Below, one piece after another: positions 1 through 64,000 of a DNA stretch of 64,000 nt (within the stretch, counting starts at the first letter, position 1; each line of letters opens with the position of its first letter). The DNA lies in assembly GCA_965285935.1 (NCBI GenBank), contig OZ260665.1, positions 27,218,001-27,282,000 on the forward strand. The letters are read 5' to 3'. Below the pieces are notes generated by a model. That model saw only the letters and a program-made list of their open reading frames with translations. It was not told the origin of the DNA and searched no databases. A program made the position numbers and the translations under genes. This stretch comes from Ophelia neglecta. Lineage: Eukaryota.

Positions 1-119
1 GACAATTGGAGTATGATTTGTCTGTATAATGAGTAGTAGTTGCTGTGTTTCGTGCCATGGTTCGATAATTGAGCTTTGGAGATAGGCATGTTAGATGATT
101 ACTTGACACAGATAGATTC

Positions 120-590
120 TCCACAAAGACAGCAGTCTAAGATATAAATATCTTATATTATATCTTTAATAGTAGGCTGGGGGTCTGATGTGTAACTGTC
201 TTACTATACCTTTAAACAAAGAAATGGGCTCCCATATATAATGATCACATTATTCTTTTTAAACAAAGATAGGGGGTCTAGAATATAACTATATCTCACC
301 GTACTTTTAAACAAAGTCATTGGGTCTTATGTATTATTTGTAAATTGTACTTTTTAAAGTGACAGAGGGGTTTAATACGAAACTATCTTATTCTACTTTC
401 TGAGCAAAGACTTGGCGTCTGATATGTAACTATCTGGCTGTAATCTGTAAACAAAGACAGGGGTTAATACCTAACTATGTTATTGCTCATGTAAACAAGG
501 ACAAGGGTGTTAATATGTAACTGTTTCAGTGCAACTTTATACAAAAACAGAGGTGGTTTAATCTTGCAACTATGCAACTATCACACTGTA
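120..590. repeat. Degenerate ~46-48 bp tandem repeat
   Basis: Recurring AAACAAAGAC-RGGG-TCT-AATATGTAACTATCT motif at about 214, 261, 309, 404, 449, 493 and 540; strongly decayed. Confidence 0.6.
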
Positions 591-1053
591 CATTACGCAA
601 ACATTTTGAAACAGAATGAACATGTTTTTGATGGGTAACCTTCTTATTGCTCTTTACTACAGACTTGAGATATCAAATAATATTTTGAGGCAACAGTTGC
701 CTAATGAATCATTTTTGGCAGTGGCATGAAGCAGCTTGGTGGACAGTGTGGGGAAGCTGCTCCTCCAGAACCAGAGGAAGTATGCCTTGGTATCACACTG
801 GGATACCGATACATGTACCACTGTAGGAGCCTCCCTAGTAGAAAGCTCTGGCCATTGGGACAGCATGCTGATGATGACACTGATATGAACAAGCAGGATT
901 TGTCTTTAGTGTGCCCAGTCTTTTGTTGATGTTGGTCTGAGATGTTTTTCCCTTAGTTTTCACAATAAAGTGGATCAGACTCTTGCTTCTAACTATTTAA
1001 GCCTACTTCATTAAAACATTTCCATTCCTTTTATGCTTAAAAGTAGCATAACG

Positions 1054-1563
1054 TAAATACCTCCCAGGTTATACAGGTTTATAGGGGACAGTCCAGGTAT
1101 TACAAGATAAATACCTCCCAGAGACATGTACAGGTTAATAGGGAACAGTCCAGGTATTACAAGATAAATACCTCCCAGAGACATGTACAGGTTTATAGGG
1201 GACAGTCCAGGTATTACAAGATAAATACCTCCCAGAGACATGTACAGGTTTATAGGGGACAGTCCAGGTATTACAAGATAAATACCTCCCAGAGACATGT
1301 ACAGGTTTATAGGGGACAGTCCAGGTATAACCTCCCAGAGACATGTACAGGTTTATAGGGGACAGTTCAGGTATTACAAGATAAATACCTCCCAGAGACA
1401 TGTACAGGTGTATAGGGGACAGTCCAGGTATTACAAGATAAATACCTCCCAGAGACATGTACAGGTTTATAGAGGGCAGTCCAGGTATAACATCCCAGAG
1501 GCGAGTACAGGTTTATTGATGACAATCTAGATATTACCAGATAAACACCTCCCAGAGACATGT
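1054..1563. repeat. 57-bp minisatellite, ~9 copies
   Basis: Unit ATAAATACCTCCCAGAGACATGTACAGGTTTATAGGGGACAGTCCAGGTATTACAAG; matches the 19-aa period of the spurious ORFs; some units carry internal deletions. Confidence 0.95.
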
Positions 1564-3894
1564 AGAGTAGTTAACTATTGATGTATTTCAGTATTTTTCA
1601 GTATATATTTATACATCCCAAATGAAATTTTATTGTATTAAATCCTCAGTGGTTTATTATGATTTGCTAAGAACTTGATAGTAGAGTCCAGTTTATACAT
1701 TGTGTAGCCCCCTTCCTCCAGAAAAGTTGTATGGCCAATCTGTGATTATATAAAATGCCTTAGAAACGGGTTTTAATAACACCATATTATGATGCTTATG
1801 AGGCAGGCAATATTAGTATCTCAGCTTCATATTTTTTAAAGACTGATATTAACTGTTTTTAGACACCATTCAGTGTTTTTTCCTGCCCATTTCTTTCACT
1901 TTCGTTGGTGTTCTGCCTGACAGTGAGCACTCAAGGCTAACTCTCTGTCGTAAATTTATGGCCATATTTGGCATCTAAATTGACTGAAGTCATATTGCAC
2001 TACCCACGGTCTGTCTGTCTAATGCAATGGATATTAATCTGATCTCATAAAATACATTATATTATCAGGAGGAAACTATCAAATATTGAGGAAGATCTAC
2101 AGAGATAAATAGGAAAAATGCCAAATCCCATCCAAAGTAACTTTGAGGCAGACTGTTTTATTGGATTTTTTTTCTTAGGAGATGGTTTATGGAGAGTATG
2201 TCTTAAAAATAGAAAGTCTAATATTTGTGAAGACATAAATCAATTCATACCAGTATTTCAGCAGTATATTATTGCCCCACACTGTTTGAATAAAAAGTGG
2301 GGATATTTTTTCTTCTTGGGGATGAGGGAGAATATGCTGCTGCTGCTGCCGGTAAAGGTGTGGCTGATTGTTTTAGTGTTTAACTGAGAAAAAGTAATGA
2401 GGGACAAAGTAACCATTTGTCATATATATGTGAATGGATGCTTTGTTTGGAGTAGGAAAAGGAATGTCCTGCTGCATATAGTACTTATACAACTAGAATT
2501 GTGAACATCAAACTTTGTTACTAGGACATGGTACATTATTATAGTCACTGGCTGAAATTGACTTGGATGAATTATTATATAATCTTTACTACAAAAAAGT
2601 TTTCATGATATATGTGACTTTGACCAACATGTTCAAGGTCAAAGTAGGAAAGAAGTCATGGTAAATTAATCTTTTAGAAATCAACTAGCCTACTGCTGTA
2701 TATATTTTCTATCTTTATAGATATATGGGTGGCATGTGTTTCTAAATGCCTTGCCTTATTATTCTGTCATTTTTCTTCAGAGTGCAGGTCACAGGCTACA
2801 GACAAGCCAGAAGATCATAAGAAGAGTGTCCCTAGCCTGGCCTCACATGGCTCGTGCCAGTAGTTATTAAACCTAGAGAATTGTGTAGTGTATAGCTGCC
2901 AAAGTCTTGTGCCCTAGGCATAAAGAACGCCTTATCAAGCCACTATTTTTCCTGGTGCATAATAGTTCATCCCATGTGGGCCTCATTTCACAATTACAGT
3001 GCCCTGTATTGCCTGTGGGCACACCACAGTGGTGACGTCCATGGCCAAGCAGGCAGTGCCTGTGGAGGCGGCAGATCTATCAGTGTTTTTCTTGTAAATA
3101 TTCCATTTTATCTCTTTATGAATTATGATGGCCTTAATTGAGCCAGCGAGGCTATTTTGAGGCAATCAGTTTAGACATAAGGCCTGATGTACGTCCTGTG
3201 CTAATTGTGATTCATGGCAACATATAGCTAGGTAATTATTTAAACATAGGCAAAAAGGTTCTATTCCAACATCCAGATACTCTGATATTAAAACTTGTAG
3301 TTAATTTTTCCTGTCATAAAAGCACACAGTAACAGCTGATGTTTTCTCCTCGGTCTAACTATCTTGGCTACCAGATTGACATTGCCTTGATCTTGTGTGT
3401 TGTGTTCAACACTCGTGAAAACTCAGGCTGGGGCTGCCGGCTTCATACAAACTTGATGTTTAGAGACAGAGGCGTCCCGTAGTGTGTAGACTCTGGTCCA
3501 GCGTCTGAGCCAGAGGCATGTGGAGGAACTTACCTGGTATGAACATTACATGTCCTGACCCTCTCTACCTACTTACTATTATCAATATTGTATCCCTGGC
3601 TAAAAGGATGAGCATTTACTGTACCCTCCAACCAATGGAACACTAATCCCAGCGGCAGCTCCTCGTTATAATTTCATGGTGGATATCAAGGGATCAAATC
3701 AGCCAGCGTGGCTAAGCTCGTCTTCGGCTTTGTTTAAGGCTAATAATTAAACCATCAGACTAAAACAAATCCAATACCACTAAGGAAATATTGAGCTTTA
3801 TAGAAGATGTATGTATGGTTAGAATGGTAGAGAAATTTAGAACTATGCATGTATGGTCAGACCTGTAGGGAACCAATATAGGCCTATACTGTAT

Positions 3895-4226
3895 GCTTAG
3901 AGATGAAAAGACCCTTAGATAAACTTATGGTCATAGCTGTGGGGACCCTAAGATGCACTGTTAGAGGTAAATAGACCCTTAGATACACTGCAAGAGCTAC
4001 AGGGGTCCCTGCAATGTAGGGCCATCCCTAAGGAAAAGTGGCCCTACATTGCAGGTGGCCCTTCATCGGAGGTACTTTAAGTTGGAAAAGATAGGACATG
4101 GGAATACAAAAAGTATCCTGCCATCGCAGATGGCCCTTTATTGGAGGGGCCCTACATCGCAGGGACCACTGTATAGGGACCCTTTGATACACTGTTAGAG
4201 CTTAAGAGACCCTTAGATACACTGTT
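3895..4226. repeat. Degenerate ~30-bp tandem repeat interrupted by a MITE
   Basis: GACCCTTAGATACACTG-type motif at ~3944, 3974, 4178 and 4208; the 30-bp phase is restored when the 172-bp MITE plus TA is removed. Confidence 0.75.
4000..4171. mobile_element. MITE, Tc1/mariner-pogo type (non-autonomous)
   Basis: 24-bp TIRs CAGGGGTCCCTGCAATGTAGGGCC (4000-4023) and GGCCCTACATCGCAGGGACCACTG (4148-4171), 2 mismatches; TA at both flanks (3998-3999, 4172-4173); internal subterminal repeats. Confidence 0.85.
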
Positions 4227-5751
4227 GGGCTATATTTTTGTCAATTCGTATATTATTGTTAAGGTGCCAAGTAAACAGAAGGAAAGAATGATTATGAGAA
4301 AAATTTAACATAATATGAGTGATCTCATTTAGTTTGCATATTGTGCTGAAGGCTGTGCTGGCCTACTCAGTTGGACCAGGAGTCCTTATTATCATCAGTC
4401 CTAAAACAGTTCTAACTGACCGGTCCTCTATGGCACAGTCGGGTCATGTGTTCAGAGTTAAAGCATCTGATACATGACCAAAGAAGTGGGAGAATGCCAG
4501 TTTGAATCCTGTCAGAGATGGGTAATCTTTCTGCTTCAGGCGGCTGCAACCCAGGGTAGGCATGCTACAGGCCTAGGGAGAGGGTAGAAAGCCACGCAAC
4601 GGAGCATCATCCCCTTAAAGGATGAGTCAAAGGGGGTAGACAGGGGCTATTACCTAGTGTTCTAGGGAGGACTACATGGCAGTCCCACAGGTGGCGAGAG
4701 GTCAGCCTGCCTGGGTAACTCTGGGGTAGTGTTCAGCATGGTCCAGCATAGGCTATGACCAATCACATTGATAGGGAGATGGCTCTCTCAGCCTGTCAAG
4801 CAGTCCCTTAGCAAAATGCACCCCTATAATATAAAAGTATATGTAAATATATGATGTGGAATCAATGTTTATGTCCAATGTAGGGGGTGTGCAACTAAAA
4901 ACACCAAGATGGCCAAAGAAGATTTTTTCTTAAAATGTTCTAATTTGCCAAAGCCCTGTTTTTTTCCTTGTCATCTATAATGTCACCAATAAAAATATTT
5001 TTTCAGTTTTTGTGTATAATAAATATAAAAGAAACTAGTAGGCCATGTTATATGTAAGTTGTACTTAATCTGCCAAAAACATTCAGGGGAAAATGGGATT
5101 CATTAAGAGAGGCATACACATACACAAGGAATGGAAAAATGAAAATAATAAATGTTTTTCCAATCGTTATATATTTCATTTAATTATTACTTCCCTTAAC
5201 TCTTATTTTTTTATGCTCAAAGTGTAACTTCCTTTTTGGTAGTGGTAGTAGGAGTGTATTAATGGGGATCAAGTGAGCCACCAATCTGAAGTCCTAGCCA
5301 GTTAACACTGGTGTTTGATGCAAGCCATGGTTATGACCTATAGCTAGCTAGCTTCCAGATCTAATATTTGCAAGTGATTAGTGGTCTATACACGATTGTC
5401 ACAATAAGACCTACACACTGAAGCTGATCACAGATGGTAGGGGCCCAGCTGTAATTTGTGTCGGAGTCCCCATTGGAGTTCTGATATTGCTGTGACAGGC
5501 TGGCCCCTAGAGATGATCCACCAATGACCTCTGGTTGCGTTTAGAGTGACATTGATGCCACTCTTTGCCTACAGGGCACCTCCTCTGGTCCTAGCGTCCA
5601 GCAGAATTAATAAACTCATCTCTGCTACAATGGAGCCAAAATTCAATAACCTTTTAGAAATATGCAAAAGACTATGAACTGGCTTCCCAAACAAACCTGA
5701 CCCTGATGGGACATCAGGCAAAAAGATCTGTTCTGCCTCAACAAAACTCCT

Positions 5752-7051
5752 TGCCATGTCCTGTGTGACCTTACCATGTCCTGTGTGAGCCTTAAACCAT
5801 GTCCAGTGTGAGCCCCAATCTGCTGTATCCCTGCCATGTCCTGTGTGAGCCTCAATCTGCTGTATCCCTGCCATGTCCTGTGTGAGCCCCAATCTGCTGT
5901 TTCCATGCCATGTCCCATGTGAGCCCCAATGTGCTGTTCTCCTGCCATGTCCCATGTGAGCCCCAATCTGCTGTTCTCCTGCCATGTCCTGTGTGAGCCT
6001 CAATCTGCTGTATCCCTGCCATGTCCCATGTGAGTCCCTATCTGCTGTACCCCTGCCTTTTCCTGTGTGAGCCCTAATCTGCTGTGTCCCTGCCATGTCC
6101 CATGTGAGCCCCAATCTGCTGTATCCCTGCCATGTCCCATGTGAGCCCCAATCTGCTGTGTCCCTGCCATGTCCCATGTGAGCCCCAATCTGCTGTAACC
6201 CTGCCATGTCCCATGTGAGCCCCAATCTGCTGTATCCCTGCTATGTCCCATGTGAGCCCCAATCTGCTGTTTCCCTGCCATGTCCTGTGTGAGCCCCAAT
6301 CTGCTGTATCCCTGCCATGTCCCATGTGAGCCCCAATCTGCTGTATCCCTGCTATGTCCCATGTGAGCCCCAATCTGCTGTTTCCCTGCCATGTCCTGTG
6401 TGAGCCCCAATCTGCTGTATCCCTGCCATGTCCTGGGTGAGCCCCAATCTGCTATATCCCTGTTATGTCCAGTGTGAGCCCCAATCTGCTGTATCCCTGC
6501 CATGTCCCATGTGAGCCCCAATGTGCTGTTCTCCTGCCATGTCCCATGTGAGCCCCAATCTGCTGTTCTTCTGCCATGTCCTGTGTGAGCCCCAATCTGC
6601 TGTGTCCCTGCCATGTCCCATGTGAGCCCCAATCTGCTGTATCCCTGCCATGTCCCATGTGAGCCCCAATCTGCTGTTTCCCTGCCATGTCCTGTGTGAG
6701 CCCCAATCTGCTGTATCCCTGCCATGTCCTGTGTGAGCCCCAATCTGCTGTATCCCTGCCATGTCCCATGTGAGCCCCAATCTGCTGTATCCCTGCTATG
6801 TCCCATGTGAGCCCCAATCTGCTGTTTCCCTGCCATGTCCTGTGTGAGCCCCAATCTGCTGTATCCCTGCCATGTCCTGTGTGAGCCTCAATCTGCTGTA
6901 TCCCTGCCATGTCTTGTGTGAGCCTCAATCTGCTGTTTCCCTGCCATATCCTGTGTGAGCCCCAATCTGCTGTATCCCTGCCATGTCCTGGGTGAGCCCC
7001 AATCTGCTGTATCCCTGCCATGTCCTGTGTGAGCCCCAATCTGCTGTATCC
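5752..7051. repeat. 37-bp minisatellite, ~34 copies
   Basis: Unit GCCATGTCCCATGTGAGCCCCAATCTGCTGTATCCCT; explains the overlapping minus-strand ORFs with a 37-aa period. Confidence 0.97.
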
Positions 7052-10000
7052 TTGTGTGATACATCTAAGCCAGCAGCTGAAAATAACTTTTTTTGTGGAT
7101 TTATGAAGCTGAAGAGCAAAACATTCTTTGGAAATTATTAAAGGTAATGTCCCTTTAGTGTACACAGCTGTAAGTTGAAGCCAGGGATATGAGCTGGCCC
7201 ATTCAACAACTTGAATTGTTATTGAATTAAGCATTAAGAATGTGCTAGAGAAGAGCCCCTTGTGTCCTTTGACAAGCACATGTCACCCACTCTGACCATG
7301 TATCTTCACAGCTTGCATTTCCACCCTGCTTGGAAATACAAAGATAAACTTACATCTAGGTTTCTTTAGTCAAATTTTTCAATATTTAATGTGGGAATGG
7401 TTTTTAGACCAGGGAATCAAAACTGAACATCTGACCAGTAGAAATGGTTGCACTTTACAGGCACAAAAGGCCAGAACTCCGCTGGCATCCAAAGTGTTAA
7501 AAGTGTCTATTTTGAGGCTTTTCTAGACTAGAAATTGTCACAGGGAGCTTATTTGAAAGCCATATTGGATTTATGCAAATGAAGGAACTATATCCAACAT
7601 ATATAACATGACTTTCTGCAAGGCTTTCCCATCCTTCAACCATACATTTACACCTTTTAATCTTTATTGTATCAATTTTAAAAGCTTTTCTTGACAAGTA
7701 ATTGGTATAAAAAGCTTTTTTAGCAGCCATTTATGAAAATAAAGTATGTTTCCCAACAATGTTTTGTGCAAATTTATTGTATGTTGTTCCATGGAGGTAC
7801 CTGAGCTGTGAACAAAAACTTCTGCATTGCAATGAGCCTTTTACATCAATCAGATTTAATAAGCCTGTTTTGAAATTGTGTAGGGGCATGGTCTCCTCAA
7901 TTTAAAAAGAAAATAGGCAGTTACAGTATAGCAAAACAGACACACAAATTTTAAATTGGACCTAACAATTTGAAAATTACCTATGAATTGAATAGCTTTC
8001 CTCTGACATTAAGTTACTGCGCATAGCACCAGACTGGAAATATATGTTTAACTCTGGCTGCCTGCTATGGAGGGCAGAGCTTGTATTCAGTGTTAAAAGA
8101 GTGCAACCTGGACTCTGATGGTGTGGTTTAATTCTGGGAGTGGTGTCCACCCTGTGCTCTCAGGCCGAGTGTATCCCTACCCAAACCTACCTGGGGAATG
8201 AACCCTGCCAGTTATTCATGTTAAGGGACCCTATGGACTTCTTTCTGCTTATATTTAAATGAAATATTCATGTAGTAGCTCTGGACAATTTTATTATCAC
8301 CAAATTCTATGAGCAGGTCTGGACCCCTTGGCACAGTTCATTACAGCAGAGGCCAGTGGGTGAAGGCTGGCTGGATGAGCACGGCCCACATTCAAGACAC
8401 TGCTCCACAATTCTCATACAACAGCCAAGAGTTCACCTCATTGAATAGACAATCATCTTCTTTACTGTTGATTGCTACAATGGTGCTTCAAGTCTGGAGT
8501 TTGAATAATTTAGCAGAAGTCAGGATGCAATAGGGGTAGTAATTAGTAAGAGAATTCCATTCCATCAGTGATAGTAAGGGTACACTGCTCAGATGTGGCT
8601 GATGGCTATGCAATGGTTTTCCTTAATGGTTCTTTCAGCTAGTTGTCTCTTGTCTTGTCCCTGGTCTCCTGTCATGTCTCTTCATCTGCTCCTAGTCAGG
8701 GCGTATCAGGCATTAGGGGACAATCACATTAAAACACCATTCTTTTGTTTTCAGCTTGATGCATTTTATGCCACATCCATTGTTATATCATTGCTTTCCT
8801 TGATTTTCTAGGGATGAGTCATTTTAATCTAGTCAATCCATTCTCATAAAGACGTATTAGTTGATGGCAGATATTGTGGCAAGCATATGCTGCCCACTGG
8901 TCTCAGGCTTAGCATGACAAATTACCATACAATGCATATTCTGTGGCTGATATTCTGCCTTAAGATATTGTAGATGAGTAAGCTTGTGAAACGCCTGTAG
9001 TGTTGGTGTCAGGACAAGTATCATGATACTCTGTTTTTCCTGTAGAAGATTACCCTGCCCAGTCTGTTTTGGTATTAAATTGCTAGACAATGTTTAGTTT
9101 GTAGCGCCTACCCAATAAGCTTATAGTGTCTGCATGGTACGAAGTCACTTCAACTCTTGTTGCGGACACGTTTGCTGACAATGAACATTGATTAAGCAAT
9201 TTGGCATGCTCTCTCCAAGGACCCTCTGTCCAAACGCCAAACTCATCCAAGGATGCTCCCTGCTTCATCTGGGGAAATCTTCTAATTAGGAGAGCATGAA
9301 AAGTCACTCATTGGCAATGAGTCTTGGGGACAGACCAGAGGGCCTGGTGTGGTGTGTCATAATATCATCACGGGCAGGTTTCTATACACGCTTCAATGGG
9401 ACTTCCAAAATACAAAATCAAATCTACGACACCACCTGCTCAATAAAAGATGCATTGTGGGTTCACTAAAGGCAGGTAATAAAAAACTAAGTTATCACCA
9501 ACTTGACAAATTGGATTCGTGTATCGCTCACACAGGCCACCAGGGGTCAGTGCTGTTATGCGTGGGGAAATTAGATTTTTCAAGCTAAGAGATCTAAATG
9601 ATTTGATTCTCGGTGATATGATGGCAGGTCTATGAGCAGCCTGTGATGCTGGGGGCAACAGTTAATGTCTGTTCATCTCTCCTCGGACTACAATGTCTGT
9701 GAGCTAGCCAATTGGAGAAACAACGGTGGTAGGCATCCTCACAAATATCTGTTGCTTTCTTCAAACAAAGATGTAGATTGTATTGTACTTGTGATAGCAG
9801 TGGATGCCTTCATGGACTGAGCCACTTTAACTGTGGCTGCCACATTTAATTGAGCCACAATAAAAACAGTTGTAGAGTAATTGTTAGATATTAAATAATA
9901 TGCTGATGATAAGTATGGTTAGTTTTTAAATTATAGCTCACATTGTTTACCAACCTACATGTCCCTTGCTGACAACTGCCAAGTCTGAATTTGTCGTAAT

Positions 10001-12480
10001 TATCGATGGTTTTTTGTCAGACGTTGATCGTTGATGTACCCAATATGGTGATACTTGTATTGAGTTTAGATTGACCATTTTAAGTAGCGTATTATTGAGA
10101 GACTGAGTTGGCCTGCCCTCTACAAATGTCCTCCTGCTATGACAGAATTATGTGTAATTTATGTTACTGTTGAAAGATGGTTCTTCCCCAATATTGCAGA
10201 AGTCAATAATCAATTAAGTGGTGAGGGGCCTGCCTAATCTTAGTGGAATGCTACCATACAAGGAAGTGTGCTGAGGCCACGTGACCTGCCCACACAGATG
10301 GCCACGTTCCATTGTCCTGGTCATGTCCGAGTCTTACTGGGGACCAGCAGGAACGCCTGATACCGGGACCTGACACGTCCAAATCATCTCCTGTTACTGG
10401 AGCTCTAGTGTTATATTTACATGCTCCAGGTTCAGGAAATACTTCAGTTATAAGAGATGGATTAATTAGGTCTCCCCTCAGTCTTTGGGGGGGGGGGGAG
10501 TCTTATACAGTTAATTTTGTCCATCTATCTATCATTAACTCCATCCATCTATCCATCCATCCATCCAAAGTCTAAAACAACAACATCACCTTGTAGGCGT
10601 GCTAAATTTTCTTGATGCAATAACTGTATCAATGACCATGCATGTTGCTATGTAAATTTTAAGAAAATGTGTCATTCTTTCACAATGCATTTCTTGGCTT
10701 ACCTGCAGGCATGCAGAGCGGATGTGGGATTGGGAGGACGAGGGAGTGATTACAAACATTTATATAAGTTTATTTAACATTGTAATGCAAACAAAGTCTA
10801 TCATATATATTTGACATTTTGCAGGGCATGTTTGGTAATATTCCTTCCCGATATGCAGTTTTTGTGAACCAAATTGGTGAGATTATCTGTATTCAATTAG
10901 ATAGGAATTGTGTTAAGAAGAGACTGGAGAGCTCCCCTGGTTAATTATTGCTCATGGATTGAGGAAAAAAGATTTTTCTTTCACTGCCAATGTATTATGA
11001 GTCCAGGAGAAGGCTGCAGTTGACAGTTTTCCTACTAATTTGGCAGTGAAATCTGTCAAGGACTGTTAATGGGCTTGTCATGTAGACAAGATTCCCCGGG
11101 ATAAAACCACTGGCACCCCTCTCCGGCGGTGCCCTTGTCGACCACACTCTTAAGGCATCACATCACAGCCAGCAGATTATATATCTACCAGGCTACACTG
11201 ATGAAGCAGTAAAGGCACGTCAAAAGACAGCCCCAAAAAACATGTACAAATAGTCATATTTGTCAGTAGGGAACTGCTTCAGAGGCAGCCAGATCAGTCG
11301 GTTAGTTACTGGTATTTTCAAAAGTGCACAGGACTTATATTGAATGAGAACAAAATTATGATTATATAAATAAGATTATGTCTTACCACAATTTTCTCTG
11401 CATGTACATATAGAATTAGTAGACTTACTGTTTGTAGACTCTTCTAACTTAGTGAAGTACAACTTTAATATATATAATTTTATAAAAATAACTTCAATTG
11501 AGCAGATTGCATTGGTATGTAGAGGGCATAAAAACTGTTACAAGTCCCAAGTGTTACCTGAAAGTATATAGTGTCTCATAACCCTGATAGTGTGCTATAT
11601 ATGTATGAGTATTTCTCCAGGGATAAATATATATGATTTTGTAAGACAAATACAGTTATATACTCATGTGTATATTCAGTACTGGTAATATGTTCTGCTC
11701 AAGTTAATTCACTTATACCTCCATAGCCAGCTACACTAATATGTTGGATATAATCGTTGAAAACTTTGTCAACATTTCAATCCGACCCATTCCATGGTGT
11801 TCACTTGTTGTACTATTGTGTCATACATATATATATATGTCTGAAACAATTGTGAAATGTATCTGACAGTAGTCGCCAGTGGCCCTGTGATATGTTGTTG
11901 ACTCTTTTCGCCTGTGGCGCCAACAGGGTTCAAGGAAATTTAACACATTATGGTATTAAGTGGTGGATTCTGGGAGTGATCTTTTCGTTATCACCAGTCT
12001 ATAGATGATTGATTGCTAGTTGGTATGAGAAGTATCTACCTCTTTACATGACCTACACGTAGGCTGACACCTGGTGTGGCAATCACAAATTACTTGCCAC
12101 CTTAGCGTGCCTGGCCTGGTGCCATTATCAGGATATTACACGGCTTACGGTGTTGTGCGACTACCCCTCCTCTACCGCTCTCCGATGATGTATGACTCAA
12201 TTTGGCCGTACATCTGGTCTAATCATAGCCAGACTAAAGCTTAAGGTGGCCTCGTCTGGCATTCGAAATGACTGCCCACCTTCTCTGGGCTTGTATTATT
12301 TGTCAGTTTATTTCTAGACAACCCAGGCAGGCAGCAGACACATCATAATCAGCCTGGAATACATAGCACATCCCAAATATCAGTAGGGACATGTCAACAA
12401 ATGTCTTCAAATTTAAAACATGGACCAAAAACAGATAAACATTCAGCTTCCAACCATTAAGACTCTACTGGGTAGAATGA

Positions 12481-12922
12481 GTACAGCAATGCTACAACTA
12501 CAGCAGTGCTTTAAATACAGCAATGCTTCAAATACAGCAATGCCTCAAATGCTTCAAATACAGCAATGCTTCAAATGCTTCAAATACAGCAATGCTTCAA
12601 AGACAGCAATGCTTCAAATATGCAATGCTTTAAATACAGCAATGCTTCAAATACAGCAATGCTTCAAATATAGCAATGCTTTAAATGCAGCAATGCTTTA
12701 AATACAGCAATGCTTTAAATACAGCAATGTTTCAAATACGCAATGCTTTAAATACAGCAATGCTTCAAATACGCAATGCTTCAAATACAGCAATGCTTCA
12801 GCAATGCTTCAAATACAGCAATGCTTCAAATACAGCAATGCTTCAAATGCGCAATGCTTCAAATACAGCAATGCTTCAAATGCTTCAAATACAGCAATGC
12901 TTTAAATACAGGAATGCTTCAA
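12481..12922. repeat. 17-bp minisatellite with shorter variant units
   Basis: Unit CAAATACAGCAATGCTT with 16-bp and 9-bp derivatives. Confidence 0.95.
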
Positions 12923-13033
12923 AAGGACTCGATTAACTGTCTTAGGAACTGGTAAAAAAAATCGGGAGAGAGAGCCAGGATAAAACCCAAGAGACACCGC
13001 CAAAAATACACATTATCCACATCAGGAAACAGT

Positions 13034-13037
<4 letters not shown>

Positions 13038-13088
<51 letters not shown>

Positions 13089-13100
13089 AAATAATAATAA
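13038..13100. repeat. (TAA)n microsatellite
   Basis: About 20 TAA units with 2 interruptions. Confidence 0.95.
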
Positions 13101-13455
13101 AGATTTTTTTTTATATTTCAAACAATTTATGGCAATTGAAGGGCCTGCAGGCCTGCTATATAGGAAGCACACCTATATACATACTAGGCTATCTACTAGG
13201 CTAGGAACACACAATCCTAGGCCCAGGCTATCTTACCACTGAGCAGCCTCATATAGGCACAAGGTTATTTATCTGTAAAATGGTTTAGCTGATAAGAATT
13301 AGGCTTAGAGAGAAGCCTTAATGTGAGGTGTTAGTGTAAACCAATGCCTACCATTTGGGCCCTATTTGATATCAAAGAAGATGTCATTATCATCAAAAAC
13401 CAAACACAGCACAGTCACTGCCACTGGGATTACTGGTTATAGCAAGAAAATCATA

Positions 13456-13610
13456 TAGTGAAACCTGCCTTAAAGACCACCTCTTTAGGCCACTATTATA
13501 AGGCCATATTGTGTACTTCCAATTTAAAATAACCTTTACAAACAGACCACCTCTATAATCAGCGTAGTATTTTCCAGTCCCTTGGTGGTATTAATTCACA
13601 GGTTTCACTG
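13456..13610. mobile_element. MITE, Tc1/mariner-pogo/Tigger type
   Basis: TIRs TAGTGAAACCTG (13456-13467) and CAGGTTTCACTG (13599-13610), 11/12 match, with weaker similarity extending to ACCACC; TA on both sides; internal AGACCACCTCT repeated. Confidence 0.75.
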
Positions 13611-14591
13611 TAGCTTGTTGCTAATATTGTGGGAACTTGTGAAGGCTGAGCTAACTGACAATTTGTCAGGCCCCTAATAAAAATTTCTGAAAGGAAAAAG
13701 GAGATGGAAAAAAGTGGGGACACATCTGGAAAGTTACTCCAAACTGCTGCCATAACAAAACTTAAATTGCAGTATGTCAATTGGTTTGTTTATGAAAGGA
13801 AGAAAATGTTAAAAGAAACCTGACAAGTTTATCAAGAAGATGGCTGTTAGAAACACAATTTTATGGCCAATAACATGAGAGCCAGGCACTCCTGAGTGTT
13901 AGAGCCATGTCATGAAACTCTGTCATGGTCTTAGTACGTGGGAAAGCCATGTACAGTACTGTCATTATCCACATGCGCTTCTCAATTCTTGGATTTTGTA
14001 TCTGCTGAAAGAAGTAGGCGTTATTGGATAGGATAGGTTTAACTATCATTACATGGCACAACAGGGATTGCAGCCCAATGCCAAAACACTGAGCCAGCAA
14101 AGATCAGATCAGATAAAAGTAGAAAAAGAACTACAGTCTCATTTTTCCTGGTGTTTAAGCCCATTTTGGGTACCATCGTCAGCATTCAAAATCTATTAAA
14201 AACTATCTGCAAGTAAAAATAAGGAAACTTTATAGTCCTGATAGTTTATCCTATCAGCCTTGAAAAATTTAGTGAGAGCAGTCAGTAATCCATTTAAATT
14301 ACGGAAAAAATCAGTGTTCATGGTAGTTGTTGTGTCAAAGCCATGTATGCACTCTTTCATAGTCATGATCCCGGCGTTACTGAGCAGACGTCTCACTCTC
14401 CCAGAGTTCACCACTATTAATATATGTGATTACATGTAACTACTGATAACTACACTTGTATTCCATGGGCCTTGTGTAATCAATCATCATTCAAGATTAT
14501 CACAGGTGTAAAATCTCCTGCCTAAGAACATTACAGTAAGAATAGCTGGCTGTATAACAATCTGGTCTGACTAAGTGCCACTGTTTGTACG

Positions 14592-14738
14592 GAGATAACA
14601 TACCTTTGGTATGCAGTGATATCCAATGGCACCTGAGATAACATACCTTTGGTATGCAGTGATATCCAATGGCACCTGAGATAACATACCTTTGGTATGC
14701 AGTGATATCCTTTGGTATGCAGTGATATCCAATGGCAC
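14592..14738. repeat. 43-bp tandem repeat, ~3 copies
   Basis: Unit GAGATAACATACCTTTGGTATGCAGTGATATCCAATGGCACCT plus a partial internal duplication. Confidence 0.9.
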
Positions 14739-15165
14739 TTTTTCATTCCATGCTAATGTTCTTCATTATCAGTGTGTATTTCATGTGATCATGAATTTTG
14801 TAAATTAATTTAATGAAGAAAAAGTAGGATCATTTATTTACCTATAATACATTTATACATTTCATATTGAATCCTGTAGAGTAAGTAAATAACACTGTGA
14901 TCCCAAGGAATGGAAGAACACGAAGGGCCTTGTCAGAGGAAGTTGGCAGGGGGTGCTTGTGGTCATTATTTGGTGATGTTCCTAGGCTTACCAAGTTTCC
15001 GACAATAGGTCAGAAACACACACATTTTGCCCGTCTGAGACCACAAAAAGCAGCAAATCCCCCACATTCCCACAGCCTAAACTTGGTAACCCTGCTTTAC
15101 AGTGCCATAATGCACACAAGGTCTTTGTCCAGGTTGTCTTTCCATACCTTATTCTCACATATGTC

Positions 15166-16022
15166 ATGTATCCAGGTGTAGCTAGTCATGGTTTATGTAC
15201 AGTTAGATTGGACCTTGGCTTGTATCCAGCCGTGGCAAGTCATGGTTTACATTTACTGTTAGATTAGAGCATGGCTTGTATCCAGATTTGGCATGGTTCT
15301 CATTTACAGTAAGATTAGACCATGGCTTGTATCCAGGCATGGCCAGTCATGTTAGTATGTACAGTTAGATTAGACCATGGCTTGTATCCAGGCATGGCCA
15401 GTCATATAGTTTATATTTACAGTTAGATTGGACCATGGCTTGTATCCAGGCATGGCCAGGCATGTTAGTATGTACAGTTAGATTAGACCATGGCTTGTAT
15501 CCAGGCATGGCCAGTCATATAGTTTATATTTACAGTTAGATTGGACCATGGCTTGTATCCAGGCATGGCCAGTCATATAGTTTATATTTACAGTTAGACT
15601 GGACCATGGCTTGTATCCAGGCATGGCCAGTCATATAGTTTATATTTACAGTTAGATTGGACCATGGCTTGTATCCAGGCATGGCCAGTCATATAGTTTA
15701 TATTTACAGTTAGACTGGACCATGGCTTGTATCCAGGCATGGCCATTTACAGTTAGACTGGACCATGGCTTGTATCCAGGCATGGCCAGTCATATAGTTT
15801 ATATTTACAGTTAGATTGGACCATGGCTTGTATCCAGGCATGGCCAGTCATATAGTTTATATTTACAGTTAGACTGGACCATGGCTTGTATCCAGGCATG
15901 GCCAGTCATATAGTTTATATTTACAGTTAGACTGGACCATGGCTTGTATCCAGGCATGGCCAGTCATATAGTTTATATTTACAGTTAGATTGGACCATGG
16001 CTTGTATCCAAGTGAGGCCAGT
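15166..16022. repeat. 58-bp minisatellite, ~15 copies
   Basis: Unit TACAGTTAGATTGGACCATGGCTTGTATCCAGGCATGGCCAGTCATATAGTTTATATT; degenerate at the 5' end, homogeneous at the 3' end. Confidence 0.95.
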
Positions 16023-17587
16023 CGTGTTTTTACAGTACATAGTTTGTACAGTGCACCAGCAGTTATTATTTTGACACCCTATCATTGTGCCTGCCTAGTT
16101 AGTACTTTTATCATGAGCAGCCAGCCTGTGTTATTTTGACTGCAGGGCAATAAAGACTTATCCTTCTTCCATAAAGAAGCACAGAGGAGGCACCGATTGT
16201 CTGAATGTATTGTATCTGACTCTATAGTAGTAGGAATGATTAAACTGTAAATATTTATGACCCATTCTCACTGAGCAAAGTGTGCATTGGGGGAAAAAGG
16301 CATGTAAGGCTTATAATGAAGCTTCCATTTTTGGGGTATTATTTAGAATAGACTGGGCAATGGGTGAATTCTGCAATGGGTGAATTCTGCTGAGGGAAAC
16401 CTGTATTTATCTCAGCACCACAACATTCAGCCGTCAGTGCAGAACATCCCGGCCGTTCCCTTGGCTAACTGGTCCACTGGGGCATACGCTCTGCTGAGCC
16501 CTAGCTAAAGTCCCATTTGCATGCGACCCGGGCTGCCAGGGGAGTCATTCTCGCTGGCCAAATTTATGTTACATCATTTTAATTGCGCCAGAGCGATAGT
16601 TAATGGCAGTTTGAGCTGAAGGAGTTATTTTACTTTCTTAAAGGTTATTTGGAGATTTAGTTTAGTTTTATATGTTAAAAGTGGTACAGGGAATGGACTG
16701 CTCGCTATACAGCCGGAGAGATGTATGTCAATATCTGCAACTCTCAATACATCAACAGAAGCAGTTTGGTCCATTTTGTCCAGTTTTTACCATCCTATGG
16801 TCATATCAATTCCAGAGTAATCCTGTGCTCAGTGTTTAAATCATTAGTTGACAGATGGTTCATGTAGGGTACTTATAATGACAGTTGTCATTTGTCATAC
16901 ATTAGCACGATGTCTTTTTGGGGTACTATCAGAGACGTCCTGCAGGCACTGTAGCCATTAGACCTCTAGCCAATAACTCTCCCACTAACAGTTTGAGTCC
17001 AGAAATCAGCCAGGATGATTTGCAGGTTATATTTGCTGAGGTCGTAGTGGATGATCAGGGTGTCATCATCAGGAGACGAGCCCATCTAACCTGCCAGCTC
17101 AGATTTACCATGCTGGCCGCCAATCATCCTCCTAATTCCTGTCAACTTAGTAGTATTGGGATGTCAATCCGGCAATAATCCTCAGCCGGTGGCTGGTGGT
17201 TAGCCTGATAGTGGTGGATTATTGCCAAAGCAGGAAGGCTAATCCTATGTGCTTGAAGCTGTTTTTCTTGTAAAGACAAATAGGCCATGAAAATGATTGA
17301 TGCTCTGGGCTTGTTTACAGAGCTCGACCAACTCAAACTGCCATCAGCGTGACGCTGAATCATTGTAAACGAGCCTGTGGTAAACGGGCAAAAATGGTAC
17401 TTATCTAGGTGATCTCCATCAAATAACTGTCACCATACTAATTTGTAAAATATCAATCCTGTAGATAGTGTACAAATATTAATGCAATGGCTCCATGGTC
17501 ACTGGAATGCTTAGGTCCATTCATTGACTGGTTTAGATACAATTTAAACTATACCTTAATAGTAATAATGTGGTTTATTATACTCAT

Positions 17588-18412
17588 GTTGATGGTCATA
17601 CCCACATATATCATTTCATGATCTTTCCCTCTGGTATCTGTTGATGGTCATACCCACCGATATAATTTTATGATCTTTCCCTCTGGTATCTGTTGATGGT
17701 CATACCAGAGATATCATTTCATGATCTTTCTCTCTGGTATCGGTTGATGGTCATACCAGAGATATCATTTAATGATCTTTCCCCATGATATTAGTTGATG
17801 GTCATACCCACAGATATCATTTAATGATCTTTCCCCATGATATTTGTTGATGGTCATACCCACAGATATCATTTAATGATCTTTCCCCATGATATTTGTT
17901 GATGGTCATACCCACAGATATCATTTAATGATCTTTCCCCATGATATTTGTTGATGGTCATACCCACAGATATCATTTAATGATCTTTCCCCATGATATT
18001 TGTTGATGGTCATACCCACAGATATCATTTAATGATCTTATCACACCACCAAAGCGTGGCCGAGTGGTTAGGGGGTCCGCCTCGCAAGTGGGAGATCGGG
18101 GTTTGAAGCTCGATCGCGTCAAACCCAAGACGTAAAAATAGGTACTGATAGCTCCCCTGCCAGGCGCCCGGGATTTCGGGGGTAGGATCAGGACTGGTCA
18201 ACCCGGTGTCAGTATAATGTGACTGGGTGGGGTTCCCTGTCTGGTGTCTACGGCAGGTACTCCAGTGAGACAGCACTCTAAAGAGGGCATTGGGCCCACT
18301 GTCGCAAGTAGGCACAGTGGCGATATGACCGATAAGTGTTAAAAGCCACATAAAACCCCAAACAACAACAACAACAACATCTTATCACTGATATCTGTTG
18401 AGGGTCGTACCC
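17588..18412. repeat. 52-bp minisatellite (~9 copies) with a SINE in its last unit
   Basis: Unit GTTGATGGTCATACCCACAGATATCATTTAATGATCTTTCCCCATGATATTT; resumes after the SINE as TGATATCTGTTGAGGGTCGTACCC. Confidence 0.93.
18045..18378 (+). mobile_element. Full-length tRNA-derived SINE with Meta/MESC-like core and (AAC)n tail
   Basis: Pol III A box TGGCCGAGTGG (18057-18067) and B-box-like GGTTTGAAGCT (18100-18110); core GGACTGGTCAACCCGGTGTCAGTATAATGTGACTGGGTGGGG (~18191-18232) resembles the Meta/MESC domain (recalled, not searched); tail ...AAAACCCCAAAC(AAC)n; 10-bp TSD ATCTTATCAC (18035-18044 and 18379-18388); CpG-rich relative to flanks. Confidence 0.9.
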
Positions 18413-18950
18413 TAGCCCAGATATCAATTAACTTTCATACCTAGTTTCCTGAAGTGTTTACCCTTCTGTATAAGTTTGACTTCAAGATCAAAAGGAACCA
18501 ATCGGCAATCTTTTACTTTCAGAGAGGAGCAAGGAAAGCTAATGTAGTAATTTGAGTCTTAAAAACTGTTACTAAGAGCACTATTAAGCAAATTAATATT
18601 TAAAACTCTGCCAATATTCCATTATTAGTTGCACGGTTAACACCACCAACAAAAAGTTAAAGTCCTAACTAAGATGTAATTGAAGACAGGTCATTGATGC
18701 TAACAATCTCATCCACAAATACTTCATGATGTTCAAACAATTTTTAAGCTGTCCGAATAATGAAGGAAAATATAGATTTTCTTCTAGTTGCTGTCTGATT
18801 GGTGCAAAGAGGCATCATTGACACCATTGTGGCACCAATCTGTTTTAAACAATGATCCCAGTGTGCAGTTTGTGAAAAAATAGGAAACTTTCTGGGATGA
18901 TGGATCTGACCATTCACATTTTTTGAGATAACCATGATTTTTTTCCCTTT

Positions 18951-18964
18951 GTTACCATGGTAAC
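18951..18964. promoter_or_regulatory. Perfect palindromic RFX X-box
   Basis: GTTACCATGGTAAC matches GTTRCCATGGYAAC. Confidence 0.4.
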
Positions 18965-21026
18965 GGTTGACAAGTTCAGGAGAATGACAGTGCATGGTGC
19001 AAAGTCAAAACGTGCAAAATTCTTGGAATCTAATAAAGTGATTTTTGGAAAACTCATTTGTAATATTATCCATGTCAAAGTTCAAGGCTTAAATTTCAGG
19101 TTATTATTATAACGTCAAAATCAATGGAGACAACCCGTAAAAATAAAGAGATATTTGAAGGAGTTTTTTAAGTTTTCTTAAACAAAATAGCATGAAAAAG
19201 TACACATTTTCCTGAAATTTTTTTTACATTAAATACCACCAATATTTTTAAACTCAAGGCTGACATTTTAAAGAGGTCATTCTACTCCAGCCAATGGACA
19301 TTGGAACAAGGATTCCCTTACTGTCCATAGAGACCGCCCTGTTGGTTAAAATTGGCCATAAACATAACCAGTTTCATTGATACCATTTCTCATAAAACAG
19401 AGCCATTGAAACCTTATTTCCACCATCTTGAAAGTTGAGGAAGTTTTTTTTTGATGAATTTCTCGGATTGAAGATAAAAATTGACCTTTTTATTAATATT
19501 TGTCATTTGGAAAAATATAACCTTTTTTTAGTTTTCTCAGACATGTCAAATGGTAAAGAAATGAACACTTCCTCATGCAGCTGAGAATGATGATGAATAT
19601 CAGCTTGCAGTCCAGAGTGCAGGGAGCATGGGTAAATGACCCTTATAGGTACGGTGTCTCCACCCATGTAGTCAAAGACTCCAATCAAATTTTTGCCAAT
19701 ATTTATGATAGTGTAGGAGTTCTCTAGATTATACATGTAGGTACTTGTGATACATAACCCCAGGTGAGGACAATCTACCTGTGTTATTAGGCAGCCAGAG
19801 ATGGAGAAATGCTGTCTGGTCAATACTTATTTTCAAGTTTGATGTATGTTCCCTGTTTGTTATTTTTATTCTCTAACCCCCTTCTCTCCCTGAGGCTAGC
19901 CTGCTTTGAGAACTAGTTGGTTTAATCCAAATTAAATGGAGATGGCTCATTACTTGATGAAAACTGCTCTTCATCTTCCATTAAAGGCCTTGTAGCCCTG
20001 AGGCAGTTTGAGAGTGAGCCTCTCGGAGAGTTGTAGGAGGTTTGTGTACTGAGATCTCAGCCGTCCTACTGGTGAAGAGGCAAATATCACTCTCAACATC
20101 ATCACCAAAACATCCGACAGGGCCATCCCAGGAATAGATGATGGAAGACGAGGGATTTAATCTGTCATGGATTTATCACAATGACTATATGGCTACATGC
20201 TATTTTTCATGGCAAATTTGCCCTTAATTAGGCAGCTTCCTAATTGTCATGTTAATTAGTTTATGTCTGTGGTAGAAGATAGGATTTTTAATATAGAAAT
20301 AAATACCCTTGTATCTGTGTGTGTGCTCTCAGTTTGGTCATAGTACTGTATAATCCTTCCAGATTTTATAGCCATCTGACTAGCTGATAAACTCTTACAA
20401 AATCTGGACATGAAAAAACCAAGTCAAGCACTCAAGCCTTGAACCATGCAGGTAAATCTAAACCTTTTAGCCAAGCTTCTTTCTTGGCTCAGCTATGGTT
20501 AAATGGACTTTTCCTTCTACCTAATGAAAATGGCTCAACCCTTAACAGTAACCAACAGCTAGCTAGAACTTCAAATTTAATTTTTTTAAATGTTGGGCAA
20601 GGAGATATATGTACTACCAGGTGTTTAGATATATAAGGGGCAGTGGAGCCCCTCTTGTTGAATTGTGTGTCTGTAGATGTTGATGAGTTTTGCTGCGTTG
20701 TGTTCACGTGAGATTCTGCCCCATTCTGCCCTCTTTGATCTGGTACCTCTGGTGCGGCTTCCTGTGAATCCAATGTCAGCTTTAAGAACAAGAACAGTGG
20801 TCGAATTAATGACCTGTTTTAATATGTGGTTCTTTCCATCATTATATATATTAATTAGACGGCTGGACATGACAAGGATTACATGTTCTACAGCTCTCTC
20901 TGTCATACCAGAAGGCTTCATACCCTCAACATACTGGATGATTTCATGGCAGAATGGCCTGGTTAGCAGACTTTGAGAGAAGAATTGACACCAGTTACAT
21001 GGTGGAAAGCATAAACAGTATGTAGC

Positions 21027-21201
21027 GAGAGAAGTCCTCACACTCTGCCCAGGGAGAGAAGCTTTTGCAACCTACACACGGAGAGAAGTCCTCACACTCT
21101 GCCAAGGGAGAGAAGTCCTTGAATTGGCCCAGAGAGAGAAGTCCTTGCACTCTGCCCGGAGAGAGAGAAGTCCTTGCACTCTGCCAAGGGAGAGAAGCCC
21201 A
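21027..21201. repeat. Degenerate ~28-29 bp tandem repeat, ~6 copies
   Basis: GAGAGAAGTCCTYRCACTCTGCCMAGG repeated. Confidence 0.85.
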
Positions 21202-21249
21202 GGATTAAACAAGATAACTTTTATTATTCATAGATGGATTGTCCCGGTT

Positions 21250-23927
21250 GGGGAACCAGGCTGGATTGGAGAACCAGGCTGGATTGGAGAACCAGGCTGG
21301 ATTGGAGAACCAGGCTGAATTAGCTGGCTTGGAGAACCAGGCTGGATTGACTGGCTTGGAGAACCAGGCTGGATTGACTGGCTTGGAGAACCAGGCTGGA
21401 TTGGATGGCTTGGAGAACCAGGCTGGATTGGCCGGCTTGGAGAACCAGGCTGGATTGGCCGGCTTGGAGAACCAGGCTGGATTGACTGGCTTGGAGAACC
21501 AGGCTGGATTGACTGGCTGGGAGAACCAGGCTGGATTGGATGGCTTGGAGAACCAGGCTGGCTTGGCCGGCTTGGAGACCCAGGCTGGCTTGGAGAACCA
21601 GGCTGGATTGACTGGCTTGGAGAACCAGGCTGGATTGGATGGCTTGGAGAACCAGGCTGGATTGGCCGGCTTGGAGAACCAGCCTGGATTGACTGGCTTG
21701 GAGAACCAGGCTGGATTGACTGGCTTGGAGAACCAGGCTGGATTGGATGGCTTGGAGAACCAGGCTGGATTGGCTGGCTTGGAGACCCAGGCTGGCTTGG
21801 CCGGCTTGGAGACCCAGGCTGGCTTGGAGAACCAGGCTGGATTGACTGGCTTGGAGAACCAGGCTGGATTGACTGGCTTGGAGAACCAGGCTGGATTGGA
21901 TGGCTTGGAGAACCAGGCTGGATTGGCCGGCTTGGAGACCCAGGCTGGCTTGGCCGGCTTGGAGACCCAGGCTGGCTTGGAGAACCAGGCTGGATTGACT
22001 GGCTTGGAGAACCAGGCTGGATTGACTGGCTTGGAGAACCAGGCTGGATTGGATGGCTTGGAGAACCAGGCTGGATTGGCCGGCTTGGAGAACCAGCCTG
22101 GATTGACTGGCTTGGAGAACCAGGCTGGATTGACTGGCATGGAGAACCAGGCTGGATTGGATGGCTTGGAGAACCAGGCTGGATTGGCCGGCTTGGAGAC
22201 CCAGGCTGGATTGGCCAGCTTGGAGAACCAGGCTGGATTCGATGGCTTGGAGAACCAGGCTGGATTGGCCGGCTTGGAGAACCAGCCTGGATTGACTGGC
22301 TTGGAGAACCAGGCTGGATTGGCTGGCTTGGAGAACCAGGCTGGATTGGCTGGCTTGGAGAACCAGGCTGGATTGGCCGGCTTGGAGAACCAGGCTGGAT
22401 TGGCCGGCTTGGAGAACCAGGCTGGATTGGATGGCTTGGAGAACCAGGCTGGATTGGCCGGCTTGGAGACCCAGGCTGGATTGGCCGGCTTGGAGAACCA
22501 GGCTGGATTGGATGGCTTGGAGAACCAGGCTGGATTGGCCGGCTTGGAGAACCAGCCTGGATTGACTGGCTTGGAGAACCAGGTTGGATTGGCTGGCTTG
22601 GAGAACCAAGCTGGATTCGATGGCTTGGAGAACCAGGCTGGATTGGCCGGCTTGGAGAACCAGCCTGGATTGACTGGCTTGGAGAACCAGGCTGGATTGG
22701 CCGGCTTGGAGAACCAGGCTGGATTGGCCGGCTTGGAGAACCAGGCTGGATTGGATGGCTTGGAGAACCAGGCTGGATTGGCCGGCTTGGAGACCCAGGC
22801 TGGATTGGCCGGCTTGGAGAACCAGGCTGGATTGGATGGCTTGGAGAACCAGGCTGGATTGGCCGGCTTGGAGAACCAGCCTGGATTGACTGGCTTGGAG
22901 AACCAGGTTGGATTGGCCGGCTTGGAGAACCAGGCTGGATTCGATGGCTTGGAGAACCAGGCTGGATTGGCCGGCTTGGAGAACCAGCCTGGATTGACTG
23001 GCTTGGAGAACCAGGCTGGATTGGCTGGCTTGGAGAACCAGGCTGGATTGGCTGGCTTGGAGAACCAGGCTGGATTGGCCGGCTTGGAGAACCAGGCTGG
23101 ATTGGCCGGCTTGGAGAACCAGGCTGGATTGGATGGCTTGGAGAACCAGGCTGGATTGGCCGGCTTGGAGACCCAGGCTGGATTGGCCGGCTTGGAGAAC
23201 AAGGCTGGATTGGATGGCTTGGAGAACCAGGCTGGATTGGCCGGCTTGGAGAACCAGCCTGGATTGACTGGCTTGGAGAACCAGGTTGGATTGGCTGGCT
23301 TGGAGAACCAGGCTGGATTGGCCGGCTTGGAGAACCAGGCTGGATTGGCCGGCTTGGAGAACCAGGCTGGATTGGAGAACCAGGCTGGATTGGCCGGCTT
23401 GGAGAACCAGGCTGGATTGGCCGGCTTGGAGAACCAGGCTGGATTGGCCGGCTTAGAGAACCAGGCTGGATTGGAGAACCAGGCTGGATTGACTGGCTTG
23501 GAGAACCAGGCTGGATTGACTGGCTTGGAGAACCAGGCTGGCTTGGAGAACCAGGCTGGATTGGCCGGCATGGAGAACCAGGCTGGATTGGCCGGCTTGG
23601 AGAACCAGCCTGGATTGGCCGGCTTGGAGAACCAGGCTGGATTGGCCGGCTTGGAGAACCAGGCTGGATTGACTGGCTTGGAGAACCAGGTTGGATTGGC
23701 TGGCTTGGAGAACCAGGCTGGATTGGCTGGCTTGGAGAACCAGGCTGGATTGACTGGCTTGGAGAACCAGGTTGGATTGGCTGGCTTGGAGAACCAGGCT
23801 GGATTGGCTGGCTTGGAAAACCAGGCTGGATTGGATGGCTTGGAGAACCAGCCTGGATTGGATGGCTTGGAGAACCAGGCTAGATTGGATGGCTTGGAGA
23901 AGCAGGCTGGATTGGCAGGCTTGGAGA
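21250..23927. repeat. 27-bp GC-rich minisatellite (~100 units) with 18-bp variants and higher-order structure
   Basis: Unit GGCTTGGAGAACCAGGCTGGATTGGCC; produces the 924-aa and 926-aa ORFs on opposite strands. Confidence 0.97.
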
Positions 23928-24911
23928 GTATAGTAACCCAACTAAAGCTATACACATGGCAAATGCCTTTTTTTAAACATGTCATTGAATGCCCTTATAT
24001 AATGTGTGGATGAACCCTCAGTGCTCTTCAATACAATGCAATAGGCCTGCCCTCAATCCTATCTTTATATGCTCCGAGTGTGCAGCTGAAATGGATTGCT
24101 TAGCGATATTGACGGAACTCCAAAGCTTTAGGAATTAACCACACCCTAAAGACACCCCTTCAAGACAAGCAATGATGGCTTTAAAGTGTAATGGACCAAT
24201 CACCAGAGAAATAAAAGGGTTTTAATATCATTAAGTCAGACTAGGGCTTCACTGTGAGAGTCCAGGGGGCCATTCTGCAATTGAAACAATTTTGCCATGT
24301 GCTGCTGTGTGGCTTTTAGTACATCACCCTGTACATGATTACTTATAGTCAGTCTTCACACTTCAACCAAGGCCACATCAAGACTACCAACCTCTAAAAC
24401 CCCATTCAGGATCAAGCTATATTTCACCAAAGTTGAACTTGCATATCATTGACATTGATGAAATATGTATGGAAAAGCTTGTACTCTCTGGAATCATATT
24501 GGAGCCAACATTCCCTGGCCTTGACACATTTTAATGCAGGAAAGCTTGCCATTACTTGGAATTTAGCACCAAAAGTACTATAAAGTAGGAGCTTTATTGT
24601 CTATTGTTTGCTGTCCCCAGCAGTGGCCTTGTGTTGTCGTAGACTGCTCCCCCTGGGGAGTGATATGTGTGAACCATTGGGCTCCTGAACCTCGCACAAA
24701 TGTTTGTGTGGGGCCAGGGCCATGGCTCCCTGTATGCAGTGTCACAATGAGGGGTTTTGTCACCCCACAATGCTGCCCCCTCCCACTCCACCCCTCCCAC
24801 ATCAAAGTACTGCCCATACCTTAACCTTCAACCCCTCCACCCTACCCCCTCAAACACCCCCTTCACCCTAGACTACAACCCTATTACTATACTACATGTG
24901 TTGATGATTAT

Positions 24912-24958
24912 GGGAGGGAGAGGAGGGGGGAGGGGAGGGAGGGGGAGGAGGGAGGGGC
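24912..24958 (+). other. Polypurine G-rich tract (potential G-quadruplex/H-DNA)
   Basis: GGGAGGGGAGAGGAGGGGGGAGGGGAGGGAGGGGGGAGGAGGGAGGGG: pure G/A with more than 4 GGG runs. Confidence 0.7.
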
Positions 24959-27699
24959 TGCAGACTTCACGTCTGCTACCCCCAGAGACAGTAACATATA
25001 GATTGTGATGTTAAATAGAAGCCAGGGGAAACTATATTTATGTTTATAAATATGCATGCTTGAATTGAAATATGTCTGCTCAGTGTCAAATAACATTGTC
25101 TTTTAGTGCAGGGAATTTAATGAAAACAATGTAGTCTACAGCTGCTTCTTTGAGGCTTCTCCTTTCAGAGTTCAAGATGCTGGTATGCCATTGGTTGGCC
25201 ATGGCCCATTTTAAACTCATCACATTCTATGGATTTTTTCTCCTTTCCTTGTAAGTGATTATTTCCTATACGTAAGCAGGATGCTGATTGGCCACTGATT
25301 GGTCACTTTTTATTCAGTTCATCTTTCATGGTTTAGGTCATATATCAAATGGATATGCTCCTTAAAAAAAACACATTTTAAAATGTATGTTAAAGAAAGG
25401 TGGCATATATATTTTTCAGCATTGGATACCTTCTTAAATACTAATTAATTTTGTCTATCTCCTCTCATATAGAAAGATTAAATTTGTGTGGTAGCCACTG
25501 GAAACTTGTACTCCTTTACAGAATTTACCCATAAAGATTTATTTATTGACAGTTTACCTAAAGCCAGTGTTGGGGTTCTGCAGTACAGATTACTTACACT
25601 TAGACTCCTTGGGAGTAAGTATGTATACTGGCAAAGACTATTTGCTGTCAATTACTTTGTTTTCCATGGATCAGGTACCACTTAAGTCTGTTTCAATCAA
25701 ACATTTAGATGCTCTCTGCAGTGTACACTTTATTTATGAGTTTCCTAGATAACTTTCTCTTCTTGCTCAGGTCCAAACTCTTAGTTAAGCTCTGGTCTAG
25801 ATGTCAATGCAAAATGTCTTCAAAAAATTCTACTAATTCCTTGTGGAAAGATTTGTGAGCGAGTGGGAGAGATTTGCGAGTGAAGCAAATGTGTGTTATT
25901 ACCGGAAGCAATACCTCCGTGGCAAGGCCATGTGATGTATGACCGGATTCTCTGCCATAAGGCGTGACTCTGTTCGTCAGCCACGGACATATCAAAGTCC
26001 GGCTAATGCAGCTATTCCTGATTTATTGACAAAAATTTTGCTCCCTAATTTGCAGAGCATGGCGTAAGATATGCTGCAAAGGTACCTGGGCCAACTTATT
26101 TTGCTCCGTTTTGAAAGTTGGAGTCGTTTTCCTGTCTCCTATTTACACTGACAGCAAATAAGGTCTGTCCTTAAGTAAGATTTATTGCCGATAAGAAGCC
26201 ATGATGTGCTCAGTTCTCATGTGCTATTTTCTAATTTCTGACTGAGATATTAGGTCTAGAAATGATTTATTGGTCAAGACAACAAAGCTCTCTGAAAGTC
26301 ATGGCAAACTGCCGGCCTCAAGCTCGCCATATCCCGATCAGAAAAAAATAAAGGCTTTGTTTTGTTGACTATCAAAACGTTGGATGTTAATTTCTCTGAA
26401 TTATCTTATATTACAAATGAACAATTTGAAACTGGGATGCTCCATTAATCATTCTTATCTGCTAAATAAAGCAAGATAATGACAATATGAGACAGTCCCA
26501 TATTTACTTTGGGGGCCGTCAGCAGTGATGAGTAATTTAGGTGTCATTAGATGTCATGTAGTTGTTTGCCTAAGTGATATTCTTGGTGCAGAACAACATT
26601 ATGAAATGTCTGTAAGTGGAAATTATTGGGACCAGCACTGGCATGAAATATTGAACAAAGATCCAGGATGGAGGTTTGTCAGGGATGGACACAAACGGTC
26701 CTGACACCAACATTCTTTGTTTTAATAGTGATCATCAGGCATACCTCGAAATTCTCCCTGTCTGTACAGAACATATATTAATAAGGTCAGCCATGCTCCT
26801 AAAATCGTAGACAACGCTGGCAATGGTGATTTATTGATTTTGTGGCAGCAAGTCAGTATGATCAATCATTTTAATTATCAATGGTGGCAATTGTCATATT
26901 GTACTGGCTTCAGAGGATTAAGGCTGATTATTAATAGCATTTATCTGCTTTGGCTGGGAAGAGAAAAAATCTGTGTCTGTATGGTTTTAGAGAACCGGCT
27001 CCCCATCATTAGATTCATTGATTATTTGTCTCGGATCATTTGATGCATTAGTTATCAGCTAGGCCTGCTCCTCTCGGGAGTAAGCCTGTGGAGGGTCTCA
27101 AATGGGGGGCTTGCATGGCACTGTCAAGACCTCAACGGTTGTGAACACTCTCCCCTGCTGGGTAGCGGACAGCAATTGTGTCTTAATTGAGACTCAAAAC
27201 ACAAGTTTTTATGGTAACATCATGCTTTGACAGCAGTGTTTCACACCAAAGCTTTCATCAGCATTCAAGGAAGTTTCTTTTTATATAAATGATCAATATA
27301 CCCCATGGTGACCTTGAACGTATGTTAAGCTTGATAGCATGGCTGTTTAGAGTTTCCATAGTAGTATGGAACATTACAAAGAGTAATTTTTTCCTCTTTT
27401 GCCCCTATGTGTGGGGGAGAGATTCTACACTCAATATCAGTATTCACAAGGGGAGAAAACATGTCAAAGTGTGGACAATGTGGGGATATATGTTCTGTGT
27501 CATTGTGAAACAAGGGTGTATAGGATAATAATTATTGTTTGTGTATAAATATATGATAAGTTATAATGGCTGAATAGCATGAATTCCATTAGTCTGTTTT
27601 TTGAAAATTCGATTTAGATCAAATGATCGATTGTTATAGATATACAAAGAGGTCAAGAAGTCTTTTAGGATTTTGGCCTGTACATAGATGAACATATTA

Positions 27700-27982
27700 A
27701 ATATGTCATATAGTCATATAGTCATATCTCCCTGTATGTCTCTCAATAGTAGTATCTACCCATATGTCTCTCAAAAGTTATATCTCACTAAATGTCTCTC
27801 CGTACTCTTATCTCCCCGTATGTCACTTCATATTGTCATCTCCCCATATGTCTTTTCCTAGTCATATCTCCCTGTATGTCTCTCCATAGTCATATCTCCA
27901 TATAAGATTCTCCATAGTCGTATCTTCCCATAAGTCTCCCCATAGCCGTGTTTCCCTTTTGCCATGTCTCCTTGTAGTCATG
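27700..27982. repeat. Degenerate ~28-bp tandem repeat
   Basis: TAGTCATATCTCCCYRTATGTCTCTCCA-like units, ~9 copies. Confidence 0.75.
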
Positions 27983-28355
27983 TGAACTCCATGAAAAGTC
28001 TACACACCCATCAACATTTGTCACCATGTGAACAAAATTAATTATTGGGCTTGGTAGTGTATTTGATTATATAAACATTTGGTACCATGTAACAAGCCTT
28101 GTGCGATCGTTGAAAGTGAACATCATTGACAAGGTGAAAGTGGTAGCAAAATAAGCTACTATATCAGTAATTTTATAACCCATCTCTATGCGATTCCCTG
28201 CAATCTTGTACTGGGTATAAATGGGTAAATGTAGGCTTGACGTTATGTTCATATTAGGCAAAAAGTGGAAGGGCCACTTTCACATTTTGCCATAGGTATA
28301 ACTTTCACAGATTATATCAAACTTGTATATAATGCCATTATAATTAATCAGAGTT

Positions 28356-28498
28356 GACACCCAGTTAACAAAAAGGCCACATTAAAGTATGCCTCCTGTT
28401 CCAGCAGACACTCTCTTAACATGAAGGTCATGTTAACATTTGCCTCCTAGAGCTGGCACCCAGTTAACATATGAGGCCATGTTAACATTTGCCTCCTG
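28356..28498. repeat. Degenerate ~50-bp repeat, 3 copies
   Basis: CACCCAGTTAACA...AGGCCATGTTAACATTTGCCTCCT recurs. Confidence 0.65.
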
Positions 28499-31437
28499 CC
28501 AGAGCAGCAAGTGAGGAGTTTTGATCAACTGCTGTGTCATAACTTGGATATGACTTCAAGTGAAAATAACATGGTTTGATACTGTCAATACATGGATGCC
28601 AACTCATTAATAAATCACTAGTGTGGATGGAGTATGTGACCTTTGACACCGTCTGGCTGGGAGGTGAGGATTGTATAAACTCTTGTTATTTTCACCTGCC
28701 TTTCCCAAGTTTTATCATTAACTTTTATCATGTAGGACATGCCTGGTTTATTGATAAAATTATTGTTGCCACTATTCTTCTCTGAGCTCATTTGGGTTGA
28801 AAGGTCACCAGAATTTTATAGTGCCTTGAACTTTGTTTTGACTTGTTGCTAAGCTCTTAATCCTAAGGTATTAATCCAAGTGTCTCTTGTTTGTTGCTTT
28901 GGAAGCCAAACTGATGTTCACATAGCCAGTGACCAGTGAAGCATGCCATAAGGGGAAGATCTCTCACCTCTTGTTCCATTTGTAAATATTGTGGTTTTAC
29001 TACCTTTTTACAACACTGCAAACCACAGAATGTTCATGCTTGAATGCACAGAGTCTCTCAGAGATGCAAAGAGAACAAGCAGAAAAAGTGGTAGATAGGA
29101 TTTTACGAAAATACAACTTCAGAACTTGCTCGTAAAATGAAAAAGAAATAGAAGTAAGAGAAAGAGTGTAATTGTCGTAATGTATTCCTAGGAAATACTA
29201 GCCGTGTATAATGGTGGTGTAGAACAAATAGTGAATCATTCAGCTAGGATTCTAGGCAATGTTCATTGCTAATGGTGTTTTGCTGAAAATGGTCTGGATT
29301 TGGGAATTAATATGTACCCACAATTGAGTGAAATATCTTCTAATTAATCTCATAGAAGGAAATAGGGAAAAACTGTTGAGCTATAAAGCTGAAAGCTTTG
29401 TCACATTATGACAATTTAATACAAGCATCCTGCTATCATCTGATCATTGATAAATTGAGTTTCATGGAAACCGTTTGGTGTGCCACACATACAAATAGCA
29501 TGACTCGCAGAGATCCGAAAGTAGAGGCTAAATTTGTACTCCTAGACTGCCAGATTGCTGCAGTAAATAGACATTATGGTAAATAAACATTACGACATTA
29601 CGACAGTGAAGAAAAGGGTAAAACTGGGGGCAGTAACAGTGCACACTTAAAATGTGATAAAAACCTTAATTATGATAGAAAGGTTTGAAACATTAAGTGC
29701 ATAATTATAATCATGTTTAACTAATTTATTTGTAAGTATTTAAATTTTGTGCTCCATTTAGAAGTGTCCAGTTATGGAATCTATCAGTTTGACCACCACT
29801 GGTTTTTGTAGTGTGTAGTGTACATGATTTTTATCTGATACATCTTGTGCCTCTTTGGAGATCAGTACACAGAATTTAGTGTCACGTCTACACATTGATT
29901 TCTGACTACTTCTGGGCAAATTATCTGCCCTAGACCTGTCTGCACACAAGACAGATCCATCTACCCATCTGTCAGAGTCTAAAACCTCTACTCACACCTT
30001 ATTTAGTGTCAGAATAGCTGGCTTAATGGCCAAGTAAAAGACATTGAAGCTGCCAAAAGGATCCCTAGGGTGGGTAAGGTTTCTGTGATCAGCTCAAAAA
30101 GTCACGAATTCTAGGAGAAGCTGGTTGCAGACATGTCGGAAATCTCTGAGGGAGTATTGTCACCTGCCTAAATCTGGTTTGGTTGTCATGGTAACTGAGA
30201 TTTGTAGCACCTCGGTGCGTGAAGGGTAGGTTAATTGCTGATTTAAATGCACATGCTTCAGAGGACATACTTAACCGTGAATACCAAGCAGTTCCTGTCT
30301 ATTCTCGACCTTTCTGTGGGAGTCAGTCCCGTGTCTTGCTACCTTCTCTGGGTCCTATCGATCTTCAGGTTATCCAGCCGGCAGTCACTGGGTTCACCTG
30401 ATTTCGGACATGCCTTGACTGTTTCAGTGAGCCCGGCAGGCCACGCCTGGATGGTCCCTAAGGACCGGAGGTGTATGAGATTTACTCTGATACCTTGAGA
30501 CACATCCACCGGGATGATATCCTGAGACACACAAGATGGGTTTGAAGCATCTCACACAGACTTCAGAAGGGGTGGTTATATTATATACAATTATAGTAGT
30601 TTTATATTCAAGTTTTAAGATGTCATAAATATATTGTTTACATTTAAACCATCAAAATACACTATACACATTGAAATTTGAAATGGGTGGGCTAATCTCT
30701 ATTTTAGTTTTGTTTGGAAGAACTAAAAGTAGTTTAATTAGTTGACATTTCAAGGCACCTAATTCTACTAATTCAGTTTTTACCTTGTAGCCTGGATTGT
30801 AACTTTGATGGGTCATAACTATATAATGATGCCATATTATACTGTTAATCCCAGACATTTCTTTACTAGTACCAGCTCTCAGGTTTACTCCAGGTGTAAT
30901 TCTATGTACAATTTTAGTTTTGATTTCTTCACATACCAAAGCCAAGGGATAGTCTAAAAATGTAACTCAAGCCTGCCTATCACCAATTTTACTATATATA
31001 CTACAGAACATAATCCTTTATACTTCTTTATCATAGTGTTTATGCACTTTGTCACCAGATGACACTGGCATATAATATCAGAATCAGACTTGTCAGTAGT
31101 GTGAAAACGGTCAGGTCTGTTAGGACTCCACAAGGAAGTAGTGTACTCCAAGAGTTACTCCTCAATTTCTGTTATTTATCCTACATGTATGTTTGTTAGT
31201 GGTGGTGGGGGGTATGTGCCCCCGTTTGAAACTTAAACATGTTTAATGAACTGATGAAAGGTAGTTTGATAATCTAAAACTCAAAGAGATAATCCTGGTT
31301 TAGAAACTTGTTTGTATGTTTAATCTATTCACCAGTAAAATAATCCCTGTTTCCAAAATTCCATTGGCAATTGAACCAAATGACAAACATTAAGAGATGG
31401 ACATGCTTGTAGTCATTTTCTTATTTTTCTCTTGCAG

Positions 31438-31619
31438 GTATGTATTGTTTATGGTGGCTCGTAGATGAATCGATGACTGCGAAATGAACAAGTCATAATG
31501 CAATGGAGATTTTGATGGGAGGAGACTATTAATTTCACAGACATCCTAATAAGAAGTTTTTTTTTTTGTGTTACATACATATTTGTCTATGTTTCATCAA
31601 ATGTCCCCAAAAATGAGAG
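31438..31619 (+). other. Candidate 182-nt exon (5'UTR plus MFHQMSPKMR, phase 1) beginning at an AG|GTATGT recursive-type site
   Basis: Acceptor TTTTCTTATTTTTCTCTTGCAG| ends at 31437; donor GAG|GTAAGT at 31620; early stops in all frames; three in-frame ATGs from 31589. Confidence 0.4.
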
Positions 31620-31876
31620 GTAAGTTTGCTATTTAGACAAAAAAACAAGACACACAGTGATAGTTAAAGTCATCACTTTACATAGTAGTCAGCTAATAAC
31701 ATCAGCCCTGATCAAAGGGTCATGGTTAGAGGCTTGTATTATCCTTGTATACACACAGCATACAATGAGGTTTGTAAACAGATTATACAAGAAGAAAACA
31801 CTAGCATGTCCAACCTTATTGTCTGGGTGTTAACTTGATCAGTCCGAGCTAATGAGGGTATATTCTCCTCTATCAG

Positions 31877-31920
31877 AACCAAGGGTAATCATGTCATCTA
31901 GTTCAGCTGTGAACAATCCA
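31877..31920 (+). CDS. Candidate 44-nt exon (E)PRVIMSSSSAVNNP, phase 1 to 0
   Basis: Acceptor TATTCTCCTCTATCAG|, donor CCA|GTAAGT; in frame with the phase-1 end of the exon at 31619; also open from a local ATG at 31852. Confidence 0.3.
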
Positions 31921-34900
31921 GTAAGTCGTGTATGGGTAGATAATTACATTTAATAAACTACATTCCATAGTATTTATATCCAGTTACTTGAATCACTGAA
32001 GTGTATCATTCTACATTGTCTCTTTGATTTACTATGCATGGTTTAATAGAGGAAAGCCACGGTTTTTTACATTGAAGGGCAGCAATGAAATAATACTTAC
32101 AGAAGTAGTTTATCTGATGTGATCAGATGGAAATGTGTTCTGCCACAACTGTTGCTTTACTTTAACGGTAGGTGTCAGTACTAGTAGCTGTCATCCAGGA
32201 CAAGCTAAATCTTCCTGTGTTAAGCACAGACCATAGGTATAGATTGTCATAAATGCGTAATTTTCATTTGTTCTATTAATCTGAACCTTGAATTAAACAT
32301 GGGAATTTAACCCATCTAGTGGAACAAGGCAATCAAGTTTGTTGTACCCCAGGAAGGTTAGAAAAATGTCCATGAAATGACTGTGATTTTTATATAAAAG
32401 CCCTTGAGTTAAGCTCTTTGTTGATTGTTACACAGGATGATCAAACTCGTCACCAAAAGGCCTTGCCACGCAATTACACCCAATCAAAAAATGATCAGAA
32501 GGGGATTGCTACAAAAATACTAAAATTGGTCTGTCAGATACAGTCAGTGTGTGGGCCCTGTTTGTGTGCCTTTACAACATCCCCGTTTGTCCTCTCGGTT
32601 ATTACAGCTTTCTCCTCGTAGCTTTCAATGTTTTATTTAATCGCACATCTGACAAACTCCCATATTTTATTGTAAGCATGTAACCCTACAAGTGTTTACT
32701 AGTCATGCCAATGCCAGCTCCCTGTACATTGTGATCTATCTATATACATGTGTGTATATAGATGTGTGAGTGTGGAATTGCATGCCATAAAAAGCCTAGC
32801 TGTCCAGAGCAATACCCGAGAACCGTAACTCATCTTTATGGTCAAACGACTAGGGTAACTTTCTGCCTGGCAACGGGTTATTGCCATCTCTTTCATCAAA
32901 GTCTATGATAATTGTCGACTCCATATACCTTTGGCAGGCCATGTTTGCCATGCTAGACGCTGGGTGTCATTAATAATGGAAAGCCCACTGCTGTTTTCTT
33001 GGGGACTGCCAGGCTTTATGATGAATATAGCTTTTGGCTGATTGAAACCTGGCCAGAGGAAGCTCGGAGTCCTGTTCACTTACGGCTTGCATGACTGTGT
33101 GCGCTAAATTACGGAATGCCCAGTCTTCCAGGCAAAGAAAATTAATCCTGAATAATTTAGTCACCATATGACTTGGCTCTTTCTGAGTAAAGGCCAGATG
33201 TGTTCATTCTATAATGCAGGAGCTCTGGTTAAAGCTGGCTTTGTTTCAACTAAAGCAATTAAGTTTTGGATAATTGCTATAATGGAATTTTTTTAATTTC
33301 GACTGCTCATTGAATTTTTATTGGTAGCATAGGGGCAGTTGGCATAGGTTTTAATTGTGGCATCACATGCAACATAATTGACATTTATCACCAAATTCTG
33401 GATTGCCTGGTTAATTAATTATCAGTAGATTTTCATGTTATTAGTTCTATTAATGTGATTTAGTCGTCAGTCTTTATAACCAAATATTGATATAGTGTGC
33501 ATGATTAAAATTTGGTCTTGACACCTGTTTATGAAATAAACTATGGTGACCAAAATTATGTAGGGGTAAGCTTATAATTGTGATTTGTAAGCTTTATCCA
33601 ATGGACACCTGGCTTAGAATATAAATGATTGCATGCTTTTTTTTCTGACAGTAGTTAAAGTCATGAAGTAGTCATAAAGAAATAAAGATAAGCCTAGTAT
33701 GTAACTTGTCTTTTGTTTTTTCTCCTTCGCTGCTACACACAATATATATCTATATGATGTGGAAGTCTATTTCCAAACTGGTTCACTCTCAACGTCACAC
33801 TAGAAAACATCTCATTCTCTTGGCCAGTGTGTCATCTAAGATGGCGATGGGCCGTACCTAATGCCTGCTGTCCACTTGGTTGCTTCTTTAAACGGGCGGC
33901 AAATCCTTAAGCGATTACGCTTTCTTTTATACCGCGGCTCGTTAATCTCCAAAACTGTCAGAGCTGGTGCATTCTTGCTGCGGTCCTTGTGTGAGATGAG
34001 GTCTGTTTGTATCAATGTTTCGCATGGCAGCTCTTTTAAAGGGGCAGCGCTATGGCTGCCAGACAAAATGTTTACCCTTCTCCGAAATAAAAGATGTAAT
34101 GAAACAAGAATACTGTTAATATGAATTTCCATAATCCTAGCAGCCTTGTTATCATGTCCTCAAATTATACCATGAAATAACAAGTGAATTAACATTGTAC
34201 AAAGGACCTTGCATTTCCTCAGACCAAATTTTTCAGGACACTTAGTGGTTTGGTAGAATAACTTGGTTGTTGAGGCTGAAAATCAAAGAGGAGTGTGGCA
34301 GAGCTCGATATTCCGCCTCGGCAACCAGCAGGTTTCTAGATTGTGATGCAGTGCACATTCTCGGAAGTGGTGTTTTTTGCCTGTCGTCCCAGACTGAGCT
34401 GTGAAAGGGGGGAGCCTAGCTACCACTATCATTCCTAGCCAGAGGAACAGTTCCATTGCTACTCATCTAACCAATCATACATGCGGGGGATGCTCGGGCC
34501 TTCCCATCAGATTACCAAACTCAGCTGTGGCTATCTATTGTACTAAAGGTGATGCTCATGGTGCTCATTCAGGCTGATTTTAGGCCTAGATACAGGACAC
34601 AATTGGAAGTGTGTAGTCCTAGATGAATATCTCTTTGAGTTATGCCTAATTGGTCCACGGCCAATTGTCTGTGAGAGCAATTGGGCAGGCTGTAATGTTG
34701 ATAAAATTCGCCCAGCTCTATGGTGAGATTAAATTTCCCTTCCAAATAAGACACCAGTAAAATGGAGGGTATTAATATTATTCTTCAGCGGCCATTACAT
34801 TTGGAGAGGGCAGATATGGCAGGAAGATAAAAGCCTTGTGTTGGGCTAAGCTGGATGACTGTGCTCCAGGCTGTCCAGGCGCCTAGTGACATCAAGACAA

Positions 34901-35859
34901 ACGGCTTGTAGCCCATCTCTGATGCTCTCCTACTGCTTCAGAAGACTCATTTCCAATGGCGCCAAGTGTCATTAGTTAGATACTAAATGTAGCAGGCCCG
35001 TGGTTGCTAGCTTCATTTGCTGTTCTTGTGGCATTTTATTTTTGTTTCTCTAATAGATGTAGCCTCCTAGATACAATTTTGGCTCAAACATTGGATATTT
35101 TTGTCAGAATAAAAAACTCCTGAACTTTTAAAACTAAAGTGTGTCCTGTACAGTTTGATAGATTGCTTGTAACAAAGCTCCTTAAGTGCAAATGGTAGAG
35201 GCAGAGCAGACTTCGAGAGAGACGATAACCTGATATAAATAGCCTCCGATGTATAATCAGTCAAAGAGCCTGCCTTTACCAGGGTTTAGCCCTTGGTCTC
35301 AACTAACAAGTTGCCGTGAAGATTCTGTCAAGAGAGACGACCGGATTCCACACCCGAGCATGTTCTGTCTGACCTAATTGGGATAAATTCTGTCCTAGTG
35401 TGCCTTTCTCTGGCCCACTGAGCCATGTCTTTCCTGTTACAAAAATTGTTTGACAATAAGGTGGCCTTGCCCCCAAATCTCTCTGTCCAGTGGGCTATGA
35501 TATCTGGCTTCTAGTAGGCATCTGGCTTCTAGTAGGCAGACGGCAATGAGCAGGATTTCTGGGCATAAAATATTCATAACTTATCCTGCCCTTCTAAGAG
35601 ATGAATAGATGCAGGTTTAATTGGATAATGTTGCTTGTTTGTCATCCATTAATTACTTACTTGGGAGTGGCCATGCAAATCAGGCATTAGTATTTCATTG
35701 GCATTATTATGCATGGAAATTATTAGCCTCCCCGGACTTTCATCTGACAAATGATGGTGTTGTCGCCTGATAGTTTGGTTATAGATGTGTGAGTTGGAGA
35801 GAGGTCTAGGCAGTTATGGCAGTGGAGAAACCTTAATCAAATTTACATCGCTTTCTGGC

Positions 35860-36210
35860 ATTAGTGGAGCCAATATTAGGCAGACTGACACCAGATCGCA
35901 AGCCGCTCCCCCGTCCAATGACAAATGACCTGTTGGCATGGGAACACCAGAGTAAAACTCTGCACTTCCTGTCGACGTGGGACGCATTGCTGCTGCCTTT
36001 TCAACTAGAGTTAATCAAAAATAAAAGCACTTTTGGATCTCCCCTACATGGCCGGCCAGCCAAGTCTTCCTGCTGTCGTCTATTGGAGTTAAACCCGTGT
36101 ATAAAACTGGTGGAGAGCAGGCTCTGTAGGCGCCCGTACACTGCTCATTCTACCCGGACTATAACGCCCCGAAGCTGCTCACCCTCGCCCATCCGCTTCC
36201 TGTAAACACC
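35860..36210 (+). promoter_or_regulatory. Putative promoter/5'UTR
   Basis: Locally CpG-rich; CCAAT at ~35869 and ~35915; inverted CCAAT ~36082; TATAAAA at 36100-36106; leads into ACCATG at 36208-36213. Confidence 0.45.
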
Positions 36211-36231
36211 ATGTCCGTTCCTGTTGTTCGG
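36211..36231 (+). CDS. Candidate alternative first coding exon MSVPVVR (phase 0)
   Basis: Kozak-like AAACACC-ATG, 7 codons, then donor CGG|GTGAGT; downstream of a TATA box. Confidence 0.5.
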
Positions 36232-37094
36232 GTGAGTAGTGATCTGCCTAATTTGTGTAGTTAGTTGATGTACATTCCAGGAGTCTCATCTGGTCTTCCT
36301 TATGTACAGATGAGAGTAGCAAGGAATAGCCAAGAATGATACATTTGTATTGGAGAGCTTGCTGGCTAGGCTCCTGCCTGGCTACAGTGCTATAGAGCAT
36401 GTCACAGGAGCAGCCAGTGTAATTGTCTTGATATACACAGGCCTGGCTGCTTGCCTTTCTTTATTCTGGTCCCTCACCAGACTATTATTGCTGTAATTGA
36501 CCTATGCTAAGAACGAAGCACATTCCTTGATTTGATTATAAAGACAGTTAGTGTCCTTCCTGTCTGATTCCTTCTTCAGTGTTCAGTCCAAGTCCCTGGC
36601 TGCTGTCTTGGTCCTGTGTCAGGAGATCAGAGAGGATGCAATAGGTTCAGTCACACTTCCTATATAAGGGACCTGTACTCTACACCAATCAGAATGCATA
36701 TTGCGTTTTTTGCTCAGTTGGCCATAAATGTTACAATTCTTGGCTCAATAAACCTTGAATGTTGCAATTTTTGCAAGACAGCATATTTATTTTTGTGTTT
36801 AGTAGGTTTAGATGGACTACAATGTTATTAATTGTTATAATGTTTACCAATAGTGACTTTAAGAAAACACCAATGAGCTGAGACTATAGCCAGTGGTAAG
36901 CCTGTCATCATTAGATTGTGGAATGTACTTCCCCCTCCCCTACCCATACCCTCCCCTGCCCCCCCCCCCCCTACCCCCCCAATGGTGTTGAGTGTGTGTG
37001 AGATGTCACCATGCTGTCCTGACATGTACACAACATGACTAGGAGCTACCTGTCTCACGCTAGCTCCTTCTCTCCTTCTCGGTTTGTCACTCAG

Positions 37095-37103
37095 TACCAG
37101 CCA
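37095..37103 (+). CDS. Candidate 9-nt microexon YQP (or the end of a first exon from ATG 37035)
   Basis: CU-rich tract CTCCTTCTCTCCTTCTC...CACTCAG|TACCAGCCA|GTGAGT; the frame from AAC-ATG at 37035 is also open to this donor in phase 0. Confidence 0.25.
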
Positions 37104-40100
37104 GTGAGTTCTGATCTAATCTCCATCAGTCAAGTGCCGTCTCTGGCCAGTCAGATTGTGTGCAACATCTTTGCTATGCATTTTTTTTATCTGAAGTGCA
37201 AAATGATTTGAAATCAATCAAGTCGGATGGTGATAAATGTGTGAGGTCAGTTTTGCATATGTATTAATCTTCCAACTATTAAATATTTATTAACTTATAT
37301 AGGACAACTTGTTGTAGCACCATTGAAAAGCTCCCATCAGACAATTTTATTTGTAGCTAACACATTTGAACCTACATTAGATACATAGACAATATGAGAT
37401 GTACTTTGAACTTTTGGTCTCACTTCCTTTCATGGCCCAGTTACATATTTGAGTCCATAATAAGAATAACAACATCTGTGCCAACTTTGGGGGCCTTTTC
37501 GACATTTATGTCAACAGTGCTCCTTGAGAAGAATCCTCTGTGATTCAGTACTTTGCCAAGTTTACTTTCAAAGCTAATCTCTACTATTGGGGCTTACAAG
37601 ACAAGCAATATATACTGAGTGTCCAAACCTCTAGTTATTCTAGTTTCAATATTTTATTCTTCAAGTTCCCAATGCATAGCAATATTGTTGAGAGCTTTTC
37701 ATGGTAGTTGGTATTTTTTGCCAATAAGGATAAGCACCTAAAGCTTAGGAATCACTGTACATGTACATATATGAAAAGCAATTGACATGCTATGCTTGCC
37801 CCATAACATTCCCTTAAACATTTCTATTCTGGATATCGGCCGTGTGTTTACGAGCTGGGCCATTGCAGAGCTCTTCTCTCATTGTAGGCCCTTGCCGAAG
37901 CCTTTTAGTGGGGGAAATTGCTGTCAAAATCCTAATGAAATCCTATATAATTTTGTTATTGCCATGTTTCTAGTGTGAGGTCACAGTTAGTTAGCGGGGT
38001 AGGTCTGTCGGGGCCGGGCCCCTAATGGACCTGTCGTTTTATTAGCCTCATTGGAGATTCCTGCATGTCTCTGCCAAAAAACAAAGCCATGTTTTATCAG
38101 CCCATTCTTGAGGACATTCGACAAATTACCTGCCGTGAAACTCACATAAACTGAGCTCCCATCGCGTAACCACTTTAAACAGCTACAAAATATGATGATA
38201 TATATATTAATTACAAGATAGTTTGTGGCTCTCAGATTCTAAGGTTGTTGTAATTTTAACTACAAGCCACCCAGGCTTGAGTTCTGGTGTGAAGTAGAGA
38301 GCTATAGACTTGTCAGCTAACAGGCAAATCAGTGTTAAAAATGATGGGGAGGTTTCTTAGTAAAAGGTGAAAATTAGCATCACAATGGAGTTGTTATCAC
38401 TAAGTGAAACTTGAGGATGAAGACTTAAAGATGCAAGCCAGTACACAACATCAACATCAGATTGAGAGGAAAAAACCTCCTGCCAATTTTTATATATTAG
38501 GGTGTCCCTATCTAGGTTCTTTTGTAAAGTACATTTTAAATAAATTTTGATTAATAGTTAGTGAAGTAGTACTTAAGTAATGAAGCGCACACACTGCACA
38601 TTTGGCCAAGAGCATTTAGGACCAGTCCGTGTCATAACAACCAACTGTGTGAAAAGAAAACACATCATCCCAGAGCATTGTGTCTACCATAGTACCATGA
38701 TATATATTGTGTATACTAGTATAAAAAAACTAATCAAGTAATTAGCTTGGCCCACAATAATGATATCAATAATTTCATTCATTGATTCAGGATAGAGTTT
38801 GTTGTATTGATTAGTGTGTTAGGATACATTTATACGTTTATGTTGAGTGTGTAAAAAGATAACTGATATGCATTGTTGGTGCAAAAATATTTTATAGAAA
38901 GAAGTTTGGACAATTCCATTATAAAATGTAAGATCTTAACAAAAAGTAGTATTGGAGACGTCTTTTGGCCTTAGTTTAAGTGAGAAAATACATATTACAT
39001 ATTACTAGTTGTACCAAGGAGATATGAACGCAGTCATCAAAATATTTGTCTGAAAAAATGTGCTGATAAATTGTGCTTTACACAGCATGAGAATGATCAA
39101 TAGAGAACTATGATCTTAGTCCAATACCAATGCAAAGGCTGGTACACATTCAAGGCAAAACGGTCTCAGAATGCAACGACCTGCTTTAAAAAACAGAAGA
39201 AGATTTAGACCTTTTTTTTTTCATGTCTTAAGCAGGAACACGCGGTTGCCATGGTTAAGGCCCGTAAAGCAGCTCCACAGCTCGGTGTTAGAATGTTACA
39301 TTGCTGGATTCCTCGGCTGGTAGCCACAGGTATATGTCTGCCCCTCGGTGTGTGAACTTTATTGAGTTTGGCGGTTGTTTTTATCACAATTGTGCTGCTA
39401 GCTTCATTAATCAGTGACCTGTGTGCTGCTTGCTACGTGAGCAGGCTGCAGTCCGGTTTCCACATCATAGCACGGAATACCACCGAGAGTGTGGAAGGAT
39501 GAAACTTAACTTTACATTTAACAAGTTACAGTTAATGAGAGTCAAGTCTTTTTCCTTGATTTTGATGCCATATTGTAGGACTATAATGCCTGTTGACCTG
39601 AGAGCAGTAAGCTAGGATCTCCCTGTATGCCTTTTTTTGGTCAGTCCAGGTTTCCTGTAGATGACACAAACTGTATGGTGAGCCTCCTGTAGCATATCTA
39701 AATGTAGATTTGCACTCGCTCATTTTACTAAAACATGGTTGATTGAGTCTGAATATATCCAATAAGTGATGTTCCTGTCTATGAACACTGATCTCATGAG
39801 ATTGAATTTCATTAATAAATGCAATATCCCTGCTGATTAAAGGGCTATTCCACTAATTTTGCATAGCAACCATCAATTTGGGGGCCTGCTATTATTCCAG
39901 ACTTGATTTCGGCTCGCCTTTTGACGCTGCAGTCATATATTGCGTGGCTAGTAGCTGATTGATCAGACCTCTCTGGTATTGAGGCCGGCTAAGCTCATGT
40001 TCTCATACTCACTAAGATGATGTATGCCCCAAAAACAAATCTCTTCATACTTTATTAAATTTTCAATGAAGACATGTCAATATTTTTGCTGTTTGGGATT

Positions 40101-41693
40101 CATATCAATATTCAGGGAAACAAGGGAAGTCAAATAAAGTGTTGTTATGGTCTCTGGATCTGTGTCCTTTGCTAGTAGATGTTTGTTTAGCTGTCTGCCA
40201 GGGATGTGATGAAAATCTTTTGTGATGTGATGCCTCTTTCTTATGCAAACACCAAAATATCTTACTTCGGTATACTGTGGTATCTCTCATCAAGGGCCCA
40301 ACAACACTCCATGGTAATCTGTGATCACATCATAAGTTGTATTCTCTCTTCTCTAGCCATGGAAGCAGAGCTTTGACCTCTGTGTTATTTTGTCACATTT
40401 CTGTTGTACTACTTCTGCTGTGAGATTTACTTGGAAATCTTGCCTGATCAGTCTGATACTACTTCAGATTGCCAGCAATGGGCACACATTGGCATTCCAG
40501 GCAGTATTGAGGTAATTATGATTACTTGTGAGACCCCATGTCCATTTATAGCTCCATACATCTCCATGATGACCTTTGTGGGCAGATCGGACATATTAAA
40601 AGTCTCAGATGTACCCTGGGACATGGGAGATCAGCGGCGGGTGTGATAAATATTCAGGCAGAGCCTGATTTCATGGTCTAATACGCAGGCAGCTTGTTTT
40701 CAGTTGTCCAACGGACACCACTAGATCTGCCAAGCATGCTGGGAATAGAAGATGAGTCGCAACTGAGCTGGCCCTAGTTTCCTAGTTAGCATTCAGATGG
40801 GCATCGGTCTCTTTGACCATTTAGCACATCCCCCATCCATCAATACTCAGCTAGCCTGCAGTCACTGTTGACCATTGATTGTGTCAACAGACCCTGTCTT
40901 TATTAGTTCCTCTGTGAGCGGTGATGGTAATGGCTTGGTCTCAGTTTGAGTTTAGCCTTTAAAAAGGGCCAAAGTCATCTCGGTCATATTTGTGGAACGG
41001 TTTAGATGGCATGACTTTTTGTATTTGAGGCTGATTTCTCTGTGTACACTTTAGGGTATGGAAGAAATGAGACGGTCTCTTAAACTACCTTCGTTGCCTG
41101 GGGGCACCGCACTGATCAATTCCAATTACAAGAGAAGGCCAATTGGGCAATGGTGGCTTTAAGATGGGAGGCCAATGCTTTGTGGTGTAAGGCAGGGGTC
41201 TGCTCAAGTGGTAGAACACCTGACACTGTGAACATGTAACACCCTGCTTTACATCTCAGTGTCACTGTTAGACAGTTCTAACTGTGGGATCAGGGGTTAA
41301 ATCCTAGTTCAGTCTCCCATAGGGTCAAAGGTGGCGGGGTTAGGCCATGGCTTCAGGCCTTCGCTCAGGTAAAAGTTATTCAGAGTATGCCTATACCACA
41401 TTAAATGAATTTCCGTCAAATTAAGCCCCTTCCGCCTGCAAGGAAAACGAAATTATTTCTGTAATTCATTCAAATTAGGCTTAATACTTCAGAATTGGAG
41501 TGGCCAAAAAAATAGATGACACATGCACTTCAAACTGTAATGAAAAAGCAATATGTTGCATTTATAAGATGAATCATTCAATTTACGAGGTGCTGGCTGG
41601 TTTAAGGAGAAGTCTAGGGGCTGTTTTTCTATCCAAAAGGGTACTAGACAGGCTATCTCATGGGACATAAACCCACCAGCATCATATCTCAAT

Positions 41694-44071
41694 GCTGGGG
41701 ATGGGTATCTCCTCCCACATCCCAAGGCTAAGATGAGTATCACCTCCAACATCCCAAGGCTGGGAGGAGTATCTCCTCCCACATCCCAAGGCTAAGATGA
41801 GTATCACCTCCAACATCCCAAGGCTGGAAGGAGTGTGGCCTCCCACATCCCAAGGCTGGGATGGGTATCACCTCCCACATCCCAAGGCTAAGATGAGTAT
41901 CACCTCCAACATCCCAAGGCTGGGAGGAGTATCTCCTCCCACATCCCAAGGCTAAGATGAGTATCGCCTCCCACATCCCAAGGCTGAGATGAGTATCACC
42001 TCCCACATCCCAAGGCTGAGATGAGTATCTCCTCCCACATCCCAAGGCTGGGAGGAGTGTGGCCTCCCACATCCCAAGGCTGGGATGGGTATCGCCTCCC
42101 ACATCCCAAGGCTGGGAGGAGTGTGGCCTCCCACATCCCAAGCCGGGATGAGTATCTCCTCCCACATCCCAAGGCTGGAAGGAGTGTGGCCTCCCACATC
42201 CCAAGGCTGGGATGGGTATCTCCTCCCACTTCCCAAGGGCTGGGATGAGTATCTCCTCCCACATCCCAAGGCTGGAAGGAGTGTGGCCTCCCACATCCCA
42301 AGTCTGGGATGGGTATCGCCTCCCACATCCCAAGGCTGGGATGGGTATCTCCTCCCACATCCCAAGTCTGGGATGGGTATCGCCTCCCACATCCCAAGTC
42401 TGGGATTGGTATCTCCTCCCACATCCCAAGGCTGGGATGGGTATCGCCTCCCACATCCCAAGGCTGGAAGGAGTGTGGCCTCCCACATCCCAAGTCTGGG
42501 ATTGGTATCTCCTCCCACATCCCAAGGCTAAGATGAGTATCACCTCCAACATCCCAAGGCTGGAAGGAGTGTGGCCTCCCACATCCCAAGTCTGGGATGG
42601 GTATCGCCTCCAACATCCCAAGGCTGGGAGGAGTATCTCCTCCCACATCCCAAGGCTAAGATGAGTATCACCTCCAACATCCCAAGTCTGGGATGGGTAT
42701 CGCCTCCCACATCCCAAGGCTGGAAGGAGTGTGGCCTCCCACATCCCAAGTCTGGGATTGGTATCTCCTCCCACATCCCAAGGCTAAGATGAGTATCACC
42801 TCCAACATCCCAAGTCTGGGATGGGTATCGCCTCCCACATCCCAAGGCTGGAAGGAGTGTGGCCTCCCACATCCCAAGGCTGGGATTGGTATCTCCTCCC
42901 ACATCCCAAGGCTAAGATGAGTATCTCCTCCCACATCCCAAGGCTGGAAGGAGTGTGGCCTCCCACATCCCAAGTCTGGGATGGGTATCGCCTCCCACAT
43001 CCCAAGGCTGGGATGGGTATCTCCTCCCACATCCCAAGGCTGGGATGGGTATCGCCTCCCACATCCCAAGTCTGGGATGGGTATCTCCTCCCACATCCCA
43101 AGTCTGGGATGGGTATCGCCTCCCACATCCCAAGGCTGGGATGGGTATCTCCTCCCACATCCCAAGGCTGGGATGGGTATCACCTCCCACATCCCAAGTC
43201 TGGGATTGGTATCTCCTCCCACATCCCAAGGCTGGGATGGGTATCGCCTCCCACATCCCAAGGATGGAAGGAGTGTGGCCTCCCACATCCCAAGGCTGGG
43301 ATGGGTATCACCTCCCACATCCCAAGGCTGGGAGGAGTGTGGCCTCCCACATCCCAAGCCGGGATGAGTATCTCCTCCCACATCCCAAGTCTGGGATGGG
43401 TATCGCCTCCCACATCCCAAGTCTGGGATGGGTATCTCCTCCCACATCCCAAGGCTGGGATGGGTATCGCCTCCCACATCCCAAGGATGGAAGGAGTGTG
43501 GCCTCCCACATCCCAAGGCTGGGATGGGTATCACCTCCCACATCCCAAGGCTAAGATGAGTATCACCTCCCACATCCCAAGGCTGGGAGGAGTGTGGCCT
43601 CCCACATCCCAAGGATGGAAGGAGTGTGGCCTCCCACATCCCAAGGCTGGGATGGGTATCACCTCCCACATCCCAAGGCTGGGAGGAGTATCGCCTCCCA
43701 CATCCCAAGGCTGGAAGGAGTGTGGCCTCCCACATCCCAAGCCGGGATGAGTATCTCCTCCCACATCCCAAGGATGGAAGGAGTGTGGCCTCCCACATCC
43801 CAAGGCTGGGATGGGTATCACCTCCCACATCCCAAGGCTGGGAGGAGTGTGGCCTCCCACATCCCAAGCCGGGATGAGTATCTCCTCCCACATCCCAAGG
43901 CTGGAAGGAGTGTGGCCTCCAACATCCCAAGTCTGGGATGGGTATCTCCTCCCACATCCCAAGGCTGGGAGGAGTGTGGCCTCCCACATCCCAAGGATGG
44001 AAGGAGTGTGGCCTCCCACATCCCAAGGCTGGAAGGAGTGTGGCCTCCCACATCCCAAGGCTGGGATGGGT
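41694..44071. repeat. 32-bp minisatellite, ~74 copies, with interspersed variant units
   Basis: Unit CCTCCCACATCCCAAGGCTGGGATGGGTATCT; constant 16-bp half plus a variable half; accounts for all ORFs at 41.7-44.2 kb. Confidence 0.97.
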
Positions 44072-46136
44072 TTCAACCCCTACACCCTTCAACTGGAAGC
44101 ACAGTTTTCAGATATTGTAGATCAGCCTTTGACATGCAGATCAAATCTCCGCTATCCACTTGTACAGTATTAGAGATAATTTCAACATTGGTTGGTTCTG
44201 TTACAGTTATGTTTCTTGTCCTCCACTATGTGACTATGGCAGCTGTAAAGAAGGTTCCTTGACTTTTTATTATGGTGTACATACATGTATCACAGATGAT
44301 GGACAGCCACTGTCAGCTTCAGCCTTCAAACTCAGTTATTATCACATAGGATGTTATTTATATGCTGCCATGGGTTATAATTTATATAGTGCTGATTATA
44401 TGAGTCGCTTTAATTTCTAACTGTGATTAATGACTCTATTAACCTGGCTCACACAAAGAAGGGATTGTCTATTTAAAAATACTCCACAAACAAAATACAT
44501 ATTGAGACATGTTTATAAATATAAAAGTATGTATTAATTAACTGGTAAGTATCCATATTGGCATAGACCAACAGGAATAATTATAGCAACAAATAGTCAA
44601 CACAAACTATAGTCTCGTTACATGTATATATTTATCTTTATTCACTGCTAGCAGATATTTGTGTTAACAATTGAAAGAGCCCATATCGTTAGAAGTTAGA
44701 AGAATCACCTCGAGGTTTGTCATTCTGATCATATTTACCAGGCCATTGTTCCGAGTGCTCTTTAACACTGGTTTATTAAACACAATTCCAGGAGGCTGTT
44801 GGCATGGTCGCTATTTCTAGGATCGTAGGAATGCACTGCTTTTACCTGTGTAAACAAAGAGTTGTCATGTATGCTTTGCACAACTGAGAAACAGTCCCAA
44901 ATTAATTTAGAAAATTAGTAAAAATCTAAACACAAAGAAAACTGTCTGTTTGTTCATGTATGTCATTTGTTGGTTGTCAGTTCACATGTTAATTGTGCAA
45001 GAAGTGACAGTAGTATTATTGATGGACCCCAAATATGGTATGATCAATCACAGATTAGTCCCTGTGAACCATGGACAGTATGAAGGGAGCATTTATTTTC
45101 TGGTAGTACACTCATCATTATAATTATACATAATTATGGTTCATAATTATAATGATTAAAGTAGTGTAAATGGCTTCTCAGCCAGTGATTGATAATAGGC
45201 CTGTAAGGCATAATTATAGTAAATGGGTTTTATGATGAAATTTGATAAACTCTCCCTTGATTTATTTACAGGAGAATTCATTTTAGATTCTCTGGTTCAA
45301 TAAAGATGGATCATCTTGCATAAAAACAATTAGGCCTAATCATTTCTGATCCCCATTTATGTTTCCTTGGCAACAATAATTGGTAAAACGTGGCATGGGA
45401 CTTTGAAAACCTGGTGAAGATGAAGGAGGGATCTTGTGTCAGATTCTGTAGTGTATCATGATCCATGAGAGGCAGCCTTGGCTCATCTCCCTGGCAGATG
45501 TGGTTTTGACTCGAGGTGAAAATCAATAATTTGAGCAATATATAACTAATATGGAAACACGGTGGACGGTGCATGACGCTCAAAGCCCCTCCTGGCTCCC
45601 ATGCAGTACATTATACCAAGATGACATCATGGGACAGGGATGAGCATTGTTGTTGGTACAGATTTTAATGACCTGAAGATAAAGAAGAGTACTCAGTGTA
45701 AATTTTAAAACTGAGCTCACATTGTATAATGGCTTGGTAGCTTTTAAACAAGTTGTTAGTTGATGGTATAAATCAATTGATGGTTGATAAACAGGTCATT
45801 CACTAATTTTGCATTGAAAAAACTTGCCTTAAATATAAATACCATATTTATATATATAAAGACTACGTCTTGTATAGCAAACTTTGATGCCACTTCATTA
45901 CGTTGACTTGGCTGAGGGTTAACTCAATAGGTACCAGATTTAATACCTTGACAATACATCTATAGTATACCAGGTTAATACTGTTCTTTCTGTAAGCCTT
46001 TTATATTCATCTGTAAAGCCTTTATCTGCTGATTAATGGCAGAGAAAGAGTTTTGTATGACTAACAGTACCAGACATTTTTATAGGGGAGTGGGGGGGGG
46101 GGGGGGACAACCCATCATGGTGCTGACAACTGCGTG

Positions 46137-46257
46137 CCTTTCCTTGGCTGATGACAAGAATGACTGGGGTCTTTAACTGCTCGCCTTGGCTGGACTAATG
46201 CCTAGAATGACTGGGGTTTTTGAACTGTTTGTCTTGGCTGGGCTTATGACAAGAATG
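46137..46257. repeat. Degenerate ~45-bp repeat, ~2.5 copies
   Basis: CTTGGCTG...ATGACAAGAATGACTGGGGT recurs. Confidence 0.65.
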
Positions 46258-47995
46258 GTCTATTACTAAGCTTTCCCATTTCATGTCTGACGTGGGCAAA
46301 CTTTTGATATACATTAAGATATAAATATTTTGATATTAAGGATCAGTAGGTCTGATCTGGGTCCTTTGTGATTTACCTTTGTTATATGAATAAACATCAG
46401 GATAGTTTTTTTTATGTTTGGTTTGTCAGGAGATCTCACCTAAGCATGATCTAGCAGGGAGGGTAGATTAGATTATTTATATTCTCGGCCAGTCTGCCAT
46501 GCAAAGTCTCCATTACCTGGCAAGAAACAAGTAAAATGGCATGATTATCCTTGTCTGCCAGTCTTTGTGGGAAAAATTAACTTTATTTGTCGCAAACCAT
46601 GCTTATATTTACCAGCTGGAGATGTGAGATGGCTCCCAGCATGCCATGTATTGGCTTCTGGCTTTTATCTACTTCTACAAAGACAAGAGATGTATTAGAT
46701 GTACTTCCCTGCAGGCCACATGTTACCTCTCATTAAACAAAGATCAGCTTTACGCTGATCTAGGGACAAGTTCATCAACGCCTTCTCCCCGCATGTCAGG
46801 ATGAAATAAAGGTCTGTCAAAGATGTAGGGGTACCACCTTCCAAGAACTAGCACTGCACAACACTATCCAAGATGAATTATGTAAGAATAAATGTATGGT
46901 AGAAATGGTACTTATTGTAATTAAAGTTCTCTTCTGAGATCAGTATTATTTTATACAGGGTAGGAGGTGGAATTATCACATGCACATTGTGGCCCAAGGT
47001 CATTTAACATTAGTGGAGACTGATAATGCTAGGAGCAGAAAACTAAATGTACAAGACTGTCCCTTCATTGGTATACGTGTACATTGACCTTGGACAATAG
47101 GCTGGGCTGGTGGTATTCAGAGCCACATGAATCTAAGTTGACAACATATGTATGGCACAAGGTTGAAATGTCATCTAGTTTGAAATACTGTATTCAAGCT
47201 GGTAAATTTGATGTTTCTGGAGCAGTGTATATATGTGTATATGTGTGTATGTAATTGATGGTTCCTGTTTGTATACATGTATACAGTGGGTTGTGCCTGA
47301 AGGTACACTCCTGGGGCCTTGATGGTATATAGACTTTAGGTAGCCAGATGGATGGCTCCCTTGAGACTGATTGGCTTGTATCTGACTAGGGTTTACCATA
47401 AAATGTACTGTTCAAAATGATACCAACAGTAAAATCGGTCAAACTAAAGTCAGACCATTTAAATAGAATACCACTTTTGGTGTCTGATATTGTGGAAATT
47501 ACACCTAGTTTTTGTTGGTTTAATATTATTATATATATGCATGTATATCATATTATATAGTCAGCGATAAGTGAGAGGAGACCGAATGACGCCTCCATGC
47601 TATTACTGACTTCTGGCTGAGGTTTCATTAAAATAGTTGCCAAAAGTAAAAATTGACTTTTCAGGGGGGGGGGGGGTAGAAACAATTATGTCTGATTCAG
47701 TATGTGTCAGTTATGGTTAAAAGTTCACCAAATGTTGGCTAAAGCTGTGCATGGCCTGAGGACCTTGATAGACAATGATGGGACATTAATATGGGGTCGG
47801 CAAGCTGTCGGTGAAACCATTTAAACTCCACCACTACATGATATACATTGGTGTATGGTATGAGGCCAGACACAAACCACTCTACCCTACCAGCAGACAA
47901 ATAATAGCGCTGCCTAGCTGCCCAAACGGCTTGGAAGATTCTCTGCTCCTTAACTCTTGGAGATCTTTCTAGTTATTCTGCCGGTCTCAGCCTCG

Positions 47996-48073
47996 ATGTC
48001 GCAGTTCATGCTCCTCGGAGGAGGCGACGTACAGTCCAGCCTTAACGGACCCGTCCCCATGCACCTCGTACAG
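47996..48073 (+). CDS. Candidate alternative first coding exon MSQFMLLGGGDVQSSLNGPVPMHLVQ (phase 0)
   Basis: 26 GC3-rich codons with many CpG in an AT-rich background; ends at CAG|GTAAAC followed by an abrupt AT-rich intron; in-frame stop upstream at 47951; possible acceptor CTCAG| at 47990. Confidence 0.55.
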
Positions 48074-48141
48074 GTAAACTCATAAAACTCTTCTCAAAAT
48101 ATTGACAAACAAACATCATTTTTGTTTTTCTATTTAAACAG

Positions 48142-48193
48142 GTGTTTACATGATTTGGTCACATAATGTATTTTGCCATGAAAGCTCAATGTG
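48142..48193 (+). other. Candidate 52-nt poison/frame-shifting exon
   Basis: Acceptor TTTTTGTTTTTCTATTTAAACAG|, donor GTG|GTGAGT; phase-0 reading GTG TTT ACA TGA. Confidence 0.3.
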
Positions 48194-48374
48194 GTGAGTG
48201 AGTGAAAATATATTGTCTGTCATGCACCAATATTGGAGTAATCTGTGGAGGGTTTGCTTTATGGGTTAGTCAGCTTTGGTCCCATGGAGCTTTGTCGGCC
48301 AGTTTGTTATGATAATATTTGATTTTATTAAAGGCTTAACAGATATGGCCTGGTCTAGCTTAGGTGTGCTAGGG

Positions 48375-48578
48375 CAATGGCCAATCAAGGTCTGGCTTTC
48401 ACCGCTCTCCACTCAAGCATGGCCACTCGGATGGAAGTGCGGGAAACTGCGCCATTGTTGCATTGTTTGCAAGTTTGTAGGCCAACCGGAACTTGGGCAA
48501 TTACTTGTCAGTTTTACTAGCAGCTGGTCGGACGGTATTCTGGATTTTACCTTAATTTAAGGGCATTTAAGACCCGAT
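48375..48578 (+). promoter_or_regulatory. Putative promoter/5'UTR
   Basis: GGCCAATCA (CCAAT 48381-48385), ETS-like GGAAGT (48433) and CCGGAA (48486), E2F-like GCGGGAAA (48439), Inr-like TCAGTT (48508-48513); locally CpG-rich. Confidence 0.4.
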
Positions 48579-48686
48579 ATGTTGCTACTAACTAGTAACG
48601 GTACCATTTCTACAGCCACAGGCCCACCTACGGGGACTGGGATTGACTACGAAAAATACATGAAGGCACTGGAGACTAACTTACAG
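48579..48686 (+). CDS. Candidate alternative first coding exon MLLLTSNGTISTATGPPTGTGIDYEKYMKALETNLQ (phase 0)
   Basis: 36 open codons ending at CAG|GTAGGC; the other two frames are closed; protein-like amphipathic C-terminal half; promoter motifs immediately upstream. Confidence 0.55.
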
Positions 48687-49589
48687 GTAGGCATTGTCCC
48701 ACAGCATCTTAAGTCTGTAATTCTCATGTCATATGTGAAGGGCCTCTAGGGCCAGCCAACTGGCGGCTGGCCCTCATTACTGTGTTAAATTGTCTCTATC
48801 TCCTGGTGGGCAGTACACGGCTGGTACAGGGCACTGTCATACAGATACATGTACAGTCATAAATACCTATCTGTGGAGGTAATAGCATTGAAACAATTAC
48901 CTTCACACTACCAAATACTTTGTTGAGAGACCTATCCTCCTCACAGTGCATGAATCATAAAAGTCCTGGCCAGTCAAGCATGGCCACACAAACACTCAAT
49001 ATGGTACTGTACCTATAAATGACACTCTTGAATATTCAATTTATGTTGCACTATCTAAGCACTCATATCAGTGAATACCTGAGAAGAGATACGTATATTT
49101 GTCATTTCATTTGCTTTTTTCCCTGAAGTGATAAATTGCTTTTGTACTCCTTGCCATCTGCTGTGTGCTGGAGGGCCATGTGATGGCTTCAGCTGTCAGA
49201 CAGCCATGTCATACAGCCGTTTCATACAGCCACACGGACAGCAAAAATATCAACCTCTAATAGCATCTTAAATTACATCCATATATGGCATATTTCCCTT
49301 TTAGGCAAATACAATTCATGTCCATTAATAGACATTGATTACTTGTTCCTGTTACATTAATAATGCCTCATTCAATTATATCCCCAGCCTGTTCAGTCAA
49401 TTTTTAATTACCCTTCGATCAATCGATGGGTTTGGATTTCCAACAGATTGTAGTTTGTCAATCGAAGGAACCTAGGTTTCCATGTTGATGATGAGTTTGT
49501 TAGGGTAAGATCAATATTAGCAGATGTACTCGGCAGATGAACCAGGTACTCGACTGGGAGATGTGTACAGATGTGGTGCACACGCATAA

Positions 49590-50000
49590 TCAGTGTATGT
49601 ACGGGTGTGTACACAACTGTTCATTAATAGGAGATTGAGGTGGGTGATTGACATGTCAGATTGAGTCAGGTGTCCATCTCCTCTGTGGTGTTATGTTAAT
49701 GTGCCGTGCAGTGCGTTAGTGTGGTATTGCTGTCTTGTGGAAGACAGAGCCGTAGAGATTGAATGCCACACCTGTGTGTGTATACACCTTGACATTATCA
49801 CCGGCAATTCTCCAACCCAGTCTACAGATCGCAGGTATCGCAACAGGTACACGGCATCAGTCAGGCTGGTTACCTAGGTGATCAGTGTCCACCTGAAGCA
49901 GAAAATCAGGCAAGATCCGCAGCAGAACCACACTGCAACGGAACCACACCGAACACGCAGAGGAACGACACCAAAAACGCTGTGACTTCTTACACACAAC
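49590..50000 (+). promoter_or_regulatory. Putative promoter/TSS region for the exon ending at 50723
   Basis: Locally CpG-rich; AP-1 TGAGTCA (49662-49668); Inr-like TCAGTC (49857-49862); X-box-like GTTACCTAGGTGAT (49869-49882); followed by an A/C-rich leader. Confidence 0.35.
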
Positions 50001-50618
50001 CCTCTAAACTACACATCTATACACTTGACTGCTAACAGACAAAGTGTCTTTACTAGATGGTACATATGGCCCAGGGGCTGTAATGGTCTTTGTGAGAGAC
50101 ACAGAATCGCAGTCACCCTCAGCGTAGCCCACTCTAGAGAAAGGTAGATATAACTGTATTTTGACATGAGTTCGCCGAGCGTGACATTTTTGCATTTTAC
50201 TGCCATTAGTATTGAATAGGAAATACACTTCAAGTGGTAGACACATACATCCCATCAGCCATCTGGATACCTGTCAGAGTTAGTGTGGAGGAAAACTCAG
50301 CTAGAAAAAGTGGCCGCGAGATTGCTGGGAAGAAACACTGCTTTAATGAGAGGAAGCCTTTGTTGGTCAGCGACTGGCTGGGAGCCCCAGGGAATTCTCA
50401 CTTTTATCTATACACACCTGCTCAGGGATAAGATCTGGAATACTAGAGACTAGTGGCTGTTTTCTGGGAGGGGTTGACAGATGCTAAGCTCTGACGGTAG
50501 TTCTTGTTTCTTCCTGGGTTCTCTGGCCGTTACTTCTAAATAGAGGCTGACATTCTGTATACTGGCACAGTTGAGGATATCAGATTTGGGCAGGGGACTG
50601 CGCTTTGCACCCTCCAAT

Positions 50619-50723
50619 ATGTTGCTGATACGAGGACCCCCTCTCCTGCAAGGTTCTAGTCCATCACTACAGCTGGCCACTGCATCCTCGGCCATAAGAC
50701 CACCGAGCATGCTCACAGTCAAG
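50619..50723 (+). CDS. Candidate alternative first coding exon MLLIRGPPLLQGSSPSLQLATASSAIRPPSMLTVK (phase 0)
   Basis: 35 open codons (second in-frame ATG at 50709) ending at AAG|GTAATA, followed by an AT-rich intron. Confidence 0.45.
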
Positions 50724-51158
50724 GTAATAAGACATCCTCTTCATGTTATGTACATCCGCGCTCTGACTCATCTATGACTTAATATAGTATAACAATTGTA
50801 TTCCTTTATTACCTAAAATTACCTTACATTGTAAAAGGCAGTTATCGTGGGATGTATAGCCAGTAAAAGGTGTGTGCTTTATCTGAATATGTTTATACTT
50901 ATAAAACATCTCATTCCTTGGTCTAATAGTACCTGTTTTAAACCTACTTGGGTTTATTCTCTAGTATCCATATGGCGGGTGATAGTGTACATCCTGTGCT
51001 GTTCTGTGAGGATTGTTATAGCTTCCAGGTTGTCTGTACGGTCTCGTCTTTTAATATATAGAAGATAAAAGGTCCTAAATGTCTTAAAGTATTCTGGTTT
51101 CATACAACTTACAATAAAAACTGCCCGACATCTTAATAAAATCATAATAAAATTACAG

Positions 51159-51908
51159 TACAGGTGATTACAGAGATTGGCCTGTACAAGTGAATGGCCT
51201 GTACAGGTAATTACAGAGATTGGCCTGTACATGTGATTATAGAGATTGGCCTGTACAGGTGATTACAGAGATTGGCCTGTACATGTGATTATAGAGATTG
51301 GCCTATACATGTGATTATAGAGATTGGCCTGTACATGTGATTATAGAGATTGGCCTGTACATGTGATTATAGAGATTGGCCTGTACATGTGATTATAGAG
51401 ATTGGCCTGTACATGTGATTATAGAGATTGGCCTGTACATGTGATTATAGAGATTGGCCTGTACATGTGATTATAGAGATTGGCCTGTACATGTGATTAT
51501 AGAGATTGGCCTGTACATGTGATTATAGAGATTGGTCTGTACAGGTGGCCTGTACATGTGATTATAGAGATTGGCCTGTACATGTGATTATAGAGATTGG
51601 CCTGTACATGTGATTATAGAGATTGGTCTGTACAGGTGATTACATAGATTGGCCTGTACAGGTGATTACATAGATTGGCCTGTACAGGTGATTACAGAGA
51701 TTGGCCTGTACAGGTGATTACAGAGATTGGCCTGTACAGGTGATTACATAGATTGGCCTGTACAGTTGATTACAGAGTTTGGCCTTTACAGGTGATTACA
51801 GAGTTTGGCCTGTACAAGTGATTACAAAGATTGGCCTGTACAGGTGAATGGCCTGTACAGGTGATTATAGAGATTGGTCTGTACATGTGATTACAGAGAT
51901 TGGCCTGT
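51159..51908. repeat. 26-bp minisatellite, ~28 copies
   Basis: Unit TACA(G/T)GTGATTA(C/T)AGAGATTGGCCTG; homogeneous central block. Confidence 0.97.
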
Positions 51909-53247
51909 GACCAACTTAACACAATGGCCTTGGAGAGTAATATACCATAAAATCATGCTTATAATTGTTGGGCATACAAACTGGAAGAACAAGCTTTTTG
52001 TGGCAACTGTAAAATCTTTAAAACAAATTCTGATTTAATCCTATGTACAATCTGCCATCAGGTGTCATTTCTATTTTTACCTTTGATTTGCTAATTCTTG
52101 GCTTATTCTTGGTATTGCACCTGTACAAGATGAAGGCCGGATTCTAAGTCAGCCTGTCCCCTGCCAAGCCCTTTGTCCCAGCAGCACCATTGGGGATGTC
52201 TGTCATGAAGGTGGGCTGAGATCGAGGTTGGTTTCCTCAGGGCATTTCTTGACATGCCAGTCTAATCATTCTATTTGTATGATGTTTATAGGGTTTCTCC
52301 TGTCTTTGGTTGTTTTACCTGTCAGCCATGACTCGGGCTCTCCTAGTGTCCACGGTAGATCTAATATAATACCAGTGTTAGCTCTTCTTACATGGCTCCA
52401 CCAATCTACATCGGTATACAGTTACTATCTGAGCCATACAGGTGGTTCATTTGATTCCATTTTGCCTGTCCACTAAGACATCTTTAGTATTAACTTATCA
52501 AGGACCATTTCTTACATGGTAATTTCTATCTGGCCCCCAATGATAATTACATGGATATTTCTTAGTTTTCTCACCAGCCACAGGGCAATGCATTTAAGAT
52601 CTCCATTTATCTATTTTCCTTAACTTTTATAATAATTACTAAGAACACAAATCTAGTTGTTTCAGAGCCTTGGCCATCCAGAAAAAAATCAGTACACTTT
52701 ACTGATAAGCAATTGTTGTCTGCCGACCCGACAGGTAATTATTGCTCACTAGGCTAGGTGTTAAGGTAATTATCACTAGAATTAAATTAAGAATAACCAG
52801 GTAACACCTGGAATTTCTTGACAAGCTGCTAGCCTTGATATAATGGACCAAGGTGGCCCGATGTAGTAATGTATAAAGTCGTGTCAGGTATTGCCTCCTT
52901 GTGAGACGGCCATGATGGGTTGCTGCTCCATAAATCATGCCCAAAAATGAGTGTTTCGGGTGGTTAGGTTAGGAAATAGCTTTAATTTTGAGGGAAAAAA
53001 TGATTCAGTAATCATTCTCTGAGCAACGAATTGAGAAATATTATATTTCACCTAAAACAGTATGGAGACAGAATAGGCCCATATTTATGTATGCAGTGCA
53101 TATCAGTGGTGTGAGTGGGGTGACGATTCCATGATAATTATATACAGTACAGTGGGTGACCAACAGTGGTAGAAAATCATGTGCAAGGAAATCGTGTGAT
53201 GTGTTGGCAGCTACATTCAGCTGCAGACGGAAACGTGGCGTATATAA

Positions 53248-53420
53248 TTATGATAATAAATAGTATGCAGGTAGAGTGTACATGGCGTGTATCCATCAGG
53301 TTTACAGACGTATGCTTCACCGACATTCAGAACACAGATTTTATGTATTATTATGATAATAAATAGTATGCTGGTAGAGTGTACATGGCGTGTATCCATC
53401 AGGTTTACAGACGTATGCTT
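53248..53420. repeat. 70-bp direct duplication (period 103 bp)
   Basis: 53248-53317 versus 53351-53420, 1 mismatch. Confidence 0.9.
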
Positions 53421-55680
53421 ATTTTTAGAAGATAACTGATCAAAAGAATTTATATAAATGTATAAATAAATGTATAAATATTTGTGTCTGTACAAACAAT
53501 ATTATTATGATGTGGCTACCAATCAGAGAGCATGTCCACTGCCATACGCACATGGGTTTAAAGGTCAATGGACAACCTGTGTAGTCAGGATATAAAAGTA
53601 TGGGGTCGTGCTGTAAAAAACGTGAGATATACTTGTAGTCAATTTTATCTCCATAATTAGACAGCAGATTGGCCTGTAGATGCATGGTTTGGCTAAGCAT
53701 GTTGTCAGGAGTCAACAATTGATGTTGACTGTGTGGAGCCATGCACCGGAAATCAGCAGACGGATGATACCACGAACTCTAGGCACGACCCCACAGGTGG
53801 TCTCATTGACCATGCATGACAGTGATGTCATATCTGTGGTTTGGCCATAACTTGTCTAATAAACATCTGAACCTGTATGGCCCTTAGTACACTTAGTGTC
53901 TGTGTGTAGGGAGTTATCTCTAATAGACAATATTAATGCCCTATCCTAGAGGCAAATACTTTAATGTGTTAACCATTAAACCTGGATACATGTATTACCA
54001 GGGCCATAGTAAACAGTGACTGGCAGTAATATACACAATACCAGCAGATAAAGGGTTAATCCAGATTCTATACATTGCCTTTAGGGGTTAAGGTATAAAG
54101 CCATTTTTGCTGTTTATCATTATTGTTCCCATTTATGTCAATAATGTACATCAAGAGCCAGCTGAGTCTCTTGGAGCCCAGACCTGTATGTGTGTGTATA
54201 ATATAGGACTGTGTTCCCAGGTTTGTAGGATGCTGACCGAGGCCTGTGTAGGGACTAGCTAGTGTAATGGTCCTCTTGGAGATATCTCTTGATGGAAGCA
54301 TGTTTGTAGCTAGCCTTGGACATAGAAATGGATGGATTGTAGTATTTATATTGTTTAATGTCGCCCTGTGATTGCACACACACTTTGCAGAAAGCCTTCG
54401 TCGTAAAATACCCCAAGTTGGGGTGGAAGTTCTACCACTCATCGGGGTATAAATCGCTTGCCTGTGCTCATCTTTTATCCCACTGAGTAGCCCTAAAAGC
54501 AGTCCATTATCTCCTACTTCAACTGAATTGCAAGAAATATATCATGAAGGAAACTTTGTACATTATTAATCAGAATCTAGTCTCTTTAACTGTTCTGGTA
54601 TTATGAAAATAATGCCTTCAGATTGTCATTATAATGCCCTGGGTAATTCTGGTGTACAGCTTCATTGCAGTCAGACTAGGGTCGTTCAAGTCATGGCTTC
54701 ATAGCCTGTCACTTTATATCCAGGGAATCAAGCTCAATACTCTCAATTCAGATTTTTTGTTGATGGTAACTGTTCAGTACACCAACTCTCCTCCTAGCCT
54801 AATTACCCCTAGGCCTATTACATTCATCAACCACTACCAAGGAAATGGTATTCATAGGTTCAGGGAAATTCATATACCTGGTTAGAATAGGTGTATTCCC
54901 AGAAACAAATTCCTCAATAGCCAGGTGTGGCAGAAAGTGAAATTAGACAGACTTATTTTTGAGTTGTGAGATATGACTTTACGATGGTAATTGCTGATTA
55001 TTTTGAATGGTGGAGTGTTTATGTAGATTGACCCTGTATGTTAATAAGGAGTTTTCTTTGTCCTGGACAAAGTGATGGGTGGTAAAGGTGACATGAACAC
55101 TGGAATTTCTAACCTAGCACCAGACTTTTGTGTATGGCCTCCTGGTTACTAACACATTCACTATACATGGCTAAGCCAAAGAAAATCATTTGTTTGAGAT
55201 TTTGGCATCATCAACATTTAAGTAAATGAACCAAATGTGAATTGTGTATAAAATATATTCACTAACTTTGCTCTGCTATGTTGCTGTTAATAATTTATTC
55301 ATTTCTAAAAAGATGACACTGTTCTTAAAAGTCTGATTCAAATAACTCCCTGTCAGAATTGTATTCTGGTGGCGAAGGTGATGTACTAAATCTGACAGAT
55401 GATTTACTTTACTGCTTCCAGGTAGCAGTATAACATCTCTAGGACTTTAAAATATTGACTTTACTGTCATTCAGAGAAAGTTCACACTGGCCTTTTATTG
55501 GCCTGTCCAGGATACTTGGGAATATGGCCGCTGCCGTAAGAACATCTGGCATCGCGTTTCACAAGATGTGGAAATGATTATTATACATTTCTTTAATATC
55601 TGTTTTCAGATAAAGCTCATTTATTCAGGTATATTACTATGACTTCCTGCGGCAGTACATGACTATAAAGCACAGGATTG

Positions 55681-55694
55681 GTTGCCATGGTAAC
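55681..55694. promoter_or_regulatory. Consensus RFX X-box
   Basis: GTTGCCATGGTAAC. Confidence 0.45.
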
Positions 55695-58600
55695 CAAGGC
55701 AGGTGTGTGCCACTGGGCTTCCTGCTTTAGGTACAAACAAAGGCAGGATCCTCATGTCTGTCCGTCTGCTCCGCCAACCTCACAAGGCAGGTGGTGTGTG
55801 GATACCTAAGGTAGATCAAAACACACAATGTCTAAACACCACCAACTCTTAGATCCCTCCCCTTGAAATGGTCATCAGTCAGGGCTACTGTGATTTACTG
55901 ATTAACCCTACTGATGTTTATCATACATACATTTGTCTGGCACAACAGTCCAGGAAGCAATATCACATTGCTTGAAGACTGTTCACTTTGAGCTGGTGAC
56001 TCCAGTATCAGTTTGTAACTATTTAATGTAATCAGGCCAATTTGGTGTCTAACATGATGCATTCTCCAGGGAGGACCTTGACAGAAACACTGCACCGTGC
56101 ACATTATATTTCATGTCATTTTCTATGGGTAAATACCTGTCCTAATGGGGCTAGTCTGTTCTCATTAATCATGATATATAGCTAAAGTAGACAGCATACA
56201 TTTTGTCAAAGGCAGCTATAAGTACTGTAAGCATCAAGGTTGTTTGTAGTTTCAGCCATTATTCTCTGTATTGAGTTGGTAAGATGGCTTAATGTTGTTA
56301 CAACACAGGAAAAGAGAGAGACAGCAGACGGCATACCTAGATCTAGTAGATCTCTTCTCCGGTTTTTAATGGCTCAATAGATGCCAGTTCCCATTGCAGG
56401 GATAAAACTATTGTCCTTCACCTTAAATCTGTGTTCCTATGGCAGATGCAGAATAGGCACCCTTGGTAAGCAGTTTATTCATGTGAACAGTGAGCAAGCA
56501 TGGTTTTTAATAGCCAGTGTCAACAGCACAAACCGCCATTGAAAGAGCTGATGTGGATAATCTGCATTCCTGGCGCACAGATTCTCCAATAAATCCCTGT
56601 ACAATACACAAGCCTTTGCCATCTAACTGGAGTGCCTCTCGATTGTGGCTCCTCTACAAACAAAAGGCTTGATGCCTTGCCTGCAACACAAAGAATTGAC
56701 ACCACCCCTTTAACCCCTTTCACATTCCAGGAACTCACAAACAATGGCACTGTTCCCCCCACCCCTTCCCCCACTTCCCAATCAGCTCCCGAACTCAGTC
56801 ATTGGCTTTCACTGCCAGTCTTTGTCACGGATGATTTGTTGACATAAGGATTTTTTATGATTATTAAATAAACAGAGTTTGTGGGATATTGGGGCTTGTG
56901 ATATTGAGAGAGAGTGTGGCTGTGTTATTATAGACAGGTGGTGTGACAACGGAGCAGGCTGATGATTGAATCCCTTTGTATCCAGCTGGCCTACTAAATA
57001 AAGCCTTTGTCTGCCTACTGTTTGATGTGGCAAAAACCCAACCTTTATTGAAAGACTATTTTTGTTGTAATTTTGCATGCTAAACACATCATTTGACACT
57101 ATTTAGGCCGGGCTAGTTGTATATTGACCCAGTAAATCAGGATTGAAGAGATTGACTCTTGTCTGTGTCACATAGGAAAGCCTTTGTCATATTTTCTCTT
57201 TATATTATTTTTTCTGTGTTTCACCCTTCACCTTGATGGGATCCACCACATTGAGCCCAGTATTAATGTGCAGTTGTTTTTACCATCACAGAGTGTGAGA
57301 AGCTTCGTAATATGATGTATTGCGGACACATCTTGACCTCTGGTAGTCTAGGCAGGATGTAGGAGTTGACTGTTGCAGTCCCTGCACAATAGGTCTGCCA
57401 ATACCATAAATGTCACAGTGTTAATAGTTTTTCTGTCATTGTTATTTTCCAGCTTGCTTCCTCAGCATGTAGCCATTGAGCCTGCCTCTGGCTCTGAAGG
57501 CTTAGGAGAGTGCCCGAGTTAACAACTGGCCTCACCTCGGTTGATGTCTTATAATACAAGTCAGATCTGACTACTGCTGAAGCTTAGCCTTAATTGTGGG
57601 TCTTTGGTGGTAGGAGGGTGGACTGACAAAGGGCTGGTGTGTCCCTGAAGGGATGAAGAGGTCAGCCTCAATAGGACCCAGCCATGTATGGCAGGCTCTG
57701 GGAGACCTGCTGATAATGATGTCAAATGGACAAGACCAAATGGTACTTGTGGGGCGTGCCCCTTGTCTCTGGCATCTGTGATGTGTAATATTACATTATC
57801 TGTTTGGTTATAAATCAACATTAACACAGGGAAAAAAATGATGGAAAAGGATTTGAAATTAATAAATGAAATGATTTATCACTCTAATAATATAATAAAT
57901 CATAGTTATATCAATAATTGAAAAGTATTATAACTAGTGTATATCTTGACACAATGCCCAGACTTTGCCAAGACTAGAAATATCATTTCTTGCAAATATT
58001 GTTTTAATTTACATTCATTTTGTATATGTCTCTCTCATAGTTAAGGCTATATTGACAGCACTTCATTCTATGTAATTTGTTGTCTTTAACAACGATGTCA
58101 TTCCTCCGAGCTGGGATGGAAGTCCCATGTTAACTAACATAATAAACACCATCTAAGTAGATAGGCTCACTATTAAATAAACCTCAATAACTATTATCAT
58201 AGGCACACACCATGTACTGTTACCATGCCATTCATATATACACTGCGGTTAAGACAATTTAGAAGGAATATTTACACTTTAAGTCAGTCATGTTTGTTAA
58301 AGGACAATTGCAGCCATGACATTCTTCTGTCTCTGTTCCTTCACTTAGTACAGGGTTATACATTGTACCTGGTGCTGGCTTGTTACCAGGCCTGCTGCTT
58401 GTAGAGCAGAATGACAAACACTAGTCTAGGTGATGTTTACCAGGAGCAGCCTACTATACATGGTATCAAGAGACCTGTCTCAACGCTCATTCTAACAAAA
58501 CAAGTTGGTGCTACATGGCTCATGATAACGGGTCACAAGATTGTTAACAATGCGCAAATGGTTGGAAAACTAAGTCGTATAATTGTGGTTGAGAATATGG

Positions 58601-58763
58601 CCTGATGAGACCAGTTAATGTTGGTCTTGTGATTAATAGTCTACCATATACTATAGCTTGGTGGCCATAAAATGTGTTTTTGATGCATACAAGCGCCATA
58701 TCCATGTTTGAGGCCTTGTCATGTAGTGGGCATGTTGTCATGTCCTGAAGGTTGGGCCAGACA

Positions 58764-58772
58764 ATGGTGAAG
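58764..58772 (+). CDS. Candidate alternative start MVK (phase 0)
   Basis: Strong Kozak ACA-ATG-G, 3 codons, perfect donor AAG|GTAAGT; in-frame TGA upstream at 58746. Confidence 0.25.
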
Positions 58773-61106
58773 GTAAGTTGTCCCTGTTGTACATGCACAC
58801 CTTGCATCCCACACATTGCATCCTGCAGGCAAAGTAACAGGGCCTTGGTGGAAACTTGACTAGGGATGTATCTGAAGATGTAACAGCAGTTAGGACTGAT
58901 ATCTCCATTTCCCAGCCCCCAGCTAAATTAGTAGGCTGATAGCTGGGACAGCCAGAGCAAGGGAACCCCTTGTAAAATGCCACATGATATACACAGAAAA
59001 TCACCATCAATTATTGAGAAATCAACTTGGATGTCCTTGCTCTGTGTCAATGTGATGAATTGCTGATTCTCAGGGGTAATTTGTCACAAAAGATCAGGCT
59101 TTGATCACACATCTCTCTGACTGCTGTTCATATTTCATTTGATCGCCTGTGAAGGGAAGTCTAACTGGCATATTTCCATAAGGATGGACAAGAAGGTAGA
59201 ACTATGTACCCTCTCCAAACTCATAGAATTACCTTATTGCCATCGTGAAGATCTTTTAGAATCAGAAATACAAAATCATCATGTGTAACAGTTAACAGTC
59301 TTATATTACATGTAGTTTTACAGCCCCCCCCCCCCCCGCCCCCCTTTGTCAAAGTTAATACTATGCATGCTCGCTGAATTGTAACATGGTGTACCTTTCC
59401 GACCTTTATGCATCACAGCTATTTCCTAAAATGGTTTACATCTGTCTAGTTCAAGGCCTTTTGTAGGCAGAGTCCTGATGAGAAATGGCGGAGAAGAGGC
59501 GGAGGGATCGTAGATCGTAGGGTGTCCTCTACACTGATGACAGATAAGAATGTGTACCTCCCTTTACGTTACAGGTGACCTGGATAACCCTGTGCTGCTT
59601 GTGACTTCGACTGTTTGACACAAAACAAGCTAAGACTGAAAAATAAAGTAAAAAACAACATCCTACACAACTGTTGGTATTTGTGTATCATAAAAATGTC
59701 TAAGACACATTTGCTGTGGTGTATCTTGATGGATTTGCCTCATAGAGTCAGTATTTATTAACCAGTTATGGCTGTCCAGTGTAGAGTGCACACAATGCTC
59801 AGTGGAATATGTTCTGATTAAACCATGGTATGAAACAACTACTCTCAATTTCAACTTGATTTTATGTTTTCATCAATGGCAAAGCAGAGAGTTTGTTGTT
59901 TTCCTCTGAATATGATTTTAATTCTTCTTTAGGGCCTTTTTGATGGTTCTGGGGGAAAAGGGTGATGTCACATCTTTCACTCCACACAGAAGAATGCTGT
60001 TGCTGTGCCATCATGTTCGTCCTTGCATTTTGAAAAGTGTTATTTTATTATGACATTAGCCTAATCAAAATGAGGTCCCTCTGTATTGTATGACAAAACC
60101 AGTGCCCTGAGGACCAAATAAATGTAGTATTTATGAATATTGACTGTCAAATCCTGGGCATTAGGCCCATTGGAGAACAGCCTTGTGTATGTTTTCTACA
60201 ATCAAGTCGAGTGGGGAGCCTTGCTCTTGGTCTGTTACAAACCAGACTCCTCCATTATACATTCTTACTGGGTGTCTTAGATGTGCCACATGCCTTTGGC
60301 AAGCCTAAGAAGTGATCTGAATTTCAACTGCTGTATTGCCAATCATGTAACACCTATAAAAGGAATGTAGTCTCTAAAGCTAGAAGCCAGGGAAATATAC
60401 TTGACAGTTGTGTTAGTTAAATAAGAGGACACAGTGGCACTGAGGCCATTTTGAATTAAACTGGTATTAAGGATGGACGTGGGTATATGGATAGATGTAG
60501 GTAACCAGGAATGGAGGGATTCTCAGTTATGTTGACCAGAGACAGCCCAGTGTTGCTGGGGTCTGTTAGCTATGTGGCTGGTATCCTGCTTATGTAGTTT
60601 ATGATAAATAGGATTGTCATTGACCACTCAGTGATCAGTATGTTTTGTACAAGTTTTTACTTGAAATCTTTATTTTAATTTAAGAAGATGCGTTATTATG
60701 AAGGAGGCATAGTTCCTTCCCTGCAGTAGTATCCAACTCGGTTACTGAGGACAAGAAGTAGTTTTTGATTCTGGAAAGAAAAAGCTACACCATTTCTAAA
60801 TGCACTTAGAAATTAAATTAAAGCTCTAGCTGCACACACTGTAACTGCAGTGATCGATTTGACATCTTGTTTGGAGAGATGTCTGAGAGATTCCTGCACC
60901 CTCCTCACTACTTGCTCTCTGTATATCTACAAGGATAAAAACATTTCAATACCTTTTATCCAATAAATCATATCTAATGCATAAGTTTTTTTGCCATCAG
61001 CAGTCTTCATTTTGTTATTTTTAATGTAATGCAGTGCAATGTGTGACTTTCCTCCCTGTGCGTTAAAAGTGTCCTTACTTTCAGCCTATTTCCAGTTTTT
61101 TTCCAG

Positions 61107-61286
61107 GTTATGGGAAGATTGTTTGGTGGCTTTATCTTATTTCCCAGTAAGGTGATCAGGGGTTTGTATCAAAGGGCATACCCTGACTTCCTGTCAGAAG
61201 CCAGTCCCGGGTGGTTTCCAAGTGATGGCGCATGGTTTGCCAGAGATCTCCGCCTCCTGCATGCCGCCAGCCTGCAGGACCAGTCT
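61107..61286 (+). CDS. Candidate symmetric 180-nt exon (phase 0-0), VMGRLFGG...AASLQDQS
   Basis: Acceptor TTTTTTTCCAG|, donor TCT|GTGAGT; only the phase-0 frame is open throughout; no recognisable domain. Confidence 0.3.
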
Positions 61287-62216
61287 GTGAGTTATACTCT
61301 AGATATACCAGTGACAAGTCATATCGACTGAATTCAAGTTGAAGGATTTCCTTTTGCCTGTTCTCCCCTTTCGGCTTATGGTTGCTGTGGATAATTCTCA
61401 CCCTTTGAGATTTCCCATGGATCCCTGACACAGCTGCTATCCAGTTGATAAACCATCTCAAAGGACTTTCCAGTAATTAAATTGTCTGAAAGGCTCATCC
61501 ATGACCACAGAGAGCAGCTAACAATATAGTTTGATGGTATCACCCTTGCAGCAACCATATGGTGCCTGTCCGACCAAGCCAGTGTTCAGATACTCCTTAC
61601 ATGCCTTTGACCAGTAGACAACTTTTGCACAACCAGATTATACAACCAGTGTATGCAAATTGTCTGCCCCATCAATTCCTGCCCTCCGTTTGCAGTCGCA
61701 GCCCTTGCTGGTCCTTTCTGACTTGGTGGGCTGCTGCTGTTGCAGTAACTTTTGGGTGTGATCACTAATGAGCTACACTCTTGAGTACAGTGTAGTGGGT
61801 GTTTGTTGGCTGAGCCCAGGACCAGAGACTCCCCTCATTGCTTCTGACTGCCTACAGCCAGATCCTGGCTCTCCTGCTGTCCCGTCTGGCAGGTCTGGGT
61901 CGTAACTCCTGGCAGCATCATCGCTCTCCCGCCTCTCGCAGCAATCTGCAGTCAAGCCATTGTTACCCGGCCACAGTGGCGCTCCATTCAGACTGACTGC
62001 AGATCTTAGCTAGCTCGGATAGCATTGGGAAGTGGGAAACAAGAGTTCCTGTTATCACTGCCACTACTGATACCAGGCGTACATGCTGACTGGAGATGAG
62101 GCTGATCTAAAGACCCGACAGTAGGCAAGCACTCTTAGTTAATACCACTAAAATACCACATTGTGGCAGTGGATTCTGGCAAGACGGCCGCCAACACTTT
62201 CCTCACCCCTCTTCAG

Positions 62217-62240
62217 CTAAGGCTTCCTGTCCTTATTAGG
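62217..62240 (+). CDS. Candidate 24-nt microexon LRLPVLIR (phase 0-0)
   Basis: Acceptor CACTTTCCTCACCCCTCTTCAG|, donor AGG|GTAAGT; the other two frames contain TAA/TAG. Confidence 0.35.
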
Positions 62241-63214
62241 GTAAGTCACTCCATCATATACAATAACTGTACAAAGCAATCAAGGGAAATCAGCATTATG
62301 TAATATCAAGCTTTAAGTTGAATCTCTAATCAGTATTTCAAGACAGAAGCTCTTCAAAAGTCCTTGTTTCTAAATGGCTTCAGTAGACCATGATGTTTCC
62401 TTTGTCTGGTTGACCCTTTGAGATAAGTAGCAAAGGTCAAAGCTTGGTTGTATTTCACAGCTTAATACATCATTAATAAGATCAAAAGAAACTATGAGAG
62501 GATCATTTAGACGTACATAGGTGTGGAGCTGAACTTCATGTGATTTCTTATACAGGCTGAGTCAATGCCCCATGGCTGACCCAACTCTGCAGCTCATAAG
62601 GGGCTCCTTTCAATGAAAATGGATCAATTTGTGTGCTAAAATAGTCGTGTTACTATGGTATTTCTGCTCAGCTGGGAAGCCTGAATGCCTAGTAGCCTGG
62701 GAGAGCATCCATTGTGGATTCAGATAAAGTCTAGGTGCACTAGCTGCCCATTGCTGTCCAATTGTAGGCAGATAACATGTGGAGATGGAGTTGTGATTGG
62801 CCTCTGTAGCCACTGATGAGGCTATAGGCATTCTGTAATGTAGTTTATAGTCCCCTGCAGTGAGCTGGCCGAGCAACACTCAACAAATTGTAGTCTGTTC
62901 AATAACGGATCCCTTGCTCCATGGGGTGACTTTAAATTAAATTGGGCTGACCACCGGCTACATCTTCTGCTGTTGGCAGTCATTACGTGGAGTGATATAT
63001 TAGTGACAGTCTCAGGCAGTAGGCAGGGATAGCCTTTCCTACAGGGTACAGGAGCAATCAATGGCCAGCCAGCCTTTATTAGAACGCTCATAATGCCATC
63101 TGCTATCCCAAACTTAAAACATGGCTATCATTTGGCCACTTTGTCCAGTGGCCCCATGTGTCATTTAAGGATGGATGTCAGTTTGGGAACAGCATTTCAG
63201 CCTGGCCGTCTGAA

Positions 63215-63680
63215 CCACAATACAGCCTTCAGGATAGCAGCCATACAATACAGCCTTCAAGACAGCAGCAATACAATACAGCCTTCAATAGCTGCAATAC
63301 AATACAGCCCTCAAGAGCAACAATACAGTACAGCCTTTCAAGACAGCAGCAACACAATACACTCTTCAAGAGCAGCAATACAATACAGCCTTCAAAAGGG
63401 GCAATTCAGCCTTCCCATTTGCAGCCTATAGAGCCTTCAAGACGGTGACAATCCAGCCTGTCCATTTGGCAAAGCCTATCAAGCCTTCAAGACAGCTGGT
63501 GATACAGCCTACCAGACAGCCTATATAGCCTTTAAGACAGCTGGTGATACAGCCTCCCAGACAGCCTATATAGCCTTTAAGACAGCTGGTGATACAGCCT
63601 ACCAGACAGCCTATATAGCCTTTAAGACAGCAGCAATGCAGCCTGCCCCTGTGGCAGAGTCTTTATAGCCTTCAAGACAT
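63215..63680. repeat. Composite tandem repeat: degenerate 28-bp units grading into 45-bp units
   Basis: AATACAGCCTTCAAGACAGCAGCAATAC ~7 copies, then CTATATAGCCTTTAAGACAGCTGGTGATACAGCCTACCAGACAGC with starts at 63521, 63566 and 63611. Confidence 0.9.
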
Positions 63681-64000
63681 TTCCGATAGGTGCTGACATC
63701 CAGGAAAATGTGTAACATTACCAAGGTAGTAATCTCCGCCATATTGATTACAAATGGGGACTGTAGCACCACTGACAAGGCAAGGAAATACAATCGGTCT
63801 GTGTTCTCAAGAATTCAGTACTGCTCCTCTGGGAGAATACATGCAGACTGTATCCATGTTAAACTCAAGCCCAATGGTTTTTATGTAAATCTATCATGAT
63901 ATTGACCATGCTAAAAGACTTTGAGGACCTGGCCATTTCCTTTGCACATATATCTTAGAAGGTAGTTGATATTTATCAAAGCTGCTACTCAATATCCACT

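What the first reader, a model, noticed from the sequence alone, without database searches (positions are those of the whole stretch)
31438..62246. Hidden array of interchangeable phase-0 N-terminal exons feeding one large gene
Seen in sequence: short open segments that stop at GT donors exactly on a codon boundary: 31920 (...SAVNNP|GTAAGT), 36231 (MSVPVVR|GTGAGT), 37103 (..YQP|GTGAGT), 48073 (MSQF...HLVQ|GTAAAC), 48686 (MLLL...TNLQ|GTAGGC), 50723 (...MLTVK|GTAATA), 58772 (MVK|GTAAGT), 61286 and 62240. The four best (36211, 47996, 48579, 50619) stand out compositionally, and three of them (36211, 48579, 50619) have their own promoter-like upstream patch. Inference: a multi-promoter cassette of unrelated N-termini splicing to one constant phase-0 exon downstream of the window (variable-first-exon/constant-body design). 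Standard ORF calling misses it entirely. Caveat: ATG...GT in phase 0 also arises by chance, so the weaker members may be false.
Basis: partly seen in the sequence, partly recalled or inferred. Interest (0 to 1): 0.8.

Follow-up and report, generated by a model that had tools for sequence, protein, structure and literature searches.

The report
Alternative start exons of RBFOX gene
The stretch lies inside the huge first intron of an invertebrate RBFOX (fox-1) splicing-regulator gene, a family already known to swap short start exons; one of the nine proposed start exons looks real and the other eight are no better than chance.

Summary
It shows no preference for the + strand or for phase 0.

The host gene is the genome's single RBFOX (fox-1) homologue, on the + strand. 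Its first constant coding exon starts 30 kb right of the window, at window coordinate 93,995. Its acceptor falls on a codon boundary, just before His-Met-Val-Gln.

In mollusc, annelid, nemertean, brachiopod and arthropod RBFOX models and transcripts, many unrelated N-terminal exons join at this same junction. By homology this genome has:
- a class A first exon at -61.4 kb, with the only CpG island;
- a class B exon at +76.6 kb;

Candidate 36,211-36,231 has a TATA box, a CpG-rich patch and a strong donor, but no comparative support. The other seven have nothing.

The design is known for RBFOX. The scan has reported similar first-exon arrays on other DNA of this genome.

The parts
1..64000 (+). 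Part of the roughly 138-kb intron between the RBFOX class A first exon (window -61,413..-61,201 = G000:C8:27,156,587-27,156,799) and the class B exon (76,587-76,667 = C8:27,294,587-27,294,667). The constant exon is at 93,995-94,201 (C8:27,311,995-27,312,201).
   Evidence: RBFOX exons were mapped by tblastn of P0012 and P0013 and by motif scan. T>A skew on the + strand and CpG depletion (median o/e 0.32) run from about -60 kb to +120 kb. No Pfam domain was found in 95 window ORFs of 72 aa or more. The candidate regions are single copy.
50619..50723 (+). Supported alternative coding start exon ('class D'), 35 codons: MLLIRGPPLLQ...MLTVK, donor AAG|GTAATA in phase 0.
   Evidence: It is the best match, in all six frames of 264 kb, to the in-frame leader of the spliced fox-1 transcript L026 (MLVIRAPSLLPQ...NIK|HMVQ). 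The match is 45% identical over 33 aa, ungapped, and starts at the same Met (tblastn E 0.007). The ungapped score is 55 against a next best of 37. None of 400 composition-matched shuffles reaches 55; the highest is 50. Both exons end in AAG just before the splice to His.
36100..36231 (+). Possible promoter plus short first exon: TATAAAA at 36100-36106, ATG at 36211 (A at -3), 7 codons, donor CGG|GTGAGT after 36231.
   Evidence: The sequence was read directly. The donor scores 10.8. The upstream 400 nt hold 17 CpG, the 99th percentile of the intron. It is the only candidate with a TATA box. There is no comparative or RNA support.
48579..48686 (+).
   Evidence: No homologue was found in the word search of 5.8 billion proteins. 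Its best score against 67 known RBFOX N-termini (36) is below the - strand null maximum of 43.
47996..48073 (+).
   Evidence: It ranks 42 of 311 + strand chance segments, and 12% of - strand segments score as high. The resemblance to P0027 has E 0.06 in a tiny database.
31852..31920 (+).
37035..37103 (+). The CpG content upstream is very low.
58764..58772 (+).
61110..61286 (+).
62139..62240 (+).

Best explanation
The window is part of the first, roughly 138-kb intron of the genome's only RBFOX (fox-1) gene, which is transcribed on the + strand.

Like its relatives, the gene most likely makes proteins with different short N-termini. Alternative start exons are spliced, always on a codon boundary, onto a constant exon that begins His-Met-Val-Gln at window coordinate 93,995. 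If the start exon is non-coding, translation can begin at that Met.

Three such exons are recognisable by homology:
- class A at -61.4 kb, with the only CpG island and probably the main promoter;
- class B at +76.6 kb, an 81-nt phase-0/phase-0 unit that can also serve as a cassette;

The segment at 36,100-36,231 may be a further promoter and first exon. The other seven listed segments are chance coincidences of ATG, open frame and GT in single-copy intronic DNA.

Shown here: gene identity, exon homology, the phase of the junction, and the chance level of the pattern. Inferred, not shown: that these exons are transcribed and spliced in this animal, and that each has its own promoter.
For: Gene identity:
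- The RRM exons (PKRLHVSNIPFRF.., GFGFVTF..EGRKIE) and the terminal ..RFAPY lie at 99.8-114.7 kb on the + strand.
- The gene is single copy.

Constant exon:
- The acceptor reads TTTTCAG|CAC ATG GTG, on a codon boundary.
- The donor reads ACA|GTAAGT, also in phase 0.

Relatives:
- Of the 120 best RBFOX homologues, most carry an N-terminal peptide of 1-157 aa directly before HMVQ. These peptides fall into recurring classes A, B, C and others.
- Transcript contigs L024, L022, L026, L027 and L028 show such junctions in RNA of other species.

Class B:
- tblastn E 3e-9 at 76,617-76,667; profile E 0.0011.
- The same exon lies 11.2 kb upstream of the constant exon in the Paralvinella genome.

Class A:
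- It is the top profile hit (E 0.019; next best 3.6).
- It sits on the only strong CpG island of the 5' region (o/e 1.2) and at the start of the strand skew.
- Its donor GAG|GTGGGT is in phase 0.

Chance level of the pattern:
Against: The class D match is short and rich in S/L/T/P. Default BLASTP finds no seed between the two peptides. The tblastn E of 0.007 came after about 70 N-terminal queries had been tried.

It is unknown whether 50,619-50,723 has its own promoter. There is no CpG patch or TATA upstream of it.

Start exons evolve fast, so the lack of homologues does not prove that the other candidates are false.

The only close relative found (88% identity in the constant exon) could be read for just 10 kb upstream of that exon.
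Confidence: 0.68

Rival explanations
1. One reading: most or all of the nine segments are real, promoter-driven coding first exons of the downstream gene.
For: The downstream constant exon is indeed entered in phase 0. Relatives have up to seven or more N-terminal classes per species. One listed exon is supported and one has promoter-like features.
Against: The number of such segments equals chance on both strands and in all phases. Seven have no similarity to 67 known N-termini beyond the - strand null. 62240 has no ATG, and 58772 is 3 codons. The 48579 ORF has no homologue.
Confidence: 0.05
2. None of the nine is real. The window is plain intron, and the 50,619 match to the L026 leader is a chance similarity of two S/L/T/P-rich peptides.
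For: Default BLASTP gives no alignment. E is only 0.007 after many queries. The donor is weak (GTAATA, score 6.3). There are no promoter features upstream.
Against: It is the top of about 528,000 six-frame positions by 18 BLOSUM units. None of 400 composition-matched shuffles reaches it. The match starts at the same Met, lies on the gene's strand upstream of the constant exon, and ends at ..K (AAG) before a phase-0 GT, as in the transcript.
Confidence: 0.12
3. 50,619-50,723 is real but is not a first exon with its own promoter. It would instead be an internal cassette, or part of a long translated leader, used by transcripts that start at the class A promoter at -61.4 kb.
For: There is no CpG patch or TATA upstream. 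A possible acceptor (..ggcacag|TTGAGG) lies 60 nt upstream, in an open frame. Class B behaves as a cassette in a chiton model (P0073 against P0074). An oyster transcript has an extra exon between class A and the constant exon. The L026 leader runs 260 nt beyond the Met.
Against: The acceptor has a poor pyrimidine tract. The aligned Met starts the similarity in both species. The oyster model of the same class starts a few residues upstream of the motif (P0092).
Confidence: 0.2

Closest known systems
Vertebrate Rbfox1 (A2BP1) multi-promoter 5' region (Casanovas et al. 2020, PMC7214753, citing Kuroyanagi 2009 and Damianov and Black 2010)
   Same: It is a very long 5' region with several alternative first exons, each thought to have its own promoter, all spliced onto the common internal exons. 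Some of those exons add coding sequence to the N-terminus.
   Different: In mouse most first exons are non-coding and the region exceeds 1 Mb. Here the region is about 155 kb, and the recognisable start exons are coding and join in phase 0 directly before a conserved HMVQ. No RNA data are available here.
RefSeq and UniProt isoform sets of lophotrochozoan RBFOX genes (Ostrea edulis, Magallana gigas, Mytilus edulis, Pecten maximus, Lineus longissimus, Lingula anatina, Lamellibrachia, Paralvinella)
   Same: They have the same constant exon and the same junction. N-terminal classes recur: A (MAE..ENKENEG.E), B (..MMWP../..MWIPPGG..), C (MLLTTQ..) and D (..MIRAPVAFQ). This genome has A, B and D.
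   Different: The sequences are strongly diverged. Class D is 35 aa here and 46 aa in L026, but 15 aa in the oyster. Class C could not be placed with confidence.
Clustered protocadherin and UGT1A variable-exon arrays
   Same: Variable first exons with their own promoters are spliced to shared constant exons.
   Different: In those arrays the variable exons are tandem paralogues that encode whole domains. Here they are short, mutually unrelated peptides scattered over 150 kb. This locus is not a member of that kind.

Membership tests
RBFOX (fox-1) gene | Single RRM with the RBFOX signature, and a C-terminal Ala/Tyr-rich region ending ..RFAPY | tested here: met
   Exons at 99.8, 102.0, 104.2, 107.3, 108.7, 112.0, 114.0 and 114.7 kb match P0012 exon by exon, up to 94% identity in the RRM.
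RBFOX (fox-1) gene | Constant N-terminal exon beginning HMVQNQ, entered on a codon boundary | tested here: met
   TTTTCAG|CAC ATG GTG at 93,995. There are 18 library hits, the best at 88% identity.
Multi-first-exon RBFOX locus | Several alternative N-terminal exons homologous to those of relatives, upstream of the constant exon on the same strand, each ending in phase 0 | tested here: met
   Class A at -61,413..-61,201, class B at 76,617-76,667 and class D at 50,619-50,723.
Multi-first-exon RBFOX locus | Spliced transcripts joining each start exon to the constant exon in this organism | not testable with these tools
Junctions are seen only in transcripts of other species.
Multi-first-exon RBFOX locus | A separate promoter for each start exon | tested here: inconclusive
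   A CpG island is present only at class A (o/e 1.2). A TATA box and CpG patch are present only at 36,100-36,231. Nothing is present at 50,619 or at class B.
Protocadherin/UGT1A-type variable-exon cluster | Variable exons are tandem paralogues of one another | tested here: not met
   The N-terminal classes and the nine candidates show no mutual similarity. The candidate regions have no other copy in the genome.

The most novel reading that the evidence does not exclude
The RBFOX start-exon classes (A, B, C, D) form an ancient, conserved toolkit shared by annelids, molluscs and other protostomes. Each would be driven by its own promoter and give the splicing regulator a different N-terminus with a distinct role. 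On this reading the window holds at least two members: the conserved class D exon, and a lineage-specific TATA-driven exon at 36.2 kb.
Probability: 0.3. Interest if true: 0.45.

Novelty: new member of a known kind. Interest (0 to 1): 0.3.

Why it matters
RBFOX proteins are master regulators of neuronal and muscle alternative splicing. Why their genes keep so many promoters and start exons is an open question in vertebrates.

Three points follow from this locus. An annelid-type genome has the same layout. The junction before HMVQ is fixed across protostomes. At least three N-terminal exon classes are conserved in sequence. Together these suggest that the different N-termini are functional, not just by-products of promoter choice.

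For annotation, the result gives concrete exons to add to this gene model. It also shows that listing 'ATG..GT in phase 0' has no predictive value on its own: the pattern occurs at chance frequency.

Tried and rejected
- **RNA evidence.** I did not try further, so read laying could not be used.
- **Walking upstream in the closest relative.** The 34.7-kb ENA contig (L023) could not be extended. Its called genes use TGA as a sense codon, so they cannot be given by reference, and I did not type them.
- **Intron conservation with that relative.** It is nil except for the constant exon, a 44-nt block and a 160-nt block. DNA alignment therefore cannot test the window.
- **Paralvinella locus (L025).** It reaches only 466 nt upstream of its class B exon.
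- **Direct homologue search for the 48579 ORF.** No candidate was found.
- **Pfam on 95 window ORFs.** Nothing was found.
- **Rfam.** Nothing was found.
- **Repeats.** All candidate regions are single copy.
- **Class C.** The profile gives no significant hit. The leads at 82,253 and 85,638 have no counterpart in L023 or L025.
- **P0013 N-terminus.** It has no match in the region.
- **Extra mollusc transcripts (L028, L029).** They only re-found classes C and A.
- **Default BLASTP of the class D pair.** No seed was found.
- **Spliced models.** They were searched exon by exon, by reference.
Full report
**1. Observation**

Eight have an in-frame ATG. The segment ending at 62240 has none. Those ending at 58772 and 36231 have 3 and 7 codons.

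As a class the pattern carries no information.
- Between 31,438 and 62,246 there are 556 "ATG, open, GT in phase 0" segments on the + strand and 437 on the - strand.
- With a donor weight-matrix score of at least 5, the + strand has 31, 35 and 30 such segments in phases 0, 1 and 2. The - strand has 39, 37 and 39. One hundred dinucleotide shuffles give 38 +/- 6.
- At a score of at least 9 the count is 4 against 3.5 +/- 1.5.

There is thus no excess, no strand preference and no phase-0 preference.

The claim that four segments stand out compositionally holds only for 36211.
- The 400 nt upstream of it carry 17 CpG, the 99th percentile of the intron, with o/e 0.68 at the 97th percentile.
- They contain the only TATA box found within 300 nt of any candidate (TATAAAA at 36,100-36,106).

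**2. What the locus is**

The window is G000:C8:27,218,001-27,282,000 of a 762-Mb invertebrate assembly. I fetched 100 kb on each side.

Upstream lies a nitric-oxide synthase gene, ending near -85 kb, followed by transposase-like ORFs.

Downstream on the + strand lie the exons of an RBFOX (fox-1) gene:
- an N-terminal exon at 93,995-94,201;
- RRM exons near 99.86, 101.98 and 104.18 kb;
- further exons up to a stop after ..RFAPY at 114.7 kb.

It is the only RBFOX gene in the assembly.

On the + strand, T exceeds A from about -60 kb to +120 kb. CpG is depleted throughout (median o/e 0.32), as expected for one long, methylated transcription unit. The only strong CpG island of the 5' region lies at -61.9 to -61.4 kb.

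No window ORF of 72 aa or more hits Pfam. Rfam finds nothing. The candidate regions are single copy.

**3. The constant exon and the junction**

The exon at 93,995 is preceded by TTGTTTTTCTTTTCAG and begins CAC ATG GTG CAG. The acceptor therefore falls on a codon boundary before His-Met-Val-Gln. Its donor ACA|GTAAGT is also in phase 0.

**4. What relatives show**

A whole-library search with this exon found 18 relatives, the best at 88% identity.
- Most are ORF calls on genomic contigs that read through the acceptor.
- Two are spliced (P0012 and P0013) and carry 17 and 53 extra residues before HMVQ.

A word search with P0012 returned 4,184 RBFOX proteins, and I inspected the best 120. Nearly all lophotrochozoan and arthropod models place a variable N-terminal peptide directly before HMVQ. 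The peptides fall into recurring classes:
- A: MAE..ENKENEG.E, 53-79 aa;
- B: ..MMWP.. or ..MWIPPGG.., 10-33 aa;
- C: MLLTTQ.., 10-13 aa;
- several others.

Single species such as oysters show six or more classes. The variable-start design is therefore a known property of this gene family in public annotation. It parallels the published multi-promoter 5' region of mouse and human RBFOX1 (PMC7214753).

**5. Which start exons this genome has**

*Class B.* The sequence MSTVMWIPPGGVVGPRM, followed by GTCAGT, lies at 76,617-76,667.
- It matches P0012 with E 3e-9 and the class profile with E 0.0011.
- The same exon lies 11.2 kb upstream of the constant exon in the Paralvinella palmiformis genome.
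- With a likely acceptor at 76,587 it forms an 81-nt unit in phase 0 at both ends. This equals the length of the cassette seen between class A and the constant exon in a chiton model.

*Class A.* The ORF at -61,419 is the top + strand hit of the class A profile, at E 0.019. The next hit is at 3.6 and the best - strand hit is at 1.1. It starts MATEPG.., ends ..SSDGEE before GAG|GTGGGT in phase 0, and sits on the CpG island.

The whole window therefore lies in the intron between class A and class B.

**6.

Against 67 distinct N-termini, none of the nine scores above what chance ATG..GT segments reach on the - strand. The 48579 ORF has no homologue in the word search.

Some transcripts whose called protein starts at MVQ have open in-frame leaders. 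I therefore fetched them.
- The leader of L026 (a JGI transcript contig annotated as fox-1) reads MLVIRAPSLLPQ...TPNIK before HMVQ.
The match is 45% identical over 33 residues, without gaps, and starts at the same Met (tblastn E 0.007).
- The ungapped score is 55 against 37 for the next best of about 528,000 positions.
- None of 400 composition-matched shuffles of the query reaches 55; their maximum is 50 and their mean 32.7.
- Both exons end in ..[V/I]-K, codon AAG, immediately before the splice.
- An oyster model (P0092) with ..MIRAPVAFQ before HMVQ looks like the same class.

There are caveats. The peptides are S/L/T/P-rich. Default BLASTP does not seed on them. About 70 queries were tried in all.

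I rate this exon as probably real (about 0.75). Whether it is a first exon with its own promoter or an internal exon remains open.

**7. The rest**

The segment at 36,100-36,231 combines a TATA box, a CpG patch, a good start context and a strong donor. It could be a lineage-specific first exon, but it is too short to test by homology. I give it about one chance in three.

The other seven have nothing beyond the letters.

Other weak look-alikes are leads only:
- 85,638: MMQMVYQ|GTAAAA, like the L027 leader;
- 82,253;
- 53,507;
- 48,377;
- -9,693.

**8. Limits**

Splicing in this animal is therefore inferred.

The closest relative could be read for only 10 kb upstream of its constant exon. Its introns do not align with ours.

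Spliced models were searched exon by exon, by reference.

**9. Verdict**

The specific array is mostly chance: one of the nine is supported, one is possible and seven are unsupported.

The locus is a new member (probably annelid, given the closest homologues from Paralvinella and Lamellibrachia) of the known multi-start-exon RBFOX genes. Interest is modest.

Noticed in passing
window 104,085-104,276 (L005; C8:27,322,085-27,322,276) and 93,110-93,272: Four UGCAUG motifs lie within 200 nt around the RBFOX RRM exon at 104.18 kb. Two more (93,245 and 93,265) lie in a roughly 160-nt block upstream of the constant exon that is conserved with the relative's contig L023:8787-8947. These may be sites of RBFOX autoregulation.
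   Followed up: partly
window 89,657-89,700 (L003): A 44-nt block is 91% identical to L023:4747-4789, inside an intron that otherwise does not align. It reads as a pyrimidine tract plus AG followed by open sequence. It could be a small conserved exon or a splicing element.
   Followed up: no
window 85,638-85,658 and 82,253-82,300 (L003, L002): Two short ATG-started segments end at phase-0 donors and resemble class C start exons of relatives: MMQMVYQ|GTAAAA and MLTKPMYYP..GP|GTGTAT. No counterpart was found in L023 or L025.
   Followed up: partly
window 21,295-23,927; 41,686-44,068; 5,797-7,051: Three large minisatellites lie inside the intron: 27 nt x 99 copies, 32 nt x 74 and 37 nt x 34. They explain the long spurious ORFs and the GC peaks there.
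   Followed up: no
window 18,028-18,381 (-) and 109,389-109,745 (-): Two ORFs share a peptide (..TVP.CDSG.NALFRVL.HWSTCRRHQTGNPT..), which points to a dispersed repeat of unknown kind. Neither hits Pfam.
   Followed up: no
window -99,130..-85,300 and -72,300..-66,200 (L020-L017): The upstream neighbour is a nitric-oxide synthase gene on the + strand. Between it and RBFOX lie Harbinger-like and piggyBac-like transposase ORFs.
   Followed up: no
window 68,500-70,300 (L001): A CpG-rich patch (o/e up to 1.07, 26 CpG per 400 nt) lies 7 kb upstream of the class B exon and overlaps short tandem repeats. It may be another promoter or a repeat.
   Followed up: no
L029:212-400 (oyster transcript): In an oyster fox-1 transcript, the class A exon is followed by an extra exon with stop codons before the constant exon, so translation would restart at MVQ. 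This is a possible switch between long and short N-termini.
   Followed up: no
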